DNA from: a virus
Lineage: Duplodnaviria > Caudoviricetes
IMG/VR virus record: IMGVR_UViG_3300028831_000505
Location: 76 to 64,075 of that record
Reading direction: 5' to 3' (one strand)
DNA: 64,000 nucleotides
Part shown: piece after piece, positions 1 through 64,000 of the stretch
Layout: each line of letters opens with the position of its first letter
How positions within the stretch are numbered: position 1 is the first letter of the stretch
The notes under the pieces: model-generated
Database searches by the model: none
Seen by the model: the letters and a program-made list of their open reading frames with translations, nothing else
Told to the model about the DNA's origin: nothing
Translations under genes and position numbers: made by a program

Positions 1-18
1 ACGAGGAAGGAAAGTGGC

Positions 19-474
19 ATGACGGACGTCTATGGAATTGTTGAAACCAAACCACCGAGAATCCAACAATTATATATTCGCAGCAGCCAGTTTGGTCCAA
101 TGTTTGCCATTACCAATATCGACTGCCGTGGGGTCGAACTGGTCTATGGGATCAACCAGAACGACTACTGCTGCTACGTGACGCTGCAAGAATACCTGTT
201 TGCGTCGGAGAAACCCATCCCTATCCTTCGTGTCCCAACCATTGTTGTTGGGCAGACTCGAACCTTCATCTGTGGCGACCCCTACGCCTACTACGCGGTG
301 CAGCGACCGCACGTGCCAACGATGTATATCGCGGGCTGCCGCCGCTGGCGCTCGCTTGGTGAAGCGGAAAGTTATTATCAGCACACAGACATATCCATCG
401 AAAAGGCTGAGGTGTCCCTCGCAATTCTGGCTGAATTGAAGCGCCGGGTTATTGCAGCCGGCATCGAACCGTAG
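19..474 (+). CDS. hypothetical protein
   Basis: 151-aa ORF preceded by purine-rich GAGGAAGGAAAG RBS-like sequence. Confidence 0.6.
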   Translation: MTDVYGIVETKPPRIQQLYIRSSQFGPMFAITNIDCRGVELVYGINQNDYCCYVTLQEYLFASEKPIPILRVPTIVVGQTRTFICGDPYAYYAVQRPHVPTMYIAGCRRWRSLGEAESYYQHTDISIEKAEVSLAILAELKRRVIAAGIEP

Positions 475-510
475 AGTTCACCGAGGTCCCTAGAACTGGG
501 AGGCAGTGCT

Positions 511-816
511 ATGCCTTACGGCGTGAGAGTTGAAATGACCCCGGACGGGCTTTTCCGGACCATGATCTCCGAGTTTGACCCCGGGACGGGGAAAACTCAC
601 GGATACATGGAAATCACCGAGTGCGAGGACCTGGAGTACGGGACCCGCGAGTGCATTCGGCGCTTTGAGAAGAGATGGGCTGACCAAAACCGTGTGGTCA
701 CCTACGTGTTCAATCCAATCACCAATGCGTGGGAGGAGCCGGATTGCATCACGGTGGCCGAGGCCACCTTCGCGTCCTACCACCACCTTGGGATCAAGGC
801 CCCGGTGGCGTCATGA
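511..816 (+). CDS. hypothetical protein
   Basis: 101-aa ORF, GGGAGG RBS upstream, ATGA overlap with the next gene. Confidence 0.65.
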   Translation: MPYGVRVEMTPDGLFRTMISEFDPGTGKTHGYMEITECEDLEYGTRECIRRFEKRWADQNRVVTYVFNPITNAWEEPDCITVAEATFASYHHLGIKAPVAS

Positions 817-1106
817 GCCGCGACCCGTTGATTGACATTGCTCTGCGATCCTTCAACGGGTTGATTGACGAACTGAATGCCGAAGGCTTCCTGCTCAACA
901 ACTTGTATCAGGAGCCTGACGGAACATTCCGGGTTAACTTCGCAATGCCCGGGCGGCTGGGGTATGCCTATGGCCACGGCAACACCGTTGCCGAAGCGTT
1001 TGAGGAAGGGTTAGCCAATGCCGAAAAAGCCCGCAGGAAAAGCGCGTGTGTCGGTCCTCGCCATCGGGGCCGCCCACCTCGCAAACGAGAGCGGCCGAGG
1101 CTCTAG
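813..1106 (+). CDS. hypothetical protein ending in RERPRL motif
   Basis: ATG at 813 overlaps the upstream stop (ATGA); MSRDPLIDIAL...RKRERPRL. Confidence 0.65.
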   Translation: MSRDPLIDIALRSFNGLIDELNAEGFLLNNLYQEPDGTFRVNFAMPGRLGYAYGHGNTVAEAFEEGLANAEKARRKSACVGPRHRGRPPRKRERPRL

Positions 1107-1413
1107 GCCGGAGAGCTTGTTCCGTTTGTCCTGCCTGAGCTTGCCCAGGGGCGGTCGGTTTCTCAAGAAACAATCGGTGCATGAGGAAGGAGCTCTGTGG
1201 GCTCACACACTGGTCGTCACCAAGGCCCTTGGCGAGGCCATGCGCTGTGTCGACCGGTCTGAGCGCGATGCACGCCTGCGCGCGGACGAGATCTTCATTA
1301 CAGCCAATCATTTTATGTGGGCTCGGGGCCTCAAAATGTTTTATGAACGGGACTCACGTGGGGGCTACTCGCTTTTCGACATGCCTGATGAAAAAGATGC
1401 CCAAGTCACCTAG
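1018..1413 (+). CDS. hypothetical protein (true start uncertain, probably further downstream)
   Basis: ORF fills the gap between neighbours; the C-terminal half looks protein-like. Confidence 0.35.
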   Translation: MPKKPAGKARVSVLAIGAAHLANESGRGSRPESLFRLSCLSLPRGGRFLKKQSVHEEGALWAHTLVVTKALGEAMRCVDRSERDARLRADEIFITANHFMWARGLKMFYERDSRGGYSLFDMPDEKDAQVT

Positions 1414-1978
1414 CCTTGGAAAAATTGTGGGTGACTTGGCTTCGCTCAAGCCGGATGAACTGCGCGCGGTGCAGCAGGCCGCCGACGCTCTGCTTGAAGG
1501 TGAGGCCACGGCCACGTCTGCCGATGCGCCTGACCTTTATCACGCCATGCTGGCTGAACTGGAAACCATTGGGATGGTGCGAATCCCCTATCAGCGCTTC
1601 GCCAAGATGGCGGTGTTCAAATCCTGGAAAGTCCACTGCCCATCCACCGTAGAGTTTATAGACCGTCACTTTGGTAAGTTGAAGAAAACCATCCGTCATG
1701 CCCTTGAGCGCCACCTGTTTGAGTTGCTTATCGAAGACCTGCGTGCGCGCGGTGCCCCTGTGGCGCTCGGCGTCATCGTTACCAATATGGGGCGGCTGCC
1801 GGAAATCTTTGACGCGGCCTACCCCGGCTACATCGAGTCTGGACTGGCAATTCTTGTGCCAGACGCACTGTTGAGGAACCAACATGGACATGAAAAAGAG
1901 CACGGGTCCGTTCGCAGATCAAGTCGTGAAGGTCAAGTTCAAGGACCAGTTCGAGATCGAGGTCGTTCGCCTCGATAA
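1397..1978 (+). CDS. hypothetical protein
   Basis: MPKSPSLGKIVGDLASLKPDELRAVQQAADALL...; in-frame ATG within ORF 1181-1978. Confidence 0.6.
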   Translation: MPKSPSLGKIVGDLASLKPDELRAVQQAADALLEGEATATSADAPDLYHAMLAELETIGMVRIPYQRFAKMAVFKSWKVHCPSTVEFIDRHFGKLKKTIRHALERHLFELLIEDLRARGAPVALGVIVTNMGRLPEIFDAAYPGYIESGLAILVPDALLRNQHGHEKEHGSVRRSSREGQVQGPVRDRGRSPR

Positions 1979-2117
1979 AGGCACGCCGATTGAGCGCTAC
2001 GTCATTATGACAACCACCGATATTGGATCGGTCGACGCCGACCAGCGCACAACCGAACTCACGATGGGAAAGCGCGACTTCGACGACTATGTGCGCCAAC
2101 TGAACGCGCTGGTCTAG
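1884..2117 (+). CDS. hypothetical protein
   Basis: 77-aa ORF with GAGGA RBS and high-GC3 codons. Confidence 0.55.
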   Translation: MDMKKSTGPFADQVVKVKFKDQFEIEVVRLDKGTPIERYVIMTTTDIGSVDADQRTTELTMGKRDFDDYVRQLNALV

Positions 2118-2143
2118 GCCGCAAGGGGTCAGGGACTTTAGGG

Positions 2144-3577
2144 ATGGCAGACCTCAGCGGCGGGTTACAGGAGAACCTTCTGGTCCTCCTCTCGTTCGAT
2201 CCCGAGCGCAGCATTATCATTCGTAACGTGATTGAGCCCGAGCTCTTTGGCGGGCTGTACCAGCACATTGTTGTGGCAGTGTATGACTACATCGACCGTT
2301 ACAAGGCCCCGCCCAAGGACCACCTGCCAGACATTTTGGCCGACAAGCTGACGTCCAAAAACCGCCGTGAGCAAACCCTGTTTAGGGACATCGTAGAGAG
2401 CATCTATGAAATGCGTAACCGGGTCAATGCCGAATTCGTGATGACCCAGGTAAGCGACTTCGTCAAACGGCAAAGCCTGCGCAGCGTGGCCGCCGAGATA
2501 GGCCGCGAACTGGTGCGCGACACGCCGGAGTCACTGCTCAAGGCCGAAAATCTTTTCCGGACCGCCAACGTGGGTGCGCTCAGGGTATTTGACTCTGGAC
2601 TGCGCCTCAGCGATAAGAAGCGGGCACTCAAGTTCCTTGAACGCAACAACGACTGTTTCGCTACCGGCATACCGGAACTCGACCGCCGCGGGCTTGGGCC
2701 TACCCGCAAAGAGCTTTTCCTTTACATAGCCAACACCAAGTCGGGCAAGACGTGGGCCTTGATCCAACTGGCCAAGGCCTCACTGGTACAGCGACTGCGC
2801 GTAGCCCATATCACGCTGGAGAACTCGGAGGAGATCACCTCCCAGCGTTATTTTCAGTCCCTGTTTTCGATGTCAAAGCGCCGTGAGCGCTTCAAGGTCA
2901 CCCGGTTCAAGCGCGATAAGTTGGGCAGGATAGTTGAGTTTGAGGACTGGGACCTGCTGCCCAAGTTCTCAATGGATGACCCCAACATCAAGGAGAAGCT
3001 CGAGCGAAAGATTGACCAGTTTGCGGGCCGCCTGCTTGACAATATCGTTATTAAATACTTCCCCACCGGCACCCTGACCATGGGGCAATTGAACGCCTAC
3101 CTCGATAACCTCTTTGCGGTTGAGCGGTTTGCCCCCGACCTGATCATCGTTGACTACCCCGACCTGATGGAACTGGGTAACGGGGAGGTCCGGTTTAGCC
3201 TCGACATAATCTACAAAAACCTGCGCGGCGTGGCCGGTGCCCGCAATGCTGCCATGGCCGTGGTCAGCCAATCGAACCGCGCCGGGGCAAAGGCCAAGCA
3301 GATTGGCCTTGAGCACCAAGGCGAGGCTTATAGCAAGGCGCAGCACGCCGACACCGTTGTGACCTACACCTCCACAATTCAGGAAGACCGCATGGGCCTA
3401 GCCCGCCTGCACGTTGCGGGCGCTCGCAACGACAGCGATAAATTCTCCGTCGTGATCTCGCAAAACTACGGCAGCGGTCAGTTTGTTGTCGACAGCGCCC
3501 TGATGACCGGGAACTATTGGGGCAACGTTTCACGTGATGCAGGAGAGGATGTTGAGGATGAGGAAACCCCGGAGTAG
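2144..3577 (+). CDS. dnaB: DnaB-like replicative DNA helicase
   Basis: TGIPELD, Walker A-like ANTKSGKT, ITLE, Walker B IIVDYPDLM, VSQSNR and HADTVV motifs of the DnaB/SF4 family; acidic C-terminal tail. Confidence 0.9.
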   Translation: MADLSGGLQENLLVLLSFDPERSIIIRNVIEPELFGGLYQHIVVAVYDYIDRYKAPPKDHLPDILADKLTSKNRREQTLFRDIVESIYEMRNRVNAEFVMTQVSDFVKRQSLRSVAAEIGRELVRDTPESLLKAENLFRTANVGALRVFDSGLRLSDKKRALKFLERNNDCFATGIPELDRRGLGPTRKELFLYIANTKSGKTWALIQLAKASLVQRLRVAHITLENSEEITSQRYFQSLFSMSKRRERFKVTRFKRDKLGRIVEFEDWDLLPKFSMDDPNIKEKLERKIDQFAGRLLDNIVIKYFPTGTLTMGQLNAYLDNLFAVERFAPDLIIVDYPDLMELGNGEVRFSLDIIYKNLRGVAGARNAAMAVVSQSNRAGAKAKQIGLEHQGEAYSKAQHADTVVTYTSTIQEDRMGLARLHVAGARNDSDKFSVVISQNYGSGQFVVDSALMTGNYWGNVSRDAGEDVEDEETPE

Positions 3578-3857
3578 AGCTACGCTAGAGCTTGCTGCGG
3601 CAAACCCGACACCCCAAAAGGGAACTATTCGGATATTGGCATCCGGAAGCTCCATCCTAAATGAAGTCAGTCTCAATGGGATCAATCGAGTTCGCATCAG
3701 TGCCTCCAATGGGGAGGAGTACGAACTCGTTGTGGAGGCAGACTCCAAAGGACCGACCTTCTACATCCGGGCTCTCTACGGTCGGATTAAACTCATGCCA
3801 AATGCGGCCAATTCTGTAAGCGTCGCATATTATGACGAGGCAAGAAAAAGCAAATGA
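3558..3857 (+). CDS. hypothetical protein
   Basis: ORF between the helicase and the next gene, ATGA overlap at 3854. Confidence 0.55.
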   Translation: MRKPRSRATLELAAANPTPQKGTIRILASGSSILNEVSLNGINRVRISASNGEEYELVVEADSKGPTFYIRALYGRIKLMPNAANSVSVAYYDEARKSK

Positions 3858-4213
3858 GAATATTTGTCTTTGGCAGTAATATGGCCGGCATCCATGGCGC
3901 TGGCTCAGCCCTCGAGGCCAAACGGAACTGGGGCGCTGAGATGGGCGTTGGGCGCGGGCGGACAGGCAACGCCTACGCAATCCCGACCAAGGACATGAAT
4001 TTGCGGACCCTTCCCATTACCACTATCCGGGTTTACGTCGATCAGTTCATTCGCTATGCAATCGATAACCCCAATATCGATTTTGAGGTTGTGGCCATTG
4101 GTACCGGATTGGCCGGCTACACTCACGGCGAAATGGCACCACTGTTCCTCAAGGCGCCAGATAACTGCTGGCTGCACACCGAATGGAACAAAATCCTCGG
4201 CAGGCCCGAATGA
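3854..4213 (+). CDS. macrodomain-like phage protein (A1S_2505-type family)
   Basis: IFVFGSNMAGIHGAGSA...AYAIPTK...VAIGTGLAG; the Gly-rich loops resemble macrodomain ADP-ribose-binding loops. Confidence 0.75.
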   Translation: MRIFVFGSNMAGIHGAGSALEAKRNWGAEMGVGRGRTGNAYAIPTKDMNLRTLPITTIRVYVDQFIRYAIDNPNIDFEVVAIGTGLAGYTHGEMAPLFLKAPDNCWLHTEWNKILGRPE

Positions 4214-4533
4214 CTAGCCCTCACGGTGAGGGCGAGGAGGATCTGCGTGTTGCCGAGCAAGCGCAGCTACAGCGCCGCTTGACCGCCTTGCTCACCGTCA
4301 TCATGGGCAGGCTAACCCATGAAAGCGCCCGGCCCGCGCTACAGGCATTTGTTGACGCCTGCCTCAGCCATGAGGCTGACCGGCTGCGGGTTGACCTGAT
4401 ACGGCACCGGGCCGCCCTGATTGAACTTGCCTGGATGCCCTATGGTGCGGGCTTTGGTTGCCGTATGTGTGGGGGTATGGGCGGCACCAAGGAGCAAATA
4501 GTCCACAAGGAGGGTTGTGTACTTCGGGAATGA
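4210..4533 (+). CDS. hypothetical protein with C-terminal CxxC...H...C
   Basis: ATGA overlaps at both ends; CRMC...HKEGC. Confidence 0.55.
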   Translation: MTSPHGEGEEDLRVAEQAQLQRRLTALLTVIMGRLTHESARPALQAFVDACLSHEADRLRVDLIRHRAALIELAWMPYGAGFGCRMCGGMGGTKEQIVHKEGCVLRE

Positions 4534-6131
4534 TAGCCCCATCTGCCATAAGAGCGTTTCTGAACCGCCGGCTGGAGTCCTACACTTGGATGAAGGACCT
4601 CACGGCGCGGGAGCTTGACCGCGGCCTGGATGATCTGCATCCGCGCCCCAATTTCAGCGGCTTCAAGCTCAAGCCCTGGCTGCACCAGCTCGTTTGCTTC
4701 CTTCTTATCATCACGTTGAAGCGTTGGATACCATTGCTCGACATGGGTTTGGGGAAAACCATGCTCACGCTGATGGTCCTGCGCTACCGCAAGCAGCGCG
4801 GCGAGAAACCCCGGGCCATTGTGTTCGTGCCTTTCATCACTGCCATCGATACTTGGATCGAGGAAACCAAGCTGCACACCCCGGAGCTAAAGTGCGTGCC
4901 GCTGATGGGCACCACGCAGCAGAATCTCGACCAGTTGATGAACGACACCGGCGACCTGTTCGTGATCTGCTACCATTCGGCGTTGGCCATGATCACCGAG
5001 AAGGTCAGTGTACGCAGTTCCAAGAAAAAAACGAAGCGCCGCGGTGCCAAGGTTCAATGGCAACTGACTGCCAAGGATGTCAGGTGGTTTTTTCAGGACT
5101 TCGACATGCTCGTCATGGACGAGCTGCACAAGATCAAAACGGTCAGCAGCCTGACCTACCGCATGTGCAAAGCTATCTCGCAAGTTTGCGAGTACGTGAT
5201 TGGGCTTACCGGCACCCCCTTCGGCCGTGACCCCGGGGACCTGTGGCCACAATTTGCCATAGTGGATTTTGGCGCCACGCTGGGCGACACCTTTGGTTTG
5301 TTTCGATCCGTGTTCTTCGAGGAGAAGATAAATAAATGGGGCGGGTACGAGTACAAGTTCAAGAAGTCCCTGCTTGGCGACCTCAAGCGGATCATTCAGA
5401 ACAGCTCGATCCGATACAACGTGGAGGAATGCCATGACATGCCCCCGCGCCAATACATCGTCAAATATGTGCGGCCGACGCAGGGCATGGCCACCTACTA
5501 CAACAAGGCGCTCGAGCAGCTTGAGAAGATAAGGGCCAGCAAGGGTGGCTACCGGGCCATTGAGAATCGGTACATCCAGCTTAGGCAGCTCTCATCCGGC
5601 TTTATGACGCTGCGGGGTGAGCAGGATGACAAAATCTATGTCAACCTCGACGAGAACCCCAAGGTGGAGGCGCTGCTTGACCTGATCGACGACATGCCCA
5701 TTGGTCGGAAGATGATCGTGTTTCACCACTTCCGCCAAACCAGCAAGGTTATCTCAGAGGCGCTGACCAAGGCAGGGATCAAGCACATTTGCATCCTTGG
5801 TGGGGTCAAGGACGCGGTCGCCCGGGTTAAGAAATTCAGGGATGACCCCTACTGCGACGTGCTGGTAATCAACAGTGAGTTGGGCTCCTCCTCGCTCAAT
5901 ATGCAGTGTGCGAACTACGTCGTATATTTTGAGCAGCCGGAGAGTAGCACCGACCGGGACCAGTCGGAGCGGCGCTGCTGGCGGCCGGGGCAACTGCGCA
6001 AGGTCTTTTTCTTTGACCTGTTGATGCGAGGCACGGTAGACGTGACAAAGAACGGATACAATCAGCAGGGCCGCAACCTGCTACGCAGCATAGTGGACGG
6101 CAAGTCAAAGATAAGAAGGCTGGCGGTATGA
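4530..6131 (+). CDS. SNF2-family (SF2) helicase
   Basis: LDMGLGKT (motif I), DELH (motif II), LTGTP (motif III), LNMQCA and QSERRCWRPGQ (motifs V/VI). Confidence 0.92.
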   Translation: MIAPSAIRAFLNRRLESYTWMKDLTARELDRGLDDLHPRPNFSGFKLKPWLHQLVCFLLIITLKRWIPLLDMGLGKTMLTLMVLRYRKQRGEKPRAIVFVPFITAIDTWIEETKLHTPELKCVPLMGTTQQNLDQLMNDTGDLFVICYHSALAMITEKVSVRSSKKKTKRRGAKVQWQLTAKDVRWFFQDFDMLVMDELHKIKTVSSLTYRMCKAISQVCEYVIGLTGTPFGRDPGDLWPQFAIVDFGATLGDTFGLFRSVFFEEKINKWGGYEYKFKKSLLGDLKRIIQNSSIRYNVEECHDMPPRQYIVKYVRPTQGMATYYNKALEQLEKIRASKGGYRAIENRYIQLRQLSSGFMTLRGEQDDKIYVNLDENPKVEALLDLIDDMPIGRKMIVFHHFRQTSKVISEALTKAGIKHICILGGVKDAVARVKKFRDDPYCDVLVINSELGSSSLNMQCANYVVYFEQPESSTDRDQSERRCWRPGQLRKVFFFDLLMRGTVDVTKNGYNQQGRNLLRSIVDGKSKIRRLAV

Positions 6132-6442
6132 CCTACGAGCTGAGCGACGCGGAACGGGCAGCGCTGGCCAAGATCAATGAGGGTTACGCCCAGCTCCTCC
6201 AAACCGGCTGGAAGCCCATGGTCTATGTGACCAGCTCGAACGGTATCAATCTGCTTGTCATCGAACCCGGTTCAGGCGGCGTGCACAGCGCCCGTTGCCT
6301 CCACGGTCACTGGTTTGAAATAACTCCTTCCCGGCGCGACGCCCAGGGCTTTGCCATTGGTGGCACCGTCACCCCTATCAACCCCATCTTGTACCGCGTT
6401 CCCGAAACCAGCGGAGACCCCAATGCTCAAAAACGAGAATAA
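6128..6442 (+). CDS. hypothetical protein
   Basis: 104-aa ORF, ATGA overlap. Confidence 0.55.
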   Translation: MTYELSDAERAALAKINEGYAQLLQTGWKPMVYVTSSNGINLLVIEPGSGGVHSARCLHGHWFEITPSRRDAQGFAIGGTVTPINPILYRVPETSGDPNAQKRE

Positions 6443-7142
6443 GCTACCCGTTATCATCGTCGTGGGCGCGGACAAGGGTGGCGTCGGCAAGACCTTCCTG
6501 ACCCGCTCCTTGCTGGACTATCTCGCGGCCAATACCAAGGCCGCCGCCTCCGGCAAAATCCGCGTGTTCGACAGTGAGCCCGGCGGCGCGGGCTTGAAGC
6601 ACTTCCACCCCACCGCCAAGCTGGTCAACTTCGACCTCATGTCCGATCAGGCCAAGATCCTCGACGGCTTGACCTCGGAAATGTTAACGGTGCTCGACTG
6701 CCGCGCCGGCCTCCTGTCGGTCTTCCTGAAACGGTTTGCCGCGCTCGGACTCATGAACGACGTCAAGCAGGGCCGCGTCGAGCTGGTTGTCAAGCATGTG
6801 CTGGGCAACACCATCGCTTCCCTCAGCGAGATCGCCGACACGGCGGCTATCCTGGCCGACGGCGGCCACCACATTCTGGTGAAAAACCCGGCGCGTGACG
6901 CCCACTTCTTTGCCTGGGACAAGGAAACCGAGAAGCGGTACTTCGACATCATTGCGCCCGCCGACCTGATCACCTTGGACCACATGGACGGCGCAGTGGC
7001 CGAGTTGATCGACAAGGCTGCCATGCCAATGCGGCAGTTCATCAATGATCCCAGCTTCTCGGACACCTACCGGCGCGAGGCCAGCCGCTGGTATGAGAAC
7101 ACGGCGGCCGAGTACACCCGCGTGGGGTTCAACAACCTGTAG
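6423..7142 (+). CDS. MinD/ParA/CobQ-superfamily P-loop NTPase
   Basis: Deviant Walker A VGADKGGVGKT, FDSE, Walker B VLDCRAG, LVKN; GGAG RBS. Confidence 0.8.
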   Translation: MLKNENKLPVIIVVGADKGGVGKTFLTRSLLDYLAANTKAAASGKIRVFDSEPGGAGLKHFHPTAKLVNFDLMSDQAKILDGLTSEMLTVLDCRAGLLSVFLKRFAALGLMNDVKQGRVELVVKHVLGNTIASLSEIADTAAILADGGHHILVKNPARDAHFFAWDKETEKRYFDIIAPADLITLDHMDGAVAELIDKAAMPMRQFINDPSFSDTYRREASRWYENTAAEYTRVGFNNL

Positions 7143-7148
7143 GGACGC

Positions 7149-7520
7149 ATGAACCTGTTCAGCGGAACCCCGCTCAACAAGATAGCCGTTGTCACAGTGG
7201 CACTAGCTGCGGCAGCGGCGCTTGCTGCCGCGTTGGAGTGGTGGGGGAAACGACAGAAAGGAGACCTCTTTCAGCGCTCCTATATTGAGGGCGAGCCCTG
7301 TCCCAAATGTGGTTTTGGGCTCTTGCGTAGGGAAGGAATGTTCTATTGGCGCGGAGACGAATTCCCCGCCGCCTTTTGTGAGCCCTGCCACTCAATGTGG
7401 GTTTACCGTGGGGAAGAAATGCCGCCGCTCAGGCCTAAGCGCCGGCCGCTTACCTCATTGTGGGTCATTCTAATTGTCTCGGGTGTGGTTGCCGTGCTCG
7501 TCTTTGCCTTGGCGCGCTGA
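7149..7520 (+). CDS. membrane protein with Zn ribbon
   Basis: Hydrophobic N- and C-terminal segments; CPKC...CEPC. Confidence 0.55.
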   Translation: MNLFSGTPLNKIAVVTVALAAAAALAAALEWWGKRQKGDLFQRSYIEGEPCPKCGFGLLRREGMFYWRGDEFPAAFCEPCHSMWVYRGEEMPPLRPKRRPLTSLWVILIVSGVVAVLVFALAR

Positions 7521-7523
7521 CCC

Positions 7524-8516
7524 ATGGATTGGCTCAAGTTTTTCAGTGACAACTCGATTGAGTATGTCACCGTAGGGCCAAACACGAAGTCTGGCGAAGC
7601 CTCTATTGCCTGCCCCTTCTGCGGTGACGACCCCAGTTTCCACATGGGGGTGCACCTTACCCTTGAGAAGTGGTCGTGCTGGCGCAACATCACAAGCCAC
7701 TCAGGGCGCCGTCCGCACCGGCTGATCCGTGAACTGCTGGGCTGCTCACACAACCATGCTGGCCTTGTGGTCCGGCAGTACAGCCGCCCTGACCCCAATA
7801 CGTTGGAGGAGGTGCTGGCTGCGCTGGCAGACACTGAGCCGCTGCCGGCCGGGAAGGTGGTTGCCCCCACGGCACTGGAGTTTCCCCCCGACTTTCGTCC
7901 CATTGTAAATGCCCGCTCAACCCGATACTTCTGGGAGTACCTTGCCGTCAACCGGGGTTTTGGTGACGACACGACCGAGGTGATCAAGGAGTATGGGCTA
8001 TTGTGTGCGTCCTCGGGCAAGTACAAGCAGCGCATAATCATCCCCGCTTACAGCGAGGGGCGGCTAGTGGGCTGGACGGCCCGCGCCGTGGTTGAGACGG
8101 TTGACGCGCCGCGCTACCTTACCTTGAGTGAGAAGGATGGAGCGCTGTGCAACATCAAGGAAGTCGTCCTGTGGGAGGACGAGCTGCTGAATGACCGCGA
8201 CGCCGACCTCCTGTTTGTAGCGGAAGGTCCGCTTGACGGCATGAAGCTCGACTACTACGGTTTTCGATACGGGGCGCGGGCCACGTGCACATTCAGCACT
8301 CACATTACTTTCTCCCAAGTTGAGGTCTTGAGAAGGATAGCCAAGCGCTATAAGCGCAAGGTCATCCTGTTCGACCCTGAGGCTGTGGGTGAGTCGTTCA
8401 AGGCCGCCGACCTGTTGCCGGGGTTTGAGATAGGTTCTATCGCTAACGGTATAGAGGACCCCGGGGCGATGACCCCCAAGCAGGTCCGCGCCATGTGCCG
8501 CCAATATGGGGATTGA
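7524..8516 (+). CDS. DNA primase (Zn-binding plus TOPRIM domains)
   Basis: ACPFCGDD...CWR Zn domain; RIIIP...VGWTAR; TOPRIM VAEGPLD, LFDPE, EDPG. Confidence 0.88.
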   Translation: MDWLKFFSDNSIEYVTVGPNTKSGEASIACPFCGDDPSFHMGVHLTLEKWSCWRNITSHSGRRPHRLIRELLGCSHNHAGLVVRQYSRPDPNTLEEVLAALADTEPLPAGKVVAPTALEFPPDFRPIVNARSTRYFWEYLAVNRGFGDDTTEVIKEYGLLCASSGKYKQRIIIPAYSEGRLVGWTARAVVETVDAPRYLTLSEKDGALCNIKEVVLWEDELLNDRDADLLFVAEGPLDGMKLDYYGFRYGARATCTFSTHITFSQVEVLRRIAKRYKRKVILFDPEAVGESFKAADLLPGFEIGSIANGIEDPGAMTPKQVRAMCRQYGD

Positions 8517-8913
8517 AAAGATGGACCTGCCAAAGCCGGTTGAGCTCTTCGCTGCCTACCACGAGCAACATGGATATGCGACCTTCAACGAGGATATCAA
8601 TTTTGTGCGTGCACATGCCGCCGCAAGCGCCCAGTCCACCCGCTTCTCGGTTCTCAAGGTACGGGTCGTCGCAATTGAGGACGTGACGGTGAGAACACCC
8701 ACACCAACTGGCTCATGGGTTCTCGTGAACAACAAGGGCTGGAGGGATCATGTTGGATGGGTGATTGATTTTGATATTCGCGACTTCGCCAACCGGCCTG
8801 ACCACGTGATGACTGTTGTATTGGACGCCAAAGGAACCCGCAGGGCGCTTCCCGCCAAGGTGTTGAGTGAAGCCCCGGTTGAAAGAAGGGGCTGGCCCAC
8901 AGGCACAACCTGA
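8506..8913 (+). CDS. hypothetical protein
   Basis: 135-aa ORF overlapping the primase stop. Confidence 0.5.
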   Translation: MGIEKMDLPKPVELFAAYHEQHGYATFNEDINFVRAHAAASAQSTRFSVLKVRVVAIEDVTVRTPTPTGSWVLVNNKGWRDHVGWVIDFDIRDFANRPDHVMTVVLDAKGTRRALPAKVLSEAPVERRGWPTGTT

Positions 8914-8991
8914 ACCCCCTTGCTTTTTCACGGGTTTTTGGGCTCCATGTTACATCAAAGTGATTTGCCACAATTTGGGATGGATTTGCGC

Positions 8992-9582
8992 ATGAGACGT
9001 TCGCGCCGCCGCAACCGTGCACCCTGGGTGAAGGTTGACATATGGGAACCGACCTGGAGCCCTGAGATCGTCGGTTGGTCCGTCAACTTCTACAACAGAA
9101 ACAAGTGGCGCTTCGACAGCAAGGACCGCTGTGATCCGGTCATGACGGTCGACGACCTGATGCAGGAAGCCTACATCATCTTTGAGCGCGTCCGCGCCAG
9201 CTACCCGCGCGTGATTGACCCGCGCCATTTCATGGCCCTTTACAAAACCTCCATCCAGAACGACATGACCGACAGGTCGCGGCTTGAGCGCAAACGGGAC
9301 GCAACCATTGAGGATTTGGGGGAGGATGCCTCCTCCGCGCTCGCGGGTCGTATGGACGACGAGAGTGGTTATCTGGCTGTGCTCCTCAGTGAGATGCCCC
9401 GAGAGGTTCAGTTGCTGATCGCCGGCATGCAAAGGGATGACGTTGCGGTGGCACTGCGCGAGCCCTATGAGAAGGACGAAGCCGGTGTCAGGAGCGAAAC
9501 CTTTGGAGAACGTCTGTGCCGTCTCATTGGCATTGACCCGGCAACCCGGCCGCTCCAACAGTTGCGGGAATTGCTTGCGTAA
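8992..9582 (+). CDS. putative RNA polymerase sigma factor-like protein (start uncertain)
   Basis: DDLMQEAYIIFERV and F...YKTSIQNDMTD resemble sigma region 2; LLSEMPREVQ resembles the start of region 4. Confidence 0.65.
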   Translation: MRRSRRRNRAPWVKVDIWEPTWSPEIVGWSVNFYNRNKWRFDSKDRCDPVMTVDDLMQEAYIIFERVRASYPRVIDPRHFMALYKTSIQNDMTDRSRLERKRDATIEDLGEDASSALAGRMDDESGYLAVLLSEMPREVQLLIAGMQRDDVAVALREPYEKDEAGVRSETFGERLCRLIGIDPATRPLQQLRELLA

Positions 9583-9615
9583 AACGACAATCCACCACCC
9601 CAGGAAGGAAGGCCC

Positions 9616-10356
9616 ATGGCTCAATTCATCTACGACGATACCGAGCTCACTGCTGTCGAGCAGGAGCTGACCGAATCCGTCAAGTTCGAGGCGAAGTCAA
9701 AATACAAAACCCGGCAGGACTATCTGGCCGACCTCGGCAAGGCGGTGAACAAGATCGAGGACGCGGACTACGAGAAGCTGAGCGATCCCGCCGTCGAGTG
9801 GATGCAGTCGGCGCTGCCGGCAATCAAGGCGGGCGACACCATTCCTGACTTTCCCGACTATGAAGCGAAGGAAGGCGATGACGCCCCGGGCGAGGAGGCC
9901 GGCGACGGTGAGGGCGAAGGTGAGGAAGCCGGCGATGGCGAGAACTCGGAGCAGGAAGAGACCCCGCCTGCTCGAGGCCGTCAGCGCCAGCAGGCCGCCG
10001 CCCCCGCCAAGGGCAGGGGCAAGCCGGACAAGAAGGCCGCGGCCAAGGCCCCCGCCACCAGCAAGGGCGGGAAGGGCACGGCCAAGACCGGCGGCCCCAA
10101 GCGGCTGTTCAACGACAACCGCAAACGCGACCGGTTCGGCCTCGTTGTGGGCAGCAAGGTGGCGAAGGCCGTTGCCCTGTTCGCTGGGGGCAAGGGTGCG
10201 ACGATGCGGCAAGTTATCGACAGCACGGGCGGACCGCAGAACAACGTGCTCAAGAAGCTGGCCGATGCCGGCCATCAGGTCGAGCGCTTCGGCGGCAACG
10301 TGATCAAGGTCACCCACAAGGACGACATCAAGTCCGGCGCCAAGGGCAAGCGGTGA
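9616..10356 (+). CDS. putative DNA-binding protein (acidic linker, Lys/Ala-rich segment, C-terminal wHTH-like domain)
   Basis: AGGAAGGAAGG RBS, very high GC3; GATMRQVIDSTGGPQNNVLKKLADAGH is helix-turn-helix-like. Confidence 0.6.
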   Translation: MAQFIYDDTELTAVEQELTESVKFEAKSKYKTRQDYLADLGKAVNKIEDADYEKLSDPAVEWMQSALPAIKAGDTIPDFPDYEAKEGDDAPGEEAGDGEGEGEEAGDGENSEQEETPPARGRQRQQAAAPAKGRGKPDKKAAAKAPATSKGGKGTAKTGGPKRLFNDNRKRDRFGLVVGSKVAKAVALFAGGKGATMRQVIDSTGGPQNNVLKKLADAGHQVERFGGNVIKVTHKDDIKSGAKGKR

Positions 10357-10925
10357 CGTTCACCGGAGGCGCGCTGCTCAAGGGCGTTCCCGTCAAGGTC
10401 AGCGCCGCATCTGCCCGGCTGCGCTTCATCCCATGCGGCCCCGTGTGCATTGCGCGGGGCTGCACGGCCAAGTGCTGCGACGCCCCTGGTGACCCTGTAG
10501 GCTGCAAGGTCTACGCCCACGAGTCGGAAGCCCCGGCCATCCGACGGTTGGGCGTCAAGGTAAAGGATGGGTTCATCCAACCCCGGTCAGGCGAGCGGGT
10601 GTGCCCGTTCAAAACCAAGGGCCATTTGTGCTCACTGTTCAAGAAACCAGAACGGCCCATGGGATGCATCGTGTCCCCATTCGCCTTGAACCGAACCGGG
10701 ACCTTGATTATCCGCAACCGCTACAAGCTGCACCTGCCCTGCTATGACCCCGAGGGGGGCCAGCCCGCCTATAAGGTGTTTCGAAGCAGCCTTGTGCCCC
10801 TATTTGGCGAGGGCGAGGTAGAGCGCCTCACCAAGCACCTGGACGCGGGCGGGGGTGACGTTTCATGCTATGCGAACCGTAAGGTTTACCACATGATGGT
10901 GCACCGCGAGGAGGCGCTCGGCTAG
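10353..10925 (+). CDS. YkgJ/FliB-like cysteine-cluster (Fe-S or Zn) protein
   Basis: CIARGCTAKCC...CPF...CSLF...RPMGC..SPF pattern of the CxxCxxCC family. Confidence 0.75.
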   Translation: MTFTGGALLKGVPVKVSAASARLRFIPCGPVCIARGCTAKCCDAPGDPVGCKVYAHESEAPAIRRLGVKVKDGFIQPRSGERVCPFKTKGHLCSLFKKPERPMGCIVSPFALNRTGTLIIRNRYKLHLPCYDPEGGQPAYKVFRSSLVPLFGEGEVERLTKHLDAGGGDVSCYANRKVYHMMVHREEALG

Positions 10926-11266
10926 TGATCTTCTGGTTGGATTGGAAGTTGTTTGGCAACGGCCGTGGGATGGCGTCACCCTACTTTGATGACGTGTTCT
11001 ACTGGCTGAGCGGGCGCTTCTATCAATTCACCGGCGGCTTTGGATCGCAGCTAGCCAGCTACGAGTGGCGCATTCCCACACCCGGCACGCGACGCCATCT
11101 TATGGGCGAGGACTTTATTGTTTACAGTGCGAAGCGACGTTGGTTGCGGGTAGCTGTTAGTTGGACTCGGGCCAGACCCACTGTGGACGTTGAGGACATC
11201 AGGCTTCTGGAACAAAAGATAAAGAACTGGGGTCACGGTACGGCGCGGTGCATCGAAAAGGACTAG
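10925..11266 (+). CDS. hypothetical protein
   Basis: 113-aa Trp/Phe-rich ORF coupled to its neighbours. Confidence 0.5.
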   Translation: MIFWLDWKLFGNGRGMASPYFDDVFYWLSGRFYQFTGGFGSQLASYEWRIPTPGTRRHLMGEDFIVYSAKRRWLRVAVSWTRARPTVDVEDIRLLEQKIKNWGHGTARCIEKD

Positions 11267-11270
11267 GGGG

Positions 11271-12227
11271 ATGCTCGTCAAGACCAAGGATAAGGCCAGC
11301 GGGAAGGTCCTCGTAACGTCCCGACCGCTCCTCATCGACTCCGTTCACGGCTACTTGCCCCCAGCCGTGGGGAAGGACTGGTTCGACACCACCACCACCA
11401 TCTGGCACGTGGATGAAATGATCCGCCGCCGCGTGCGTGACTGGCGCCGCCTCACCGGGGAGACCGGACATACGGGCGAGCGCACCGGCACCATGCGGGA
11501 AGACCACGATTCGGTCTACACCGGCACCCACAGCGTGTTCCCGATCCCGCTCATGGAGTGGATGCTTCTGCGCTACGGTGGGGGCAGGGGCGGCAAGGTG
11601 CTGGACGCCTTTGCGGGCGGGCCGCCGCGTGCGGTGTGCTCGGCATTCATGGGCTACGAGTACGTCGGGGTTGAACTGCGCAAGGAGCAGATCACCGAGA
11701 ACGTGGCCACAATCAAGCGCCTGAAACTTCCTGGCGTGGACTACATCCTTGGCGACGCCCGCTCCATGGTCGACTTGGTGGATCGCCCGGGTGACGGCTT
11801 TGATTTTGGCGCTACCTGTCCGCCCTATTTCAACCTCGAGGTCTACAGTGACCGCGATGACGATCTGAGCAATTACCAATACTACGATGAATTCGACAGA
11901 GCCATGAACGACGTGGCGCGTGGCTACGCCCGGTTGATGAAACCCGGTGCGTTCGTGTGTATGGTCGTCGGCAATTTTCGGGACAAGAAAACTGGCGAGC
12001 TAACTGATTTCAGATCAGACACAGTGAAGAACTTTCGTCGCAATGGCTTCAAATTCTGGCAGGAAATCATCCTTAGCAAGAACTTTGGCAGCGCAGCCAA
12101 ACGCAGCACCAATGCTTGGAAGGGCCTCAAGTTGGTTCCTCGCCACGAGTTCCTTTTGGTGTTCAGGTGGCCGGAGAGAAACACGGGGCACACCACTGCA
12201 CGCAAACGCGAAAGGGTCAGACTATGA
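11271..12227 (+). CDS. DNA amino-methyltransferase (N6A/N4C)
   Basis: SAM-binding VLDAFAGG, GVEL, GDA; catalytic TCPPYF; LMKPG; HEFLLVF. Confidence 0.88.
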   Translation: MLVKTKDKASGKVLVTSRPLLIDSVHGYLPPAVGKDWFDTTTTIWHVDEMIRRRVRDWRRLTGETGHTGERTGTMREDHDSVYTGTHSVFPIPLMEWMLLRYGGGRGGKVLDAFAGGPPRAVCSAFMGYEYVGVELRKEQITENVATIKRLKLPGVDYILGDARSMVDLVDRPGDGFDFGATCPPYFNLEVYSDRDDDLSNYQYYDEFDRAMNDVARGYARLMKPGAFVCMVVGNFRDKKTGELTDFRSDTVKNFRRNGFKFWQEIILSKNFGSAAKRSTNAWKGLKLVPRHEFLLVFRWPERNTGHTTARKRERVRL

Positions 12228-12649
12228 AAGAGTTTTCCCCGTCATGGAAGGAAGCCACCGCTGCGCTGATTGCCAAACTGGCGGCGTGGCGTGAGCCCGA
12301 CTTCCACAAGGACCAGCAGCTTTCAGACGAGGTGCTGATTGCCGATGGATGGGTTCCCACCCAAGACGCCGAATTCGCCGGCGGCGTGGCTTGGAGGCAC
12401 GGCCCCTTGACTGTCTCCGAAACTCAACGCCCCCACGTCCTCTATGACATGAGGCCAGCCTTGGGGGTGATCCCCCGCCTCTGCCAAGTCGTCCTGATGA
12501 TCCCACCCAGCCTGCCCATCGCCGACGTGAACGAAACCTGTTGCGTCCTGCAAGCAGCAGGCCGCACCGTGGGCTATGGCAGTTCGCTCAACCCCCAAAT
12601 TGCGGTGCTGATCGCAGCGCTGCGTGCAAAGGAGAGATTAGGTGAATAG
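12224..12649 (+). CDS. hypothetical protein
   Basis: ATGA overlap with the MTase stop. Confidence 0.55.
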   Translation: MKEFSPSWKEATAALIAKLAAWREPDFHKDQQLSDEVLIADGWVPTQDAEFAGGVAWRHGPLTVSETQRPHVLYDMRPALGVIPRLCQVVLMIPPSLPIADVNETCCVLQAAGRTVGYGSSLNPQIAVLIAALRAKERLGE

Positions 12650-13706
12650 GGCACAACTCGTCGACATCCTCGACATTCTCAAGCCAGCGCTTGCGGGCAA
12701 TACTCCCGTGCAGCTCTACACCTGCTACTGCTTCGTCAAGGACAAGGTCTACGCCTACAACGACCGTGTCGCGATTGTGGCCCCCTGCAAAGTCAACATG
12801 ACCTGCGCGCTGCACGGCGGCACCCTCTATGGCTGGCTCAAGAACAGCAATGCGGATGACGCCGACTTCGACCTCACCGGAAACGAGGTGGTGCTCACCG
12901 CGGGCAAGAGCAAGATCAAGCTGCCCTACCACGAGATGGGTGACCTCCTTTTCGAGGGGGTGCAGGACAAGGACAAGGACAACAAGTGGTTGGTGACCGC
13001 CGATGTCGATGAGGCGCTGCTCGCCGGCCTCGAGGTCTGTACTAGCACCACCAGCCGCGACCTCACACAGATGGCGCTGACATGCGTCTACCTGATGCCC
13101 GGCAAGCTGTCATACTTCTACTCGTCCGACAGCGACTCGCTCACTCGCTACTTGGTGACCGCCAAGGCAACCGAGCAAGGCACCTTTGCCATCCCCAACA
13201 ATTTCTGCGAGGAGGTGGTCAAGCTGGCCACCCGGTTCAAGGGTGAGGAGGGCCTTCTCAAGGCCACGTTGTCCGTCAACGACGACTGGGCGCGGGTGCG
13301 TTTCGAGAACGGCGTGACCGTGTGGGGGCGCATCCTGGACGTGCCTAGCCCCATTGACTTTGCGGCCATGCTCAAGTCGAAGGAAAAGGGCATGCCCCCC
13401 GCTGTGCCGCTGCCGCAGGGCCTGCAAGAAGCGTTGGCGCGGGCCTGTGTGCTGGCTGATCCTGAAAGCAAGCCCACGGAGTTCACCATCAAGGGCAACA
13501 AGCTTGGGATGTTCACCCAAAGTTCCATGGGTGAGGCCACCGAGTCGTTGCTCATCCGGGGTAAGCACCCCGACGCCGAGGCGTTGGTGAGCGCCCAGCT
13601 TGTGGCCCGTGCCATCAAGGCCTGCGACGAGTTCTCAATTGCACCCAGCGGCACGCTCTACCGTAACGGTAATTCCCTGCTACAGTTTGTCGCCAATATG
13701 GGCTAG
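12642..13706 (+). CDS. DNA polymerase sliding clamp (beta/DnaN-like)
   Basis: 354 aa; MNRAQLVDIL N-terminus, LTCVYL...SSDSDSL (cf. LNGV...ATDGHRL), GRILD..PID; located in the replication module. Confidence 0.72.
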   Translation: MNRAQLVDILDILKPALAGNTPVQLYTCYCFVKDKVYAYNDRVAIVAPCKVNMTCALHGGTLYGWLKNSNADDADFDLTGNEVVLTAGKSKIKLPYHEMGDLLFEGVQDKDKDNKWLVTADVDEALLAGLEVCTSTTSRDLTQMALTCVYLMPGKLSYFYSSDSDSLTRYLVTAKATEQGTFAIPNNFCEEVVKLATRFKGEEGLLKATLSVNDDWARVRFENGVTVWGRILDVPSPIDFAAMLKSKEKGMPPAVPLPQGLQEALARACVLADPESKPTEFTIKGNKLGMFTQSSMGEATESLLIRGKHPDAEALVSAQLVARAIKACDEFSIAPSGTLYRNGNSLLQFVANMG

Positions 13707-13734
13707 GGTGCCTTTGGGCGACTGAGCAAGGAAT

Positions 13735-14286
13735 TTGACCATGCTAACCTTGGGGCGTGACTGGACGGAGTTTTTTCGGCTAAGCAAACGCGAATACTTT
13801 GCTGACTTCTTTATTACCCCTCCGGTTACGGCCCTCATGGTTGGCCTTTCCCTGTACAAGGGGGCCAGCTTGCGGTGGCCATTATTCTTTGGCCTCGGAG
13901 TGTTGGCGTGGACCCTTTACGAATACCTCATGCATCGCTGGGGGCTGCACCAAGTGTGGGGGCTGCGTGTGCTGCATGCCATGCACCACAAGAACGACAG
14001 GGATTACATTGCCACGCACCCGGCCATAACCGTGGCCGCTTATATCGGCTTCTGGTTCATGTTTGGTGTGACCAGTAGCGCCTTCGCGGCCGGCTTCTCG
14101 GCGGGCTACGTGATCTACGCAGCGATGCACACGCTGTACCACTACACCACCATCCTGCCCGGCGATTGGTTGTTCGGGCTCAAGCGGCGTCACGCGTTGC
14201 ACCACCGGTTCGAAACTTACAATTTTGGTGTCTCAACCCCGCTCTGGGACATCGTTTTTCAAACCTCCTACCAACAGGGAAAATGA
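13735..14286 (+). CDS. fatty acid hydroxylase / sterol desaturase family protein
   Basis: His boxes EYLMHRWGLH, HAMHH, MHTLYH, HALHH plus NFGVSTPLWDIVF; multiple TM segments. Confidence 0.92.
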   Translation: MTMLTLGRDWTEFFRLSKREYFADFFITPPVTALMVGLSLYKGASLRWPLFFGLGVLAWTLYEYLMHRWGLHQVWGLRVLHAMHHKNDRDYIATHPAITVAAYIGFWFMFGVTSSAFAAGFSAGYVIYAAMHTLYHYTTILPGDWLFGLKRRHALHHRFETYNFGVSTPLWDIVFQTSYQQGK

Positions 14287-14289
14287 AGC

Positions 14290-14493
14290 ATGGCCGCTTT
14301 GCGCGACCCCTACGATGGGGAGCCATTCTATTGTGTGACGTGCAGCGCAGGCTATGGCGAGTACGCCGCCTGCGAGGACGTTGCGTGTCAACTCGAGTCG
14401 AAGGCTGCGGCAGAAGCCCGTAAGGCCAAGCGCAGGCCGATCGGGTCCGATCTGCAACGCGCGTTGCAGACACAACGAGAGAAGGAAAGGTGA
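14290..14493 (+). CDS. small Cys-rich hypothetical protein
   Basis: CVTC...C...C. Confidence 0.5.
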   Translation: MAALRDPYDGEPFYCVTCSAGYGEYAACEDVACQLESKAAAEARKAKRRPIGSDLQRALQTQREKER

Positions 14494-14738
14494 TGGGCCG
14501 CTTTGAAGGAAGTATCGCCACAGGCTTGACCGCCACGGGGACACGGACCTACGTCAACGCGTCGAATACGGACCACCCCAACCTGATACTGCGGGACCTC
14601 ATAACCCTCGAAATGAGGGCCAACGCGCTTGGCCTCTACCCGGCTGCCCGTGCGTTGAACAACGCGAAGAACGCGATTGGCTGGCAACTGGCCGGCGACA
14701 TTGGGAAGGCCGACGCCGCATCCACGCACCGGCTCTGA
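14490..14738 (+). CDS. hypothetical protein
   Basis: Coupled ORF with AAGGAAAGG RBS. Confidence 0.5.
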   Translation: MMGRFEGSIATGLTATGTRTYVNASNTDHPNLILRDLITLEMRANALGLYPAARALNNAKNAIGWQLAGDIGKADAASTHRL

Positions 14739-14741
14739 CCC

Positions 14742-14933
14742 ATGGCAGAACCGGAACGCTACTGCGGCTCGAGCGCGGCCTTCCACGAATGCAGATTTGC
14801 TGGCCCGGAGCTACCAATCTGCGCCGCTTCGGCAACGGCCCACTACGCTTGCCAATATCACCACAAAGGATTTGGCAAACCACCCATCCTTGAACCTATT
14901 GTCGTCCGCGCGCCATCTGGAGCTTGCGGCTGA
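14742..14933 (+). CDS. small Cys/His-rich hypothetical protein
   Basis: Short ORF directly after the previous stop. Confidence 0.35.
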   Translation: MAEPERYCGSSAAFHECRFAGPELPICAASATAHYACQYHHKGFGKPPILEPIVVRAPSGACG

Positions 14934-14972
14934 CGAGATTGAGCGCCTAACCGCCTTAACAGCAGGTCAAAA

Positions 14973-15230
14973 ATGAGCACAACACTTATCGCCGGCATCA
15001 GGGCAATCGACGAGGTGGCGCGCCGCGCCAACATCAACGAACCTTTTACCATAACAGTGGAATTTCGGGACCCGGAGCTCGCGGAGTCCTTCATGATACA
15101 GGTTAAAGTCGAAATCGATAGTGAGGGGCTAGTCACCCCCAAGGTGGTCAGCACTTCGGCCAATTACCACCAATTACAAATTCTGGGCCTGCTTTTTCGT
15201 ATAAAAAGGGGTAGCCCCGCAAAGGCCTAG
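14973..15230 (+). CDS. hypothetical protein
   Basis: 85-aa ORF before the polymerase. Confidence 0.55.
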   Translation: MSTTLIAGIRAIDEVARRANINEPFTITVEFRDPELAESFMIQVKVEIDSEGLVTPKVVSTSANYHQLQILGLLFRIKRGSPAKA

Positions 15231-15242
15231 AGCGCCCCGCCC

Positions 15243-17930
15243 ATGGGTTTTTTGTTTACCACGCCTCAGCAGCAGCCCAAGGGGCCGCCCAAGCAGCGCA
15301 CGGGCCGCGCTGCGGGCGGCGTGGGGCCTAAAACGGCCGCCAGTGCCGCCACCTTGAACCGGCTGGGGTGTTCAGCCTGCCCGCTCAACGACGCCAAGGT
15401 CAATAGTCCCAAGATGCCGGCCTTCCTTCCTGTTAGGCCGTGTGACATTTACTTCCTTGCCGAGGCTCCGGGCGAAACAGAGGACCGTGAAGGGGAACCC
15501 TTAATTGGGAAGTCCGGCCAGTTGCTGCGCAGCCTCATCCCCAAGCGCTATGAAAATACCTGTGCTTACGACAACGTTGTGCGGACCCGCCCGCCCAAGA
15601 ACCGCGACCCCACCTGGGTTGAGGTCGAGTGTTGCCGAGGTCACCACACCAAAAGCATCGAGAAGGCCAAACCCCGGTTAGTAGTTGGCCTGGGGAAATT
15701 CTCCCTCAACGCCGTGCTAGGCTCCATGGATATGCAAGGCCTGCGCGGTCGTATGTTCGCGGTCAAGTTTGGCAACCACTCCTGTTGGTTCATGCCAACC
15801 TATCACCCGGCCTTTATCCTGCGGCAGGCCTATGACGACAAGAAGCCCCTGCTCTCGCGGATGGGCCATTGCTTCAAGATGGACATCAGGCGGGCCTTTG
15901 ATGTGCTGGACGGGCTCAAGCCCCCGCGCATCCAAACAGAGGCAAGCATCAGGGCCGACATCCTGACCTTTGACGGGTCCGAACCCGGCCACTTCGAGCG
16001 GTTAATGAACTTGCTCATCGTAGCGCAGCAGGTCCCCGAAAAATCAGTCGACTACGAGACCCAAGGCTTACGCCCGTACAGGAAGGACTCCGCAGTCCTG
16101 ACCTGTGCAATCAGCTATGACGACCCGGACGCGGGCGAGGCGCATTTCTCATTTGCCCTGGATCACCCCAAGGCCAAGTGGACCAAGGTGCAACGCAAGG
16201 CTATTGGGGCAAAGCTGCTCGAAATTCTTAGCGACGACACCTTCAAGGTTGCCCACAACGTACCGTTTGAGGTCGAGTGGTCCATCTTCATGTATGGCGC
16301 CGCCCATGTGCGTCACGGGGCTTGGGACTGCACAATGATGCAGGCTCACTTCCTGGACGAGCGCCGGGGCAAGCAGTGGCGTGACGATGACCGCCGAGCG
16401 GCCTATCAGGACCTTGACTTCCTCTGCCGCCAGTATTTTGGTGTGGGCTACAAGTCGTTCTTTAAGCTGAACAAAAAGAACATGGCCGGCGCTGATCTGG
16501 GCGAAACCCTCATCTATAACGCTGCCGATACCAAGGTCGCATTGTGGCTGCACCGCGTGCAAGTAGCCCTGCTGAAACGGCGTGGCCTCTATGACGCTTA
16601 CCTCGACTCGGTCCAGCGCCAGCCTGCCACGGCGTTGATGCAACACTTTGGAATACCCGTAAATCAGAAGGCCGTGGTACGCAACGGGAAACGTCTCAAG
16701 GCTGAGATTGAAGAGATCGAGGATGAGATAAACGACCTCAGGGTGGTGAAGGATTACACCCGGGACTATGGGGAGTTTAATCCGGGGTCGAACCCTGACG
16801 TTTTGAAGGTGTTCAAGGATTACCTCAAGCGGTCCGAGATAAAGGTTCCCAAGAAGTACCACAAGCCGGGGGAGAGTGAGTTTGAGTACTCGGTCGACGA
16901 GGCGGTGCTCAAGGAAATAGATCATCCCCTGGCCGAGCTGGTTCTTGCCTTTCGTAACCGCAGCAAATTGAAGTCCACCTATTGCGACGGGCTGGACATG
17001 CGTAACTACGACAACCCGCAGTACAAGAAACGGGTGGTCATCCACCGTGACGGGCTGGCTCACAGTTCGTTCAACATGACGTTCACTGAAACCGGCCGCA
17101 CCAGTTCTGACGATCCCAACCTTCAAAACTTCCCCAAACACAAAGACGCGTGGATACGCAACGAGATCTGGGCGCCCCCCGGCTATGTGCTGGTGGCGGC
17201 GGACTACAAGCAGCTTGAATTCTGCGCCGCGGCCTGTTGCAGCGGGGATAAAGTGCTGATCGACGCCGTTTGGAGCGGCTACGACGTGCACATGGATTGG
17301 GCTGAGCGGCTATCGGCGCGCTACCCGCAGGCGGTGGGCGGGCTCAAGTTCCGCAAGGACAAGGACGTAATGAAGGCGCTGCGCCAAAAGGTGAAAAACA
17401 AGCTGGTGTTCCCAGCTATCTTTGGCGCTCAGGACGACTCCATTGCGGGCTACCTCGATATGCCTGAGGACGTCATTGGCAAAGTCATGAACGACTTCTG
17501 GAGCATCTTCCACGGGATCAAGACGTGGCAAGATGAGATGATGCAAGGCTACTACGATGAGGGCTACGTCAGCACCATGAATGGGCGGTTGCGCTGGTAC
17601 CCGTTGAACCGCAACCAAGCGATCAACCACCCAGTGCAGGGCTCGGCCTGCGAAATCGTCTGCGACGGCATGACGCGCCTCTCGAAGCAGGCTGTGGAAA
17701 CCGAGCAGTGGCACATCCACCCGCGCATGAACATTCACGACGACCTGTCGTTCTTGATACCCGACGACAACAACCGGGTGTTTGAGGAGTCGGTTGAGAC
17801 CATCTACAAAGGAATGTTGAGTTGCCCCTACAAGTGGATCAACGTGCCGCTGGCCGTTGAGTTATCGGCCGGCGTTCACTGGGCAGAAATGGAAGCGTTT
17901 GGAAACTTCTCAAGCCACAAGGATCTCTGA
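15243..17930 (+). CDS. polA: family A DNA polymerase with N-terminal family-4 uracil-DNA glycosylase-like domain and 3'-5' exonuclease
   Basis: UDG4: CSACPL, AEAPGETED, GKSG, RPPKNRDP, TYHPAF; Exo: DYETQG, AHNVPFE, YNAAD; Pol: TGRTSSDDPNLQN, AADYKQLE, RQKVK..., NHPVQG, NIHDDL. Confidence 0.95.
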   Translation: MGFLFTTPQQQPKGPPKQRTGRAAGGVGPKTAASAATLNRLGCSACPLNDAKVNSPKMPAFLPVRPCDIYFLAEAPGETEDREGEPLIGKSGQLLRSLIPKRYENTCAYDNVVRTRPPKNRDPTWVEVECCRGHHTKSIEKAKPRLVVGLGKFSLNAVLGSMDMQGLRGRMFAVKFGNHSCWFMPTYHPAFILRQAYDDKKPLLSRMGHCFKMDIRRAFDVLDGLKPPRIQTEASIRADILTFDGSEPGHFERLMNLLIVAQQVPEKSVDYETQGLRPYRKDSAVLTCAISYDDPDAGEAHFSFALDHPKAKWTKVQRKAIGAKLLEILSDDTFKVAHNVPFEVEWSIFMYGAAHVRHGAWDCTMMQAHFLDERRGKQWRDDDRRAAYQDLDFLCRQYFGVGYKSFFKLNKKNMAGADLGETLIYNAADTKVALWLHRVQVALLKRRGLYDAYLDSVQRQPATALMQHFGIPVNQKAVVRNGKRLKAEIEEIEDEINDLRVVKDYTRDYGEFNPGSNPDVLKVFKDYLKRSEIKVPKKYHKPGESEFEYSVDEAVLKEIDHPLAELVLAFRNRSKLKSTYCDGLDMRNYDNPQYKKRVVIHRDGLAHSSFNMTFTETGRTSSDDPNLQNFPKHKDAWIRNEIWAPPGYVLVAADYKQLEFCAAACCSGDKVLIDAVWSGYDVHMDWAERLSARYPQAVGGLKFRKDKDVMKALRQKVKNKLVFPAIFGAQDDSIAGYLDMPEDVIGKVMNDFWSIFHGIKTWQDEMMQGYYDEGYVSTMNGRLRWYPLNRNQAINHPVQGSACEIVCDGMTRLSKQAVETEQWHIHPRMNIHDDLSFLIPDDNNRVFEESVETIYKGMLSCPYKWINVPLAVELSAGVHWAEMEAFGNFSSHKDL

Positions 17931-17936
17931 CCGGCC

Positions 17937-18215
17937 ATGACAACCTCCAATTCTCCACTTCGCCGTCTCAGAGCCCAAGCCGACGCTATGGCGGCAAACC
18001 TCAAGGCGTGGGAGCGCGGGGAGCTTCCCGTTGATCCCACCGGCAAGATTGCAGCCGCGCGAGCAAACGAGGCCATCAAATTTGTCATAGCGATGGACGA
18101 CAAGGTCCTTAGCATTGAATTGTCTTGGATCACAATTCGTGATACCAGCGAAGAGGGAATCTCCGAGTACATCATCCTGCAAATGCAAGGCAAGGGTGAC
18201 GCTAAAGGAAACTGA
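17937..18215 (+). CDS. hypothetical protein
   Basis: 92-aa ORF directly after polA. Confidence 0.55.
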   Translation: MTTSNSPLRRLRAQADAMAANLKAWERGELPVDPTGKIAAARANEAIKFVIAMDDKVLSIELSWITIRDTSEEGISEYIILQMQGKGDAKGN

Positions 18216-18375
18216 CGCATGATGCGAACTTGCCACTGGTGTGGGCAGCGCTACGACACGGATGGGGGCAGCAGCGTTTGGTGCGACAAGAACCCGCACC
18301 GTGGACGAGGGGCGACGCGGCTGCGCCCACGTATATTTTCTATGATCATGATCCCTTCCACCATGAAGGCAGCCG

Positions 18376-19329
18376 ATGTCACCGCCCTCCTCAACCGCCC
18401 TGCACGTCAAGTATCGTCCGACCGACTTCGACCTCGTGCTGGGTCAGGACGCCACGGTCAAAAGCCTCGAAAAGGCCGTCAAGGCAAACCGCGCCCACAC
18501 GTTCCTGTTCGTAGGGCCAAGCGGCACGGGTAAGACCACGCTGGCCCGGATCGTCGGAAGCAAGTTTTGCGGCGGCAGTATCAGCCCCGCCAACCTGATT
18601 GAGATTGACGCCGCTACCCATACCGGGGCTGAGGCCATGCGCGCGGTCACCCGTGACGCGGCATTCAAGGCCATGGGGGTCAACCCCAACAAGGTGATCA
18701 TCGTTGACGAGGCGCACCGCCTTAGCGCCGCCGCCTGGGAGTCGCTGCTCAAGGTAACGGAGGAGCCTGCGCCCCACGTCTATTGGGTGCTGTGCACCAC
18801 CAACGTGGCGAAGGTTCCTGCCACAATCACCACCCGCTTCCTCAAATACGTACTCAAGCCGGTCAGCGACGAGCTGTTGCTTGAGCTTGTTGCTGCGGTT
18901 ACGGAAATGGAGGGCTTGAAGGTCCCCAAGGATGTCCTTGAAACCATTGCCGAAGGAAGCGGAGGAAGTCCGCGGCAAGCGTTGGTGAACCTGGAGCTTT
19001 GCGCCTATGCCGAGGACGAGGCTGAGGCCCGCAAACTGATGCGTGAGGCCGGCGAGGGCTCCAAGGAGATCGTCGACTATTGCCGCTTCCTCCTGAAACC
19101 CAACGGTGGCTGGCCGGCTGCAATGAAACTGATCAAGGCCATCGACGCCGATGCGGAGTCGATTCGCATTGTTGTGTCCAACTATTTTGCGGCCGTGGCC
19201 GGTAGCGACACCAAAAACCTGCCACGGCTGTTGTTCATCCTTGAGTGCTTCGAGCAACCCTTCAACAGTTCAGACAAGAACGCTCCGCTGCTGCTTGCTA
19301 CCGGACGCGTATTGGGGATTGGCCAATGA
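18376..19329 (+). CDS. clamp loader subunit (DnaX gamma/tau-like AAA+ ATPase)
   Basis: KYRP..F..VLGQ, GPSGTGKTTLARI, EIDAA, IVDEAHRLS, LLKVTEEP, GSPRQA. Confidence 0.92.
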   Translation: MSPPSSTALHVKYRPTDFDLVLGQDATVKSLEKAVKANRAHTFLFVGPSGTGKTTLARIVGSKFCGGSISPANLIEIDAATHTGAEAMRAVTRDAAFKAMGVNPNKVIIVDEAHRLSAAAWESLLKVTEEPAPHVYWVLCTTNVAKVPATITTRFLKYVLKPVSDELLLELVAAVTEMEGLKVPKDVLETIAEGSGGSPRQALVNLELCAYAEDEAEARKLMREAGEGSKEIVDYCRFLLKPNGGWPAAMKLIKAIDADAESIRIVVSNYFAAVAGSDTKNLPRLLFILECFEQPFNSSDKNAPLLLATGRVLGIGQ

Positions 19330-19577
19330 TGAAAGTTTGGGGAATCGTCAAGGTCTTCGGGGTTATCGCGGCGGTATTTGGCCCGCTGCCTTTCGACATA
19401 ACTGAGTGTCACAAGCAGATGACCATCAAGAATGCGGAACTCGACAAGATGTTCTCGTCCGGTCAATTTGACGGTGACGAACGGCTACGAGTCGATGGCC
19501 GCAAGGTAGGCCGGAAAGACGTGGTGCTGGCCTGCGTTGAGTCCCCCGTAAGCCCAGAACTCGGAAAAAGGAAATAA
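19326..19577 (+). CDS. hypothetical protein
   Basis: ATGA overlap with the clamp loader stop. Confidence 0.45.
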   Translation: MMKVWGIVKVFGVIAAVFGPLPFDITECHKQMTIKNAELDKMFSSGQFDGDERLRVDGRKVGRKDVVLACVESPVSPELGKRK

Positions 19578-19581
19578 TCTC

Positions 19582-20106
19582 ATGGCGTCAGCCAAACCGT
19601 CATTCAACATCGACGAGTTCCGCGCGTACCTTGCCATCGACAAGCACCGTCTCGACGAAGAGCTGATGGCCCAACCCGGGTTGTTCTTCAAGGTGAGCGA
19701 CGAGTATGCGCTGGCTTGCGCTGACCGTGACACGGCCAAGGATGATCTTGCCCGCCTCACCGCCGAGATCTATCCCAAGGTCAAGGCCAACCTTGAGAAG
19801 GCCGGCAAAGCTACCGAGGCAGCCATTCAGGCGGGCATTGCGCTGGACAAGAAGCACCAAGCCGCCGTCAAGGTGTACTCGGACGCGCGCTACTGGGCCG
19901 ACCTCACCCTTGCGCTCAAGGAAGCCTTCATCCAGCGCAGTTACATGCTGCGGGAAATGGCCCATCTGTTCTCGGCCAACTACTTCGACCGCGCTGTGGT
20001 TGAAGGCACCGGGCGGCGGGGTGAGTCCTTGAAGGCCGACGCCATCAAGGAGCAGATGTCCACTCGGCGTGACACCAATCGTTCCCGTCCACGCCTGAAC
20101 GACTAA
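19582..20106 (+). CDS. UvsY-like recombination mediator protein
   Basis: Helical protein with LAIDKHRLDEELMAQPGLF...TEAAI...KEAFIQRSYML pattern; lies near SSB and RecA. Confidence 0.6.
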   Translation: MASAKPSFNIDEFRAYLAIDKHRLDEELMAQPGLFFKVSDEYALACADRDTAKDDLARLTAEIYPKVKANLEKAGKATEAAIQAGIALDKKHQAAVKVYSDARYWADLTLALKEAFIQRSYMLREMAHLFSANYFDRAVVEGTGRRGESLKADAIKEQMSTRRDTNRSRPRLND

Positions 20107-20116
20107 GGGGAGTCCC

Positions 20117-20260
20117 ATGTACAACTTCGAATCTGAATTGGATGACCTGATCAACCGCGCCCGGGAGGGGAAGGTCAAGACCACGTGGAGCGACATCATC
20201 AGCGCCTTTGAAATCAAACTCATGGCGCTGAAAGAGGAGCATGGGGACGACACGGACTAA
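20117..20260 (+). CDS. small hypothetical protein (47 aa, not in the ORF track)
   Basis: AAGGGGAG RBS then MYNFESELDDLINRAREGKVKTTWSDIISAFEIKLMALKEEHGDDTD. Confidence 0.6.
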   Translation: MYNFESELDDLINRAREGKVKTTWSDIISAFEIKLMALKEEHGDDTD

Positions 20261-20296
20261 CCCCCACGTATAGCTAGGGGTAACGGGACCAGAACC

Positions 20297-20503
20297 ATGT
20301 TCGGCGGCGCAGAGGGTTTTAATTACTTGCCCCTGCTGTACGCATCGGCAGCGGTTCTTGTTCTGATCATTGCCTTCATCTTGGCCTGCATGTTTCACCG
20401 TCAGGTCATCAAGGGCAAAAAGGAAGTTATCGACTACGCAGCCCAACGGCTGGCAGCAAGGCGCGGCGGGCAGGGCGGAACTGAACCCACGAGAGGAAGT
20501 TGA
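20297..20503 (+). CDS. small membrane protein
   Basis: Single hydrophobic helix followed by a basic tail. Confidence 0.45.
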   Translation: MFGGAEGFNYLPLLYASAAVLVLIIAFILACMFHRQVIKGKKEVIDYAAQRLAARRGGQGGTEPTRGS

Positions 20504-20505
20504 TC

Positions 20506-21897
20506 ATGGCGAAGCGCGAATTCAAATACAAGCCCCGCTCGGCGGAGGACGTCCGTGAGCGGGCCAACCAGCAGTCGGGCAACTTCGACCGGTTCATGCC
20601 CGACAACGTGAAGATGTTCAAGCCGCGCGACGGCAAGAACATCATCCGTGTCCTTCCGCCCACTTGGGACGGCGCCAAGCACTTTGGCTACGAACTGTGG
20701 GTGGTGTATGGCGTGGGGGCGGACAACCAGTCCTACCTCTCGCCATCCAAGATGAGGCAGGAGGACGATCCAATCGAGGAGATGCGCAGGGAACTCACCG
20801 AGGACCGTAACGAGAAGGCCGCCAAGTCGCTGACCCCCAAAAAGCGCGTCGGCATCTACCTGATCGACCGCATGGCCGAAGACGAGGGCGTGCAGTTTTG
20901 GGCCATGCCTTGGACCCTCGACCGCGACATTGCCAACCGCTGCTATGACGAGGACACCAAGGACGTCATCATGATCGATGACCCCGACAATGGCGCCGAC
21001 GTCAGGTTTTACAAGGAAGGCACCGGCCGCAACACCGAATACAATGCGGCTAGGATCACGGTGCTTAAGGACTCGCCCCTCAGCGACGACAAGCGCACCA
21101 TGAACGACTGGCTTGCCTACGTCGAAGACAACCCCATTCCCGAGAAGCTGGTGTACTACCCCTATGACCACCTGAAACGGGTGGTCGCCGGCACCGCCAC
21201 CAAGAAGCCCGACGAGGATGACGCCGACGTGCTTGGGCGCGGCCGTGCTAGCCGCGAGGAAGAGCGTGGGCGTGGCGGGCGCGGTGGCCGCGAGGAGGAG
21301 CGGGGCCGGGGCACCCGTGACCGGGGCGACGAGCGCGGCGGGCGCAGCCGTGAGCCGGAGCCTAATCCCGAGGAAGATCGTGGCACACAGCGCGGCGGCC
21401 GTGGCGGCCGGGACGACCCGCGTGACGATGACCGGCGCGGCGGTGGTGAGCGCAGCCGCGCCCGCCCGCGCCTCGACGAGCCGGACAACGACTCTGAGCC
21501 GGAACCGGAACCCGAGGATCGGGGCCGGGGGCGCACCCGGCGCGAGGAGCCCGAGCGGGGCCGTGATCGCGATGATCGAGGAAGTGACAGGGGCGAGGAA
21601 CGCGGCGGCAGCGAGCGCAGCCGCACCCGTGCCCGTCTCGAGGACGACCCCGCCGACGATGACCGCGGTGGTGGACGGGAACGCAGCCGGAGCCGCGACG
21701 ATGATCGCGGCGAGGACCGGGGCGGGCGCCGTGAGCGTAGCCGTGCCGAGCCCGAGGAAACGGAGCGCGAGGCGCGTGACGATGACCGGCGGGGTGGCCG
21801 TGATCGTGACCGTGACCGCGAGGATGACCGGGGCGGGGGCAAGGGGGGAAGTGTGCTTGACCGCATGCGTGCCCGGCGCCGTGACCCGGCCGATTGA
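20506..21897 (+). CDS. gp32-like single-stranded DNA-binding protein with a long R/D/E/G low-complexity tail
   Basis: FKPRDGKNIIRVLPP, IDDPDNGADV...EGTGRNTEY typical of phage SSB cores; GAGGA RBS; located between UvsY-like and RecA. Confidence 0.75.
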   Translation: MAKREFKYKPRSAEDVRERANQQSGNFDRFMPDNVKMFKPRDGKNIIRVLPPTWDGAKHFGYELWVVYGVGADNQSYLSPSKMRQEDDPIEEMRRELTEDRNEKAAKSLTPKKRVGIYLIDRMAEDEGVQFWAMPWTLDRDIANRCYDEDTKDVIMIDDPDNGADVRFYKEGTGRNTEYNAARITVLKDSPLSDDKRTMNDWLAYVEDNPIPEKLVYYPYDHLKRVVAGTATKKPDEDDADVLGRGRASREEERGRGGRGGREEERGRGTRDRGDERGGRSREPEPNPEEDRGTQRGGRGGRDDPRDDDRRGGGERSRARPRLDEPDNDSEPEPEPEDRGRGRTRREEPERGRDRDDRGSDRGEERGGSERSRTRARLEDDPADDDRGGGRERSRSRDDDRGEDRGGRRERSRAEPEETEREARDDDRRGGRDRDRDREDDRGGGKGGSVLDRMRARRRDPAD

Positions 21898-21918
21898 AGG
21901 AGATATTGCCTTACGGGG

Positions 21919-22077
21919 TTGAGCGGCGATCCGCCGTGGATTGACCGCCGCCCCCTGGGCGTGGCACTCGCAGACGAGATCCCCTACCAGCGGTGGGATA
22001 GGGAACTGTCAATCCTGCACAGGTCCGGCTTTGACACTGTGCAGGATTATCTGCAGTGGAAGCATAGGAAGGACTGA
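21919..22077 (+). CDS. possible small protein (52 aa, TTG start)
   Basis: Open frame LSGDPPWIDRRPLGV...WKHRKD fills the SSB-RecA gap. Confidence 0.3.
   Translation: MSGDPPWIDRRPLGVALADEIPYQRWDRELSILHRSGFDTVQDYLQWKHRKD
22011..22048. repeat. 12-bp perfect inverted repeat (stem-loop)
   Basis: AATCCTGCACAG-N14-CTGTGCAGGATT. Confidence 0.6.
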
Positions 22078-22080
22078 CCC

Positions 22081-23124
22081 ATGGCCAAAGCTGCCCCCGC
22101 TCCCAAACGCCAACGGGTCCGCCTCGAGGACGAGGCAAAGCAAGCCAATCACTACCTTGTGCAGCTTGAGGGGAAGGAGGTCGAATTCTTCTCCTCAGGG
22201 TGCGCCATCCTCGACTGCATTCTTAGCGGGGGTTGGGCCAGTGGCCGGGTGATCAACGTCGTTGGCGACAAGTCAACCGCCAAGACGGGCCTTGCAACCG
22301 AGGCCCTGATCAACTTCAAGGTCAAGTACCCGAAGGGATTTGCCAAGTATCAGGAATGCGAAGGCGCCTACGACTTCCAGTATGCCAAGGCCATGGGCCT
22401 ACCGCTGGACGACATCGACTTTGGTGAGGAACCGCTTCTCACCGTTGAGGCTTTTGCCGAGGACCTCGAGCGTTTCACCGACCAGTGTGAGCAGGCCGGG
22501 CAGCCGGGCTTATATGTGCTGGATTCGCTTGACTCCCTGAGCGACAAGGCCGAGGGCAAGCGCAAGGTGGGCGACGCCAGCTTTGGCATGGCCAAGCCCA
22601 AGCTGCTGTCCGAAATGTTTCGCAAGCTGTGCAAGCGCATGGAGGCAGCCAAGGTCACCCTGCTGGTGATCTCCCAGGTGCGCGACAACATCAACGCCTC
22701 TTTTGGTGAGAAGCACACGCGGTCAGGTGGCAAAGCGCTGGACTTCTACGCTAGCCAAGTTGTGTGGCTGGCGCGCATCAAGAACCTCAAGCGCACCATC
22801 CAGCACGTCGAGCGCGTCTATGGTTCGCGCATCAAGGCCAACTGCAAGAAAAACAAGGTTGGCATCCCGTTCCGCACTTGCGAATTCGATTTCATATTTG
22901 GCTTTGGCGTGGATGATCTGAACGCCAGCCTTGATTGGCTCGACGAGGTGCGGCGCATGGACGCGCTGGGGCTCAAGGGCGCCGACCTCAAGGAGTACCT
23001 TGGGGCCGTGGCACTGCTAAAAACCGACGAGTACGCCCAGGAACGGGCGGCGTTGGCCAAGGTGGTGTTCACCGAGTGGGTCAGGATCGAGAAAACGTTC
23101 CTTCCAACCCGGACCAAATACTGA
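22081..23124 (+). CDS. recA: RecA/UvsX-like recombinase
   Basis: SSGCAILD..L.GG...GR, GDKSTAKT, VLDSL, ISQVRDNI, SGGKALDFYAS, KKNKVG.PFR. Confidence 0.93.
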   Translation: MAKAAPAPKRQRVRLEDEAKQANHYLVQLEGKEVEFFSSGCAILDCILSGGWASGRVINVVGDKSTAKTGLATEALINFKVKYPKGFAKYQECEGAYDFQYAKAMGLPLDDIDFGEEPLLTVEAFAEDLERFTDQCEQAGQPGLYVLDSLDSLSDKAEGKRKVGDASFGMAKPKLLSEMFRKLCKRMEAAKVTLLVISQVRDNINASFGEKHTRSGGKALDFYASQVVWLARIKNLKRTIQHVERVYGSRIKANCKKNKVGIPFRTCEFDFIFGFGVDDLNASLDWLDEVRRMDALGLKGADLKEYLGAVALLKTDEYAQERAALAKVVFTEWVRIEKTFLPTRTKY

Positions 23125-23363
23125 TGGACCTCATCTGGACCCTTTCGGCCAAAGCCGCCCCGCCCAAGGACCAGCCGCTGTGGTTCTACTCGGTGAGCTA
23201 CTCTGCGGGTGCCATTCCCGGGTACTGGAACAAAGACCGGGGCTGGTGGTCACGCGTTGGTGGTGGCGGGTCATGCCTTGCAACGGCGGAGAATCCTCCC
23301 ACCTATTGGATGTTGCGTACCGAGCCCCCGGCACCGCCTGATTTTGCCGAACGTGGCGGCTGA
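23124..23363 (+). CDS. hypothetical protein (Trp/Pro-rich)
   Basis: Coupled by TGATG overlaps; PTYWM...P.PP resembles small phage DUF551-type proteins. Confidence 0.5.
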   Translation: MDLIWTLSAKAAPPKDQPLWFYSVSYSAGAIPGYWNKDRGWWSRVGGGGSCLATAENPPTYWMLRTEPPAPPDFAERGG

Positions 23364-23623
23364 TGCCACCGCGTGTGCTAAACTACCTTGTAGATGGGAT
23401 TCCGGACGACGCCGTCTGGTGCATGCGCCCCAGCAAGTACAGCAACAAGTTCCGGATAGGCGTGGACGGTGATCGGGATACCTGCTGTGACCGATTTGAG
23501 AAGGAAGTGCTGCCCACCCTTGACGTGAGCGACCTAAGGGGTAAGGATCTCCTTTGCTGTTGCAAGCCCTTGCGTTGCCACTGTGACTCGATACTCCGCA
23601 AGGCAAATGGGAGGCCCCCGTGA
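23363..23623 (+). CDS. DUF4326 domain protein
   Basis: RPSKYSNKF...LRGKDLLCCCKPLRCHCD signature. Confidence 0.8.
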   Translation: MPPRVLNYLVDGIPDDAVWCMRPSKYSNKFRIGVDGDRDTCCDRFEKEVLPTLDVSDLRGKDLLCCCKPLRCHCDSILRKANGRPP

Positions 23624-24003
23624 CTATCAGGGACACCGTAGACAAGCTGATCCGCAGTACCGGCGCCACGCCACCCGTTGACCGCACGCAGCGCAGGATG
23701 ACGGACGGGGCTCCGGAAGACCCAAACCACCGTGAGATCGGCCCTGATGGAATGCAAAAAGGCTACATCGTCCTCAGCGAGGAGGAACGGGCACGGGGCT
23801 TTGTCCGGCCTGTCCGTCGCACCTACAAGCACCTGACGTGCGGCGGCACAACAACCATGAGCATTCCGTTCGCCGAGACCTACGCACGTGATCCTCATTT
23901 CTACGCGGGAGCATTCTGCGTGCACTGTCGCGCCCATTTCACCTTCGGGCAACCGAATGGGGACTTTGTTTGGGACGGGACCGACGAAAAATTGGGGGCC
24001 TGA
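23620..24003 (+). CDS. conserved Zn-binding hypothetical protein
   Basis: YKHLTCGGTTTM...ETYARDP.FY..AFCVHC. Confidence 0.65.
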   Translation: MTIRDTVDKLIRSTGATPPVDRTQRRMTDGAPEDPNHREIGPDGMQKGYIVLSEEERARGFVRPVRRTYKHLTCGGTTTMSIPFAETYARDPHFYAGAFCVHCRAHFTFGQPNGDFVWDGTDEKLGA

Positions 24004-24007
24004 AATC

Positions 24008-24562
24008 ATGCGGGCAGGCGGGGGCAAGGCAAAGGGAGCCAATTTTGAGAGGGAAGTCTGCAAGAAGCTTTCCTTGTGGCTCACCTTTGGCAAGCACGAA
24101 GGTGTATTCTGGCGCAGCGCCATGTCAGGCGGACGCAGTACCGTTGCCGCGCGCCGAGGCGTGCAGCTAGGCGAGCAGGCCGGCGACCTGTCCTCAGTCC
24201 ACCCCGCGGGCAATGCCTTCATCGGTAAATTTGTGGTGGAGTGCAAAACCTACAAGAACCTCGACTTCCATGGGCTCCCGGTTGGCCGAGGTGCCTTGGT
24301 CGACTTCTGGGCACAGGTTACGGGTGAGGCCCGCCACTTTGGCAAGTTGCCCATCCTGATAGCCAAACAGAACCAGCAGCCGACCCTTATCTGTTTCAGC
24401 AATCCTGGACTGGTGGTCTGCGCCTTGGGGCGCCACGTTGTGCTGACCGCCCCGCAACTCGGGTTGAATGCGCTTTTGTTTGAGGAGTTCCTCAAAAGCG
24501 ATCCATCGCGAATGATTGCTGCGCTCAAGGCGTCCCGCCTGAGCATGCGCGTCCGCCTCTGA
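24008..24562 (+). CDS. Holliday junction resolvase (PD-(D/E)XK nuclease)
   Basis: KAKGANFEREV, AGD, VVECK. Confidence 0.82.
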   Translation: MRAGGGKAKGANFEREVCKKLSLWLTFGKHEGVFWRSAMSGGRSTVAARRGVQLGEQAGDLSSVHPAGNAFIGKFVVECKTYKNLDFHGLPVGRGALVDFWAQVTGEARHFGKLPILIAKQNQQPTLICFSNPGLVVCALGRHVVLTAPQLGLNALLFEEFLKSDPSRMIAALKASRLSMRVRL

Positions 24563-24575
24563 GAAGGTTTTACGA

Positions 24576-25133
24576 ATGGGAAGGCTCTTTGCAACGGCCA
24601 CTGGCCACGATGCCGGGGGCAAGGTCAGGCTTGCCCTGCCTGCGGGCGTCACGGGGGCCGCCAAGTTCACCGACAAGGGGCGCAGGCGGCAATGGCTCAG
24701 CCGTGATCTGCCACCCATGGGCAAACCCCTAACAATCCTCTTCATCGGGATGAATCCATCAACGGCGGGCAAAGCCTGGGACGACCCCACCGTAGCGAAG
24801 GAGTGTGTCTATGCCTTTTCCCTCGGGTACACGAAGTATGTTAAGTGCAATGTGATGGACTACATCGCTACACACCCCGATGATCTTCTCAAACTCGGGG
24901 TCAAACCATGCTCACCGGGCAACCTGTTTGTTATCCTTGGACAGGCCAAGGGCGCTGATCGGATTGTCGTATGTTTTGGTAAGCTGCACAAGCAGCTCTG
25001 GCCCTACGGCGGCGTGGTGACGAAGGCCCTGAAAACTGCCGGTTACGAACTTTGGTGCTTTGGGCGCAACGAGGACGGGTCTCCGAAGCATCCGTTGTAT
25101 CTAAAGAAGAGCACCCCGCTGGAGCGGTACTGA
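24576..25133 (+). CDS. DUF1643 domain protein
   Basis: FIGMNPSTA...DDPT...AT.PDDL...GSPKHPLY. Confidence 0.88.
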   Translation: MGRLFATATGHDAGGKVRLALPAGVTGAAKFTDKGRRRQWLSRDLPPMGKPLTILFIGMNPSTAGKAWDDPTVAKECVYAFSLGYTKYVKCNVMDYIATHPDDLLKLGVKPCSPGNLFVILGQAKGADRIVVCFGKLHKQLWPYGGVVTKALKTAGYELWCFGRNEDGSPKHPLYLKKSTPLERY

Positions 25134-26141
25134 ATGTTCTTAGTAACCACCGACCTGCACCTGACCGACAAGCCGCGCGACGCTTACCGGTTCGGGTTGT
25201 TCCCGTGGCTGCGCAAGCAGCAGGAGGAGCACAACGTGGAGGCCACGTTCATCCTTGGGGACTTGACCGAGGCGAAAGACCGCCACAGCGCACAGCTTGT
25301 GAACCAAGCCGTCGATGGCTTGTGTCAACTCCTCCCCCCGGTCTATGTGGATCGCGGCAACCACGATTACATTGACCCAAAGAACCCTTTCTTCAAATTC
25401 ATCAACCGGATGGAAGGCCTCAGGCTGATCACAGTTCCCCGGGTGATCAAGCTATCCAATGTGAGTTGCCTTGTCCTCCCGCACGTGCACGCGGTTGAGG
25501 AGTGGGGGCCGTTGGAAGACCGCTTTGGGGGCAAGGTCGACTATGTGTTCATCCACCAGACCGTTGAGGGGGCAATTTCTGAGGCGGGTGGGCACCGGCT
25601 GTCTGGCTTCCCAACCGAGCCGCTGGAACGGCTGGGTGGGGTTATCTACTCAGGGGACATTCATCGTCCGCAAGAGGTGGGGCCAGTCACCTACGTGGGC
25701 TCACCCTACCACGTGCGCTTTGGGGATGATTTTCGTCCCCGCGTGCTTTTGATTGACCCCCACCACTCGGTGAAGGAACTGCGCTTTGGTGCCCCCAGCA
25801 AGTGGCACCTGGCCATTCGTGACATTGACGAACTGGCCCAACACAAGGGCTTGCGCGCGGGGGACCAAGTAAAAATCACCTTGGAGCTTAGCAAGGAAGA
25901 GGTCACCGACTGGTCCAACCTGAGGCGCAAGATAACCGACGTCTGCCGCAGCAAAAACCTCCAGGTCTATGGGATCGTTCTCAAGGTTAAGAAGGCCGCG
26001 GTTCATCGTTTCAGGCTTGAGGATGAAATCACTGACACCGGGATGGTTCGCGACCCTAGAGAAATCGTTGAGGCCTTCTGCAAAAGCGAGGGTCTTGGGA
26101 AGGCGGTCAAGGCTGCTGGCATAGAGATTTTGGAGGCTTGA
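25134..26141 (+). CDS. sbcD: SbcD/Mre11-like (T4 gp47-like) nuclease
   Basis: Metallophosphoesterase motifs TDLH, LGDL, GNHD, IHQ, SGDIH, YVGSP. Confidence 0.9.
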   Translation: MFLVTTDLHLTDKPRDAYRFGLFPWLRKQQEEHNVEATFILGDLTEAKDRHSAQLVNQAVDGLCQLLPPVYVDRGNHDYIDPKNPFFKFINRMEGLRLITVPRVIKLSNVSCLVLPHVHAVEEWGPLEDRFGGKVDYVFIHQTVEGAISEAGGHRLSGFPTEPLERLGGVIYSGDIHRPQEVGPVTYVGSPYHVRFGDDFRPRVLLIDPHHSVKELRFGAPSKWHLAIRDIDELAQHKGLRAGDQVKITLELSKEEVTDWSNLRRKITDVCRSKNLQVYGIVLKVKKAAVHRFRLEDEITDTGMVRDPREIVEAFCKSEGLGKAVKAAGIEILEA

Positions 26142-26144
26142 GCA

Positions 26145-26498
26145 ATGTCAAATGACGAGTACCCTGCAGACTACGGCCGTTACCTCGATGAGTGCTATGT
26201 GCAGGAAAAGGGCACAGTTGGCAAATCCTACGAGGAATGGAAGGCTGAGCAATCTCTCCCCAGAGTCTTCGTAAAAGGCAGTGTCTTTGTAAAAGCCGAA
26301 GAGCTTCGATTTTCCCGTCCAGGAGAATCCCCCAATGCCTTGATAACGGGCGAAATGGTTGAGGAGTTGGCCACGATGATGGCTGTTGGCAACAACGGCG
26401 GCACGTGGGCCGACCACTATACCGAGGATCAAAAGAACACGTGGCGCAACGCCGCACACAATGTCATTGCCTGGGTGATCGAACGGGTTGTTGGGTAG
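26145..26498 (+). CDS. hypothetical protein
   Basis: GGAGG RBS, 117 aa. Confidence 0.55.
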   Translation: MSNDEYPADYGRYLDECYVQEKGTVGKSYEEWKAEQSLPRVFVKGSVFVKAEELRFSRPGESPNALITGEMVEELATMMAVGNNGGTWADHYTEDQKNTWRNAAHNVIAWVIERVVG

Positions 26499-26502
26499 AC
26501 AA

Positions 26503-26664
26503 ATGTCCCTAGACGATATCCGCAAGCACATACGTGAGGCTGCCTGCTTGGAGGAAATGCTCGGGTGGTGGCAGGCAGGCCTTGACCTCCTCGCGCGCGA
26601 GCAGGCGGAGCGGGCTGAAAAGGCCGGCATCCTAATTCCCAATCCCCAAAAACCCAATGCTTGA
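26503..26664 (+). CDS. small hypothetical protein (53 aa)
   Basis: MSLDDIRKHIREAACLEEMLGWWQ... fills the gap before sbcC. Confidence 0.4.
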   Translation: MSLDDIRKHIREAACLEEMLGWWQAGLDLLAREQAERAEKAGILIPNPQKPNA

Positions 26665-28522
26665 CTTTGATGGCATAGTGATTGAGAACTTCCGCTCCTT
26701 TGCGGGCGTTCACAAATTTGATTTCCCCAAAGAGCCCGGCCTTTACCAGATGACCGGGGTAAACGAGCGTGCCCCACGGCTGGGCGCCAACGGGGTAGGG
26801 AAGACCTCATTCATCGACGCCATTTGCTGGGTCCTGTTTGGCCGCACCACCCGCTACCTGCGGGGCGCTGACGTGGTGACGTGGGGCGCCCGCAAATGTG
26901 CCGTGACGCTGCGGATGCGGGTAGGGAGTAAAACCCTCACCGTGAAGCGGACGCATGGCCCTATCAGCCTCACAGTGACAGACAAGGCCGGTGCGCGGCA
27001 GGTTGAGCAGCATGAGTTGGACGGCCTGATCCGGCTTAGCCAAAAGGCCTTTCTCCTTTCGGTCATCCTTCCCCAGTTTGGTGACTCGTTTTTTGACCTG
27101 GGGGCTACCGACAAGCTCAACCTGTTCTCCGACGTGGCCAACCTTGAGCATTGGGTAGCCCTCAGCAAGAAGGCGGACACCGCTGCCCTATCCTTGGCCG
27201 GCGACATTGGCTCCCTCGACATCGAGATTGAACGCGCGGATGAGCGCCTCAACGTTCTTGCGGCGGATATCACTGACCTGACCCAACGCTCGCGTGGCTT
27301 TGGCCGTGAACAGGACGAGCGCATTGGCAGCGCCCGCGCGGCGCTTAGCCTTGCAGACCAGCAACTCGAACGCTCCAAAGAGAACCTCGAGGCCGTCACT
27401 ACAGCCCTTGTGGAGTTGGATGGAAAGATAGCCGAATATGCCGCGGGTCTCGGTGAAGCTGAGGAAGACTTGGCGCAGGCTACCACCGCACGTACCGCTG
27501 TGGTGGATAAGATAGCTGGTTTGGACAGTGATTTGAAAGAACTTGTCCAATACATGGACGACGTCCGCGCCCTGAAAGCTATCTGCCCCACCTGCCACCA
27601 ACAGGTTGACGCCCGGCACGTCAGGTCCCTCCTTGCAAAAGCCGACAGGGATATAGAGAAGATCGAAAAGGGCATTGCTGCCCTGAGCCCACAGGCCGAG
27701 ACGCTGGCCGGGGAGCTACGGCAAATAGCCGCTGATCGCCAAACGCTCAAGGTTGCTTTGGAGGGTTTCCAACGCAGCCGCTCGAACCTTACAATCGAGA
27801 AGGGAAGGCTCGAGTCCGACGTGAACGGTTATTCTGGCACCGTCCGGGACCACGAGGAAAACATCAAAGCCATAAGGCGCGAGGCCAACCCCTATACTCA
27901 GATGATTGGCACAAAGCGCGCTGAGATTGGTGAACTCGAAGACTTATTGGTTGAGGCGCGGGCCGAGCTGGCGCGGCTGAACCGCAAGCATGACGCGGTA
28001 ACCTATTGGGTCGGCGGCTTCAAGCGGGTGCGGCTGTTCGTGATAGAGCGCGCCCTCAAAACCCTGGAAGTCGAGATCAACAATCACCTGACCGAACTGG
28101 GCTTGGTGGATTGGTCGGTAGAGCTGGACGTTGAGCGTGAGAACCAAAAGGGTGGGGTCACCAAGGGCCTTGTGGTCCTAATCAAGGGGCCGGGTAACGA
28201 GAAGCCTGTAAAATGGGAAGCTTTCTCAGGCGGTGAGGTCCAGCGCCTGCGGCTGGCGGGTGATTTTGCCCTCAGCAACCTCATCCTCGAGCAGGCCGGG
28301 CTCAACAGCAAAATTGAGTTCCACGACGAGCCCAGCGAGCACCTGAGCCGTGAGGGCCTGAATGATCTTGTGGAGGCGCTGTACGAGCGCGCCATGAATA
28401 CTGGCAAGCAGATTTGGCTGGTTGACCACAGCGTTATTGACTATGGGGAATTTGCCGGCAAGTTGCTGGTCATTAAGGACAAGGCCGGCTCACACCTGCG
28501 TTATGACGAGGGGCTGAAATGA
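26657..28522 (+). CDS. sbcC: SbcC/Rad50-like (T4 gp46-like) ABC ATPase
   Basis: ENFRSF, GANGVGKTS, coiled coil with CPTC zinc hook, signature FSGGE, HDEP, VDH. Confidence 0.92.
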   Translation: MLDFDGIVIENFRSFAGVHKFDFPKEPGLYQMTGVNERAPRLGANGVGKTSFIDAICWVLFGRTTRYLRGADVVTWGARKCAVTLRMRVGSKTLTVKRTHGPISLTVTDKAGARQVEQHELDGLIRLSQKAFLLSVILPQFGDSFFDLGATDKLNLFSDVANLEHWVALSKKADTAALSLAGDIGSLDIEIERADERLNVLAADITDLTQRSRGFGREQDERIGSARAALSLADQQLERSKENLEAVTTALVELDGKIAEYAAGLGEAEEDLAQATTARTAVVDKIAGLDSDLKELVQYMDDVRALKAICPTCHQQVDARHVRSLLAKADRDIEKIEKGIAALSPQAETLAGELRQIAADRQTLKVALEGFQRSRSNLTIEKGRLESDVNGYSGTVRDHEENIKAIRREANPYTQMIGTKRAEIGELEDLLVEARAELARLNRKHDAVTYWVGGFKRVRLFVIERALKTLEVEINNHLTELGLVDWSVELDVERENQKGGVTKGLVVLIKGPGNEKPVKWEAFSGGEVQRLRLAGDFALSNLILEQAGLNSKIEFHDEPSEHLSREGLNDLVEALYERAMNTGKQIWLVDHSVIDYGEFAGKLLVIKDKAGSHLRYDEGLK

Positions 28523-28899
28523 CCGAAAAGATTGTGCTCTATTTTGGTTGCCGCGATGGGATTGGTCACTACCTGCAAACCGAGAGCGCGACAATTTGGG
28601 GGGTGCCGCATGGTATTGGTTTTCCATGGAACCTGGGTCATCTAGACGGCGGCCTCTTAAAAAACGGAAATCATCCGGATGTCTACGATGGCCGAGTCTT
28701 TTGGACCTGTGGCGGGACCCCACTCTGGCTGGCATTCTTTTGGTGGGATAATTCAGTTGACCACCGAAGTGGATCAAACTCTGGTTTCTATATTCGTGGG
28801 TTTGATGTCGTTGGAAGACAGGTGGCACTGGATTATGCCGGTACGGTCTTCCCCAAGGTAGTGGCCCGGCAGCGCTACCCCTTGGCGCTCCAGCCGTAA
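28519..28899 (+). CDS. hypothetical protein
   Basis: ATGA overlap; last gene of the + strand module. Confidence 0.6.
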   Translation: MTEKIVLYFGCRDGIGHYLQTESATIWGVPHGIGFPWNLGHLDGGLLKNGNHPDVYDGRVFWTCGGTPLWLAFFWWDNSVDHRSGSNSGFYIRGFDVVGRQVALDYAGTVFPKVVARQRYPLALQP

Positions 28900-28906
28900 C
28901 CAAAAG

Positions 28907-29410
28907 CTACGGCAAGAAGTCCGTGTAGTAATGCACGGCAATGGGAACAATCACGGTGATCAACGCAACCACCGGCCAATACCAAACTTTCCAGCGTTTG
29001 CGTGAAAAGACGCGCATCAGGCAAAGCCCGCCGATCACTGCCACAAAGGCCGCAGTGCTGATAAATCCATCGTAGTAGGCCTGATAGGGGGAGAAGTCGA
29101 CGCCGTGGTTTTGTGCCCACAGCATGGACCAGGTCGGCAGAGCGCGGAAGCATGAACCAACCAAGTACACGAAGAACCCGATTGACATTTGGGTTCCAAG
29201 ATCGCGCCGCAAAAACGTGGTGAGAAATTTCCACGGAGACATGATGGTCTGCTTGAATGCTTCGCGAACTACCGAAATTAAATACACTGTCACGACAACC
29301 AGCATTCCAAAACTAACAAGGAACCATTGCCCGTTCGTTATCTCGCGCAATACGAGATTGAACTGGCCATCCCCGAGAAAGTCCTCAAGCGAGAATTTGC
29401 CGAACCTCAT
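28907..29410 (-). CDS. multi-pass membrane protein
   Basis: About four hydrophobic helices; MRFGKFSLEDF start. Confidence 0.6.
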   Translation of the reverse strand: MRFGKFSLEDFLGDGQFNLVLREITNGQWFLVSFGMLVVVTVYLISVVREAFKQTIMSPWKFLTTFLRRDLGTQMSIGFFVYLVGSCFRALPTWSMLWAQNHGVDFSPYQAYYDGFISTAAFVAVIGGLCLMRVFSRKRWKVWYWPVVALITVIVPIAVHYYTDFLP

Positions 29411-29660
29411 TGTCACTGACCTTGCCTTGGCGCAACCGCTCAGCCAATGCGGCGAAGGCATCCGAGCGGCGCTTCATGATTGATGCCGTGTGTACTAGGG
29501 ACGCAGCCTCATTGGATAGTGCGTGGGACGCCTCGCGCAGTTCCTCCGGTGCCGGGTTGTCACTCTTCCCCGGCGCAGTCACAACAATTGAGGGCGTTGG
29601 CGCCGCCAGGGGCGGCCGGGTGCCAAACAGATTCCGCAGTGGCCCTATATTCAGTCTCAT
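29385..29660 (-). CDS. hypothetical protein
   Basis: ATGA overlap with the upstream gene. Confidence 0.5.
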   Translation of the reverse strand: MRLNIGPLRNLFGTRPPLAAPTPSIVVTAPGKSDNPAPEELREASHALSNEAASLVHTASIMKRRSDAFAALAERLRQGKVSDNEVRQILA

Positions 29661-30055
29661 CTATCGACTTTGGTTTTTGCGGCCCGGTGCGTGTCGTCAC
29701 TCGTACCGCCAAAGCGCAAAAGAAGTAAGTCCCGAACAGCACTAATAATGTTCTGGGTAGCCCCGGTTGCAGTTACGTTCGCATTGACGGATGTGGTTGC
29801 GTCTGCGAGCGCCTTGATTACCCTCTCAAGAAGTTCCTTTTGCGATGCCTTGTTGGAGTCCTGCTCGGCTTTCAGCTCGGTACGCAGCTTGGCATTCTCA
29901 GCCTCGGCCTCGGAGCGCAGCCTGTTCACAAACCAGATGCCAAAGGCCAGGACCGCGATGACCCCGGTCCGCGTATCGATAAAAAAGTTCAACACCCACT
30001 TCAAGTCGAACGGGTCCACCTGAGCGAGAACAATTGCCGTAGCGTTGCCAAACAT
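29657..30055 (-). CDS. membrane-anchored coiled-coil protein (holin/spanin-like)
   Basis: One TM helix then coiled coil; GGAAGGGG RBS; lysis-region position. Confidence 0.55.
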   Translation of the reverse strand: MFGNATAIVLAQVDPFDLKWVLNFFIDTRTGVIAVLAFGIWFVNRLRSEAEAENAKLRTELKAEQDSNKASQKELLERVIKALADATTSVNANVTATGATQNIISAVRDLLLLRFGGTSDDTHRAAKTKVDR

Positions 30056-30134
30056 TCCCCTTCCCTAGCCCGGTTCGTGAACAGGGATTTCGTTAGCATG
30101 ACCCCGTCCAAATAACAACTCTCAACAGGTACCC

Positions 30135-30440
30135 ATGCGGCATGACAACAGCGCGGGTACTGGGAGGGGCCGCAACGCCCTAGAACTATTTGATATCCCC
30201 AGCAGCTATCGATGCCACTGGGTCTACGGCGACATCAGGCTCAAGACGGCCTACTGGTGTGGGCAGCCCGTAGCACAGCCGCTGAAAAGCGGGCACTGCG
30301 ATGGGCCATGGTGTGCGAAGCACCGAGCGGTAGTTTACCCACAGTCAGCCGGGGCGCCCCTCGCACCACGGGCGTCCAACCGTTTCAGGCTGGACGCCCG
30401 TGTGTATCCCAAAGTGAAAAGGAAGCGCTTCCGGCTTTAG
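30135..30440 (+). CDS. GcrA cell-cycle regulator C-terminal domain-like protein
   Basis: LELFDI...CHWVYGD...YWCGQP...GPWCAKHRAVVY matches the GcrA CTD pattern L..L....C.WP.GD....FCG......PYC..H...Y. Confidence 0.72.
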   Translation: MRHDNSAGTGRGRNALELFDIPSSYRCHWVYGDIRLKTAYWCGQPVAQPLKSGHCDGPWCAKHRAVVYPQSAGAPLAPRASNRFRLDARVYPKVKRKRFRL

Positions 30441-30871
30441 CCGGTCTTCTTGGGGTCAGCCGGCGGCTTCTTGCTGGGCAGCGGCTTCTTGCGGAAAAAG
30501 TCCTTGAACTTGTTCCATTTGCCGGGCTTCGGCGCCACGACAGGGGCCTTGCCCGTTGCCGGGGCTGGCGTGACCGTGGGTGCGTTTTGCGGTGCCGCCG
30601 CTGGGTCGGCCTGTACCGGGGCCGTTTGCTGTACGGCTGGCGGGCTCTGCTTGGTCTGACCGGGCAATTTGGGGTGAACGTACCCCGGCCTGAGCGCGCG
30701 GCGGCGTGGGGTTGCCGCAGGCGGTGTGGCCTGAGGCGCGGCCGTGGCCGCAGGCGCGACGCTGTACAGGGCCTTCTTCATTGCCGCCTCGAAGCTTGTG
30801 GCGTCATGGCCACAGCCCGCAACACACAGGGCCAGCACACAGGCCCCCAACACTGACATGATCCGTTTCAT
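30437..30871 (-). CDS. Pro/Ala-rich lipoprotein (possible o-spanin/u-spanin-like)
   Basis: Signal peptide MKRIMSVLGACVLALCVAG-C with lipobox. Confidence 0.6.
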   Translation of the reverse strand: MKRIMSVLGACVLALCVAGCGHDATSFEAAMKKALYSVAPAATAAPQATPPAATPRRRALRPGYVHPKLPGQTKQSPPAVQQTAPVQADPAAAPQNAPTVTPAPATGKAPVVAPKPGKWNKFKDFFRKKPLPSKKPPADPKKTG

Positions 30872-30881
30872 GGTGATCCCC

Positions 30882-31271
30882 TTACTTCTTTGCCGCGTAG
30901 GCTTTGCGCAAGTTGTCAAGCAGGTAGAAGCCCAGCACCGCCATGACGATCTTCCACAGGTTGTCGTCCAGCGCGTCGGTGTGCCCCTGCGTCCATTGGC
31001 CCAAAGCCTTATCGTAGATAAAGATTTTGGCCAGCAGGAACACAACCGGCAAAGCCAATCCTGCCCTCACAACTATATTCAGACGGGACTGTCCCGCCTC
31101 GGCAACCATCACCTGCTGTCTCATGCGCAGGATTTGAATGTTCTCGTCAGCCTGGATGCGCTCGGCGTCCGTGGTGGCGACAAGCTTCTTGTTTTGCCAT
31201 TCGATTATCCCGGTGGTGATAGCCTGCACCGGGTTGGCAATAGCCTTGATGAAACCAAAGATCTCGAACAT
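30882..31271 (-). CDS. putative holin (3TM/GTA-type)
   Basis: R..L.LP...KIFIYDK..G...TD.L....W.I...VLGFY pattern with TM helices. Confidence 0.6.
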   Translation of the reverse strand: MFEIFGFIKAIANPVQAITTGIIEWQNKKLVATTDAERIQADENIQILRMRQQVMVAEAGQSRLNIVVRAGLALPVVFLLAKIFIYDKALGQWTQGHTDALDDNLWKIVMAVLGFYLLDNLRKAYAAKK

Positions 31272-31283
31272 GGGCCGTCACCC

Positions 31284-31781
31284 TTAGCCGGGGGATTCCC
31301 CGGCGGCGGCCTTGCTCGAGATCAGTGCAGCGGCGGGCAGCGTGGGGTCGTTGCCGGGGGCCTTCTCGACCACAGCTTCGACCACGTCGACGTTGGTTTC
31401 TCCGACCGGCTGCGGGCTGATGCTCATGAGGAAGTTGGTGATCATCGCCGCGCCGCTGAGCACCAGCGGGATCAGGTACTGGAAGTCCGGCTGGATGAAC
31501 GGGGTGATGTCGTTGGCGCCGAGCCACGGCAGTACGGTGTCGTGGATGAAGGGCAGGGCGCCCGTCAAGCCCATCAAGTGCACCCACGTCTTGCGCTTGA
31601 GGCCGGAGGCGGTGACCCGTACCTTCGCCAGCCAGCCGGCTTCGGCCTCATCGAGGCGCTTGTAGATGCCGTCGAGGCCAAACTTGGTGCACCGGGCCGC
31701 CCACGGGCGCCAGATGAAGAAATAAAGATAGACGCCCACGCCGAGGGTGAGCAGGATGAGCAGGACGGTGGTGAGGTTCAT
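31284..31781 (-). CDS. membrane protein
   Basis: About three TM helices, AGGAAG RBS, high GC3. Confidence 0.6.
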   Translation of the reverse strand: MNLTTVLLILLTLGVGVYLYFFIWRPWAARCTKFGLDGIYKRLDEAEAGWLAKVRVTASGLKRKTWVHLMGLTGALPFIHDTVLPWLGANDITPFIQPDFQYLIPLVLSGAAMITNFLMSISPQPVGETNVDVVEAVVEKAPGNDPTLPAAALISSKAAAGESPG

Positions 31782-31858
31782 GGGGGTCTTCCTGTCTGCC
31801 TATGACTTGTCAATCTTGCAACCCTAATTCAACAAGGAACTAGAGTCCATACAGGGGC

Positions 31859-32272
31859 TCAACGCATGCCGCGCACAGCAAGGTAGGTGCTGATTATAGC
31901 AACAACGACAGTGATCACAAAGCCAACAAGAACCCTGACGTTTGTATAACCCTCGGCTTTGCCTGCGGCCAGTGTGAGGGCCTTTGCGGTGGAAACTGCG
32001 CCGGCCAAGACCTGGTCCTTGAAGCCTTCAAAGGTAGCCGTCTTGACAAAGTTGAGCCGGTCCTCGGCACTTGAGGACTGCCATGCTTTGAGCAGGTTAT
32101 TGTGCAGGTCGAACTTTTCCTTTATCCAGGACGCTTCCTTCTCAATGTGACGACGTTCTGCGTCCTGGAGAATCGCTTCCGACCTTTCTATGGCGTGACG
32201 TAGGATGTCCTCATACCGCTCGCGCAGTCTGGTGGTTTCGTTAAGATGCTTCTCGAGCGATATGGTAGCCAT
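31859..32272 (-). CDS. coiled-coil protein with C-terminal TM helix
   Basis: MATISLEKHL...VLVGFVITVVVAIISTYLAV. Confidence 0.55.
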   Translation of the reverse strand: MATISLEKHLNETTRLRERYEDILRHAIERSEAILQDAERRHIEKEASWIKEKFDLHNNLLKAWQSSSAEDRLNFVKTATFEGFKDQVLAGAVSTAKALTLAAGKAEGYTNVRVLVGFVITVVVAIISTYLAVRGMR

Positions 32273-32280
32273 TGTCGGGG

Positions 32281-32673
32281 TTATCCGAAGCCAAGTTGTG
32301 TGGCTATCGCTGCTGCCCGCGTCGACCCAAGCGCAGCCGTCAAGCCGGCCCACCCCTGAGCAAAGCCCTCCCCGGCCGTACTCACCGGCTTGTCGCCCTG
32401 CACGCGCAACCTGATCCACAACAGGCGAAGTGGGGTGCTGGCGGCCGTCGCCGTCTCAATTGCGACCAGGTCGTCGGCGGTCAGCAAATCGATCAGGTCG
32501 CGCGCGAGGAACGAAGGGGGCGATGCTTCCGGTGGCACATATGGCTCGGGCACATTGCCGGGTATTGCTGCCCATGCCTCGTAGTCGGCGCGGTCGCGGT
32601 TGGCAGGATCGTTGGGGATGTTGGCGCCATCGCTCTTGCGAATGACGATATCGGTTGCAGTGAGTTGATACAT
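32281..32673 (-). CDS. tail fibre assembly/chaperone-like protein
   Basis: [16 protein letters not shown]...GNVPEPY motif; directly follows the tail fibre gene. Confidence 0.7.
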
Positions 32674-34553
32674 TAGGGCCTCGCGTCTGCTTTGTATCCG
32701 TATGACACACCGTAGATACCCTCCTGATACATTCGGATCAATATTTTATCTTCGGCCACAAATACACCATTAGGCGTGACATTATTTGTTAATCCCGCGC
32801 CAAAATTCATTGTCGATACTTTGTTGGAAGTTCCAGCAACGTCGTAATAGGTAAGAGTGGGCGCCACACGCATTCGAGGCATAAGTCGATGGACTATACC
32901 AGCAACGCCGCCGGAATTGCTTCCACCCCACATCTGATTTACGAGTTTTGCAGTATCGCTAGTTCCATAATTGGTTCCGGGTGCATCGGCGTACTCGTAG
33001 CTTTTTTGGAAATACCGTTGACACAACATAAATTCCTGGGGATACGGACGCCGCGTGCCAAGCAAACGATGCAGCGCCTCGCCCGTGATCTGCGATGAAG
33101 CAGTCCACGGCAGCACCCCGACAGGAAACACATTGAAATAGGCGACCTGCACGAAGGCGTTGGTCGTGCCGCCCCAGTTCGTCATGGACGAGTGCGTGTA
33201 GAACTCACCTGCCGACCACGTATTGAGCGAAGTCACCTGATAGGTGGACCCCGCGATCACGCCGAGCGCCACGACCATCCCTACCGTATTGTCAGACGCC
33301 CACGTGCCGCTGGTGTCGCCGGGGATAACCTCGAAGATGACCGTAGGCGTGTTGGCGACGAGACTGACCTTGCGAACATAAGACCGATTGCTCGCACCGT
33401 TGACAACCGACAGCGGATAGTCACCCGTAACTGATACCTGCACGATGCCAATGATGACAATTGACCGAGCGTCGCCCGTCCCCCAGCCGAGTGGTCCGGT
33501 GTCACATCCTTCCAGTTTCGCCGAGTGCGGCGATGCAATATCTCCCGCGCTGTAGGAAGACTGCAAGGTCGTCGCAATGACCTTCGTCGACGCGCGCAAT
33601 CTCTTGAGGTCGGCCGTTCCTGAGAACGGCGTGAGGATTTGCTGCGCGGACAACACCAGCGCGCCAGCCGAGCCCTCGATGGCAAAGGCACCGTCTGCCG
33701 CATATATCCGGTTCGCACCAATCGCGGACATCAGCGTCGTGCCGTTCTCCTGGCTGATTTCACGGAATGGGTTGACGCACAGGCCGAGGTCTTGCCCGGC
33801 ATCAACCGACGCGGCGATGGTGTTCGCACGAGCCTGGTTTGCTTGTACGTCGCTCAACACAGCGGCCCGGCTGAACGGCACCAGCCCATAGGGCTTCACT
33901 ACATGGAGCGCCGATCCGTCGCACCAGACGATGCCGCCTTCACCCGGCAACAGAGAAATCGTGGTCGAGTCGTCGATCGTCTCCGAACTGTTCGGATCGA
34001 GCACCCACGTGCCGGTGCTGGTGTTCTTCACCACACACCACCAGCCATCCCCAAGGGTTGCAACAGCCGTAAAGGCCAGCGTGTGTGACCCTGACAGCAG
34101 GAACAGCGCGCCGCGATCAATAGCCACCGCCGTGTAATCGGCGCTCTTGCTAAGCGTCGCTTGCGCGATGTTGGCCTGTACCTGAGCCTTCTGTGTTGCA
34201 GAAAGGCTCAGCGCTGCGTCGTACAGAGTGGTGTCCTCAGCCGAGTGCAGGATGCGAATTGTCTGGTTGCCGCCAAGGCTCATCTTGGCAGTGCCCACAC
34301 TACCCGCTATCTTTGATAGCCGGGCGGTGGCTTGGCGGGTGACCATGCGAGTTGAGGCCGTGTAAACGCCCGACTGAATTTCCCAGTCATTTCCTTCTTC
34401 AATCAAGTAAGTGTAGGTTTTTCCATCCACTGCCCCGGCCTCGGCCTCAGTGACGTAGAGAATCGAGACGGCTGTGGTGAAATGCACAGGGCTGCCATTG
34501 CCCACTGTATCCGAAAAAGTCCGGACCCTGTTCAGGTTGCTGCTGGCGGTCAT
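32673..34553 (-). CDS. tail fibre / receptor-binding protein
   Basis: [13 protein letters not shown] repeats, [26 protein letters not shown] and MRVAPT motifs common in phage fibres. Confidence 0.8.
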
Positions 34554-34560
34554 GTGGTCC

Positions 34561-35349
34561 TCACGTTGCTATCCAAATCGAAGTGACGCGCCGCTGACGT
34601 GCCGCAATCTCTGGCGCCGGCAGGCTGCTGGTTGACTGGGAGGCCGCGGGCCTGATCGCAGAACCCGAGGCAACCCTTGGAACAAACGAGTTCGTGAACG
34701 AAACTGATGGGATACGAACAGGTAGAGTCTCCGCCTTGCCCTCAGCCGTCGCAAACTCAGCCGTCGACGCTTCGCCTGTACCACCGCCAGTGCGCGGCAT
34801 GTTTACTAGATAATCACCTGTAATGCGAGCGCCGCTTGCGAGGCGGGGGGTGGGGCTGGTTGAAGCGCTTGTCGTTCCCGGAGCCGCGACAAGGCAGCCT
34901 ATGGCAATGCGGGAAGCAGGGTTGGTAGACGAACTGTTGCTGACCGGGGCGCTTATCCTTGAACCTGAGGCCAGCCGGGGCGTAGGGCTTGTTGTGGTGC
35001 TAGGGCTGTCCCCGGCCCGTACGTCTGCGCCTGCCGCAGGCCGTGGGGCTGGACTGGTCGACGTGCTGGCGCTGCCCCCAGCACGGACGTCTGCACCTGC
35101 CCCAAGGCGCGGCGCGGGGCTGGTTGAGGTTGAATTGCTCGCGTCCGCACGCACATCCGCGCCCGCGTCCACGCGCGGGGTGGGGCTCGTAGACGTACTA
35201 TTGCTGACCCCCGGAATGATATGCGCGGGGTTAAGCTGCGGCACCGGGTTGGTGGAAGTAGAGGCACTACCGGGGGCAAGAATGAGTACGCCGCCCTCAG
35301 GCCCGGCGGTATCGCGTTGACCAGTGCTGAAAATGCCGGTCGTCGACAT
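34561..35349 (-). CDS. Ser/Thr/Pro-rich 22-aa repeat protein (putative virion protein)
   Basis: Tandem PRL.AGADVRA..S.STSTSP(A/T) units; located in the tail module. Confidence 0.7.
   Translation of the reverse strand: MSTTGIFSTGQRDTAGPEGGVLILAPGSASTSTNPVPQLNPAHIIPGVSNSTSTSPTPRVDAGADVRADASNSTSTSPAPRLGAGADVRAGGSASTSTSPAPRPAAGADVRAGDSPSTTTSPTPRLASGSRISAPVSNSSSTNPASRIAIGCLVAAPGTTSASTSPTPRLASGARITGDYLVNMPRTGGGTGEASTAEFATAEGKAETLPVRIPSVSFTNSFVPRVASGSAIRPAASQSTSSLPAPEIAARQRRVTSIWIAT
34820..35290 (-). repeat. degenerate 66-bp / 22-aa tandem repeat
   Basis: About seven units, e.g. PRVDAGADVRADASNSTSTSPA / PRLGAGADVRAGGSASTSTSPA / PRPAAGADVRAGDSPSTTTSPT. Confidence 0.8.
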
Positions 35350-35383
35350 CAGCTAGCCTTGATTAGGGCAGGCCAAGCCGTTG

Positions 35384-35821
35384 CTAGTTGACCAGCCAAA
35401 TTCCGCTTGCGTTCACCACATACAGGAAGTCGGTGTCCTGGCCGGCCGTCTCACCTTGGCCAAAGTCGATGTACCAGAGCGGAGCATCGTTGGCGTCGGT
35501 ATCGTCGTATATGACGGCCGCGTAGGCATTGGCAATGTCGCCCCCAGTCGCCGTCTTGCGAATGTCGTCGGCGTCCAGCATGGCTTGGTTGGTGTTGACA
35601 ATGGTGACGGCAACGTTCGCAAACGTTTCGCCCCCCTGCGTCCAACCGTTTCCGTAGACCTCCTTCGTGTGGCCGGCGCCGGCCACCGAGTTGAGGGCAG
35701 TGTGGGTAGCGACAAACGACGCGGTGTTGTTGAGCAGCATCAGCCGCAGGGTCGTCTTGGTGACCTCGCCGTTGATCCACTTCTTGTTCGTGTGATTGTA
35801 CTTGCTGACCGTGACGGCCAT
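35384..35821 (-). CDS. virion structural protein
   Basis: LRLMLL...EVYGNGWTQGG...DADD...AAVIYDDT...YIDFG; AAGGAAAGG RBS; high GC3. Confidence 0.7.
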   Translation of the reverse strand: MAVTVSKYNHTNKKWINGEVTKTTLRLMLLNNTASFVATHTALNSVAGAGHTKEVYGNGWTQGGETFANVAVTIVNTNQAMLDADDIRKTATGGDIANAYAAVIYDDTDANDAPLWYIDFGQGETAGQDTDFLYVVNASGIWLVN

Positions 35822-35843
35822 GGCTTGTTATCCTTTCCTTTTC

Positions 35844-36815
35844 CTATCTGTATGCGACGATTACTATCGACACGCCGGACAAGGTGGCGTCACGCGGGTC
35901 GGGGGCGGTCACCAAAAGGAACTCGGTGTCGTGGATAACGGTTTCGGTGGGGCATGAGAACACGCCTACCCGTGAACCCAAAGCAAATGTGATGGTGGCG
36001 AACTGCGTAGCCACGTCAGCAACCACTTTGTAGAGGTGGTAGACGGCGGCGGCAGTTGCGGCGACTTCCGAGTCAGCCCGGGACTTCGGCAAGGCGACAG
36101 GGAATGTCAGGTCCACGGGCGGCTTGCAGCGGAATATCTTTTCTGCGGTCTGTGGACGATCCGTATCCCAAATAGCGAGCGGAAACATATTACCGCTGCC
36201 AATGAGGTTGGCCCAAATGGTCTCGTCCGTCACCCCCAACGGGTCCACACCTGTATTGGGCTGCCGCGCATAGTAGACGTTGCCGCCGCGCCGCACCGTG
36301 TCGCCTATCAGGTAGTCGGTGTCGACATCCCAATCATCCCGGAACGTTATGCCGGCAAAGAGCCCCTGATAGACCCACACCCCGCTGACCTTGAACCAAA
36401 CCTTGAGCGGGCCGCTGTTGACCTTGATGGCCCATTGGTCGTTCGTTCCAACGCCGGGGTCGGGCGCATCCCCGGACACATAGAAAAAGATTCCGGCTTC
36501 ATTCAAAAACTCACGGACTTCCCTAGCTTTGGATTGGGTCAGGGCGGTATCAAACCGGCCCTTGCCCACCTTCGAAATGGTAAAGTCACCCGTCGCTGTA
36601 TCAGCGCCAGGCCAGGGGACGTAGAACTCCCCACTGAGAAGGTCTTCCCCAATAGTGTTTATGACAATGCTGAGGCCTGCGATATTGAGCAAATCCCCCT
36701 GCTCAATATCGCTAAGATATCGACCCGCAATGGAAAAGCTTTTTGAGCCGCCAGTAACGGTCAGCGTGCCACCATCATTGCCGTCGAAGATGTCAGCAAA
36801 CGTTGTCTGTGGCAC
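35844..36815 (-). CDS. tail-associated protein with a CBM5/12-like carbohydrate-binding motif
   Basis: WDVDTDYLIGDTVRRGGNVYYARQPNTGVDP...W. Confidence 0.65.
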   Translation of the reverse strand: MPQTTFADIFDGNDGGTLTVTGGSKSFSIAGRYLSDIEQGDLLNIAGLSIVINTIGEDLLSGEFYVPWPGADTATGDFTISKVGKGRFDTALTQSKAREVREFLNEAGIFFYVSGDAPDPGVGTNDQWAIKVNSGPLKVWFKVSGVWVYQGLFAGITFRDDWDVDTDYLIGDTVRRGGNVYYARQPNTGVDPLGVTDETIWANLIGSGNMFPLAIWDTDRPQTAEKIFRCKPPVDLTFPVALPKSRADSEVAATAAAVYHLYKVVADVATQFATITFALGSRVGVFSCPTETVIHDTEFLLVTAPDPRDATLSGVSIVIVAYR

Positions 36816-36829
36816 GGCCCATCCCCCGA

Positions 36830-37048
36830 TCAGAATTCGCTGACGACGCGCGGCTGCACAGTCACCGGCTTGGGCTCAGCCCCGTTCAACGTCCACACTT
36901 CGTAGTCGCCGGGAGCTGCTTGGCTCTGCAAGAACGACTGGAGGGCTTCCTTTTTGTAGAACGGCCCCCAGCAAAACGAGATAGTGCCCGCGGCCTTCGT
37001 GGCCTCGCTCTGCTTCTGGCTCAAAAAATAAGTGCTCTCGCCAGCCAT
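36830..37048 (-). CDS. hypothetical protein
   Basis: GAGGAAGGG RBS before MAGESTYF. Confidence 0.55.
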   Translation of the reverse strand: MAGESTYFLSQKQSEATKAAGTISFCWGPFYKKEALQSFLQSQAAPGDYEVWTLNGAEPKPVTVQPRVVSEF

Positions 37049-37076
37049 TGTCCCTTCCTCCTGCCTTCGTGTGAAG

Positions 37077-37397
37077 CTACACCGCGCCCGTGGGCTTGTC
37101 CACCGGAGCGGGAAGAAGTTGTTGCTGCTCCTGCCGCGCAGCCTTTTCCTTAGCGGCGTCGAATTCCTTGTTCTCCAGAACTGCACCATCGTATTCGGCC
37201 AGTTCAATGGTTATATCCAAGGCTGGGGAAACCACGGCTGTCCCGGTTTCCGGGTCATAGGTCACCACCACAATATGCTGCCCGGGTCTCAACTGCTGGA
37301 GCATCACCTCGTGCGGCGGCATCTGCGCCAGTTGCTTGATGGGGGTTGAACTGTTTGGCTCAACCACGATTGCAAAAACGGCAAAATGGCTACTCAT
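37077..37397 (-). CDS. hypothetical protein
   Basis: ATGA overlap with the TipJ stop. Confidence 0.55.
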   Translation of the reverse strand: MSSHFAVFAIVVEPNSSTPIKQLAQMPPHEVMLQQLRPGQHIVVVTYDPETGTAVVSPALDITIELAEYDGAVLENKEFDAAKEKAARQEQQQLLPAPVDKPTGAV

Positions 37398-40300
37398 CGT
37401 ATGCCCTCATTGAGGATCAGCATGGGTTTACGGACTATACCAGCGCCGCCAGCACGGAGGGGGCCGGCAAATTGGATTCCGTTATTGACAACAACCAGAT
37501 CAAAGGTCCATGAGCCCCCACCCAAGGTGAGCCAACCAAATGAAACCGGCGAGGTGCCCCCAAGGGCACCGACGACCAGACCGCCGCCGCCCGGGTTGTT
37601 ATCTGCCATTCCAATGATGCACGGGCGCTCAATTTGTAAAATCCCGTTTGCATAAAGACGAATTCGCATGTCGTATGGGTCAGTTCTGTAGTCGAAGCTG
37701 ACCTCGCCACGCAACAGGACGCTCCCATCCCCGACCGTTTTGGTAATTGAGCACAGCGTGTGGTTTCCGCTCAGCGCCGAGGCATCATAGTCGGACCCGA
37801 CCGCTATGCGCTGCGCGGTCATTTCCTCGCCAAGGACGTGAAGCCTTGTGATCAGCGCATTGGCAATGTTCGCCGTGTTGGCAATAAGCTGATTGGTCCC
37901 CACCATGCGGGCAAGAAGGGCTCCGTCAGCCAGCACATCCGCCTTGATCACAACTTTGGGGCTTCCACCGACGTTGGAGATTTGGAAGATGGTAACCGGG
38001 CTGCCACCACTGACCCCAGGTTTGGCGATCAAAAAGTCGTCGGTGATGATGATGAATTGGCTCGTAGAACCGTCGTTGTAGGCTTTCACGCCAGTGACGT
38101 AGCCATTCACGTCCAGCGTCACTGTCCACTGCGCGGCCAGCCTGCCGCTGATGGTGGCCACCGCAGTAAAGTTTCCATTCACGGTGGCAGTCAGCCCACC
38201 ATAGGATGTGCTGACGCTGTTATTGTACGTCGAAATGGCCGAATTGGTATTGACCAGCGCCTGACTAATAGCGTCGGCTTTGGCAGCCAGCACATTTGTC
38301 TTCGTTTCGTATGTGGCGGAGATCGAACTTCCGAGCGTCACAATCGAGCCGTCCGTATAGCTGGCAGCTTGAGCCAACGTATTGACGTCGCCGGTCGTGG
38401 CAAAGGTCTTCGTTGCAAAGTTGGTGTTGATAGACGTTTGCAGGTTGGCCAGCGCACCATCGGTATAGGTGGCCGCGGCCGCCACCACCGTGACGCCGGC
38501 CTGTTCCACAAAGTCTGTCGTGGCATAGTTGAGATGCAAGTCAGCGATGACCGTCTCAATACGGTCAATCAGATCGCCACGGATGCCCACCACGTTGCGC
38601 TTGCCTGTAATCTCCTCGAGCATCGTGCCGGATTCGATTTCGACTATGTAGTTGGCAATCCACTGCTCGAAGGATTTGGTGCGCTTGGAAAATTCATCGA
38701 CGGCGCGGGTAACCTGATCCTCAAGGGCGGGGATCAGACCCGGCAGACCAACCACGGGGTACTTTAGGTCGATGGACGGGGGCTCAACGGTTGTTATGCT
38801 GAACGTGCCGTGTTTCTTTCCAACGCCGGCCACGCGCACCTTGATAAACGCCAAGCTAACCATCTTGGAGTAGCTGTTGGCTCCACCCTGATAGAACGGC
38901 TCCCAAGTGGTGCCATTGTCGTAGGAAATATCCACGACATAGTAGTAGGCACCAGCCGCGGGCCACCATGAGACATCAAGCGTGGGTTCAAGAATGTTGG
39001 TTCGGAACGACGCGAGGATGCCGCTGATAACCGGGGCACCGGGGTCAAACAACGGTGTGGCCCCGGGGTCGTCGGGCAGATCGCCCAGGTCGGTGTCGTA
39101 AACCCCGGGGTCGTCTATCACGAGCGCCAGGGTCACCCGGTTGCCGTTGGGGCGGCCGGTGAGGACAACGCAGTTCTCAGCCATGTTGTCCTGGAAGCCA
39201 AAGTCGAAGGTTGGCCCCTCCGACCCATCCTGACGGTCCAGCGCATCTTCCAATGTTATGCCCCGCGCCGTCTCAACTGTAATCAAATCGGTAGCGTCAA
39301 GCACGGCAACGTTATCGGCTTCACCCTTCGTACACTTGATGGGGCCGAGGTACTTACCGGTCTTGGTTCTGACCCCGATGTAATTCTGCAAGCTATTCGA
39401 CCACTCCGGCGCAACGTCGAGGGTCAGGTTGTGCCCATCCTGTTCTAGGACCTCACCACTAAAGCCCATGGTCTGCGGTAGTTCGCTCTGCACGCGGACC
39501 AGCGAGCCGAGGTTTAGCAGCCGGCCGTCGAGTTCAGTGTCCAGAGTCACAAACTGGCGGCGCAGAGTAGCTTGCTTAAAGTAGAAGGCGGCCAACACAA
39601 AGGCCAGTGGGCGCTCGGTGGCACCCTCCACCCTGATGCGCCGGGGCTTTTGTGCCTCAAAGTCCTGTGTCTCGGGTGGGAACTGCGCCTCAGCCTGTTG
39701 CCAGACCTCACGGTCAAGGTACTCAACGATTACCGCATCGGCCTCGTTCTCATCCTGGAAGATAGTCTTGATGCTGATTGAGCCGCGAACGATCTGGCGG
39801 TCGCTGAGCATGAGATTGGGCACCGTGCGCAACTGCTCACGGGTAATGCTGATCATGTCTCCTGCCCAGCGGTGCTTCGCCATCAGGATGCGAAGCGCCT
39901 TGTCAATAGCGTCAGGTATCGGAACCGTGCTCACAAACTGGAAGTCAAAATAGTGGCCCAAGCTGGTGCCCAGCGCATCCAGGGCAACGAACTCCGCGAA
40001 GTCCATCTTGTTGGGTGGGCGGGGGTTGCTGTTGTAGATGGTGTTGGTGGCAATGTCGTAGGCCGCCCACGCCGCGCTGCGGGTAGGCTGCTCCACCATG
40101 GCCACGCCATTCCACACCGGAAGGATACGGGTCCAAATAACCGCAAGGCGACGCGACGACGCTTGGGAGATCTGAGCGGTGGCCTTGATCCGTAGCGCGA
40201 CCGTGGTCTCATAGGTGAATGAGGAGTCGCCCACCAGAAAGCCGCGCAGGCCCAGCCATGTGATGTCGTCGCGGGTCGCATTGTCGGTAGGTAGTGGGGT

Positions 40301-41458
40301 GGTTCGCCTCAACCTGACCTGATAGCGGCCCGGAGTGGACGTGGTACGCTTCTCAGTGAAGCGCTTGGGGGTGTTGCTCGCCCCCGTGTAGGAAGTGTTG
40401 AACAAGCCCACATAGGGGCCAGTGGGCGCACCCGCGTTGTTGACCGGCCGGTATTGGCACTCAACCGCCACCGTTGCGGATGAGATTGTTCCATCTGGAT
40501 TTGTATGGATCAGGAGAGCGCCAAGGTCAATCGCTATCGCATCAATCAGCGAGCCGGCCTCGTTCACGATGAAGCCGCCAAGCCATCCATCGTCGATTCC
40601 CGCTGGGTCGGGAAGGGTCTGGTTGCTGACCTCCGCCGCCTGCACAATGTTGGTGGGGAATAGGGTGACGGTTTGGCCGGGCAGGTAGACGGCTACATCG
40701 ATGTCCGAGAAACCCTCAGCCAACCCGTTGGTGGGGTCCCATAACGGAGTGTCGTCAAGAAGGATTTGGTCAATGCGGTACTTGCCTGCACCAATGCAAA
40801 GCAAAACGTTCACTAGCTGGTCGTCCCCGCTGTATTCCGAGAACGGGCTCTGCGCGTAGTCGGGAAAGGTTTTCAGGCTGCCATAGCCAACCGGGATGGT
40901 TTGCAGAAGCCGGGCCGCGTTACCCGCAACGTTCAATGAGTAGATTTGCGGGGTCTTGTCGTCCTGAGCAGCCGGGGCGTCTGGCCGCAGGAACGTGGAC
41001 AGCAACAGCGCGCCACCCATCACAATGCCGGCTGCGATGAGTGCCCCACCAAAGGTCAGGGCCGCGCCCGTGAGCCCCAGCACGCCCGCGCCTGCGACCC
41101 ACGTGCCAATAGGCCCCGCGATCGCGGTCAGCGCGATCATGGCAATGATGCCACCAATCTGGAGGGCTTTGTTGCCCCCGCCCGCACCGCCGGTCAGGCC
41201 GCCGAGCGGACGCGAAAGGAACATCAGGCTGTCGCCCCTGCGCAGGCGCACGCGGCGCCAGTTCGCCCGTTTGACTGGCATATGTGTACCGCGCCGGGTC
41301 AGGACGCAGATCGTGGGCAGCCGGAACTTCCATTCAGTGTCGTTGAGCACACGCGAGATCTTGTGGCCAACACGCGCCACCGCCACGCCCTGCTTGTAGC
41401 CGGGCGCTACCATGTGGACTACGTCGATGCTGTCCTTTGTTTTGGTCGCGGTCTGCAC
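37394..41458 (-). CDS. tail tip host-specificity protein / central tail fibre (TipJ, with N-terminal gpI-like region)
   Basis: Gly/Ala hydrophobic gpI-like N-terminus, IPVGYG..K.FPD, PTRSAAWA.YD, FN3-like region, coiled coil, WTVTLDVNGYVTG. Confidence 0.9.
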   Translation of the reverse strand: MQTATKTKDSIDVVHMVAPGYKQGVAVARVGHKISRVLNDTEWKFRLPTICVLTRRGTHMPVKRANWRRVRLRRGDSLMFLSRPLGGLTGGAGGGNKALQIGGIIAMIALTAIAGPIGTWVAGAGVLGLTGAALTFGGALIAAGIVMGGALLLSTFLRPDAPAAQDDKTPQIYSLNVAGNAARLLQTIPVGYGSLKTFPDYAQSPFSEYSGDDQLVNVLLCIGAGKYRIDQILLDDTPLWDPTNGLAEGFSDIDVAVYLPGQTVTLFPTNIVQAAEVSNQTLPDPAGIDDGWLGGFIVNEAGSLIDAIAIDLGALLIHTNPDGTISSATVAVECQYRPVNNAGAPTGPYVGLFNTSYTGASNTPKRFTEKRTTSTPGRYQVRLRRTTPLPTDNATRDDITWLGLRGFLVGDSSFTYETTVALRIKATAQISQASSRRLAVIWTRILPVWNGVAMVEQPTRSAAWAAYDIATNTIYNSNPRPPNKMDFAEFVALDALGTSLGHYFDFQFVSTVPIPDAIDKALRILMAKHRWAGDMISITREQLRTVPNLMLSDRQIVRGSISIKTIFQDENEADAVIVEYLDREVWQQAEAQFPPETQDFEAQKPRRIRVEGATERPLAFVLAAFYFKQATLRRQFVTLDTELDGRLLNLGSLVRVQSELPQTMGFSGEVLEQDGHNLTLDVAPEWSNSLQNYIGVRTKTGKYLGPIKCTKGEADNVAVLDATDLITVETARGITLEDALDRQDGSEGPTFDFGFQDNMAENCVVLTGRPNGNRVTLALVIDDPGVYDTDLGDLPDDPGATPLFDPGAPVISGILASFRTNILEPTLDVSWWPAAGAYYYVVDISYDNGTTWEPFYQGGANSYSKMVSLAFIKVRVAGVGKKHGTFSITTVEPPSIDLKYPVVGLPGLIPALEDQVTRAVDEFSKRTKSFEQWIANYIVEIESGTMLEEITGKRNVVGIRGDLIDRIETVIADLHLNYATTDFVEQAGVTVVAAAATYTDGALANLQTSINTNFATKTFATTGDVNTLAQAASYTDGSIVTLGSSISATYETKTNVLAAKADAISQALVNTNSAISTYNNSVSTSYGGLTATVNGNFTAVATISGRLAAQWTVTLDVNGYVTGVKAYNDGSTSQFIIITDDFLIAKPGVSGGSPVTIFQISNVGGSPKVVIKADVLADGALLARMVGTNQLIANTANIANALITRLHVLGEEMTAQRIAVGSDYDASALSGNHTLCSITKTVGDGSVLLRGEVSFDYRTDPYDMRIRLYANGILQIERPCIIGMADNNPGGGGLVVGALGGTSPVSFGWLTLGGGSWTFDLVVVNNGIQFAGPLRAGGAGIVRKPMLILNEGIR

Positions 41459-41460
41459 GC

Positions 41461-41958
41461 CTATTTCCGTTCCTCAATTGGCCTTGCTGTGCCGTGCTCG
41501 CCCCGCCCCTCAAGGTCGGCCGAGAACTGCCCGGGCTCGGCCCCGTTGACACCAAGCCAACCGTGATACCCTTCGACCACAATGGATGGGCTTACCTGGA
41601 GCAAAGGAAGGTTGCCCTTTACGACCCACCCGTCGCCGTTGGACGACCGGCGGTCAATTTCCCACTGCTCGCCGTTTGGGCACACCACGCAGATGGGCGG
41701 ACGCTTCTCGGCCCAGTCACGCCAGTAGTGGGGCGAAAGGAAGCCACGCTTGCCCGGGTCTGGGGGCCGTTGCTCGAACATGACGTACTTGCCAGTTGCC
41801 CGGTACTTCCCGGTTGGGTCGAAGTACCACGGCATATACCACGCCATACCGGGAAGGAACATCCTTCTATCGTTGCGCCACCAGTTTTTGGCAAGCGCCT
41901 CGTCCTGCATTGCCTGATACTCGTCAGGGGTCAAGATGCGGTTTATCCTAACCAGCAT
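41461..41958 (-). CDS. DUF6527-like protein
   Basis: VVCPNG..W.ID...W...G..P..QVSPSI....YHGWL. Confidence 0.5.
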   Translation of the reverse strand: MLVRINRILTPDEYQAMQDEALAKNWWRNDRRMFLPGMAWYMPWYFDPTGKYRATGKYVMFEQRPPDPGKRGFLSPHYWRDWAEKRPPICVVCPNGEQWEIDRRSSNGDGWVVKGNLPLLQVSPSIVVEGYHGWLGVNGAEPGQFSADLEGRGEHGTARPIEERK

Positions 41959-42412
41959 GGCGCAACACCTCCGCTGGTTCGTAGTAGCGGAAAACCCGCC
42001 AGCCCGACGGCATGCGCAGGACCGAGTCGTCCAGATACATCACCCCGAACGGTGCCTCACAGTTGACTACCCGGCGCTCCAGCTTGAGCCACGTGGCCAC
42101 GTGGATTGGGCGGTTGCCGTAGGCCATGAGCATAATGGCGCCGTCGGGCAAGGTCAGCACTGACGCGTGCGGCTTCTCAACCCAGAACCGGCGGTGAGGG
42201 TTCCCCTCAATCTGCTCCATCATCCATTTTAGAGCCGCGGCCCGGCCCATGTTGTTGAGATCAGGTACTTCCACGTCAGGCATCTCACGGCCCCAAAGGT
42301 GCCGCTGGACGTAGGCGGTACAGTGATAGCAATCAAACTCGTCCGGCCCCTTGCCGTTGAAGACGTGGGGCTTGCCGAGAATGGAGTTCAGGAAGGCGTC
42401 ACGCCCGCTCAT
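41948..42412 (-). CDS. NlpC/P60 tail tip assembly protein (gpK-like)
   Basis: GKP...GKGPDEFDCY catalytic Cys, HVA His; tail tip position. Confidence 0.82.
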   Translation of the reverse strand: MSGRDAFLNSILGKPHVFNGKGPDEFDCYHCTAYVQRHLWGREMPDVEVPDLNNMGRAAALKWMMEQIEGNPHRRFWVEKPHASVLTLPDGAIMLMAYGNRPIHVATWLKLERRVVNCEAPFGVMYLDDSVLRMPSGWRVFRYYEPAEVLRHAG

Positions 42413-42954
42413 ACCTGCCTCAGTGTCTTGAACCGCCTGATCGTGTAGATCAGGCTGGGGAACTTCGTGTTGGTAAGGTCGTCAATACGAATGGTACAAT
42501 CCACCCGCTGCGCCGTCACCGTAACGTCCCGCCCCACCATTTCCAGTGGGCCATAGGCCGGGGCTGACGGGTCGTCCAAAAGGTACTGCCGCAGGATTAC
42601 CCGCATATTCGCGCGCGTGCGCGAAGCGGGCTTGATGTAAGGCGAGAGGTCGCGCCCCACGCCGTCAATGCTGATGCGGACCTCAGGCGGCTTGCCCTCT
42701 TCCCACTCAGGGTGGTCGGCCATGAACGGGATAGCCTTGAACTTGACCGATTCGCCACCGTTGAGGGGCGCCCCTTCCTCCAAGGTAAAGAACGTGTCCT
42801 CAAAGGTTTCGGCCACAGCGCGCACCGAGAACTGACCAATCTCCTCGTCGACGAACGCGGGGTGGATCAGCTCAAGCGTATTGCACTCCCGCTCCGCAGG
42901 CGGTGCGCTGGCCTCAGCCTCAGCCCAAGCATCTGACCATGGCTCAAAGGGCAT
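42409..42954 (-). CDS. tail tip protein L-like (DUF1833 family)
   Basis: TLELIHPAF...V...TLE..AP...G..V.F.A.PF...P. Confidence 0.78.
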   Translation of the reverse strand: MPFEPWSDAWAEAEASAPPAERECNTLELIHPAFVDEEIGQFSVRAVAETFEDTFFTLEEGAPLNGGESVKFKAIPFMADHPEWEEGKPPEVRISIDGVGRDLSPYIKPASRTRANMRVILRQYLLDDPSAPAYGPLEMVGRDVTVTAQRVDCTIRIDDLTNTKFPSLIYTIRRFKTLRQV

Positions 42955-43315
42955 TGAACACCCACAAGTCGTGCGTCACGCGGATAAACGGGCTGACCGA
43001 GGTTGGCTTGGGCTTGGATGCATACTGCACCAGCTTCGTTTGCTCTCCATCACCAAACTCGATGGGCATAGTGAAACGCGCCAGCCCCATGTGGAGTGTG
43101 TTCTTGATAAACGCTTTGTAGATCGCCCACTGGGCCTGCGTGTAGAGAATATCAAAAGTGGTCCGCATAACATTGTCGCCGGGCCGACCACGCATGCGCT
43201 TGTTCCCACCCTCCATATCCGTGACAAGCGGGTCCTGGTAAAGATCGGGTATCTGCCATGTGTCGATCAGTGGTGAGTGAGGCAGCGTCTCGACGGGATA
43301 GGCCGGCGTGGTCAT
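42944..43315 (-). CDS. distal tail protein (gpM/Dit-like)
   Basis: P..LP...TDMEGG.KR.R...F....L..G...F.M; follows the tape measure gene. Confidence 0.7.
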   Translation of the reverse strand: MTTPAYPVETLPHSPLIDTWQIPDLYQDPLVTDMEGGNKRMRGRPGDNVMRTTFDILYTQAQWAIYKAFIKNTLHMGLARFTMPIEFGDGEQTKLVQYASKPKPTSVSPFIRVTHDLWVFNAL

Positions 43316-46300
43316 GACAACCCCTTCGTGCGGTCAAGGCCAAACTGCTGGGCTAGGGATTTGGATACCGGCCCACCAGAGTGGATGTCGTTGCTCATGG
43401 TATCCGCAATCATGTTGCGCAGGTAGACGTCGATGTTGGTGCCACCGTTCGGGCCGCGTGATTGCCGGACGTCTGCTTTCACACCTTGGACCTCGTGAAC
43501 GTTGACGTAGACGTTGCTGCCCCCACCCATCTCACCGCCCAGCGTGACGGGGATTGACCGGCCGTCGGGCAGGGGAACGTAGGCCTCAGGGCCGCGGCCC
43601 TCACCAAAGATAGCCATCTGTGGGCTGTTGGCCACGCCGCCTGTGCTGTAGGTTTGCAGCGGGGCAAAGCCCTTGGGGGTCATGATGCCGCCGAGCGCAG
43701 CGTGGCCAATGCCCCCCATGCCTATAGGCAGGCCGCCCGGCAGCGGCGTGCCCCCGGGAGTACCCAGCAAACCCGCAAGCATGGGTGAAATGCCGCCAAA
43801 GATTGCTTGAAGCGCAGGCCGCAAGATCATGATCTTGATCATTTCGTTCTGCACGTCGAGCAGCGACTTGACTACAGTATCCTTCCACGCCTTCCACGCA
43901 TCCTCACCTTTCAGCAGCGCGTTCTCCACAGCGAGGAACGAATTCTCAGTTCCCGTTTGGACGGACTGCGTGATGGTGTTGAGGTCGTTGATTTTCTTTT
44001 GCTGCTGGAGCGTGATCTGGTAAAGGGCCAGCTCTCGGTCTTTCCTGACGTCCAGACCCTTGCCATATTTCTCATTCAGGTCGATCTGTTTCTCAAGCGT
44101 GGCCACGCCAATGCGGCGTTGGTCCTCGGTGGTATTGAAGAGTTCGATGGTCTTGTCGAGCACCTGCACCTGCTTCTCGAGCGCCCGCACCGCCTCCTCA
44201 TGCCCCTTGGCGAACGGGATGGCGGCCAGTCTACCAGCGAGGTCAACGGCCTCCTTGAATTTGGCACTCTCCTTATCCTGATTGGCCAGAAGCAGCTCGT
44301 GCTCCTTCTGCGTGCGGGCTAGTGCCACAGCGCGTTGTAGCTCACCCGTGTTGCGGTCCCTGAGCAAGGCCACTTCCTGTTGTGCCAGATCGACCCGCAT
44401 CTTGGCTTCCTTGATGCCAGTCTCGAGCTGGGCAAGGCGGTTCTGCTCCATCGTAAAGGCATTGATCAACATCAGGGTGCCAAGACGAAGCTTCTCTTCC
44501 CGGCTTAGCTGCTGGTTGGCCAGGGTCATGTTGCGGGTTAGGAGGAGCCCGCTCTGAATTCCCAGATTGACGTTGGATTGGGCCACGGCCAGTTGGAAGG
44601 CCGTCTGACCCTGCTGCTTGGCAATCTCAACGTTTTCGGTTGCCACTACGGCATGGTTCTTCATGTCGTTGGTCAGCTTGCCGAGGTCACTGCCCAGGCG
44701 GTTGGCGATGATGAACCTCAAGCGCTCAAACTGTTCGCTGGACAGTCCCAGACCTGCCTGGATTTTCTTGAGCCCCTCGTCACTCAGGTTCAACACGGTG
44801 GTGTTGAAGCGCTTGATCTGGTTGTCGGCTGACATGCTGTTTTCGACAACCTTGAGATGGTTCTTGGCGAACTCAGCCAGCGCGTCACCGGCTACCCTTA
44901 TCTTCTCAGGGGTGTCGGTGATCACCGACACCGCAGCCGGCGTGGTCGGGGAAATGCCACCCTTTGCAGCCATCGCCTTGAGCGCGGCCGCCAGTTCAGG
45001 GCTGGCCTTGCGGGTGGACTCAAGCACGTCTAGCATGGAGCGCTTCCAACTGGCGGAGAAATTCTTGCCGCCATCGGCAGCGTCGTCAATCTCCTTGCGC
45101 ATTTCGCGCATGGCAATTTGCAGGTCTTCGGTTTCATTCCCCCAATCGATTGCCTTCCACAGGTCCTTGATGATGGCAACAGAGAACGCAAGGCCGGCGA
45201 GGACAAGTGCGGCGCCCTTACCAGCAACGGCCAGAAGCTGAACTACTGCAACAAAGGCTTGTCCTGAGGCCGTGGCCAGCTCGGCGTTCTTCTCAAAGTC
45301 CTTGACCGACTGGGTGATGTCCTCGAGTACCTTCACAAGGGCATTGACAGCGCCGGACTGCTCACCTGCCTTCTTAAAGAAGTCGGTGGATGCCTCACCG
45401 AGGCGGTGCCAAGCGCCCGCCAAGCCTTGAGATTGGCTGATAGCACCTGCCACATGCTGCCGCAGGCGTTCAAGGACAACCAGCCGGGCACCCAGCAGAT
45501 TGCCACTTTCCTGCAAGTTCCTGATTTGGAACTCCTCCATGGCGCTGAACTGAACTCCGGCCTCGGTAAGGCCCCGCAAGTTGCGGGTTGGGTCTTCGAG
45601 GACCTTGGCCAAGCGCCGCATATTGGTTTCAATGTCGCCGCGTGAGACCAGCGATAGGCCTTGAGCGGCTAGCAGAGCGGTCTGGAAAATTTCCTTATTG
45701 ATGCCAGGTATCGTCAGAAGCGCCGCGGCCGCGTTGGCGGCACCTTCGCGGGTGGCGAGGGTGGTCTTCGAAACCACTTTCGCCATGCTGTCCACTTCCT
45801 TCGCAGTGACTTGCGCACGGTCACCCATCACGTCAATGACTGCGTTGAACCGACGCATCCGGTCTTCCTGCTCGGACGCCGACTTCACCATGGCAATAAA
45901 GGCCACGCCCAAGCCAATGATGGACGTGATTGCGGTCGCGGCAATGATGCCGGCCAGGGACGTCAGCGAGTTGAACGCAGTCAGACGCGATGAGAGGCCA
46001 GAGAGGGGACCAAGGCCGATTTGAGTGCCCTTGGCGATCTCCTTGATGGCGTCACCATAGCCCCGGATAGTTGGTGCCCCGTCAATCGCTTCCCGCTTGA
46101 CAGTATTCAACTTCGCCAGCATCTGGTTCTGAGCCGTGGTGAATGCCGTTGACGACAGCACGCCAGCGCTCAGTTGCTTCTCATAGTTCTTGAACGACTG
46201 CTCGAGGTCACTCACCACAGCGATGTTGGTGCCCCGCTTATTCATCGCATTCATGAGGTCCATGTAGCGGCCACGAACCTTCTCAACCGCCACCTGTTGG

Positions 46301-46812
46301 CGGTCCATTGCGGCTTCGAATAGCTTCGATTGTGCCGCCTGCTCGGCCTGCGTTCTGTTGAACGCCGTCAGCTCCCGGTTCGACAAGTTGAAGGCCTGCG
46401 CAAGCGCTGTCTTGGCCCGCGTCATTTCAGCGGAGGTCAGGACCCCACGCCGCATCTCGTCTTCAAACACCGCAAAGGCTTGGGTGTTGCGTTGAATGAT
46501 ATCGAACCCGGCCCCCGAGGCGGTCACAGAAGCATTGAGGGCAAGCATGCGGTCGCGCCCGGCCGCTATCGCGGCCTCCTGCCGCGCCATGGCCGTTTCA
46601 ACTGACCGGGCTGATCGGGTGGCGTCGTCGCCCACCTGCTGGGACGCGCGCGAGGCGCGGGCCATTGACTGCTCAAACACCGTAGCCATGCGGTCCACGG
46701 TGGCTTGCAGCTTTTCGAGCACCTTGTCCATTTGCTGGATTGGGCTAATCGCCTGGGTCATCCCCTGGGTATTAGCGCCAATCAGGTACTCGAGATCGGC
46801 AAGTGTGGTCAT
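43312..46812 (-). CDS. tail tape measure protein
   Basis: 1166-aa Ala/Gln-rich helical protein; C-terminal ALGG...GE.RGPEAYVP. Confidence 0.92.
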   Translation of the reverse strand: MTTLADLEYLIGANTQGMTQAISPIQQMDKVLEKLQATVDRMATVFEQSMARASRASQQVGDDATRSARSVETAMARQEAAIAAGRDRMLALNASVTASGAGFDIIQRNTQAFAVFEDEMRRGVLTSAEMTRAKTALAQAFNLSNRELTAFNRTQAEQAAQSKLFEAAMDRQQVAVEKVRGRYMDLMNAMNKRGTNIAVVSDLEQSFKNYEKQLSAGVLSSTAFTTAQNQMLAKLNTVKREAIDGAPTIRGYGDAIKEIAKGTQIGLGPLSGLSSRLTAFNSLTSLAGIIAATAITSIIGLGVAFIAMVKSASEQEDRMRRFNAVIDVMGDRAQVTAKEVDSMAKVVSKTTLATREGAANAAAALLTIPGINKEIFQTALLAAQGLSLVSRGDIETNMRRLAKVLEDPTRNLRGLTEAGVQFSAMEEFQIRNLQESGNLLGARLVVLERLRQHVAGAISQSQGLAGAWHRLGEASTDFFKKAGEQSGAVNALVKVLEDITQSVKDFEKNAELATASGQAFVAVVQLLAVAGKGAALVLAGLAFSVAIIKDLWKAIDWGNETEDLQIAMREMRKEIDDAADGGKNFSASWKRSMLDVLESTRKASPELAAALKAMAAKGGISPTTPAAVSVITDTPEKIRVAGDALAEFAKNHLKVVENSMSADNQIKRFNTTVLNLSDEGLKKIQAGLGLSSEQFERLRFIIANRLGSDLGKLTNDMKNHAVVATENVEIAKQQGQTAFQLAVAQSNVNLGIQSGLLLTRNMTLANQQLSREEKLRLGTLMLINAFTMEQNRLAQLETGIKEAKMRVDLAQQEVALLRDRNTGELQRAVALARTQKEHELLLANQDKESAKFKEAVDLAGRLAAIPFAKGHEEAVRALEKQVQVLDKTIELFNTTEDQRRIGVATLEKQIDLNEKYGKGLDVRKDRELALYQITLQQQKKINDLNTITQSVQTGTENSFLAVENALLKGEDAWKAWKDTVVKSLLDVQNEMIKIMILRPALQAIFGGISPMLAGLLGTPGGTPLPGGLPIGMGGIGHAALGGIMTPKGFAPLQTYSTGGVANSPQMAIFGEGRGPEAYVPLPDGRSIPVTLGGEMGGGSNVYVNVHEVQGVKADVRQSRGPNGGTNIDVYLRNMIADTMSNDIHSGGPVSKSLAQQFGLDRTKGLS

Positions 46813-46836
46813 CTAAGTTCCCCTACGTGCGGGACC

Positions 46837-47348
46837 TCAGCCGGGGGGTCGCTGTCCCGGTCGCTGCCTCCGCGCACGTTCTTCTGCCTCAATGACGAAG
46901 AACGCCAACCACTCAGCAATTTCGTAGGGGGTCAATTGTTCTTCAACTTCGTGGACAAATTTATTGAGTTGCCGGGCAACGATCAGGATTGCCCGGCGCG
47001 TGTGGTCCCTTCGGAGTTTTTTTCCGCACTCCGCAGATCAATGCCGGTGAGCGCCGCCACGTGTGTGGATAGCTCGTCCACCCACTTGCCCGTCTCAAGG
47101 TTGCCGATGGCAGCCACGTCAGCGTCATCGAACACCTTCTCGTCGGTGCCGGGCACGTAGGCGTAGCGGATCAGCATCGCCGCCAGTGGCGGGATCTCGC
47201 TTTTCTCGTTCATCATCTTTTGGAGCTCGGCGACCGTAAAGGCGCGTAGCTCAACGTCGGCGCCGAAAAGCTGGATCGTTTTGATGCTGCGCGGGCGGCT
47301 GGCAAAGACCTTGGCGCGGATCTCGTCACGGGAAGTGGTGAGGCTCAT
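46837..47348 (-). CDS. tail assembly chaperone GT (-1 frameshift product)
   Basis: Slippery A AAA AAC at 47016-47022; the -1 frame reads KLRRDHTRRAILIVARQLNKFVHEVEEQLTPYEIAEWLAFF..., a typical gpT. Confidence 0.8.
46983..47348 (-). CDS. tail assembly chaperone G
   Basis: Between tail tube and TMP; YVPGTDEKVFDDAD; ends AEKN at the slippery site. Confidence 0.85.
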   Translation of the reverse strand: MSLTTSRDEIRAKVFASRPRSIKTIQLFGADVELRAFTVAELQKMMNEKSEIPPLAAMLIRYAYVPGTDEKVFDDADVAAIGNLETGKWVDELSTHVAALTGIDLRSAEKNSEGTTRAGQS

Positions 47349-47415
47349 GGTAGTACGTCCCTTCCTTGCTTGATCAGGGGCGACACCCCTCGGCGCCGCC
47401 CCAGCGGGTTAAGCG

Positions 47416-48471
47416 CTAGTCGGATTGAACCCCACGGTCGGGTGAGCCCGAACCCTGGAAGTTCGCGGTGAACTCATTCATCGCCTCAAGGCCTGACTTG
47501 AGGGACACGTCGGTGACGATGGCCTGACCCTGCATGCCGACCTCGTCCTCCCCTTCGGGAAGGTAGCGCAGGTCGAGCAGTTCCTGATTGAGCCAGGAGT
47601 CCAGCACCACGCGAATCGCGGCACTGAGGGTGCTGCTATTGTCATGCACCCAATCGAAGACCGTGTTGATGCCCTCCGGCACGCTCAGCTCGAAGGTTTT
47701 CGTTTCCTCCTCCTGCGCCCCCACGTTGCCCGACTGGCTGCGGTTTTGCAGTTTGAAGAAGCCCCGGCACAGGCTCAAGCCACTACCGTCCGGGTTGACC
47801 TCGATGATGACTTCGGCGCGCTGCTCGAGAAGCGTCCAGAACGCCGAGCTGGCCTTGTAGAAGCCGCCCACCTGCAAGCTGACCGTGCGCAGGCCGGGTT
47901 CGCTGACGCGGTAGCCGCCGTTGCCGCGCGCCGTGGCAAAGTCGGTCTTGTCGATGACCGCGGCGCGTTGCGTGAGCGTGAAGTCATTGGCGCCGGCCAC
48001 TTCCGTCGTGGGCAGATACTTGCCGTCAATGGTGATGGCGCCGCCGGGGGTATAGGTGTTCTTGAACGTGACGCGGCCGAACAGGTAGTTGATGGACACG
48101 ATGTTCGCGGCATCCACCGCCACGCCGCCGTCCTTGACCGTCACCGCCGTGTTGCGATCCAGAATGCGCTTGGCGGCGTTCGTAACCTGATAGGTCTTGC
48201 CGCTCAGCAGCGTCGTTTCCTCGTCGGTGATGGTGGTGGGGGTGCCGGATTTCTTGATGCTGGCCACATAGCCGGCGAAGCCCTTGTACAGGGCCTGTGA
48301 GTTCGAGGACCAGGTGATCAGGCCCGGTTGGTTCGACTGGAACGTCGAGCCGAAGATCGTGTCGTTGATCGCCGACCCCTCATCGGTGAAAGACCCGGTG
48401 CCGCCCGGCAGTGTGTGCCACACAGTTCCGCCGTCACCGGAAACATCGACCCGCTTTGCCAGCGTCGTCAT
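47416..48471 (-). CDS. major tail tube protein
   Basis: Position after the terminator gene, high GC3, C-terminal FTANFQGSG, AGGAGG RBS. Confidence 0.85.
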   Translation of the reverse strand: MTTLAKRVDVSGDGGTVWHTLPGGTGSFTDEGSAINDTIFGSTFQSNQPGLITWSSNSQALYKGFAGYVASIKKSGTPTTITDEETTLLSGKTYQVTNAAKRILDRNTAVTVKDGGVAVDAANIVSINYLFGRVTFKNTYTPGGAITIDGKYLPTTEVAGANDFTLTQRAAVIDKTDFATARGNGGYRVSEPGLRTVSLQVGGFYKASSAFWTLLEQRAEVIIEVNPDGSGLSLCRGFFKLQNRSQSGNVGAQEEETKTFELSVPEGINTVFDWVHDNSSTLSAAIRVVLDSWLNQELLDLRYLPEGEDEVGMQGQAIVTDVSLKSGLEAMNEFTANFQGSGSPDRGVQSD

Positions 48472-48484
48472 TGCCCAAATCCTC

Positions 48485-48907
48485 CTATAGCGGACGCCGA
48501 TTGGCGCCCTCAGCCGGTTCCCTGATGACCCGCCACGTGCTCACAAAGATGGAGCGCTTTGCCTCATCCTGCATTAGAAAGCCCGTGTCGATGACCACGT
48601 AAACGCCAACGTAACGTGTACCATTGATTGTCTGCGATGGCAAACCAAGAAGAAGGTCCCGGACAGCATTCGCTTTTGACCATCCTATGGCATAATCCAC
48701 GGCACGCACCCGCACCTGGAAGCGCGGCTCATCCACCAACCATTTTGGGTTGGGTGCACCACCGGGGGTGTCGTACAGGGTGATAACATTGACCGGCTCA
48801 CTCGGCTCCTTGCCGATGTAAATGGCCCAATCGGCAACACCACCAATGGCGCCAATCGATGGAGCAAGCAGCGGCCTCAGGTCTACAGTTGGCGGGTTGA
48901 TTGGCAT
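48485..48907 (-). CDS. tail terminator / minor structural protein
   Basis: EP..P...ITLYDT.G..P......P.FQVRVRA..Y..G. Confidence 0.75.
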   Translation of the reverse strand: MPINPPTVDLRPLLAPSIGAIGGVADWAIYIGKEPSEPVNVITLYDTPGGAPNPKWLVDEPRFQVRVRAVDYAIGWSKANAVRDLLLGLPSQTINGTRYVGVYVVIDTGFLMQDEAKRSIFVSTWRVIREPAEGANRRPL

Positions 48908-48909
48908 GG

Positions 48910-49353
48910 CTACCGCACCCTTTTCTTCGGGATGGCAGCCAGTTCGGCTTTGATGTAGGTGTCGTACTCGATACGAGCGGATTCCGCGCCCTGCTCGAGG
49001 TACTTGTAGCCCCGGCCCTCGGCGTTCTCGTGAACGATGAGTGCGTAGGTGACGATGCCAAGTGGGGCATTGGGTGTGGGGGTCACAGGGTTATCGATGC
49101 CGCCAAAAGTAACCTTCCCACGCACGCCCTTGGGCGTAACCTCAGCGCTGGCCGCGCCACTCTGCGAGAGGCCGCCGTACTGCACCGGAACGAACGGGTA
49201 AGTGTGATTGAGCACAATTTGAGCGGCGCCCTGAAAGATGCGAAAAGCCTCGGCGTTCACGACCTTTGCGAAGTCGTTGTAGGCCGTCAGGCACAGGTTC
49301 AGGGCACGGCTACCACCGATCCCCTTCGCACCAATGTTTACCCGAGTCGCCAT
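48910..49353 (-). CDS. tail completion / neck protein (HK97 gp10-like)
   Basis: VPVQYGGL..S, YALIVHE, KYLE motifs. Confidence 0.72.
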   Translation of the reverse strand: MATRVNIGAKGIGGSRALNLCLTAYNDFAKVVNAEAFRIFQGAAQIVLNHTYPFVPVQYGGLSQSGAASAEVTPKGVRGKVTFGGIDNPVTPTPNAPLGIVTYALIVHENAEGRGYKYLEQGAESARIEYDTYIKAELAAIPKKRVR

Positions 49354-49685
49354 CAAAGATAGGCCTTCCGTTCAAATACCTCGGCCACAAGGCCGGGTAT
49401 TTTCCTGAACTCCTTGACGTCGAAAGCCCCCTTCAACGCCTTGGGGTCAGCCTGATTTGTTTCCCCCAAGTAGAGGTAATCCCCGGCAGCAACGTCCTGA
49501 TCCAAGAACACCCGCGCCCGGCTTTGCACCCGCACGCCCTCAGCGGTGACGATCTCAGTTGACCGCTCTTCCCAACGGCACGAGATCACGGCTGGGGCCG
49601 CAAAGGTGTCGGCGCCGAAGCTGTCTGCCGCTCCCTTCGACCACCATGTGGCCTTCTGAACAAGACCCATTGTTAAGAAGGTCAT
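49353..49685 (-). CDS. head closure / head-tail adaptor
   Basis: ATWW....DSFG...F.AP..I.CRWE. Confidence 0.7.
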   Translation of the reverse strand: MTFLTMGLVQKATWWSKGAADSFGADTFAAPAVISCRWEERSTEIVTAEGVRVQSRARVFLDQDVAAGDYLYLGETNQADPKALKGAFDVKEFRKIPGLVAEVFERKAYL

Positions 49686-50353
49686 CAGTAGGGCCTCGTG
49701 TAGTATCTGATGACGTTGGCCACGGAATTTGGGTAGCCGGCAAGGGCAGAGTCCGCCTTTCCCCTATCCCAACTAACATCGGTATCTCCGATCCGGTAAC
49801 GGGTCACGGAGTTGTCGATGCCGTTTGCATCCGACCGATAGTCGGCTTTAACGATGGACGTAATGGCCCGCTCAAGATCATACGGGAAGTCTTGTTTCAG
49901 TTCATTGGTGGAGTTGGGCCGGGTGATGTACCCACCCTCATAGGTGAATTCCCAATCGTCCTTGAAGAAGTTGGACTCGGCGCTGTCAGGGGTGTTCCAA
50001 GGAACGGTGGTGGTTATCCACCCCCCGTCACGCTGCACAATCCCCGCATCCTTGTCGATCACTCGATACTCGTCGGCGCCAATAAGCGCTTCCTTGTATT
50101 TGACCGCACTGATGCTGATGATTGGGGTAACGCTGAGAAGGATGTTCGGGGTGCCCTTTCCGGGAAGGGTCTCCTTGTAAATCTGGCGAACCCAATTGCG
50201 GCCGGTGATCCTGATAACCGTAGCGGTTACGGCCAAAATCAGGTCGGTGAGCGTCGTGTCCTGACCGCTGCCTGAGATGCCAAGCTGGGCCTTGACGGTA
50301 TCCAGCTTTAGCAACTCAGGTTTTGCGGCCGGTGTTACAATCTCAATTGCCAC
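49685..50353 (-). CDS. head-tail connector (gp6-like)
   Basis: LDTVKAQLGI....D..L..LI...T......GR....Q, YEGGY, P.DLERA. Confidence 0.8.
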   Translation of the reverse strand: MAIEIVTPAAKPELLKLDTVKAQLGISGSGQDTTLTDLILAVTATVIRITGRNWVRQIYKETLPGKGTPNILLSVTPIISISAVKYKEALIGADEYRVIDKDAGIVQRDGGWITTTVPWNTPDSAESNFFKDDWEFTYEGGYITRPNSTNELKQDFPYDLERAITSIVKADYRSDANGIDNSVTRYRIGDTDVSWDRGKADSALAGYPNSVANVIRYYTRPY

Positions 50354-50373
50354 GGCTCACCTGCCAGTCGTCC

Positions 50374-50688
50374 TCAGTCGAGCTTGGGGCGGTCCCGGCC
50401 ACGGCCTACGGGCTTGGCGTCGCCGGGCTTGCCCCCATCACCCTTGGCGTCCTTGCCGGCGCCGCCAGCGGCGGGGCCAGCACCCTTGTCCGGGCCACCC
50501 GGACCTTGTGGATTGGGGGTGCCCTTACCGGGCTCGGTAGTCATTTGCCGGTTGGTGTACACCGCTTTTCCTCCATTTACGAGACGATCTGCTTCCGCTG
50601 GAGTGAAGCCGGCCCTGTCCCCCTTGATCCAGGGGGCATTCGACCGGATGAACTCCACTTGAACCCGTGGGCCTTTTCGCGCCGCCAT
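50374..50688 (-). CDS. hypothetical head-associated protein
   Basis: MAARKGPRV...GDRAGF..AEA.RLV..GKA; Gly/Pro tail ending RDRPKLD. Confidence 0.6.
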   Translation of the reverse strand: MAARKGPRVQVEFIRSNAPWIKGDRAGFTPAEADRLVNGGKAVYTNRQMTTEPGKGTPNPQGPGGPDKGAGPAAGGAGKDAKGDGGKPGDAKPVGRGRDRPKLD

Positions 50689-50695
50689 AGTGTCC

Positions 50696-51007
50696 CTACC
50701 TTCCTTGCCGCCGTTTGAGGTTGATCTTGTCAACCGTATCCCCGCTATCCGTACACACAAATAGCTGGGAAGTGAATACCGCCCAGATTTCCGATCCCTG
50801 ACGCTTGAATGTTATCTCTGCCGTTTCAAGCCCTTCCCTGAGTGGGTTACCCCCCTTAGGGAAACACTCGGAAGCTATCAGATTAACCACCCCAGTTGGG
50901 AGATCCTCACGCCGCCTGACTAGCCTGATTTTGTTGGAGTAGTGGTAGCTGTCGACCTTGTCGAAGCAGTGCCACCCACCAACGCCATCCTCAAACTTGA
51001 GCAGCAT
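50696..51007 (-). CDS. hypothetical protein
   Basis: 103-aa ORF with AT-richer codons than its neighbours. Confidence 0.55.
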   Translation of the reverse strand: MLLKFEDGVGGWHCFDKVDSYHYSNKIRLVRRREDLPTGVVNLIASECFPKGGNPLREGLETAEITFKRQGSEIWAVFTSQLFVCTDSGDTVDKINLKRRQGR

Positions 51008-51032
51008 TGTCTACCTGCCTGCCTTAACGCCT

Positions 51033-51069
51033 GCCGGGCGCAGTTGGTTCAAGTGCAACCGCGCCCGGC
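51033..51069 (-). terminator. strong stem-loop after the capsid/decoration genes (terminator or mRNA-stability hairpin)
   Basis: On the - strand GCCGGGCGCGGTTG-loop-CAACTGCGCCCGGC, 14 bp including one G-U pair; no U tract. Confidence 0.5.
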
Positions 51070-51091
51070 GAACTACCCCTCCCGTTGGCCG

Positions 51092-51565
51092 TTAGTCGGA
51101 GTCACCCGCGCCGGCCAGCACCGGCAGTTCCTGGAAGCCACCGAACACGACCACCGCGGTGAAGTCTGCGGTGTCGGTGTTGGCTGCCGACAGGTCAACC
51201 ATCCAGTCGAACCGAATCTGGTCGTCAGCGCCGGTGAGGTCGAAGTTGGCTTGGTGCAGTTCGCTGTCGTTGAGCCCCTGATCCACGGGGGCACGGGTGT
51301 CCTGCACGGTCCACACCGAGCCCTGCGGGCTATCCGACATGCGAATGGAGATCGACGACTTGTCGCCGCCTTGCTGCCCGGCGGTCTTGGCCAAGAAGAA
51401 CACCGCGCACGAGCGGGGGCGCGAACGCCACTGCTTGAGGTCGATGGTGAGGCCGTTCTGCCAGACGTTGTCGTTGCCGGAACCCGCCACCGCCTGGGTG
51501 GTGAGGGCCGCGATGGCGCCAACAAGGTAGGCGCCAATGTTGTGTTGCATGGGCTTGGTGGTCAT
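51092..51565 (-). CDS. putative capsid decoration/cement protein
   Basis: Directly after the MCP, beta-rich, high GC3, GAGGAA RBS. Confidence 0.6.
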   Translation of the reverse strand: MTTKPMQHNIGAYLVGAIAALTTQAVAGSGNDNVWQNGLTIDLKQWRSRPRSCAVFFLAKTAGQQGGDKSSISIRMSDSPQGSVWTVQDTRAPVDQGLNDSELHQANFDLTGADDQIRFDWMVDLSAANTDTADFTAVVVFGGFQELPVLAGAGDSD

Positions 51566-51643
51566 GTGGTTCCTCTGCGAGTTCGGGGAGGGGGTTTTCC
51601 TACACCCCGCCCCTCAGGTTACGGGTCTGGTGGAGCGTGGGGC

Positions 51644-52876
51644 TTAGCCGCCCCAAGCCACGCCGGTCTTCACGGCAACCGATTCGCCGTGGCGCATGGC
51701 GAAGTCGTGCCGGCTGATCGCGCGGATCAGCGTCTCGTCGCGGGAGAAGGCCGACTGCACTTCGCCGTTCTCCACGTAGGCCGCCGAGGAATCCGTGACG
51801 ATCTCGAGGGCGGTGGCTTCGCCGATGATCGCGTCCGTCATTTCGGCGAGCATGATCTCGGAGTCGTCGCCATTGCCCAAGTTGGCCGGAACGCTCGTCG
51901 AGACAAACACCGGCCAGCCGTACAGCACCGGCGCGGTGCCACGGATTTCCGGGTAGATGAGTTCGCCGTTGGTGGTGCGCAGGTTCCGCAGGTAGTTCTT
52001 GCGGGTCGGGTGCATGAACCACGCAGGCTTCTGCATGGCCACGTTCGCGCTTTCCAGGGCGTTGATCAGGTCCCGGAAGTCCTCCTCGATCTGCGTCGAG
52101 GACGTGCCGGCCGACGGGATGACGTTGCCCGGCACCGCCCAGTTGCGCATGCCCTTGGGGGTGTGCTGGGAGCCGTCGTCGCGAAGGAAGGCGCGATCCT
52201 CACGGATGGCCATTTCCAGCACGAGGTCGTCGCGAACGAACTCGTCGGCCGAGGGGCCGGACGTGAACGCCAGCAGGTCATTGCTGATCGGCACAATCGC
52301 GGCGAGCTTCTTGCTCGACAGGTCGATCTGACCGACTTCCGGCGCGGTGGTCGGAATGTTGCGCGACTCACCGACGTACGAGGCGCTGGAACCCGCCGTC
52401 TGCTTGCGGATCGTCAAGGCACCACGGTTCATCGGCACCACGCGGGCGCCTGCACCACGGACCACGGTCCGGGCACGAAGCAACTCGATGATTTCCGCCG
52501 CGTACTCGGGCGGGATGAGCGCACCGGCCTGGGTCAGGTTGGACGCCATCAGCGCCTTCTGGACCTCGGTGCCGAGCTCGTCGTCGAAGGCCTTCGAGCA
52601 GAAGTACTTGACCTTCTCCATGTTGCCGTTGGCGAACGCCAGGGCGCGGACACAGCGCGCGGCCGCAATGCCCTTCATGTTGTCCTTGATGGTAAACTTG
52701 CGGTCACGGATGATGCGCGATCCGTTGGTCTCCTCAAGCGGGGGGTCGCTACGCTGCTCCCCGCCACCGCCCTTGACGTTCTTGGCCACGGCGGCTTCGA
52801 CCATCGGGCCAAGCTTGGCCAGGATGCCCGCCGAGAGGGCTTCCATGTTGGTCGGTTGGGTGGTACGGTCGTTCAT
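51644..52876 (-). CDS. major capsid protein (HK97 fold)
   Basis: GALIPPEY..EIIELLR, YVGE, KKLAAIVPISNDLL, EDRAFL.DDG, G..IYP...LYG.PV; GAGG RBS before MNDRTT. Confidence 0.95.
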   Translation of the reverse strand: MNDRTTQPTNMEALSAGILAKLGPMVEAAVAKNVKGGGGEQRSDPPLEETNGSRIIRDRKFTIKDNMKGIAAARCVRALAFANGNMEKVKYFCSKAFDDELGTEVQKALMASNLTQAGALIPPEYAAEIIELLRARTVVRGAGARVVPMNRGALTIRKQTAGSSASYVGESRNIPTTAPEVGQIDLSSKKLAAIVPISNDLLAFTSGPSADEFVRDDLVLEMAIREDRAFLRDDGSQHTPKGMRNWAVPGNVIPSAGTSSTQIEEDFRDLINALESANVAMQKPAWFMHPTRKNYLRNLRTTNGELIYPEIRGTAPVLYGWPVFVSTSVPANLGNGDDSEIMLAEMTDAIIGEATALEIVTDSSAAYVENGEVQSAFSRDETLIRAISRHDFAMRHGESVAVKTGVAWGG

Positions 52877-52936
52877 TGGGTCGTCCTCGATGCAGGCCAC
52901 CTTCTGGCCTTCGTTGCAAAATGGGTATGCCGACGG

Positions 52937-53812
52937 TTAGTCGAGCTTCCCCCGCTGGCGGTCAAGAGCGGTCTTGACCAATTCGTCGATCTTCGGTCCG
53001 AGCCCTTCGAGAAAGCTCTTGATGAAGGTGTCCACGTCGCCGGCTTCGGTGGGCACGGTAATATCGAGCGTCGTGCCTGCCGCACGGCTGACCTTGCCGG
53101 CCGGATCGATCAGGTCGGCGAGGTCGCGCATAAAGCCCGCGTTGAACTTGAGGCGGCGGGCAAGCTGCTTGTCCCCACCAGCCTTGAGCGCGCCCTTGTC
53201 CAGCACCGCTTCGAGGCCATTGAGCACCGTTTCCAGCACACCCACGACCTCGAGGTCGGTGGCCTTGCGCTCGGTGATGGCCTTGGTGTCCACGACCTTG
53301 CCGTCGACCCGAAGCTCCTCCGCACCACCATCCTTGTTGGTGTGCACGATGAAGATGTCGACGCTGGAGCCGGCCGGGGTTGCCCGGGTGCCTTTGTCGG
53401 TCTCGTCCTTGGGGTCCTTGGGCGCGGGCGCCGACGGGGTCTTCGTCTCCACGGCCTTGGAGCTTTGCAGTTCGGCCACCAGTGCCTTGCGCTCCGGATC
53501 ATGGGAAAGCACCTTGTACACTGCGGTGAGGTTGGCACCCTTCACGGTGAGGGTGGTGGTCGCCATCTTGTCCTTGCCCTCGCCGGTCTCGGTGACGTCC
53601 ACGTCGATCACCTTGTTGCCGAGCGCGCCGTCACGGTCCGTCAGGGCCTCGGTGGTGATCAAGGTCTTCTTGGGCAGGTCCTTGCCCAGGATGATCTTGC
53701 CACCCTCATTGGCCACAATCAGCTCCTCGGCATCCTTGTGCTCGGGGGCCTTGGTAACGGGAAGCCCATCGAGAAGGGCCTTGAAGTCGGCGGCGGTCTT
53801 GGGATTGGCCAT
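52937..53812 (-). CDS. putative internally initiated scaffolding protein (in frame within the protease gene)
   Basis: CAGGAG-CCCACC-ATG in frame at codon 252 (MANPKTAADF). Confidence 0.5.
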   Translation of the reverse strand: MANPKTAADFKALLDGLPVTKAPEHKDAEELIVANEGGKIILGKDLPKKTLITTEALTDRDGALGNKVIDVDVTETGEGKDKMATTTLTVKGANLTAVYKVLSHDPERKALVAELQSSKAVETKTPSAPAPKDPKDETDKGTRATPAGSSVDIFIVHTNKDGGAEELRVDGKVVDTKAITERKATDLEVVGVLETVLNGLEAVLDKGALKAGGDKQLARRLKFNAGFMRDLADLIDPAGKVSRAAGTTLDITVPTEAGDVDTFIKSFLEGLGPKIDELVKTALDRQRGKLD

Positions 53813-54565
53813 GGTGGGCTCCTGTTGCGATTTCTGAGCGCGAATTTTGTTGAGGTTGGATTCACGCAAGCGGGCTTCCATATCGGGGGGCAAGTGGATG
53901 GTGACGCCTGCGCCCGCTGCTGTGCGGCGGACCTGCTCCATCTTCGCTCGGTCAGCGCCGTAGATCACATTGATCTCGTCGCCTACTGTCTTCCAGTCGT
54001 CGAGTACCATGCCGGCCCACTTGGCGATGGGGGCGGTGTCAATGCCCTTGCTGCGGGCGTCAATCAGGGCGTCGGGGTTGGCCGGGATCGGCACGCAGCT
54101 ATATTCGAGCAGCTCCTGTTTGAGGAAGCGGTAGCCGGTGATGTTCTTGTCGTCGTCTTCAATGTACTCCCACTTGATGGGAATGAAGCCGACGCTCACA
54201 GCGCGCAAATACCTGCCCACGTACATGCGGAAAATGCTGTATGCGAACGGGCTGGTGTCCCGATCCATAAACTCGCAGGTTGATTTGAGCGCAGTGTCCT
54301 TCCAGATTTTGATCGACTGGCCGACCGGGGGGATGTAGTTGTTGTGAGCGAACAGCACAACGGGGTTGCGCTTGTATTCGGCAAGCTGCCACCCGTTCAC
54401 CTGAACAGAGTCCCCGTATCGGTCCTCACGGTCGGTGCTGATGGTGAAATCAATGAGACGCTTCTCTTCGTCGATGGACCGGATGTCGTCGCAGACGTAC
54501 TGGCGCCGCTGGAGCACCCCTTCTGCAATGGCAGGATGCCCGGCCTTGAGAGCGTATTTAAGCAT
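52937..54565 (-). CDS. HK97-family prohead protease with C-terminal scaffold-like extension
   Basis: DRYGD, NPVVLFAHN, PVG, AVSVGF, ELLEYSCVPIPANPDA. Confidence 0.92.
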   Translation of the reverse strand: MLKYALKAGHPAIAEGVLQRRQYVCDDIRSIDEEKRLIDFTISTDREDRYGDSVQVNGWQLAEYKRNPVVLFAHNNYIPPVGQSIKIWKDTALKSTCEFMDRDTSPFAYSIFRMYVGRYLRAVSVGFIPIKWEYIEDDDKNITGYRFLKQELLEYSCVPIPANPDALIDARSKGIDTAPIAKWAGMVLDDWKTVGDEINVIYGADRAKMEQVRRTAAGAGVTIHLPPDMEARLRESNLNKIRAQKSQQEPTMANPKTAADFKALLDGLPVTKAPEHKDAEELIVANEGGKIILGKDLPKKTLITTEALTDRDGALGNKVIDVDVTETGEGKDKMATTTLTVKGANLTAVYKVLSHDPERKALVAELQSSKAVETKTPSAPAPKDPKDETDKGTRATPAGSSVDIFIVHTNKDGGAEELRVDGKVVDTKAITERKATDLEVVGVLETVLNGLEAVLDKGALKAGGDKQLARRLKFNAGFMRDLADLIDPAGKVSRAAGTTLDITVPTEAGDVDTFIKSFLEGLGPKIDELVKTALDRQRGKLD

Positions 54566-54599
54566 GTAGGAACCCCTGACCCATGATCAGCGGCAAAAG

Positions 54600-54633
54600 G
54601 AAATACCTTCTTCGAGCAAAATGTCAACAAGGA
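54600..54633 (-). promoter_or_regulatory. candidate promoter for the head operon
   Basis: On the - strand TCCTTGTTGACA-16 nt-TATTTC; TCCTTGTTGA also occurs upstream of the gene starting at 31781. Confidence 0.4.
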
Positions 54634-54641
54634 TCACAAGG

Positions 54642-55202
54642 ATGGATGAAAAGTTGGACCTTCCCACCCGCATTCGAATCCTTCTTGCTCAAGGACCAGC
54701 CAAAGACGACTGGACTTCCCAGCTTGAGGAGATCTTTGGATGCGCCAAGGGTTTCCTTGCAGACCCCAAACTGTCTGAGGTTGAGGTCTTCCAAAACCTC
54801 AGCAGGCCAGAGTGGGGGCAATTCACCGTCAGCCAAAACGACGAGGGGCTAACAGCCACGTGGCTCCGCACTGACGGCGGGCCGCCTGTTGCTGTGCAGT
54901 ACCTACGCGAGACTAGCCGGGACGGCGCCGTGTTCGTTGTTCTACAGGCCCTATTGGCTCACGCTTTACAGGAGCAGGGTCTGGGAACTTACGTCGATGT
55001 GAGGACGCCGAACTGGCGACGGGCAAGGGTCGTGGTTAACGGCAAAGAAATGGAGGGGGTTGTGCGGGCGTGCGCGGTGACTGGATTTTGCGAAGTTATA
55101 ACACCGAAGTCGAAGGTTGGACCCGACAACAGGCTGGCCACACAAAAACTACGGGGCTTGGTGACCATCACCTTCGATAAGGTCGACAGGACCTTCTTCT
55201 GA
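54642..55202 (+). CDS. hypothetical protein
   Basis: 186-aa ORF divergent from the protease gene, AAGG RBS. Confidence 0.55.
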   Translation: MDEKLDLPTRIRILLAQGPAKDDWTSQLEEIFGCAKGFLADPKLSEVEVFQNLSRPEWGQFTVSQNDEGLTATWLRTDGGPPVAVQYLRETSRDGAVFVVLQALLAHALQEQGLGTYVDVRTPNWRRARVVVNGKEMEGVVRACAVTGFCEVITPKSKVGPDNRLATQKLRGLVTITFDKVDRTFF

Positions 55203-55712
55203 AAGCCACTCGGCCGTTGGTAGGCCGAACGTTTCGGCCGTCCATCCGGAGAACGACCTGAGGCATTTGGCAAGCTCAGCGGCTTGGTCGTTCCACGCCT
55301 TCCTATAATGCTGTGAAGCCGTCCATGGAACCCCACGCACAAAGTGCCCGCCGTCAGTAGTCATCGGGATGCCACAGGCGACAATCCTCGTTGCCTTAGC
55401 CCTGAACCGCGCCACGTTGACGGCGAGCAGCCCCGAGGAGCCGCCCGTATGTGGAATCTGTTTGAAGGGCAGATTGAAATGGCGCTTCCGGTGGGCGGCT
55501 GTCCATAACACAGGGTCATGGTAGTCGTTCTTGCGCCGTGCTTCCAGCCATCGGTTCATCTTCTCAGGGTGCATGGTGCACCAGTGGTCAACCGCGGGCA
55601 GATTGATTGCAATATCGTTTGCGGCCACCACCACATCGGGTTTGAATAGCTTGGTGGCCAGCTCTATTTCTTTCCAGACACACTCAGCACCGCCAATCAC
55701 CAGTGCTTTCAT
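55149..55712 (-). CDS. putative glycosyltransferase (Maf/DUF115 or sialyltransferase-like Rossmann fold)
   Basis: ALVIGG...VVAAND...HWCTMHP...GGSSGLLAV...IVACGIPM. Confidence 0.55.
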   Translation of the reverse strand: MKALVIGGAECVWKEIELATKLFKPDVVVAANDIAINLPAVDHWCTMHPEKMNRWLEARRKNDYHDPVLWTAAHRKRHFNLPFKQIPHTGGSSGLLAVNVARFRAKATRIVACGIPMTTDGGHFVRGVPWTASQHYRKAWNDQAAELAKCLRSFSGWTAETFGLPTAEWLSEEGPVDLIEGDGHQAP

Positions 55713-56416
55713 CGCCAATTCTCCTTAACCCATGGATAGTTATCCGCCACCCCAGGCGTCCACGGATCAAACTTGCCGTGAAAGAACACAGCGCGGGCAT
55801 TTGAAGGCAAGGCTGTCCGACCAAGGCGAATAAAATAGTTACGGAAGCTGTAGATTCCGTCAGCCTCGCCCCACGTGGCCTCCTTTGGGCCAAGGACATG
55901 GCTGATCCACGCCTGATCCGAACCAACTATCCCGGCCAAGGCCGTTATGCCGGGGGACTGCCTTGGGTCGAACTCGTCCCACACCCGTTGCCGGGCGCCC
56001 GGGGTGAGCAACATCATGGAGCCGTTGTAGAAGGTATTCTTGGCCGTGTCGCCCCAAGCAATGAAGTCTTCCTTGCGTGAAGCCAACGGGGTCATATCCT
56101 TCACAATGACCGAGTCGAGGTCCAGTGACAGAATGCGGTTGCCAAAGATAGGAATGACCTCGGACGAGAACATGCGCAGGCGCCGGTAGCAGTTGGGTTT
56201 GTTGTTTGGGCGGGAGAGCGGGGCAATCTCGTCCCACAGCGGTACTACCTCAACCCGGGGATCAATCCCTACAGGGTCATCGGTGGCGCAGATGAAGCGG
56301 TGTGGCATGTGGAGGTGTCGTTCGACCATGTTCCGCAGCACATTCACATGCCGCGCCGTGAACACCGACCGGTAACCGGGCTTGGCCTGCCACTTCCACG
56401 TAACTACGGACAGCAT
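55709..56416 (-). CDS. GT-A (GT8-like) glycosyltransferase
   Basis: HRFICATDDP, DxD motif SLDLDSVI, YNGSMM, GSDQAWI, VFFHGKFDPW. Confidence 0.82.
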   Translation of the reverse strand: MLSVVTWKWQAKPGYRSVFTARHVNVLRNMVERHLHMPHRFICATDDPVGIDPRVEVVPLWDEIAPLSRPNNKPNCYRRLRMFSSEVIPIFGNRILSLDLDSVIVKDMTPLASRKEDFIAWGDTAKNTFYNGSMMLLTPGARQRVWDEFDPRQSPGITALAGIVGSDQAWISHVLGPKEATWGEADGIYSFRNYFIRLGRTALPSNARAVFFHGKFDPWTPGVADNYPWVKENWR

Positions 56417-57306
56417 TGAGGCTCTCCAAAACTTCCCGCAAGGATCTCGTCCATCAGGACGTCAAAGATGAAGGCTCCATTTCTGCCAGCCGGCAGAAAA
56501 CGGCAGCCATAATAAGCGGGCAGCGTCCAGCCAACGGTAGTCTCAAGCAGGCGCCACGGTCCGCCCTCCCCGTCACGCACAAGGTCAATGCCGGCCCAGG
56601 TCAAATTGTGCTCCACAGCTATCTGTTCGCCAAATGCAAGGGCGCTCAGCGCCTCTTCCTCTGGAAGGACAATTGGCAAGGTCAGGCCTGACCCCGACGC
56701 CATGGGTCGATCCGGCCGGTTGCCACGGCGCATCATGAGGCGTCCGGTTTTGCCAATGAACAGAATCCTAAAGTCGTTGTCGTTTCCAGGACAGAACTTT
56801 TGCCAGATCAAATAGTCCTTCTGCCTGAGGCCATACTGACCCTTGATGCCGCCCTTATGGAACACATTGTGGGCTTCGCCAGCCGCCTCACGTGCCGTTT
56901 TGATCAGCCGCACATTGCGTGAGCCAGAACCAATCGAGGTTTTGGATATGAATGGGTACTGAGCCGTTTTGGCGTGGGCCATGGCGTCATCGTAGTTCTC
57001 AAACACTCTTGTCTCGGGCATCCACCGCTTAAAAACCTTTGCCTGACGAAGTTTGTCATCGTAAAGGCGTGCCGAAGCGGCGTCCGGGATCACCACAAAC
57101 TCCGGGCGCGCGGCGAATCTAGCCACAAGATCCTTATCCTTCCTGCGGCGGCCGGGGCTATTGTGCATATGGATAAAAATGTACCCACTTTCCCCTTCAA
57201 GTGGGTCGTCCCTTTTGAAAAGCTTGGCATTCCACCCACGTTGACAAGCCAGGGTATAGAGCAGCAGGCCCCAACCACTCTCGTCGTTGTAGACAAACAG
57301 CCTCAT
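56404..57306 (-). CDS. RimK-like ATP-grasp ligase
   Basis: DDKLRQ, MPETRV, YPFISKTSIGSGSRNV, IWQKF, DFRI, AGIDLV, LLE. Confidence 0.85.
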   Translation of the reverse strand: MRLFVYNDESGWGLLLYTLACQRGWNAKLFKRDDPLEGESGYIFIHMHNSPGRRRKDKDLVARFAARPEFVVIPDAASARLYDDKLRQAKVFKRWMPETRVFENYDDAMAHAKTAQYPFISKTSIGSGSRNVRLIKTAREAAGEAHNVFHKGGIKGQYGLRQKDYLIWQKFCPGNDNDFRILFIGKTGRLMMRRGNRPDRPMASGSGLTLPIVLPEEEALSALAFGEQIAVEHNLTWAGIDLVRDGEGGPWRLLETTVGWTLPAYYGCRFLPAGRNGAFIFDVLMDEILAGSFGEPQCCP

Positions 57307-58028
57307 GCCTGCGCAGCCCAGTCGATCTCGCTCCACGGGAAGGTAAGGTTATGAGGAGTGGGGTCTTTCGCGATGAGAGCACGTGCTTTTTGCACCCCCT
57401 CGCGGTCCATCTGCTGCTTGCGCAAGTAATTTGTTGTGGAAGCGTCAGGTACGACTTCGCGACCAACGCGAATGACCGGGTAGCGGAGCATGATGGGCTC
57501 ACCCGTTCCACGGACCACACGGTCACGAAATTCCCCATCTGAGCCATAAAATCCTGAGAATCGCTCATCGTAACCCCCGATTCGCTGGAAAACGGCCCTT
57601 TCCATGAGCCAAGTGTTGGGATGAGGCTTGTAACTATGCATCTCTGGGGCCGAGACGCGTTGGAATCGGAAGGCTCGACCAGCCTCCAGCTCGTGAGAAA
57701 GCACCGCTTGAGCCGTGCGTTCTGGCACCAAATGATCAATATCGGTCATCAGAATCCAGTCAGTTCGGGCCTTTTCAGCCCCTAGATTCCGGCAAAACAG
57801 CCAATTCCAGCGCACATCCACGCCACATCTGAACAGCCGTAAGCTGCCAAAGCCTGGATTGCTGGTAATTCTGGCTATCTGATCGGGGGAACCGTCATCG
57901 ACCACGATGAGGTCCCAGCAACCCAGCAGCCCCGGCCCCCACGCCCGCATATGGTCAAGCTGCGCGGTGAGCATTCCAGGATTTCGATAGTACGGGAGGA
58001 TCAAGGTAACCCGGCGACGCGCTTCCAT
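57303..58028 (-). CDS. GT2-family glycosyltransferase (GT7C-like C-terminus)
   Basis: VVDDGS, RNLGA, TDIDH, IGGYDERFSGFYGSD. Confidence 0.88.
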   Translation of the reverse strand: MEARRRVTLILPYYRNPGMLTAQLDHMRAWGPGLLGCWDLIVVDDGSPDQIARITSNPGFGSLRLFRCGVDVRWNWLFCRNLGAEKARTDWILMTDIDHLVPERTAQAVLSHELEAGRAFRFQRVSAPEMHSYKPHPNTWLMERAVFQRIGGYDERFSGFYGSDGEFRDRVVRGTGEPIMLRYPVIRVGREVVPDASTTNYLRKQQMDREGVQKARALIAKDPTPHNLTFPWSEIDWAAQA

Positions 58029-58037
58029 GTGTCCTGC

Positions 58038-58697
58038 CTAAACCTGTTCCCCGTCCCTTCGACGAAGAAACATGCCCATATGCCCTAGATCTATGGCATG
58101 CACCCCCGCCCGCGCAAGTTCCCAAGCCAAAACCGTGGCGGTAGCCCCGAGACACAGTATGACCCGCCGTTTCTCGGGGCGCAGGCGCGCGACCAGCGCG
58201 TTATACTCAACATAGGCGTGTCTGACCGGGGCAATGACCTCTTCAACGCTGGCGGCGCCCGGCATGCGTTCAGGCAACAACGATTTGCCGCCCCCGCGCA
58301 CCAGCACCACGTCAAGGCCGCGCCAGAGGCTGCGCACCTTCTCCCAATAGGGCGGGGTATCAATCCACGGGGCTGAGTCCGGCCGGCTCACAAATGACGA
58401 CCCGTAGATCCACGTCGGGTCGTAGAGGTTCGTGTATTTTGGTGCCGCGTATTGCCCCCAGAACACGTGCTTGGGCGTTGTGCTCATGACGTTGGGGATG
58501 CAAACCAGACATTCCTTGGACCTCGATTTGAGGATAACACGCAGCTTCTCGCAAAGCTCAGGGTGAAAGTCCTGTGACTTGGCCGAGTGCCCCAACGCAA
58601 GCTTTAGTTCTCCATCGCCGTAGCGCGACATCGACTGCCCAGCCAGCACCATATCCAGCGTTTGCCTCTCGTCGATAACGTTGGGGTAAGCTGGCAT
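58038..58697 (-). CDS. GT-D fold glycosyltransferase (DUF1792)
   Basis: SMSRYGDGE, FVSRP, W....VVLV.G, LCLGATATVLA..L...G..AIDLGH. Confidence 0.88.
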   Translation of the reverse strand: MPAYPNVIDERQTLDMVLAGQSMSRYGDGELKLALGHSAKSQDFHPELCEKLRVILKSRSKECLVCIPNVMSTTPKHVFWGQYAAPKYTNLYDPTWIYGSSFVSRPDSAPWIDTPPYWEKVRSLWRGLDVVLVRGGGKSLLPERMPGAASVEEVIAPVRHAYVEYNALVARLRPEKRRVILCLGATATVLAWELARAGVHAIDLGHMGMFLRRRDGEQV

Positions 58698-58751
58698 GAT
58701 TTCCTGCCCTTGCTGCGTATAGCTTGGCTGACACTACAGCGGGGCTTTGCA

Positions 58752-59057
58752 ATGAGCAATCCAGATAGAACTGTGCTGGTCTCCGGAATGAGACTGCGGT
58801 CAGGCAAGACCATCGATGTGCTGGCCCCCAATACCGGGGATTGGATGGATTATATCCTGGTCGTGATAGAAAAGCCGGCACTGCAAATTATGGAATTCTT
58901 TGTGCCCATCTGCACAAGCCTCACCTATCAGGAGTTCAGATCGCTTCCAATTGAGGAAGGGGCAGCCATTCTCGAACCCATCACAAAAGAGATTAATTCA
59001 GCAAGTCCATTCCTCCTGGCGGCGCTAAAGACCACGTCAGAACGGAAACCGCAATGA
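58752..59057 (+). CDS. hypothetical protein
   Basis: Divergent from the GT operon; ATGA overlap with the next gene. Confidence 0.5.
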   Translation: MSNPDRTVLVSGMRLRSGKTIDVLAPNTGDWMDYILVVIEKPALQIMEFFVPICTSLTYQEFRSLPIEEGAAILEPITKEINSASPFLLAALKTTSERKPQ

Positions 59058-59542
59058 TCCTCGCGGTCACAGGTCACCGGCCGGACAAGCTGCTCGGCTA
59101 CGGCAAGGCCGCGCGTGACGCGCTTGAGGCCTTCGCCATAACCGAACTGCAACGATTGAAGCCATCCCAAGTTATCACCGGCATGGCGCTGGGCTGGGAC
59201 ACGGCCATTGCCGAAGCAGCGGCAAAGCTGTCCATCCCCTTCATTGCCGCCGTCCCTTTTGTTGGCCAGGAGAGGACGTGGCCGGCTGAGGCAAAGGCCC
59301 AATACCGGGGACTGCTTAGGGAGGCCAAAGAGGTCCACGTTGTCTGCCCCGGGGGTTACAGTGCATCGAAGATGCAAATGCGCAATGAGTGGATGGTCGG
59401 GCGCTGCGCCAAGCTGCTCGCCTTATGGAACGGCTCGCCCGGGGGCACCTCCAATTGCATTGCTTATGCCGAATCGTTACGGTGCTCCGTCGAAAACTGC
59501 TGGGACCGATTTCAAAGCAGATGCGAAAGCGCTGGGTCATAA
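59054..59542 (+). CDS. YspA/SLOG family (DUF1273-like) protein
   Basis: AVTGHRP, TGMALGWD, VPF..Q, RNEWMV, WNGSPGGT. Confidence 0.88.
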   Translation: MILAVTGHRPDKLLGYGKAARDALEAFAITELQRLKPSQVITGMALGWDTAIAEAAAKLSIPFIAAVPFVGQERTWPAEAKAQYRGLLREAKEVHVVCPGGYSASKMQMRNEWMVGRCAKLLALWNGSPGGTSNCIAYAESLRCSVENCWDRFQSRCESAGS

Positions 59543-59865
59543 GCCACCCCGAGTACGGGGTGTTGGTTGCCATACAGGATCAAGGTGTGGGGGAGGACGG
59601 CCGTCCCAAGCACCTGACGTTCTGGTCGCATCTTGGTTGCGACGGCTGGGGCAGCGTCATTACCTTCCCAACTGAACACGAGGCGAAAGAGGTCCTGGGC
59701 GTGTGGGCGGGGTATGTAGCGCAGCAATGCAATCTCGTCTTCGTGCGCTGCTCTGGCACACGCGCACGCCCTGAGGAGCTTACTGAGGCCGGGCTGTTCG
59801 AAGCCGCGGCCCCGCTATTCTTTGAGCGGGCCGTGAGCGGGCCGGACGGGGTGACACTGCAATGA
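59521..59865 (+). CDS. hypothetical protein
   Basis: MRKRWVISHPEYGV...; ATGA overlap downstream. Confidence 0.5.
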   Translation: MRKRWVISHPEYGVLVAIQDQGVGEDGRPKHLTFWSHLGCDGWGSVITFPTEHEAKEVLGVWAGYVAQQCNLVFVRCSGTRARPEELTEAGLFEAAAPLFFERAVSGPDGVTLQ

Positions 59866-60068
59866 GCAGCCCGGATAGCAAGCTGACGGACGATGAGTGG
59901 GATTACCTCAATCAGCACGGGGCCATCTACCTTGAGGACCAAGACAAGAAACTGGTACGTGTGACAGTGGAGTCCACCGTACTCCTCGGTAAGCACTACA
60001 ATATGGTTATGATTGGAGAAAAGGTGGTTTGGATGAGAAAAAGCCCTAACTGGCCGGCAAAGGATTAG
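59862..60068 (+). CDS. hypothetical protein
   Basis: Coupled 68-aa ORF. Confidence 0.5.
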   Translation: MSSPDSKLTDDEWDYLNQHGAIYLEDQDKKLVRVTVESTVLLGKHYNMVMIGEKVVWMRKSPNWPAKD

Positions 60069-60072
60069 GGTT

Positions 60073-60348
60073 ATGGCAAATAAGAAGCCAACCTTTGACC
60101 AGTTTGCGGCCGAGGTCAGGGCAATGTGTTGGGACGACCTGCCGGGTTTGGATAATAGCTTCCAAATTAGCGGATACAAATGCCGTCGTCACATCACGAA
60201 TCGTCTTGGGCGTCTTTTTGAAGTTGTCCAGGCCAATCACAAAATAGTAAAAATGCGGGCGTGGCGCTGGGCGCCCCCAAGCTGCCAGTCAGGTAATTAC
60301 GACTACCTTATACTAGACGATGTATATGTTGCCGGCTTTTCCAAGTGA
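60073..60348 (+). CDS. hypothetical protein
   Basis: 91-aa ORF. Confidence 0.5.
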   Translation: MANKKPTFDQFAAEVRAMCWDDLPGLDNSFQISGYKCRRHITNRLGRLFEVVQANHKIVKMRAWRWAPPSCQSGNYDYLILDDVYVAGFSK

Positions 60349-60751
60349 GGTTCCATTTCGTTGGATCAACCTATCCATCAGACACGACATCTGGTGCTTG
60401 GTTGACGAAGACGATTACAACTGGCTCATTAAGTTCAACTGGAACTGGGCGTGGCACGATAAGACACCCTGGAAGCACTATGCCAAACTCAACGTAGGGG
60501 TTGCCCGTTCAACCATCTACCTCCACCGCTTGGTGATGATCAAACATGACCCCCGGACAGAGCTATTCCGGGCAACGCATCACGTGGACCATATCAACGG
60601 CCAAAGCCTGGACAACAGAAAGGCAAACCTGCGCTGGGTCACCCCCGGTGAAAACATAGCAAATCGCATAGCGCGCAACGCCGTGCCCTCACTGAAACAA
60701 ATAGCCCTAAGGCTACTCGCAGAGCATACCCATCATGAGATGCCATTTTAG
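60320..60751 (+). CDS. HNH endonuclease
   Basis: LVDEDDY, YLHRLVM, HVDHINGQSLDNRKANLRWVT. Confidence 0.9.
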   Translation: MYMLPAFPSEVPFRWINLSIRHDIWCLVDEDDYNWLIKFNWNWAWHDKTPWKHYAKLNVGVARSTIYLHRLVMIKHDPRTELFRATHHVDHINGQSLDNRKANLRWVTPGENIANRIARNAVPSLKQIALRLLAEHTHHEMPF

Positions 60752-60861
60752 AACCCCACGCGCGAACTTTCAAAAACGGGGCTGGAAGGACCCCAAAAGG
60801 ATCGCCGAAATTCTTGAGAGCCGTCTCATCGGTGTTGAAAGAAAAAGGATGACGTGGGCGC

Positions 60862-61254
60862 TTGCCCCCAACCTTGAGCACATTTGCAAACCAATTGCTT
60901 TGGGAAGCCTTTTCCATCTACGAATCCTTTACCTTTAAGTTTGGAAGAACCAAAATATACTACTGCCTCGGCCTCCTGTTTGGGGAACTGCATGAAGCAT
61001 ACATCGCTGAGGGCAGAATACTCAGGCTGAGAAAGTGGTGGCGGCCCGGCATGAAACTCCTTGTAACTGTAGCGGTAACGGAAACAATGGCGGGCAGATT
61101 GGGCCGGTCAATGAATATCCCGCTGGACGTAAAGGCAATCTCCCCGGCCGTGATTTATGAATTATTCCTTCCATTTGATCCAAACGATCCCGTAGGGCAG
61201 ACCCTGCGGACAAAGTGCCGAATCACAAATAAACTGAGGCCGTTTAACGTATAG
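60862..61254 (+). CDS. hypothetical protein (start uncertain)
   Basis: 130-aa AT-rich ORF. Confidence 0.3.
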   Translation: MPPTLSTFANQLLWEAFSIYESFTFKFGRTKIYYCLGLLFGELHEAYIAEGRILRLRKWWRPGMKLLVTVAVTETMAGRLGRSMNIPLDVKAISPAVIYELFLPFDPNDPVGQTLRTKCRITNKLRPFNV

Positions 61255-61274
61255 TTTGAGTGGAGGGTGTGCCC

Positions 61275-61496
61275 ATGCCCGATATCATCTTAGGCTTGGC
61301 TGTTTACTATTGGCTCGGCGCTACCTGGATAGCATCAGGTTGCCTGCCCCAACCATGGGGGTGGCTGACTTTTCCCGACAAGAGCCTATGGCGCCCACTA
61401 GCTTGGATTGTACTCTACGGGGCCATTTGGCCCCTCATCCTTTGCAAGATTGTGAAGGTCCTCGTTTGGGACGGAAAGAGGGAGATCCACTTCTGA
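61275..61496 (+). CDS. small membrane protein
   Basis: GGAGG RBS; two hydrophobic segments. Confidence 0.5.
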   Translation: MPDIILGLAVYYWLGATWIASGCLPQPWGWLTFPDKSLWRPLAWIVLYGAIWPLILCKIVKVLVWDGKREIHF

Positions 61497-61897
61497 TGAT
61501 CCGGCGCGGCCAACCCCCATATCTGGAATGCAGCTCGCGAGGCGCCAAGGAGTTTAGCGCCTTCTATGCGCGCATCAGGGCACGGGGCAACCGCAGCATT
61601 GAGCAAATCTATCAGGCGGCGAAAATCTTCGACAATGCTGAGACCGGCCTGACGTGGCGCCAAGCCAAAGGGCGCAAGCCGGTCAATGTGGCGGAGTGCC
61701 GAATGTTGTATTCCGAGTTGTGGGACGAGTATATTGCCGAAAACCCACACCTGCTTGTAAAGCTCAAATCCGCATCCGGGCTATCTGATATGTTTGGTCA
61801 GGAAGGCCACGCCTGCCAAGCCGTTGAACTGTGGCGCATCAGGAATAAGGGATCAAGGTCCTATGACGACAGAATCCGGCCGAGCGCCGAGCGCTAA
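61496..61897 (+). CDS. NADAR-like protein (DarT1-associated antitoxin-type family)
   Basis: LECSSRG..EFSAFYA...SIEQIYQAAKIF...LSDMFG...CQA. Confidence 0.6.
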   Translation: MIRRGQPPYLECSSRGAKEFSAFYARIRARGNRSIEQIYQAAKIFDNAETGLTWRQAKGRKPVNVAECRMLYSELWDEYIAENPHLLVKLKSASGLSDMFGQEGHACQAVELWRIRNKGSRSYDDRIRPSAER

Positions 61898-61997
61898 CCC
61901 CGCAATCTCCAACCGACCCAAAAAGGCAAAAAGGTGCCGCGCATCGGTAAGGAAGAGCAAGAATGAGACCCGTCAGGGAGTATCAGGGAGTACAGGA

Positions 61998-62210
61998 ATG
62001 ACTCTTGATCAAGAGATTGAGGCCGTCGATATCCGGATCACGTCGCTAAAGATGAAGAAGATCATGCTCAGGCGCGGAGTCAAAGCGATCCGCTCCAATT
62101 GCCCGCGCCAAGGCTGCGGCGGGGTGCTGCACGCCCAACTGGACAAAAACTCTTACGTGCACATGTCCTGTCAGAACCCGACATGCACTTACCGAGACAT
62201 CGCGCGATGA
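61998..62210 (+). CDS. Zn-ribbon hypothetical protein
   Basis: CPRQGC...CQNPTC. Confidence 0.5.
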   Translation: MTLDQEIEAVDIRITSLKMKKIMLRRGVKAIRSNCPRQGCGGVLHAQLDKNSYVHMSCQNPTCTYRDIAR

Positions 62211-62410
62211 AGCGGGCCGAGACCATTGTCGAAGCCGTGAGGGTGGCGGTGAAGCAATGACCAAGGAAGCGGATAAGGATAAGGGGAAAAAAGGAAGACG
62301 GCGCCGACCGCCCATGTGCGAAGGGTGTGGGGTCAACCGGGCCGATCCGCCCAGCCCCTTGTGCGTCGGCTGCCAAGCCTACGCCGAGCATCAACAATAG
62401 GGAGACTGCG

Positions 62411-62842
62411 GTGAACGAGGCGTGGTGGGATCAGATGGCGGCGGCGCTGCCGGTTATCCAGTCCGTCGTGGTGGATGGGGAGCGGTACAATGTCAGCCAC
62501 GGAATGATCCGCTTCCTTGGCCGCTACTACGAGGTAATTGAGGCCAACGGGGTCATCCTTACCATGAAGGCTGCGCCTCGCGGGATTGAACCCTTGCCCA
62601 ACGAGACTTGGGATATATGGGCTGAGTGGAACTACCAAGGAGACACGCGCTACGCGCATGAGCCGTCGGTTTTCCCCGACCGTCCGGCGGGGCGCTGCGA
62701 ACGCTTTGACGAGGCCTTTCCGACAAGTTGGCCACAGGCACACCCACGCAACATAACCATCGGGGGCATCGTCCGTGGCGGCCTTGCCGCAGTATGGTTT
62801 TGGCTCGTCATGCTTGAGATCGGGAAGGCAGTTTTTAGGTGA
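62411..62842 (+). CDS. hypothetical protein with C-terminal TM helix
   Basis: GGGAG RBS before GTG. Confidence 0.5.
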   Translation: MNEAWWDQMAAALPVIQSVVVDGERYNVSHGMIRFLGRYYEVIEANGVILTMKAAPRGIEPLPNETWDIWAEWNYQGDTRYAHEPSVFPDRPAGRCERFDEAFPTSWPQAHPRNITIGGIVRGGLAAVWFWLVMLEIGKAVFR

Positions 62843-62845
62843 ACC

Positions 62846-63133
62846 ATGCTCTACACCATTGGGCACAAAGCCAGCTACGACGAGTACTTGGCCACGGACA
62901 AGACCCCCATGAAGATGGGGAAGCGCGGTGCGCTGAGGGGTGGGGCGCCCTACCTGGGCGGGGCCGTGTTCCTGACAAAGGCCGAGGCGGAGGCCTTTAT
63001 CAAGAACACACCGCGGCACAATGACGACTTCGCCGTCTATGGCCTTGCCACCACGGCGGAGAACACATGGCAGGTACCGGATGAGCCCTACCGCCGGCTC
63101 ATCCACGATGCGCGCATTGTAAAAGCCGAATAG
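62846..63133 (+). CDS. hypothetical protein
   Basis: AGGTG RBS; 95 aa. Confidence 0.6.
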   Translation: MLYTIGHKASYDEYLATDKTPMKMGKRGALRGGAPYLGGAVFLTKAEAEAFIKNTPRHNDDFAVYGLATTAENTWQVPDEPYRRLIHDARIVKAE

Positions 63134-63144
63134 GGAGAGACAAG

Positions 63145-63474
63145 ATGTCAAGGGATACGACGAAGGCCCTGTTGTGCGTAGGTGGACCGCGCGCCGGGCA
63201 GCGCATGGCCATACTCCACGGTACCGGCTTTTCCGTAGCGGTCAGGCCGGACGTGCCTGAGAACGACCCGGCGCATGCAGACTTCAAACCCAACAGGCAG
63301 GTGACGGAGTTCACCAGCTACCGGGAAGAGATATTTCATGCCCCAGAGGGCGACGTCTCCTTCTGGGTGCCAACCGGGCAGAGCCAGCAGCAGACCATTC
63401 TCATGTTGCTGGAGGTCTACGAGCAGGCCCACATACCCGAGGGCAAGCGCATGCAGGCCCTCTCAAGGGGTTGA
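63145..63474 (+). CDS. hypothetical protein
   Basis: LCVGGPRAG motif common in small phage proteins. Confidence 0.55.
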   Translation: MSRDTTKALLCVGGPRAGQRMAILHGTGFSVAVRPDVPENDPAHADFKPNRQVTEFTSYREEIFHAPEGDVSFWVPTGQSQQQTILMLLEVYEQAHIPEGKRMQALSRG

Positions 63475-63480
63475 GTCCCC

Positions 63481-63660
63481 ATGGCATGGATGAGGGTAAG
63501 CCTACCCAGCAACGAGCGCCAGAGGGACAGGGTTATCCTTCTTTACTGGTGCCCGCACACCCAACGGCTGATAGGCCGCCTTGACGGCACGTGGAAATCC
63601 GGATGGGCGCTCCCAACCGAGTACTACCGCTGGAATCTCGAGAACCAAGGAGGGGAATGA
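63481..63660 (+). CDS. small hypothetical protein (59 aa)
   Basis: MAWMRVSLPS...NQGGE fills the gap exactly. Confidence 0.35.
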   Translation: MAWMRVSLPSNERQRDRVILLYWCPHTQRLIGRLDGTWKSGWALPTEYYRWNLENQGGE

Positions 63661-63876
63661 ATGTCCCGCCACAATAAGCAGCGCAGCTACGGCCACCGCA
63701 TCCAGTATTTTGGAACCAACACCTACCGGGTGTCCTGGGTCGTGGACCGTTACTGCGCGGGCTCACGGCTGCGGTACCCCACAAGCTACAGCCGGGCTAC
63801 CAACAAGGCCGGGGCCATGCGCTTTGCCAAGAAATGGAAGTGCAAGAGCTTTGAAATTGGGGGGAAGACAAAATGA
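63661..63876 (+). CDS. hypothetical protein
   Basis: AAGGAGG RBS. Confidence 0.55.
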   Translation: MSRHNKQRSYGHRIQYFGTNTYRVSWVVDRYCAGSRLRYPTSYSRATNKAGAMRFAKKWKCKSFEIGGKTK

Positions 63877-64000
63877 AAAAGCCCAGACGGCCGTTCTCGG
63901 AAGTAGAGGCCGGCGACAAGTTCAGGAACACCCTGCTGCCCCGGGCCGATGGGAGGGATGGGCATGTCCCATACTTTTATGGTTGGGCCATCATGGACGC
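63873..64000 (+). CDS. hypothetical protein (truncated by the window edge)
   Basis: ATGA overlap; open to the end of the window. Confidence 0.45.
   Translation, partial: MKKPRRPFSEVEAGDKFRNTLLPRADGRDGHVPYFYGWAIMD

Follow-up and report, generated by a model that had tools for sequence, protein, structure and literature searches.

About ten unrelated proteins encoded in a 64,000-nucleotide stretch of a Caudoviricetes genome (we call this whole stretch the window) bear the same short, arginine-rich, leucine-ending peptide at or near their chain ends. The evidence supports a genuine terminal motif that is under selection at the peptide level on otherwise unrelated proteins, and we found no description of such a tag in the literature. 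We give an even chance to the proposal that the tag is a docking peptide patterned on the N-terminus of the phage recombinase, with one shared putative partner in the replication-recombination core; both the binding itself and its target are what we infer from the pattern.

Translation agreed with all ten sites (10/10) listed in a preliminary description of this DNA, and codon comparison bore out its remark that different copies use different codons. Because the codons vary between copies, the match lies at the peptide level. On the plus strand (coordinates of copies at the chain end include the stop codon), the first copy, RKRERPRL (1080-1106), closes a 97-amino acid ORF (813-1106) that gave no match in a family search and has an AT-hook-like RGRP just upstream of the tag. 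An N6/N4 DNA methyltransferase (11271-12227) ends in RKRERVRL (12201-12227), which sits on an appended extension of about 16 residues that is absent from homologues. RSRPRLND (20080-20106) ends a 174-amino acid protein in the UvsY position, encoded between the clamp loader and SSB genes. The gp32-like SSB (20506-21897, plus strand) carries two internal copies, RARPRLDE (21457-21480) and RTRARLED (21622-21645), which belong to one repeat unit in its R/G/D/E-rich disordered tail. In the RecA/UvsX recombinase (22081-23124), the N-terminal copy KRQRVRLEDE (22105-22134) precedes the core, within an extension modelled as coil. A PDDEXK_15 resolvase-like nuclease (24008-24562) ends in (RLS)MRVRL (24536-24562), and SbcD (25134-26141) has an internal HRFRLED (26004-26024) in a linker ahead of its C-terminal helices, a position occupied by basic variants in three relatives. 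The first arginine is missing in both of these copies (S-M-R-V-R-L at the resolvase end, V-H-R-F-R-L-E-D in SbcD). A 101-amino acid Cys/Trp-rich ORF (30135-30440) combines NRFRLD (30381-30395) with a C-terminal RKRFRL, the pair spanning 30381-30440. Two copies are on the minus strand: RDRPKLD (50374-50397), at the C-terminus of a small head-module protein (50374-50688), and RQRGKLD (52937-52960), at the end of an S78 prohead protease plus scaffold-like protein (52937-54565). The protease copy and NRFRLD are additions to the earlier set. The names 'UvsY-like' and 'GcrA-like', given earlier to the 174- and 101-amino acid proteins, found no sequence support in Pfam or the PDB. Gene set and order are T4-like (clamp loader, UvsY-position protein, gp32-like SSB, UvsX/RecA, nuclease, SbcDC), and a beta-clamp homologue is encoded at 12642-13706 on the plus strand (profile versus PDB, E = 1e-27).

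Enrichment was measured in a set of 90 proteins, with gene calls and start codons taken from our own codon-usage caller; from 91 initial calls, three were dropped as dubious (23383-24084 minus, 13680-13787 minus and 51537-51647 plus) and two were added (24008-24562 and 23620-24003). R-x-[RK]-L plus zero to two residues closes 7 of the 90 proteins, compared with a mean of 0.096 (maximum 3) in 2000 whole-protein shuffles and 0.13 (maximum 3) in 20000 shuffles of the last 30 residues; seven terminal copies were reached in 0/2000 and 0/20000 shuffles, respectively. R.R.[RK]L with an acid or the chain end directly after it occurs 9 times versus 0.155 expected (maximum 3 in 2000 shuffles). Shuffling, which the preliminary description had named as a check, thus revealed terminal enrichment over the arginine-rich background. 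An origin by chance, or as a by-product of an arginine-rich, high-GC proteome, could appeal to the 41 six-frame occurrences of R.R.[RK]L (11 of them inside called genes, 9 of these 11 in acid/end context) and to the motif pattern, which was picked after the data were seen. This explanation is already disfavoured and we judge it highly implausible, as shuffles never approached the observed terminal counts, the tag is kept in orthologues, and other phage loci carry it on 0.2-0.9% of ORFs versus 7.8% here (15/1683 ORFs from related replication loci, of which the resolvase and adjacent genes make up the majority, and 2/1098 in unrelated head-module loci).

A looser pattern was then applied to whole records, with 2000 shuffles each and with gene calls and start sites of our own. 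Observed copies numbered 8 versus 0.32 expected in the window, a count that 0/2000 shuffles reached, 4 versus 0.48 in relative G007 (4/2000) and 3 versus 0.21 in G005 (2/2000). G006 has three C-terminal and three N-terminal copies versus 0.20 expected of each (4 and 5/2000 shuffles), G008 has one C-terminal copy versus 0.18 (338/2000), and enrichment in G001 is only marginal (56 and 73/2000). Two complete motif-poor relatives from another branch, G011 (2 versus 0.43) and G013 (1 versus 0.69), showed no enrichment. Internal motif density is similar across eight genomes (0.18-0.49 per 1000 residues), and the excess is therefore terminal.

The tag had been described as phage-specific, a claim that did not survive comparison: five partial relatives hold one to six terminal copies apiece, and a related basic peptide is present at the RecA/UvsX N-terminus in 38/67 distinct related loci. 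Retention in homologues is real for some families, which keep the tag at the same terminus, but patchy overall. Among orthologue families of related phages it is kept at the recombinase N-terminus, the resolvase C-terminus, the N-terminus of a 142-174-amino acid family encoded upstream of the terminase genes, and the C-terminus of three small families. R-x-R-[LI] closes 12/119 database homologues of the resolvase, and the tag closes 8/80 resolvases in related loci. No homologue in related loci ends with the tag for the methyltransferase (0/13), the UvsY-position protein (0/70), SSB (0/77) or SbcD (0/61), and the relatives' tails of the UvsY-position protein, SSB and head protein are merely Arg/Lys-rich. 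The form of the RecA N-terminus and the resolvase tail are weakly associated (Fisher p = 0.016 and 0.13, statistics that ignore relatedness), and in the motif-poor branch the basic peptide is found on the recombinase alone. The families common to all six motif-rich genomes are confined to replication and recombination (SbcD, RecA, clamp loader, polymerase, clamp and SSB), which narrows the candidates for a phage-encoded receptor to these six families.

Across the six motif-rich genomes, the 29 terminal copies give the consensus K-R-x-R-[V/I/E/P]-[R/K]-[L/I], followed by the chain end or Asp/Glu; eight of them are N-terminal. Position -3 is arginine in 29/29 copies although the search pattern admitted lysine there, and position -5, which the pattern left free, is basic in 20/29. 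The acid after leucine is not an independent finding, because the search pattern included it, and the RecA proteins of G007 and G008 have Lys or Ile where this acid would be expected. AlphaFold2 models show the tails to be flexible: pLDDT falls below 50 at residues 178-184 of the resolvase, and RecA residues 1-30 are modelled as coil (block pLDDT 56-68). With its low-confidence tails, unrelated carriers, orthologue retention and enrichment, the tag has the general attributes of a short linear motif (SLiM), which is brief, lies in disordered sequence, turns up on unrelated proteins and stays conserved in orthologues as its flanks change.

These properties suggest how a docking peptide might work. 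It would comprise [K/R]-R-x-R-[V/I/E/P/A/F]-[R/K]-[L/I] followed by a free C-terminal carboxylate or by Asp/Glu, displayed in flexible termini or linkers. The UvsX/RecA-type recombinase may supply its prototype, an N-terminal peptide that occurs widely among these replication-recombination modules. Other DNA-handling proteins would then have gained look-alike tails, independently here and in a second branch of relatives; the putative acquirers include the resolvase-like nuclease, SbcD, SbcC, the UvsY-position protein, the SSB tail and the methyltransferase, together with small regulators, a protein beside the terminase genes and the small head-module protein. All of these tails could share a single acidic docking site on the receptor. 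Because basic and hydrophobic residues alternate, the peptide may bind as an added beta-strand that buries its Val/Leu face, and a positively charged group on the receptor would read the carboxylate of the chain end or of Asp/Glu. As receptor, a protein common to all these phages is most likely. The gp32-like SSB core would be our first guess, ranked so because of analogy with the T4 gp32 hub, with the beta-clamp second and the RecA core third. That SSB and RecA bear the motif themselves is unusual for a receptor and counts against docking. The docking or targeting signal postulated in the preliminary description thus stands in part: selection, extreme termini, low-confidence coil tails and same-end orthologues fit it, but the tag is neither confined to this phage nor evenly retained.

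T4 offers the closest precedent for docking on SSB. One account (PMC11551737) describes gp32 as an SSB-centred hub that works through short terminal peptides to recruit its partners (UvsX, UvsY, gp59, Dda, helicase loaders and nucleases), and describes its basic N-terminal peptide (B-domain) as binding the core of a neighbouring gp32. The likeness lies in the basic terminal peptide and in the T4-like gene set and order of this phage; the difference is that in T4 the shared peptide is the hub's own acidic tail, to which each partner presents a surface of its own. In this phage one basic peptide is common to many partners, and the polarity of the putative docking would therefore be reversed. A second parallel is with BRC repeats, which mimic the oligomerisation peptide of RAD51. 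Partners in this phage would likewise copy a peptide of the recombinase's own N-terminal region, one that lies just upstream of a conserved (S/N)-Y-F element; unlike BRC repeats, the tag is also carried by non-recombination proteins, and a RecA-RecA contact through the peptide is hypothetical.

The preliminary description put first a new clamp-binding motif for the phage's own beta-clamp. On this reading DNA enzymes, and perhaps transcription and packaging factors, would use the clamp as a tool-belt in the style of the T4 clamp. The clamp is a true DnaN homologue, is encoded in all six motif-rich genomes and never bears the tag itself (0/31 homologues), and clamp ligands characteristically take the form of terminal peptides on many DNA enzymes (see PMC11139829). 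As with the beta-clamp motif and the PCNA PIP-box, a short motif occupies the extreme termini of many unrelated DNA enzymes in a phage that encodes a beta-clamp. We nevertheless think this unlikely. Canonical clamp motifs (QL[SD]LF or QxxL(x)F, a Gln with a Leu/Phe-rich penta- or hexapeptide after it) occupy a hydrophobic cleft between domains II and III of the clamp. Known clamp ligands are all hydrophobic or aromatic, whereas the tag is arginine-rich with a single leucine and has neither the glutamine nor the aromatic/hydrophobic pair of those motifs; Gln-Leu-x-Leu-Phe of the QL[SD]LF type occurs in 0/12 tag copies. Among the 90 proteins, a regex scan for Q-[LIVMA]-x-[LIVM]-[FLW] within 15 residues of a terminus yielded only two weak matches in other small ORFs, plus the hydrophobic M-G-F-L-F start of the polymerase, and no PIP-box Q-x-x-[LIVM]-x-x-[FYW]-[FYW] lay within 15 residues of a chain end. 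The family A polymerase is untagged, and its hydrophobic termini, conserved within the clade (M-G-F-[FL]-F at the start, F-x-S-x-K-D-[LVI] at the end), are more obvious clamp handles, and the motif-poor branch has the same clamp with the basic peptide on its recombinase only. The tag could instead be a capsid-targeting (cargo-loading) peptide that copies a coat-binding C-terminal tail of the protease/scaffold, so that carriers would be packed in proheads and travel with the DNA on delivery. Terminal peptides that address proteins to the capsid interior are known, among them the HK97 protease tail and encapsulin cargo peptides. PMC7411985 covers a T4 capsid targeting sequence and a proposed role for the protease C-terminus. 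Like these signals, the tag is one terminal peptide on unrelated proteins, and the protease and head-protein ends share its layout at the same terminus. A chain end of G-[RK]-[LIV]-D is conserved in the protease family (21/66 database homologues, 29/52 IMG/VR loci), and in the window only the protease has it, the head ORF having Pro in place of Gly and the ten replication-side copies ending otherwise. As the protease tail is family-wide, it is probably a feature separate from the tag. Packaging as cargo is in our view very improbable: carriers are mostly replication proteins, no head-module family is common to the six motif-rich genomes, and a homologue of this protease was not found in G001 or G005-G009, all of them partial records. 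An S78-family match is likewise absent from complete motif-poor G010, G011 and G013 and from partial G012; G014 has one. Genes neighbouring the protease in 80 loci are without the tag save one weak case, the Gly at -2 and terminal Asp that are fixed in the protease family are missing from most replication-protein copies, and eight of the terminal copies in the motif-rich genomes are N-terminal.

Could the tails be generic basic anchors for DNA, another polyanion or the acidic SSB tail, with no dedicated receptor pocket and a resemblance that is simply a composition optimum? All carriers except the protease handle or contact DNA, a basic triplet pattern lies near the end of 18/70 UvsY-position proteins of relatives, K/R clusters close 11/15 head-protein homologues, and the tag in the 97-amino acid ORF adjoins its RGRP. 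Because the relatives' tails are merely Arg/Lys-rich, a generic polyanion-binding role is possible, though we rate it quite unlikely: it leaves unexplained why Arg at -3 never varies, why Leu/Ile is fixed, why placement is strictly terminal and why an acid or the chain end comes directly after Leu, and shuffles that preserve local composition never reach the observed count. A signal for a host AAA+ unfoldase/protease (ClpX-type) or chaperone, setting carrier lifetime or remodelling, is also improbable. MuA-type ClpX tags do resemble the tag in having basic residues before an aliphatic C-terminal residue, and degrons can lie at either protein terminus. The internal copies in the SSB tail and SbcD linker, with Asp/Glu replacing the chain end, are easier to reconcile with a binding pocket than with a threading signal, and the recombinase N-terminal peptide is conserved across phages of 30-62% G+C, whose hosts are presumably varied; the partner is therefore more likely to be phage-encoded.

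Other arginine-rich signals resemble the tag less closely. Substrates of VirB/D4 type IV secretion bear an arginine-rich consensus, confined to the C-terminus, that a VirD4-type coupling ATPase reads. PMC8525350 describes this C-terminal signal on unrelated proteins, DNA-binding ones included, much as the tag is common to unrelated proteins here. The difference is that 8/29 terminal tag copies are N-terminal, and no coupling-protein-like ORF was present among the annotated window proteins (the subset of ORFs scanned). Copies with Arg-x-Arg-Pro-Arg recall the AT-hook core R-G-R-P, but have S/A/E/D-R-P, or V/A/F, instead of G-R-P; the glycine is missing at its position in all but one neighbouring sequence, the single true RGRP being that upstream of the tag in the 97-amino acid ORF. 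The basic-x-basic-Leu-Asp layout also recalls the c-Myc-type monopartite nuclear localisation signal. With its tail, tape-measure and HK97-type head genes, though, the virus is expected to infect a prokaryote, a host that lacks importins.

A broader form of the docking proposal is possible but more doubtful. In it, the recombinase N-terminus (K-R-x-R-hydrophobic-R/K-L plus carboxylate) would have given rise to a terminal 'address code' that brings proteins of replication, recombination, DNA modification, transcription and packaging, and even of the head, together on a single hub. The hub might be SSB-coated DNA, where the long Arg/Gly/Asp/Glu-rich SSB tail with its two copies could give a condensate-like DNA factory, and new clients would join by gaining a tail of 6-8 residues, as would have occurred separately in two or more branches. 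Should the tag be a docking code, the methyltransferase, which gained it on a 16-residue extension, would show how easily evolution can recruit clients.

For annotation, the tag singles out small ORFs that are functionally linked and lack an assigned family. A docking code would also offer a simple, testable handle on the spatial organisation of phage DNA transactions: one peptide could pull down the hub, one two-residue mutation could uncouple each client, and the 8-residue tail would be usable as a portable recruiting tag. If the proposal is true, these phages possess a class of hub motif whose chemistry is the reverse of that in known classes, basic rather than hydrophobic or acidic.

A short arginine-rich peptide, K-R-x-R-[V/I/E/P]-[R/K]-[L/I] followed by the chain end or by Asp/Glu (hereafter the tag), recurs at protein termini in the window, and every site listed for it in the preliminary description translates as claimed there. 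The match was also correctly placed at the peptide level: codons vary from copy to copy, and the tag is therefore not a DNA repeat. Genes were called with a self-trained codon-usage model and curated to 90 proteins (three calls dropped, two added). Seven of these have R-x-[RK]-L at the C-terminus, with no more than two residues after it: a 97-aa ORF, the methyltransferase, the UvsY-position protein (a 174-aa ORF between the clamp loader and the single-stranded DNA-binding protein, SSB), the resolvase, a Cys/Trp-rich 101-aa ORF, a small head ORF (50374-50688, minus strand) and the prohead protease, which had escaped the earlier listing. In the test for terminal enrichment that had been proposed as a check, whole-protein shuffles averaged 0.096 ends of this kind (never more than 3 in 2000), and shuffles of the last 30 residues only, which preserve local Arg richness, averaged 0.13 (maximum 3 in 20,000). 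The fuller pattern R-x-R-x-[RK]-L, with an acid or the chain end immediately after Leu, was observed 9 times, compared to 0.155 expected from shuffles. R.R.[RK]L matched 41 times across the six frames of the window; the Arg-rich background that was feared as the source of the signal is thus visible, yet it yields no terminal copies in real genes. Ends of the same type occurred on 15 of 1683 ORFs in related replication loci, mostly resolvases and their neighbours, and on 2 of 1098 ORFs in unrelated head-module loci.

The plus strand carries a T4-like replication-recombination block that encodes a DnaB-type helicase, a second helicase, a primase, an N6/N4 methyltransferase, a beta-clamp homologue (profile match to PDB DnaN, E = 1e-27), a family A polymerase with a UDG-like N-domain (15243-17930), an AAA+ clamp loader, the UvsY-position protein, a gp32-like SSB (20506-21897), a RecA/UvsX recombinase, a PDDEXK_15 nuclease (annotated as resolvase-like), SbcD and SbcC. 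The minus strand carries a siphovirus-type structural block with an S78 protease that has a long scaffold-like C-terminal part (52937-54565), an HK97-type capsid protein, an adaptor, a tail tube, a tape measure, and J-like and fibre proteins. A plus-strand ORF lies upstream of the protease gene, as does a cluster on the minus strand that includes two glycosyltransferase-like genes (57303-58028 and 58038-58697), and the right arm holds a YpsA/SLOG-family protein and an HNH endonuclease (59054-59542 and 60320-60751). Neither terminase nor portal was found in the window (no Terminase_6N match and no ORF of fitting size), consistent with an incomplete record. The 64,075-base viral record, of which the window is all except the first 75 bases, is classed as linear and ~68% complete (CheckV); the G+C content of the window is 56-62%. 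Within record bases 1-75, the first ~50 bases resemble a sequencing-library adapter rather than phage DNA, so this end of the record is an assembly or library artefact and not a genome terminus.

Relatives were reached via RecA, the resolvase and the protease. RecA identity to any relative was at most 54-58% (best 54% in IMG/VR and 47% in metagenomes), a DNA search of the phage collection returned a single irrelevant 99-base match, and a contig scan produced five distant MAG contigs, with no clue to host. Three database contigs (53,826, 55,756 and 112,649 bases) appear to combine a resolvase ending in R-V-R-L with a protease ending in G-R-L-D, a pairing based on equal sizes alone; an IMG/VR scan with protein P0085 did not recover them.

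Among 67 distinct related loci, 38 encode a RecA that begins with a basic peptide containing [RK]-x-[RK]-[LI], only a few residues before a conserved (S/N)-Y-F element; in 12 of the 38, Asp/Glu comes directly after the peptide. This distribution marks the RecA copy as an old family feature. Resolvases end in R-x-R-[LI], typically R-R-V-R-L, in 12 of the 119 database homologues listed, and the tag closes this protein in 8 of 80 IMG/VR loci. Retention in homologues, suggested earlier as a check on the motif, was partial: it held for RecA, the resolvase and four small families, and failed for the methyltransferase (0/13), the UvsY-position protein (0/70), SSB (0/77) and SbcD (0/61), none of which is closed by the tag in related loci, where their tails are simply Arg-rich.

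Gene calling and the shuffle test were applied likewise to the whole records of five partial relatives with the tag (G001 and G005-G008) and of two complete relatives from the larger, motif-poor branch (G011 and G013). C-terminal copies number 4 in G007, compared to 0.48 expected (reached by 4 of 2000 shuffles), and 3 in G005, compared to 0.21 (2 of 2000); G006 carries the tag at three C-termini and three N-termini, compared to 0.20 expected at either end (4 and 5 of 2000). The result for G001 was marginal (2 and 2 copies versus ~0.28; 56 and 73 of 2000 shuffles), that for G008 was not significant (1 copy versus 0.18), and the motif-poor G011 (2 versus 0.43) and G013 (1 versus 0.69) showed no terminal excess. 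Internal pattern density is alike across all eight genomes. Orthologous families, resolvase and RecA included, hold the tag at the same terminus: a 142-174-aa family encoded two genes upstream of the large terminase has it N-terminally in three genomes, and three small families have it C-terminally in two genomes each. In SbcD the copy is part of a linker, and basic variants stand in this linker in G006, G007 and G008. The window's replication proteins resemble those of the motif-poor branch more closely than those of G001 and G005-G008, and the tag thus seems to have spread to many proteins more than once. In SbcC of G006 (26004-27848) and G007 (60251-62137), D-R-E-R-[AV]-[KR]-L-E-L-D precedes the C-P-T-C zinc hook by a few residues; this element is absent from the window's SbcC.

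The consensus is drawn from 29 terminal copies in the six motif-rich genomes (the window and the five tagged relatives). Position -3 is Arg in all 29, though the search pattern permitted Lys, and position -5, which the pattern left unconstrained, is basic in 20. Most C-terminal copies terminate at Leu/Ile and the remainder run on with Asp/Glu, an acid or chain end that the search pattern demanded and that is not independent evidence. Leu is followed by a stop in four window copies, by Asp/Glu in seven and by Asn-Asp in one; in the RecA of G007 and G008 the acid is replaced by Lys or Ile. We infer that a carboxylate is read at the position after Leu. Structure models predict flexible tails: pLDDT is < 50 over the final seven resolvase residues, and RecA residues 1-30 are modelled as coil, with block pLDDT values of 68, 56 and 61. 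The methyltransferase copy is carried on a 16-residue extension past the end of its homologues. The SSB tail (residues ~235-465, ~230 residues) is low-complexity, R/G/D/E-rich and internally repetitive, and its leucines are confined to the two tag copies and the final dozen residues. Its composition is reminiscent of phase-separating proteins.

Some copies are probably something other than the tag, namely those of the protease and the small head ORF, the first copy in the 101-aa ORF, and DRSRLE in the protein encoded at 8920-9582. The protease family has its own C-terminal signature, G-[RK]-[LIV]-D, in 21 of 66 database homologues and 29 of 52 IMG/VR protease ORFs (loci L100-L175), and genes adjoining the protease in the IMG/VR loci do not carry the tag. 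Scaffold and protease C-termini reportedly bind coat protein; by analogy, the G-[RK]-[LIV]-D end would probably be a coat-binding tip. The small head ORF has the exact layout of the protease, R-x-R-x-K-L-D-end. A word-based search matched only this ORF itself, and an exhaustive search turned up 15 distant homologues that all lack the tag: 11 end in generic Lys/Arg clusters and the rest in other ways. Members of this family (50374-50688; P0189-P0203) have one to three repeats of a ~40-residue unit, V-x-F-x-R...P-Y...G-E-x-A-G-F, and a disordered, mostly basic tail after the repeats. By eye, NRFRLD of the 101-aa ORF can be aligned with an element that is conserved in relatives' true GcrA proteins, beyond their Cys/Trp-rich domain; the homology of this ORF to GcrA had no BLAST support, the Cys/Trp pattern being matched by eye only. 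DRSRLE falls in a conserved helix-like block. A true GcrA-family protein is encoded in G006 (L204:10494-11042; PF07750, E = 2e-22), with homologues in G007, G008 and G011, and in all four genomes its gene adjoins terminase genes. Its presence is a hint that phages of that branch infect Alphaproteobacteria. In G006 the portal (L204:12501-14576) has an Acb1-like (anti-CBASS) domain as its fusion partner (Pfam E = 1.3e-37).

Together, the data fit a docking peptide for one shared partner. Terminal peptides that dock onto a hub are well known as a kind; the novelty, as far as can be told, lies in this class of sequence, in the reversal of its polarity, and in how widely it is distributed, on proteins of replication, recombination, methylation, regulation and the head. 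We found no description of such a motif in a literature search at the abstract level on phage linear motifs, UvsX/UvsY/gp32 and Arg-rich tails, with subscription journals largely outside its coverage. The only families common to all six motif-rich genomes are SbcD, RecA, clamp loader, polymerase, clamp and SSB. A phage beta-clamp, a partner suggested in the preliminary description, is thus a possible receptor, but the chemistry of the tag is unlike that of every known clamp ligand, and the polymerase has its own clade-conserved hydrophobic start, M-G-F-[FL]-F, and C-terminus, F-x-S-x-K-D-[LVI], both candidate clamp handles. Among the universal families in related loci, the tag was never found on clamp, loader or polymerase. 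No head family is common to the six genomes, and this makes the capsid a less likely receptor for the tag across the clade; in relatives, several of whose records are fragmentary, a search for this protease and the S78 family returned only weak matches, in G003 and G014. In the motif-poor branch the basic peptide is on the recombinase alone, and the original receptor should therefore work with the recombinase, as SSB, the UvsY-position protein, RecA itself or DNA.

Other routes to a receptor were less productive. The 8920-9582 protein is the sole family present in five of six motif-rich and neither of the two motif-poor genomes, and was set aside as not an obvious hub. It is always encoded directly after the primase (relatives L201:4941-5687, L203:8962-9642, L195:4569-5219 and L206:14563-15174) and resembles sigma-70 regions 2 and 4 by eye only; it has no Pfam match, and phrog_35491 was its only match. 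Branch-specific acidic columns gave nothing convincing, and at most of these columns the window proteins match the motif-poor branch. A four-chain co-fold of clamp, RecA core (30-347), SSB core (1-235) and the 35-residue UvsY-position tail, with a separate alignment for each of the first three (score 0.00, mark 0.32) and in a design unlike the tool's calibration, counts neither for nor against binding.

Gene sharing, recombinase-only carriage, the tag-free clamp, loader and polymerase, and the example of T4 gp32, taken together, tentatively place the SSB core first among the candidate receptors of the docking peptide, with the clamp and the RecA core next. In T4, gp32 recruits UvsX, UvsY, gp59 and Dda; a basic peptide at its own N-terminus binds the adjacent gp32 (PMC11551737). 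If the RecA core were the receptor, tagged proteins would act by BRC-like mimicry of the recombinase's own N-terminal peptide. With the SSB core as receptor, the two copies in the SSB tail would serve self-association or auto-inhibition.

Follow-up and report, generated by a model that had tools for sequence, protein, structure and literature searches.

A five-gene glycosyltransferase, ATP-grasp and sialyltransferase-fold cassette upstream of phage head genes: a candidate system for glycosylation of virion proteins

What does a phage gain from five closely coupled genes for glycan-type enzymes placed beside its head genes? This question is raised by a locus in a 64,000-nucleotide stretch of viral DNA (IMGVR_UViG_3300028831_000505:76-64075; the whole stretch is here called the window), an IMG/VR siphovirus fragment that is 68% complete, with about 32% of the genome missing, portal and terminase genes included. 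No integrase was noticed on the contig, which encodes a replication set of its own (polymerase, clamp, clamp loader, helicases, primase, SbcCD and a UvsX-like protein); because of these two features the phage looks lytic. A first, sequence-only reading had proposed a virion glycosylation system in a probable alphaproteobacterial phage. Relatives of the last cassette gene do occur in alphaproteobacterial prophages, but the nearest isolate major capsid proteins (MCPs) are those of Burkholderia phages; the hosts are apparently Gram-negative. The cassette and its upstream region comprise:

58698-59053, no strand: 356-bp divergent region between g1 and a plus-strand gene at 59054
58038-58697, minus strand: g1, first cassette gene, GT-D fold glycosyltransferase (DUF1792 type), 219 aa
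57303-58028, minus strand: g2, GT2-family (GT-A fold) glycosyltransferase, 241 aa
56404-57306, minus strand: g3, predicted RimK-type ATP-grasp ligase, 300 aa
55709-56416, minus strand: g4, predicted GT8-like (GT-A fold, LgtC/glycogenin-like) glycosyltransferase, 235 aa
55149-55712, minus strand: g5, predicted minimal MptE-like/Maf/sialyltransferase-fold domain, 187 aa; putative CMP-ulosonic-acid transferase

The five co-directional ORFs are tightly packed from 58697 to 55149, and ORF analysis with direct reading of each junction confirmed the gene coordinates and overlaps first described. The TAG of g1 is separated by 9 nt from the ATG of g2; g2 and g3 share an ATGA overlap (57303-57306); g3, whose ATG start is backed by homologue lengths and N-termini, overlaps g4 by 13 nt (56404-56416); and a second ATGA overlap joins g4 to g5 (55709-55712), with AAGGAG upstream. 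Judged by sequence, these ORFs are genuine genes and not chance, given the Pfam matches of g1 and g2 and the numbers of homologues of g3, g4 and g5. Two absences noted in the first reading also held: the cassette proteins have no membrane segments, as no 19-residue window exceeded a Kyte-Doolittle value of 1.52, and no CMP-sugar synthetase or NAD-epimerase family for sugar-nucleotide synthesis was found on the contig. The 356-bp region is the presumed site of the cassette-arm promoter; it yielded no consensus promoter, and a scan of 54000-59600 gave one site against 2.5 expected from shuffles. The cassette opens its arm beside this region and could be timed differently from the head genes.

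All five enzyme-family assignments made at the outset gained support, GT-D and GT2 from Pfam and the others from profile and/or fold. g1 matched PF08759 (GT-D) over residues 23-207 (E 1.4e-27; 97.4 bits, cut-off 27), with a TIGR03728 score of 108.7 bits that lies below the equivalog cut-off of 290.75. g2 matched PF10111 (36.2 bits, cut-off 27.3) and PF00535 (27.6 bits, cut-off 23.3) and contains a VVDDG motif. Catalytic-type motifs are kept in three of the proteins: GDGE (D-x-E) near the N-terminus of g1, D96-I-D98 in g2 and D99-x-D101 in g4, the last invariant across 40 homologues. g4 has no Pfam match; it matched PHROG 1962 'glycosyltransferase' (E 3.3e-15), and its AF2 model (pLDDT 93.3) supports a GT8-like fold, with Foldseek matches to LgtC (E 5e-9, TM 0.63-0.65), glycogenin and GlyE in the range 5e-9 to 3e-8. 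There are at least 1484 g4 homologues, at about 55% identity, and matches in 302 IMG/VR stretches, from which 80 loci were fetched.

For g3, Pfam and NCBIfam gave weak sub-threshold matches only; a RimK-type ATP-grasp assignment is supported by its family profile, which found the RimK-domain protein 5i47 (E 4e-4) and RimK 5zct (E 4e-3) in the PDB, and by its Atlas model, which aligned at full length with RimK/LysX clusters (TM 0.76-0.88). It has 71 homologues. g5 matched nothing in Pfam (PF01973 included), PHROG or NCBIfam, and its assignment as a minimal Maf/sialyltransferase/MptE-like domain is supported by predicted fold and profile. VIA-align of the AF2 model (pLDDT 92.4) returned SteA (Z 11.3), Maf 5mu5 (Z 11.3 over 176 residues), Cst-I (Z 10.6) and MptE HPPK (Z 10.1), the next match scoring 7.8; Foldseek found sialyltransferases at E about 1e-3 and hhalign a phage PF01973-like (MptE-like) protein at 90% probability. 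Structural neighbours in the Atlas include MptE-like, WaaZ_KDO_III and CST-I clusters, among them a bacterial cluster with 58% MptE-like and 43% WaaZ_KDO_III annotations. We found 59 g5 homologues, and matches in 171 IMG/VR stretches. The fold is common to pyrophosphokinases and SteA as well.

Downstream of g5 lie the following genes, in this order along the stretch:

54621-55202, plus strand: 193-aa gene between cassette and head genes, its 3' end overlapping the g5 3' end by 54 nt
52937-54565, minus strand: prohead protease fused to a scaffold-like region, 542 aa
51644-52900, minus strand: HK97-type MCP, 418 aa, candidate acceptor

The cassette was described as adjoining the head genes, and it does lie just upstream of them, but it is not contiguous with them as the opposite-strand 193-aa gene intervenes. 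This gene, whose single, weak family match is to PHROG 3540, has the same place and orientation in loci L001/L087 and L088. The protease-scaffold protein matched NF045541 (E 2.7e-10) and TIGR01543 (E 4.8e-7), both under the cut-off, and is 44% identical to its homologue in L001, the closest relative. The MCP matched TIGR01554 (E 4.3e-46; 157.8 bits, cut-off 27.5) and shares 64% identity with that of a complete 102.6-kb relative.

Our preferred reading, to which we give a probability of about 0.5, is that the cassette is expressed late and glycosylates virion proteins, probably those of the head, in the cytoplasm, with candidate acceptors only. It draws on genomic position: relatives of g3, g4 and g5 recur within the head-morphogenesis modules of phages and prophages, many of them unrelated. 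A recognised head gene lies less than 3 kb from the g5 relative in 55 of 78 IMG/VR loci, or 29 of 45 when counting is restricted to loci flanked by at least 3 kb on each side; these and the other locus counts include near-duplicate contigs. The recurrent order is portal, g4-like glycosyltransferase, g5 (1-3 copies), scaffold, MCP, Ad1 and Hc1, and the first ATG of the next head gene falls less than 100 nt from the g5 stop in 27/38 non-redundant pairs. Pseudaminobacter, Shinella, Brevundimonas and Hyphomonas prophages repeat the same g5 layout; the g5 domain of Paracoccus phage Pkon1 lies in an ORF directly after, and overlapping, the MCP gene; and in Tetraselmis viridis virus S20 and locus L033 g4 cassettes sit between the MCP and head-tail adaptor/closure genes.

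The main rival, which we consider unlikely, is remodelling of the host envelope, in which soluble glycosyltransferases at the cytoplasmic face of the inner membrane would modify lipid A-core or another lipid-linked or soluble host glycoconjugate, and the altered cell surface would block superinfection or keep progeny off debris. The solved structures nearest to g4 are LPS/LOS enzymes (LgtC) and other GT8 members, and LPS-core synthesis is the classical role of GT8 enzymes and of the WaaZ-like relatives of g5. Soluble enzymes of this kind work without a flippase, polymerase or membrane anchor, and the lack of these noted in the first reading therefore excludes a GtrABC-type locus only; the soluble LPS-core type stands. 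GT8 genes of marine myophages are also treated, where PMC7029224 discusses them, as host O-chain modifiers. Against this stands the tight packing of the families in late operons of head genes, where they fill the portal-scaffold or the scaffold-MCP interval and gaps often do not exceed 30 nt, in prophages as well; such a position argues against expression in the lysogen and leaves little time for LPS export. The lytic appearance of the phage and the collagen-like structural ORFs adjoining the cassette in relatives (upstream in 23/80 loci, downstream in 1/80) also speak against an envelope target.

Conservation of the cassette bears on whether the five genes form one pathway at all. The full set was not found in any of the other loci fetched (80 + 79 + 24), and the cassette of L001 consists of a g4-like glycosyltransferase, an MptE-like protein, a methyltransferase and g5, without GT-D, GT2 or ATP-grasp genes; the five therefore do not form a co-conserved set. 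Pairs, however, do recur: GT2-g4 in 64/80 loci, g3-g4 in 22/24 further IMG/VR loci, with the g4 homologue downstream, and g4-like-g5 in 28/79. Among the g4 loci with at least 1 kb upstream, the g2 homologue ends less than 400 nt from the g4 ORF in 38 of 70; g1 homologues are present in 21/80. The view at the outset that the combination was not recognised as described needs qualification: the five-gene set is unmatched in these loci, yet its sub-modules are widespread in cassettes, uncharacterised as a family, that lie within the head modules of phages, and a GenBank phage carries three of the genes. A hypervariable hotspot of independent glycosyltransferase 'moron' genes, with differing or no shared targets (possibly host proteins, small molecules or free oligosaccharides), would accommodate this wide variation in composition, the lack of any fetched locus with all five genes and the difference in cassette content even among relatives with 64%-identical MCPs. 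We nevertheless regard it as improbable in view of the translational coupling of the five genes, the recurrent pairs, and proteins of about 1000 aa in which the g5 domain is fused to glycosyltransferase and methyltransferase domains. Neighbouring genes encode methyltransferases (FkbM and others), an SDR and a hexapeptide acyltransferase, and these, with the fusions and the g3-g4 pairing, speak for a coherent pathway. Modular variation is normal for glycan loci such as O-antigen clusters.

A further alternative is that the glycosyltransferases act on modified bases of the phage genome, as T4 and 5hmC-glycan systems do; phage enzymes of the GT-A and GT-B types, some similar to GT8, are described as hypermodifying 5hmC (Pyle et al., bioRxiv 10.1101/2023.12.21.572611), and a precursor pathway could sit in the missing third of the 68%-complete contig. 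The first reading saw no hydroxymethylase beside the cassette, and the 64-kb contig indeed gave no match to Tet/JBP, thymidylate-synthase-like (hydroxymethylase) or C5-cytosine methylase families; the complete 102.6-kb relative was also without Tet/JBP or thymidylate-synthase-like matches. In the annotation of the 39-kb S20 genome there is neither a hydroxymethylase nor a dioxygenase, a 'DNA methyltransferase' being the only DNA-modification gene, and the cassettes sit among head genes, not genes of DNA metabolism. No DNA-sugar system is known to include an ulosonic-acid-type transferase or an ATP-grasp enzyme, and we consider DNA a very improbable target. With head-module relatives in place and DNA-precursor enzymes not found, the original proposal of virion glycosylation is supported, though indirectly, and the glycan on the virion is conjectural.

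For virion glycosylation, the five genes would act as one translationally coupled operon of soluble cytoplasmic enzymes that draws nucleotide-sugars from the host and, as particles assemble, builds a short modified oligosaccharide on a virion protein, most probably on a head component such as the MCP or an accessory/decoration protein. g5 may first transfer an ulosonic acid to Ser/Thr or to a first sugar from a CMP-activated donor, possibly CMP-Kdo, which is available in any Gram-negative host, or alternatively Pse, Leg or Neu. GT8-like g4, GT2 g2 and GT-D g1 would then add hexose-type residues from UDP-sugars, and g3 could couple a sugar carboxylate to an amine or amino acid, or alternatively act on a protein C-terminal carboxylate like RimK and LysX.

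The MCP of this contig ends without an extension and is without the S/T-rich loop of other cassette-bearing phages. Collagen-like ORFs are candidate acceptors in relatives; there is none in the window. A repeat protein of the tail-fibre region had also been suggested:

34561-35349, minus strand: 262-aa protein with repeated S-T-S-T-S-P motifs, speculative alternative acceptor

Its gene contains a 66-nt tandem repeat, and the protein has no PHROG match and no relative in IMG/VR or the complete relative genome G001. It is an orphan linked to the cassette by composition only, and the suggestion finds no backing here.

Among known systems, mycobacteriophages (Che8, Corndog, Myrna) are described as glycosylating capsid and tail-tube proteins with their own glycosyltransferases and an O-methyltransferase (PMC12619734, PMC11600133, PMC12363180 and PMC13313380, citing Freeman et al. 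2023). As in those accounts, soluble phage glycosyltransferases lie near structural genes, with methyltransferases in relatives; the glycan product is here a proposal. The enzymes are not detectably related, as tblastn with g1-g5 found no Mycobacterium phage among 50,697 phage records, and the set here (GT-D, GT8-like, Maf-like and RimK-type ligase) is a different one. Maf enzymes are reported to O-link Pse, Leg, Neu5Ac or Kdo to Ser/Thr of a structural protein in the cytoplasm before it is assembled, with catalytic residues E324 and D415 (bioRxiv 10.1101/2020.06.03.131540). The central MptE-like/sialyltransferase-like fold of Maf (M. magneticum, PDB 5mu5; G. kaustophilus, C. botulinum) is common to g5, although g5 has 187 aa compared with a 632-residue chain and lacks the flanking domains.

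In streptococcal serine-rich-repeat adhesins, GT-D (dGT1, Fap1) is reported to extend a cytoplasmic O-glycan (PMC5063993). GT-D and GT8-type enzymes (GlyE on PsrP, GlyE being among the top g4 fold matches) likewise act there on a repetitive protein, but the phage locus has no GtfA/B priming pair or accessory Sec, g1 falls far under the TIGR03728 equivalog cut-off and the only repeat-rich candidate acceptor is the orphan above. A related cassette, in Tetraselmis viridis virus S20/SI1 (NC_020840, HQ632858), is annotated in GenBank and uncharacterised. It has GT-D ('glycosyl transferase'), GT2 and GT8-like genes of 54%, 49% and 48% identity in the same order, on the structural strand of the head module; it differs in having nine genes, including two annotated 'sialyltransferase' and a methyltransferase, in having no ATP-grasp and in following the MCP gene, whereas the cassette here precedes the protease. 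A sialyltransferase-annotated S20 ORF matches g5 weakly (hhalign probability 72%, 37 columns).

Giant viruses offer a likeness by description only: in PBCV-1 (Vp54) and Mimivirus (fibrils), virus-encoded cytoplasmic glycosyltransferases are described as glycosylating capsid-associated proteins independently of host secretory glycosylation (PMC5408694, PMC9614988), as proposed here, although these are eukaryotic viruses with double-jelly-roll capsids and sugar-nucleotide pathways of their own. If the cassette does glycosylate virion proteins, the glycan may serve in shielding, stability or adhesion of the particle.

The source record is a linear sequence of 64,075 bp with a CheckV completeness of 68%, of which the window spans bases 76–64075; bases 1–75, just 5' of window base 1, are sequencing-adapter sequence, an assembly artefact retained in the public record. 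PHROG scans of the window describe a siphovirus with two divergent arms: a plus-strand replication arm (DnaB-like helicase, second helicase, primase, sliding clamp, DNA polymerase, clamp loader, SSB, UvsX-like recombinase and SbcCD) and a minus-strand structural arm (prohead protease-scaffold, HK97-type MCP, connector, major tail protein, tape measure, J-like tail protein and fibres). The putative glycan cassette, genes g1–g5, comprises the first genes of the structural arm, after a 356-bp divergent region, and is arranged with its neighbours as follows:

58038–58697, minus strand, g1, GT-D
57303–58028, minus strand, g2, GT2
56404–57306, minus strand, g3, RimK-type ATP-grasp
55709–56416, minus strand, g4, GT8-like
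55149–55712, minus strand, g5, minimal Maf/sialyltransferase/MptE-like domain (187 aa)
54621–55202, plus strand, 193-aa gene
52937–54565, minus strand, prohead protease-scaffold
51644–52900, minus strand, MCP

A sequence-only reading of this DNA had proposed a five-gene operon at 55149–58697, and all of its open reading frames and couplings were found as described, with the junctions read on the minus strand: the TAG of g1 lies 9 nt before the ATG of g2, g2 and g3 are joined by ATGA, g3 and g4 overlap by 13 nt, and g4 and g5 are again joined by ATGA, with AAGGAG upstream. For g3 and g5 the shorter ATG starts agree with the lengths and N-termini of homologues. The operon was also said to adjoin the head genes; it does share their strand, but the 193-aa gene on the opposite strand separates g5 from the protease-scaffold gene, a position that is kept in relatives. 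This intervening gene, to which no function was assigned, overlaps g5 by 54 nt at its 3' end and starts ~55 nt from the protease start; its arrangement is conserved in the related loci L001/L087 and L088. Scans of 54000–59600 were uninformative both for promoters by consensus (one promoter-like site versus 2.5 expected) and for terminators (five terminator-like sites versus 5.8 expected), and at the DNA level the region matched GenBank phages in MCP segments only. Downstream of the MCP is a gene for 157 aa, which with the MCP and protease-scaffold genes takes up 51092–54565.

Neither a portal nor a terminase gene was found in the window, which comes from a 68%-complete contig. In G001, the complete 102.6-kb contig of the closest relative, the portal (15181–16059) lies ~60 kb from the cassette, protease and MCP (~77.8–94.3 kb). 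This lineage thus has a divided head module, which accounts for the window having no portal beside its capsid genes.

The proposed GT-D and GT2 identities of g1 and g2 were borne out at the level of Pfam. g1 matched PF08759 (DUF1792) at 97.4 bits, above the gathering cut-off of 27 (E 1.4e-27; residues 23–207; profile positions 1–200 of 225), and its residues 24–33 read SRYGDGELKL, where GDGE holds the N-terminal D-x-E metal-binding motif of GT-D. Assignment of g1 as an SP_1767 family glycosyltransferase equivalog (TIGR03728) was rejected at 108.7 bits against a cut-off of 290.75; g1 is a relative of this streptococcal family and no equivalog. g2 exceeded the cut-offs of both PF10111 (36.2 bits versus 27.3) and PF00535 (27.6 bits versus 23.3), and its translation has a D-x-D motif, D96-I-D98.

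The remaining three family guesses are also supported, with g3, g4 and g5 as fold-level relatives and not HMM-level members of the families named. g3 scored below the cut-offs of TIGR00768 (22.6 bits versus 143.4) and, among Pfam families, of PF02786 (14 bits versus 19.8) and PF02655 (12.3 bits versus 23.2), and had no match among GenBank phages. A profile of 46 homologues, however, matched RimK-type structures in the PDB (5i47, E 4e-4; RimK 5zct, E 4e-3), and the ESM Atlas model aligned over residues 1–300, the full length, to RimK and LysX clusters with TM 0.76–0.88. The canonical C-terminal Mg-binding motif of RimK-type ATP-grasp enzymes is E-x-N; the g3 family has the consensus L-E-T-T-V-G-W, with E255 invariant and T257 nearly so, and the RimK alignments end before this region.

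Assignment of g4 and g5 required folds because PDB sequence-profile searches gave weak matches for the one and nothing for the other. g4 matched PHROG 1962 and, with E up to 1, no Pfam family, hence not PF01501; its family profile matched GT8 chains in the PDB only weakly (E 0.13–0.4). Its AF2 model (pLDDT 93.3) has a GT-A fold of GT8 type, and Foldseek returned 288 matches at E up to 1e-3, including LgtC (E 5.3e-9; TM 0.63–0.65), glycogenin and the PsrP-glycosylating GlyE; D99 and D101 of the D-x-D motif are invariant among 40 sequences. g5 likewise matched nothing in Pfam at E up to 1, and so not PF01973 (DUF115), and no family in the PHROG and NCBIfam libraries, and its family profile found nothing in the PDB below E 1. 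Its AF2 model (pLDDT 92.4) aligned by VIA-align to SteA (Z 11.3), Maf (5mu5; Z 11.3), Cst-I (Z 10.6) and MptE-type HPPK (Z 10.1), the next match scoring 7.8, and Foldseek independently ranked sialyltransferases at the top. Remote homology was found by hhalign between the g5 family and an MptE-like protein of a phage, itself with a sub-threshold PF01973 match, at 90% probability (E 1.4e-6; 121 columns); a fused g5 relative in locus L090 matched PF01973 at a sub-threshold E of 0.0074. Structural neighbours of g5 in the Atlas include viral MptE-like clusters, a bacterial MptE-like/WaaZ_KDO_III cluster and CST-I. Compared with Maf, whose chain has 632 residues, the 187-aa g5 has the core fold and lacks the N- and C-terminal flanking domains. 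N32, D42, H48 and H123 are conserved positions of g5, and are candidates for equivalents of the Maf catalytic residues E324 and D415.

The maxima of 19-residue Kyte–Doolittle averages are 0.65–1.52 in the five proteins, giving no membrane segment, in keeping with the earlier remark that no TM anchors were recognised; the cassette differs in this from GtrABC O-antigen conversion, with its membrane GtrA flippase, GtrB bactoprenol glycosyltransferase and membrane serotype-specific glycosyltransferase. Sugar-nucleotide synthesis had likewise not been recognised, and no PF02348 or PF01370 gene was found in the contig or G001, so the donors must be those of the host. CMP-Kdo would be the obvious donor candidate for a sialyltransferase-fold g5 in a Gram-negative host; according to bioRxiv 10.1101/2020.06.03.131540, Maf enzymes O-link Kdo and Neu5Ac to Ser/Thr.

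Glycosylation of DNA by the cassette glycosyltransferases has low odds, as no source of hydroxymethyl-pyrimidine was found in the contig, in G001 or in the annotation of the GenBank phage S20 ('Tetraselmis viridis virus S20', NC_020840), although a precursor gene could sit in the missing third of the window's genome. The absence of a hydroxymethylase, earlier noted for the neighbourhood of the operon, extends to the whole 68%-complete contig for thymidylate-synthase-like, Tet/JBP and C5-methylase families (PF00303, PF12851 and PF00145), and to the complete G001 for PF00303 and PF12851; the S20 annotation lists no enzyme making hydroxymethyl-pyrimidine.

As a set the five genes occur in no fetched locus other than the window, and it is sub-modules that recur. 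The closest relative (L001; 102,569 bp, terminal repeats, 100% complete), whose MCP is 64% identical to that of the window, has a different cassette in the same place, ahead of the opposite-strand gene, protease and MCP: a g4-like glycosyltransferase (22% identity), an MptE-like protein, a methyltransferase and a g5 homologue (44%). The picture is of a fixed site with modular, quickly changing contents. Immediately upstream of its cassette, L001 encodes a WD40 beta-propeller (1057–2475), a DnaJ-domain protein (3559–4161, minus strand) and a sigma-70-family factor (4645–5538, minus strand), unusual companions in a structural arm.

The g4 family comprises at least 1484 clusters at ~55% identity, without a Pfam match, and 302 confirmed IMG/VR stretches. 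Among 80 fetched loci, near-duplicate contigs included, 64 have a g2-type GT2, 21 a GT-D, 12 a window-type MCP, six the ATP-grasp and one has g5; of the 70 whose upstream flank reaches at least 1 kb, 38 have a GT2 ORF that ends no more than 400 nt from g4. Typically the MCP gene comes first, followed by FkbM or other methyltransferases, then GT-D, a GT8 paralogue, GT2 and finally g4, and in L033, one of these loci, the cassette is followed by genes for Ad1 adaptor, Hc1 and Neck1. S20 (39 kb) shares this layout, with nine cassette genes between the head genes and head closure, including homologues of g1 (54% identity), g2 (49%) and g4 (48%). About 17% of the S20 genome is glycosyltransferase cassette. 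Its record names an algal host; the genome is that of an ordinary Caudoviricetes siphovirus (terminase, portal, protease, tape measure, endolysin, RecT and DnaB), and a bacterium is presumably its real host. The g3 family, used as a query, gave 25 loci, with a g4 homologue downstream in 22 of the 24 new ones, often with GT2 between. In another locus, L010, a g5 homologue follows GT2 and g4 as two short ORFs (8681–8914 and 8930–9208), which may represent a frameshift or a decaying copy.

With an alignment of 12 sequences as query, the g5 family was found in 171 IMG/VR stretches, of which 79 loci were fetched, their neighbours clustered and the cluster representatives annotated. The recurrent order is portal, in some cases a hexapeptide acyltransferase, a g4-like glycosyltransferase, one to three g5 genes in tandem, scaffold and MCP, followed by Ad1, Hc1, a head-morphogenesis protein, Neck1 and tail terminator. 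A recognised head gene lies within 3 kb of g5 in 55 of 78 loci (29 of 45 where both flanks reach at least 3 kb), and in 27 of 38 non-redundant cases no more than 100 nt lie between the g5 stop and the first ATG of the head gene that comes next. The arrangement recurs in chromosomal prophages of Pseudaminobacter, Shinella, Brevundimonas and Hyphomonas, and in Paracoccus phage Pkon1 (vB_PkoS_Pkon1) the g5 domain is part of an ORF overlapping the MCP gene at its end. The relatives of g5 are mostly from Alphaproteobacteria; the nearest isolate MCPs are those of Burkholderia phages, at 43–51% identity. By this placement in head modules, all of the cassette genes are linked to late expression together with the head genes.

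Several phages have ~1000-aa proteins that end in the g5 domain and also contain a methyltransferase domain and glycosyltransferase-like regions, apparently a one-chain form of the glycan cassette; such multidomain proteins, with a class-I methyltransferase, are encoded at L092 6418–9522, L124 6448–9516 and L150 6286–9513, and also in L125, L126, L130 and L131. In L090 and L106, g5 is fused to another, 290-aa N-terminal domain. The Atlas lists fusions of g5 to GT2 and Nucleotid_trans domains, and further neighbours in g5 cassettes are an FkbM methyltransferase, an FAD oxidoreductase and an SDR. These neighbourhoods and fusions place g5 in glycan assembly and speak against a role in pterin or thiamine pyrophosphorylation. 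Three to five diverged g5 paralogues stand in tandem in single head modules of L085, L097, L104, L105, L111, L142, L153 and L154, which also carry methyltransferase, FAD-oxidoreductase and SDR genes; this suggests glycan cassettes much larger than that of the window.

A rival reading is modification of the host envelope by the cassette glycosyltransferases. It is the conventional reading of phage GT8 genes (PMC7029224) and agrees with the LgtC-like and WaaZ-like affinities of g4 and g5; core enzymes of this kind need no flippase. Against it stands the tight packing of the cassette families into late head operons, prophages included. Virion glycosylation is the best-supported explanation of the cassette; its basis is association only, and we put its probability at about one half.

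Candidate acceptors for virion glycosylation were sought in the window and its relatives. The window MCP has no C-terminal extension and lacks the S/T-rich loop of MCPs encoded upstream of other cassettes; in L004, L028, L033, L049, L062 and L081, the MCP upstream of g4 has a Ser/Thr/Ala/Pro-rich variable loop ~40–60 residues before its C-terminus. In the tail-fibre region of the window, 34561–35349 (minus strand) encodes a 262-aa protein with about nine repeats of an S-T-S-T-S-P-x-P-R motif and a 66-nt DNA period; it is an orphan, having no relative in IMG/VR or in the complete G001. A scan for Ser/Thr-rich ORFs near the cassettes picked up mainly ORFs that are out of frame in GC-rich DNA.

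Related phages have, between MCP and cassette, a co-directional collagen-like ORF, defined by at least eight consecutive G-X-Y triplets and in some cases with a C-terminal globular domain. Of 80 g4 loci, 23 have such an ORF upstream of g4 and one has it downstream (387 kb and 419 kb scanned, respectively); where the upstream flank reaches at least 5 kb, 17 of 38 loci have it upstream. Near-duplicate contigs are among these loci, which are therefore not independent. The window has no collagen-like ORF. Examples are:

L033 2648–3454, collagen-like ORF, g4 set (L004–L083)
L004 2571–4067, collagen-like ORF, g4 set
L066 148–1539 and 1543–3309, collagen-like ORFs, g4 set
L132/L134/L135 7406–8986, collagen-like ORF beside g5 or g3
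L141 7875–8651, collagen-like ORF beside g5 or g3
L180, L189–L191 and L197, collagen-like ORFs beside g5 or g3

These ORFs may encode a glycosylated head fibre. A broader and rather doubtful proposal is that the cassette is one case of a widespread, hypervariable 'capsid glycan island' in tailed phages of Gram-negative bacteria, which would resemble an O-antigen locus but place its product on the virion. On this proposal the minimal Maf-like g5 would draw on CMP-Kdo, universal in such hosts, or on a different CMP-ulosonic acid, and would either begin or cap an O-linked glycan of head proteins; the GT8-like, GT2 and GT-D enzymes would extend the glycan, and the RimK-type ligase would amidate its carboxylate. 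The acceptor in related phages would be a head fibre, the collagen-like product of the ORF directly upstream of the cassette.

To our knowledge, glycosylation of phage particles by phage enzymes has been demonstrated so far in only a few mycobacteriophages. Glycosylation of mycobacteriophage virions changes their recognition by antibodies. Mycobacteriophages Che8, Corndog and Myrna are established cases of virion glycosylation by phage-encoded enzymes (PMC12619734, PMC11600133 and PMC12363180). The genes g1–g5 have no tblastn relationship to any Mycobacterium phage, and searches of the literature gave no account of this cassette, nor of glycosylated capsids in phages with Gram-negative hosts.

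The cassette family is present in hundreds of IMG/VR loci and in alphaproteobacterial prophages, with almost no cultured representatives; carriers of cassette genes among isolates and lysogens are S20/SI1, Paracoccus phage Pkon1 and Pseudaminobacter salicylatoxidans DSM 6986. The main interest lies in this large uncharacterised family of head-module glycan cassettes, more than in the operon of the window. If the reading of virion glycosylation is true, three large Pfam-less families (g4, g5 and g3) would gain their first functions, and Maf-type protein O-glycosylation would reach beyond flagellins. Virion glycosylation would then be no peculiarity of actinobacteriophages but common in environmental phages, a diversifying trait of siphoviruses of Proteobacteria, both environmental and prophage-derived, that would bear on adsorption and particle stability, on how defences or grazers recognise the particles, and on phage engineering.
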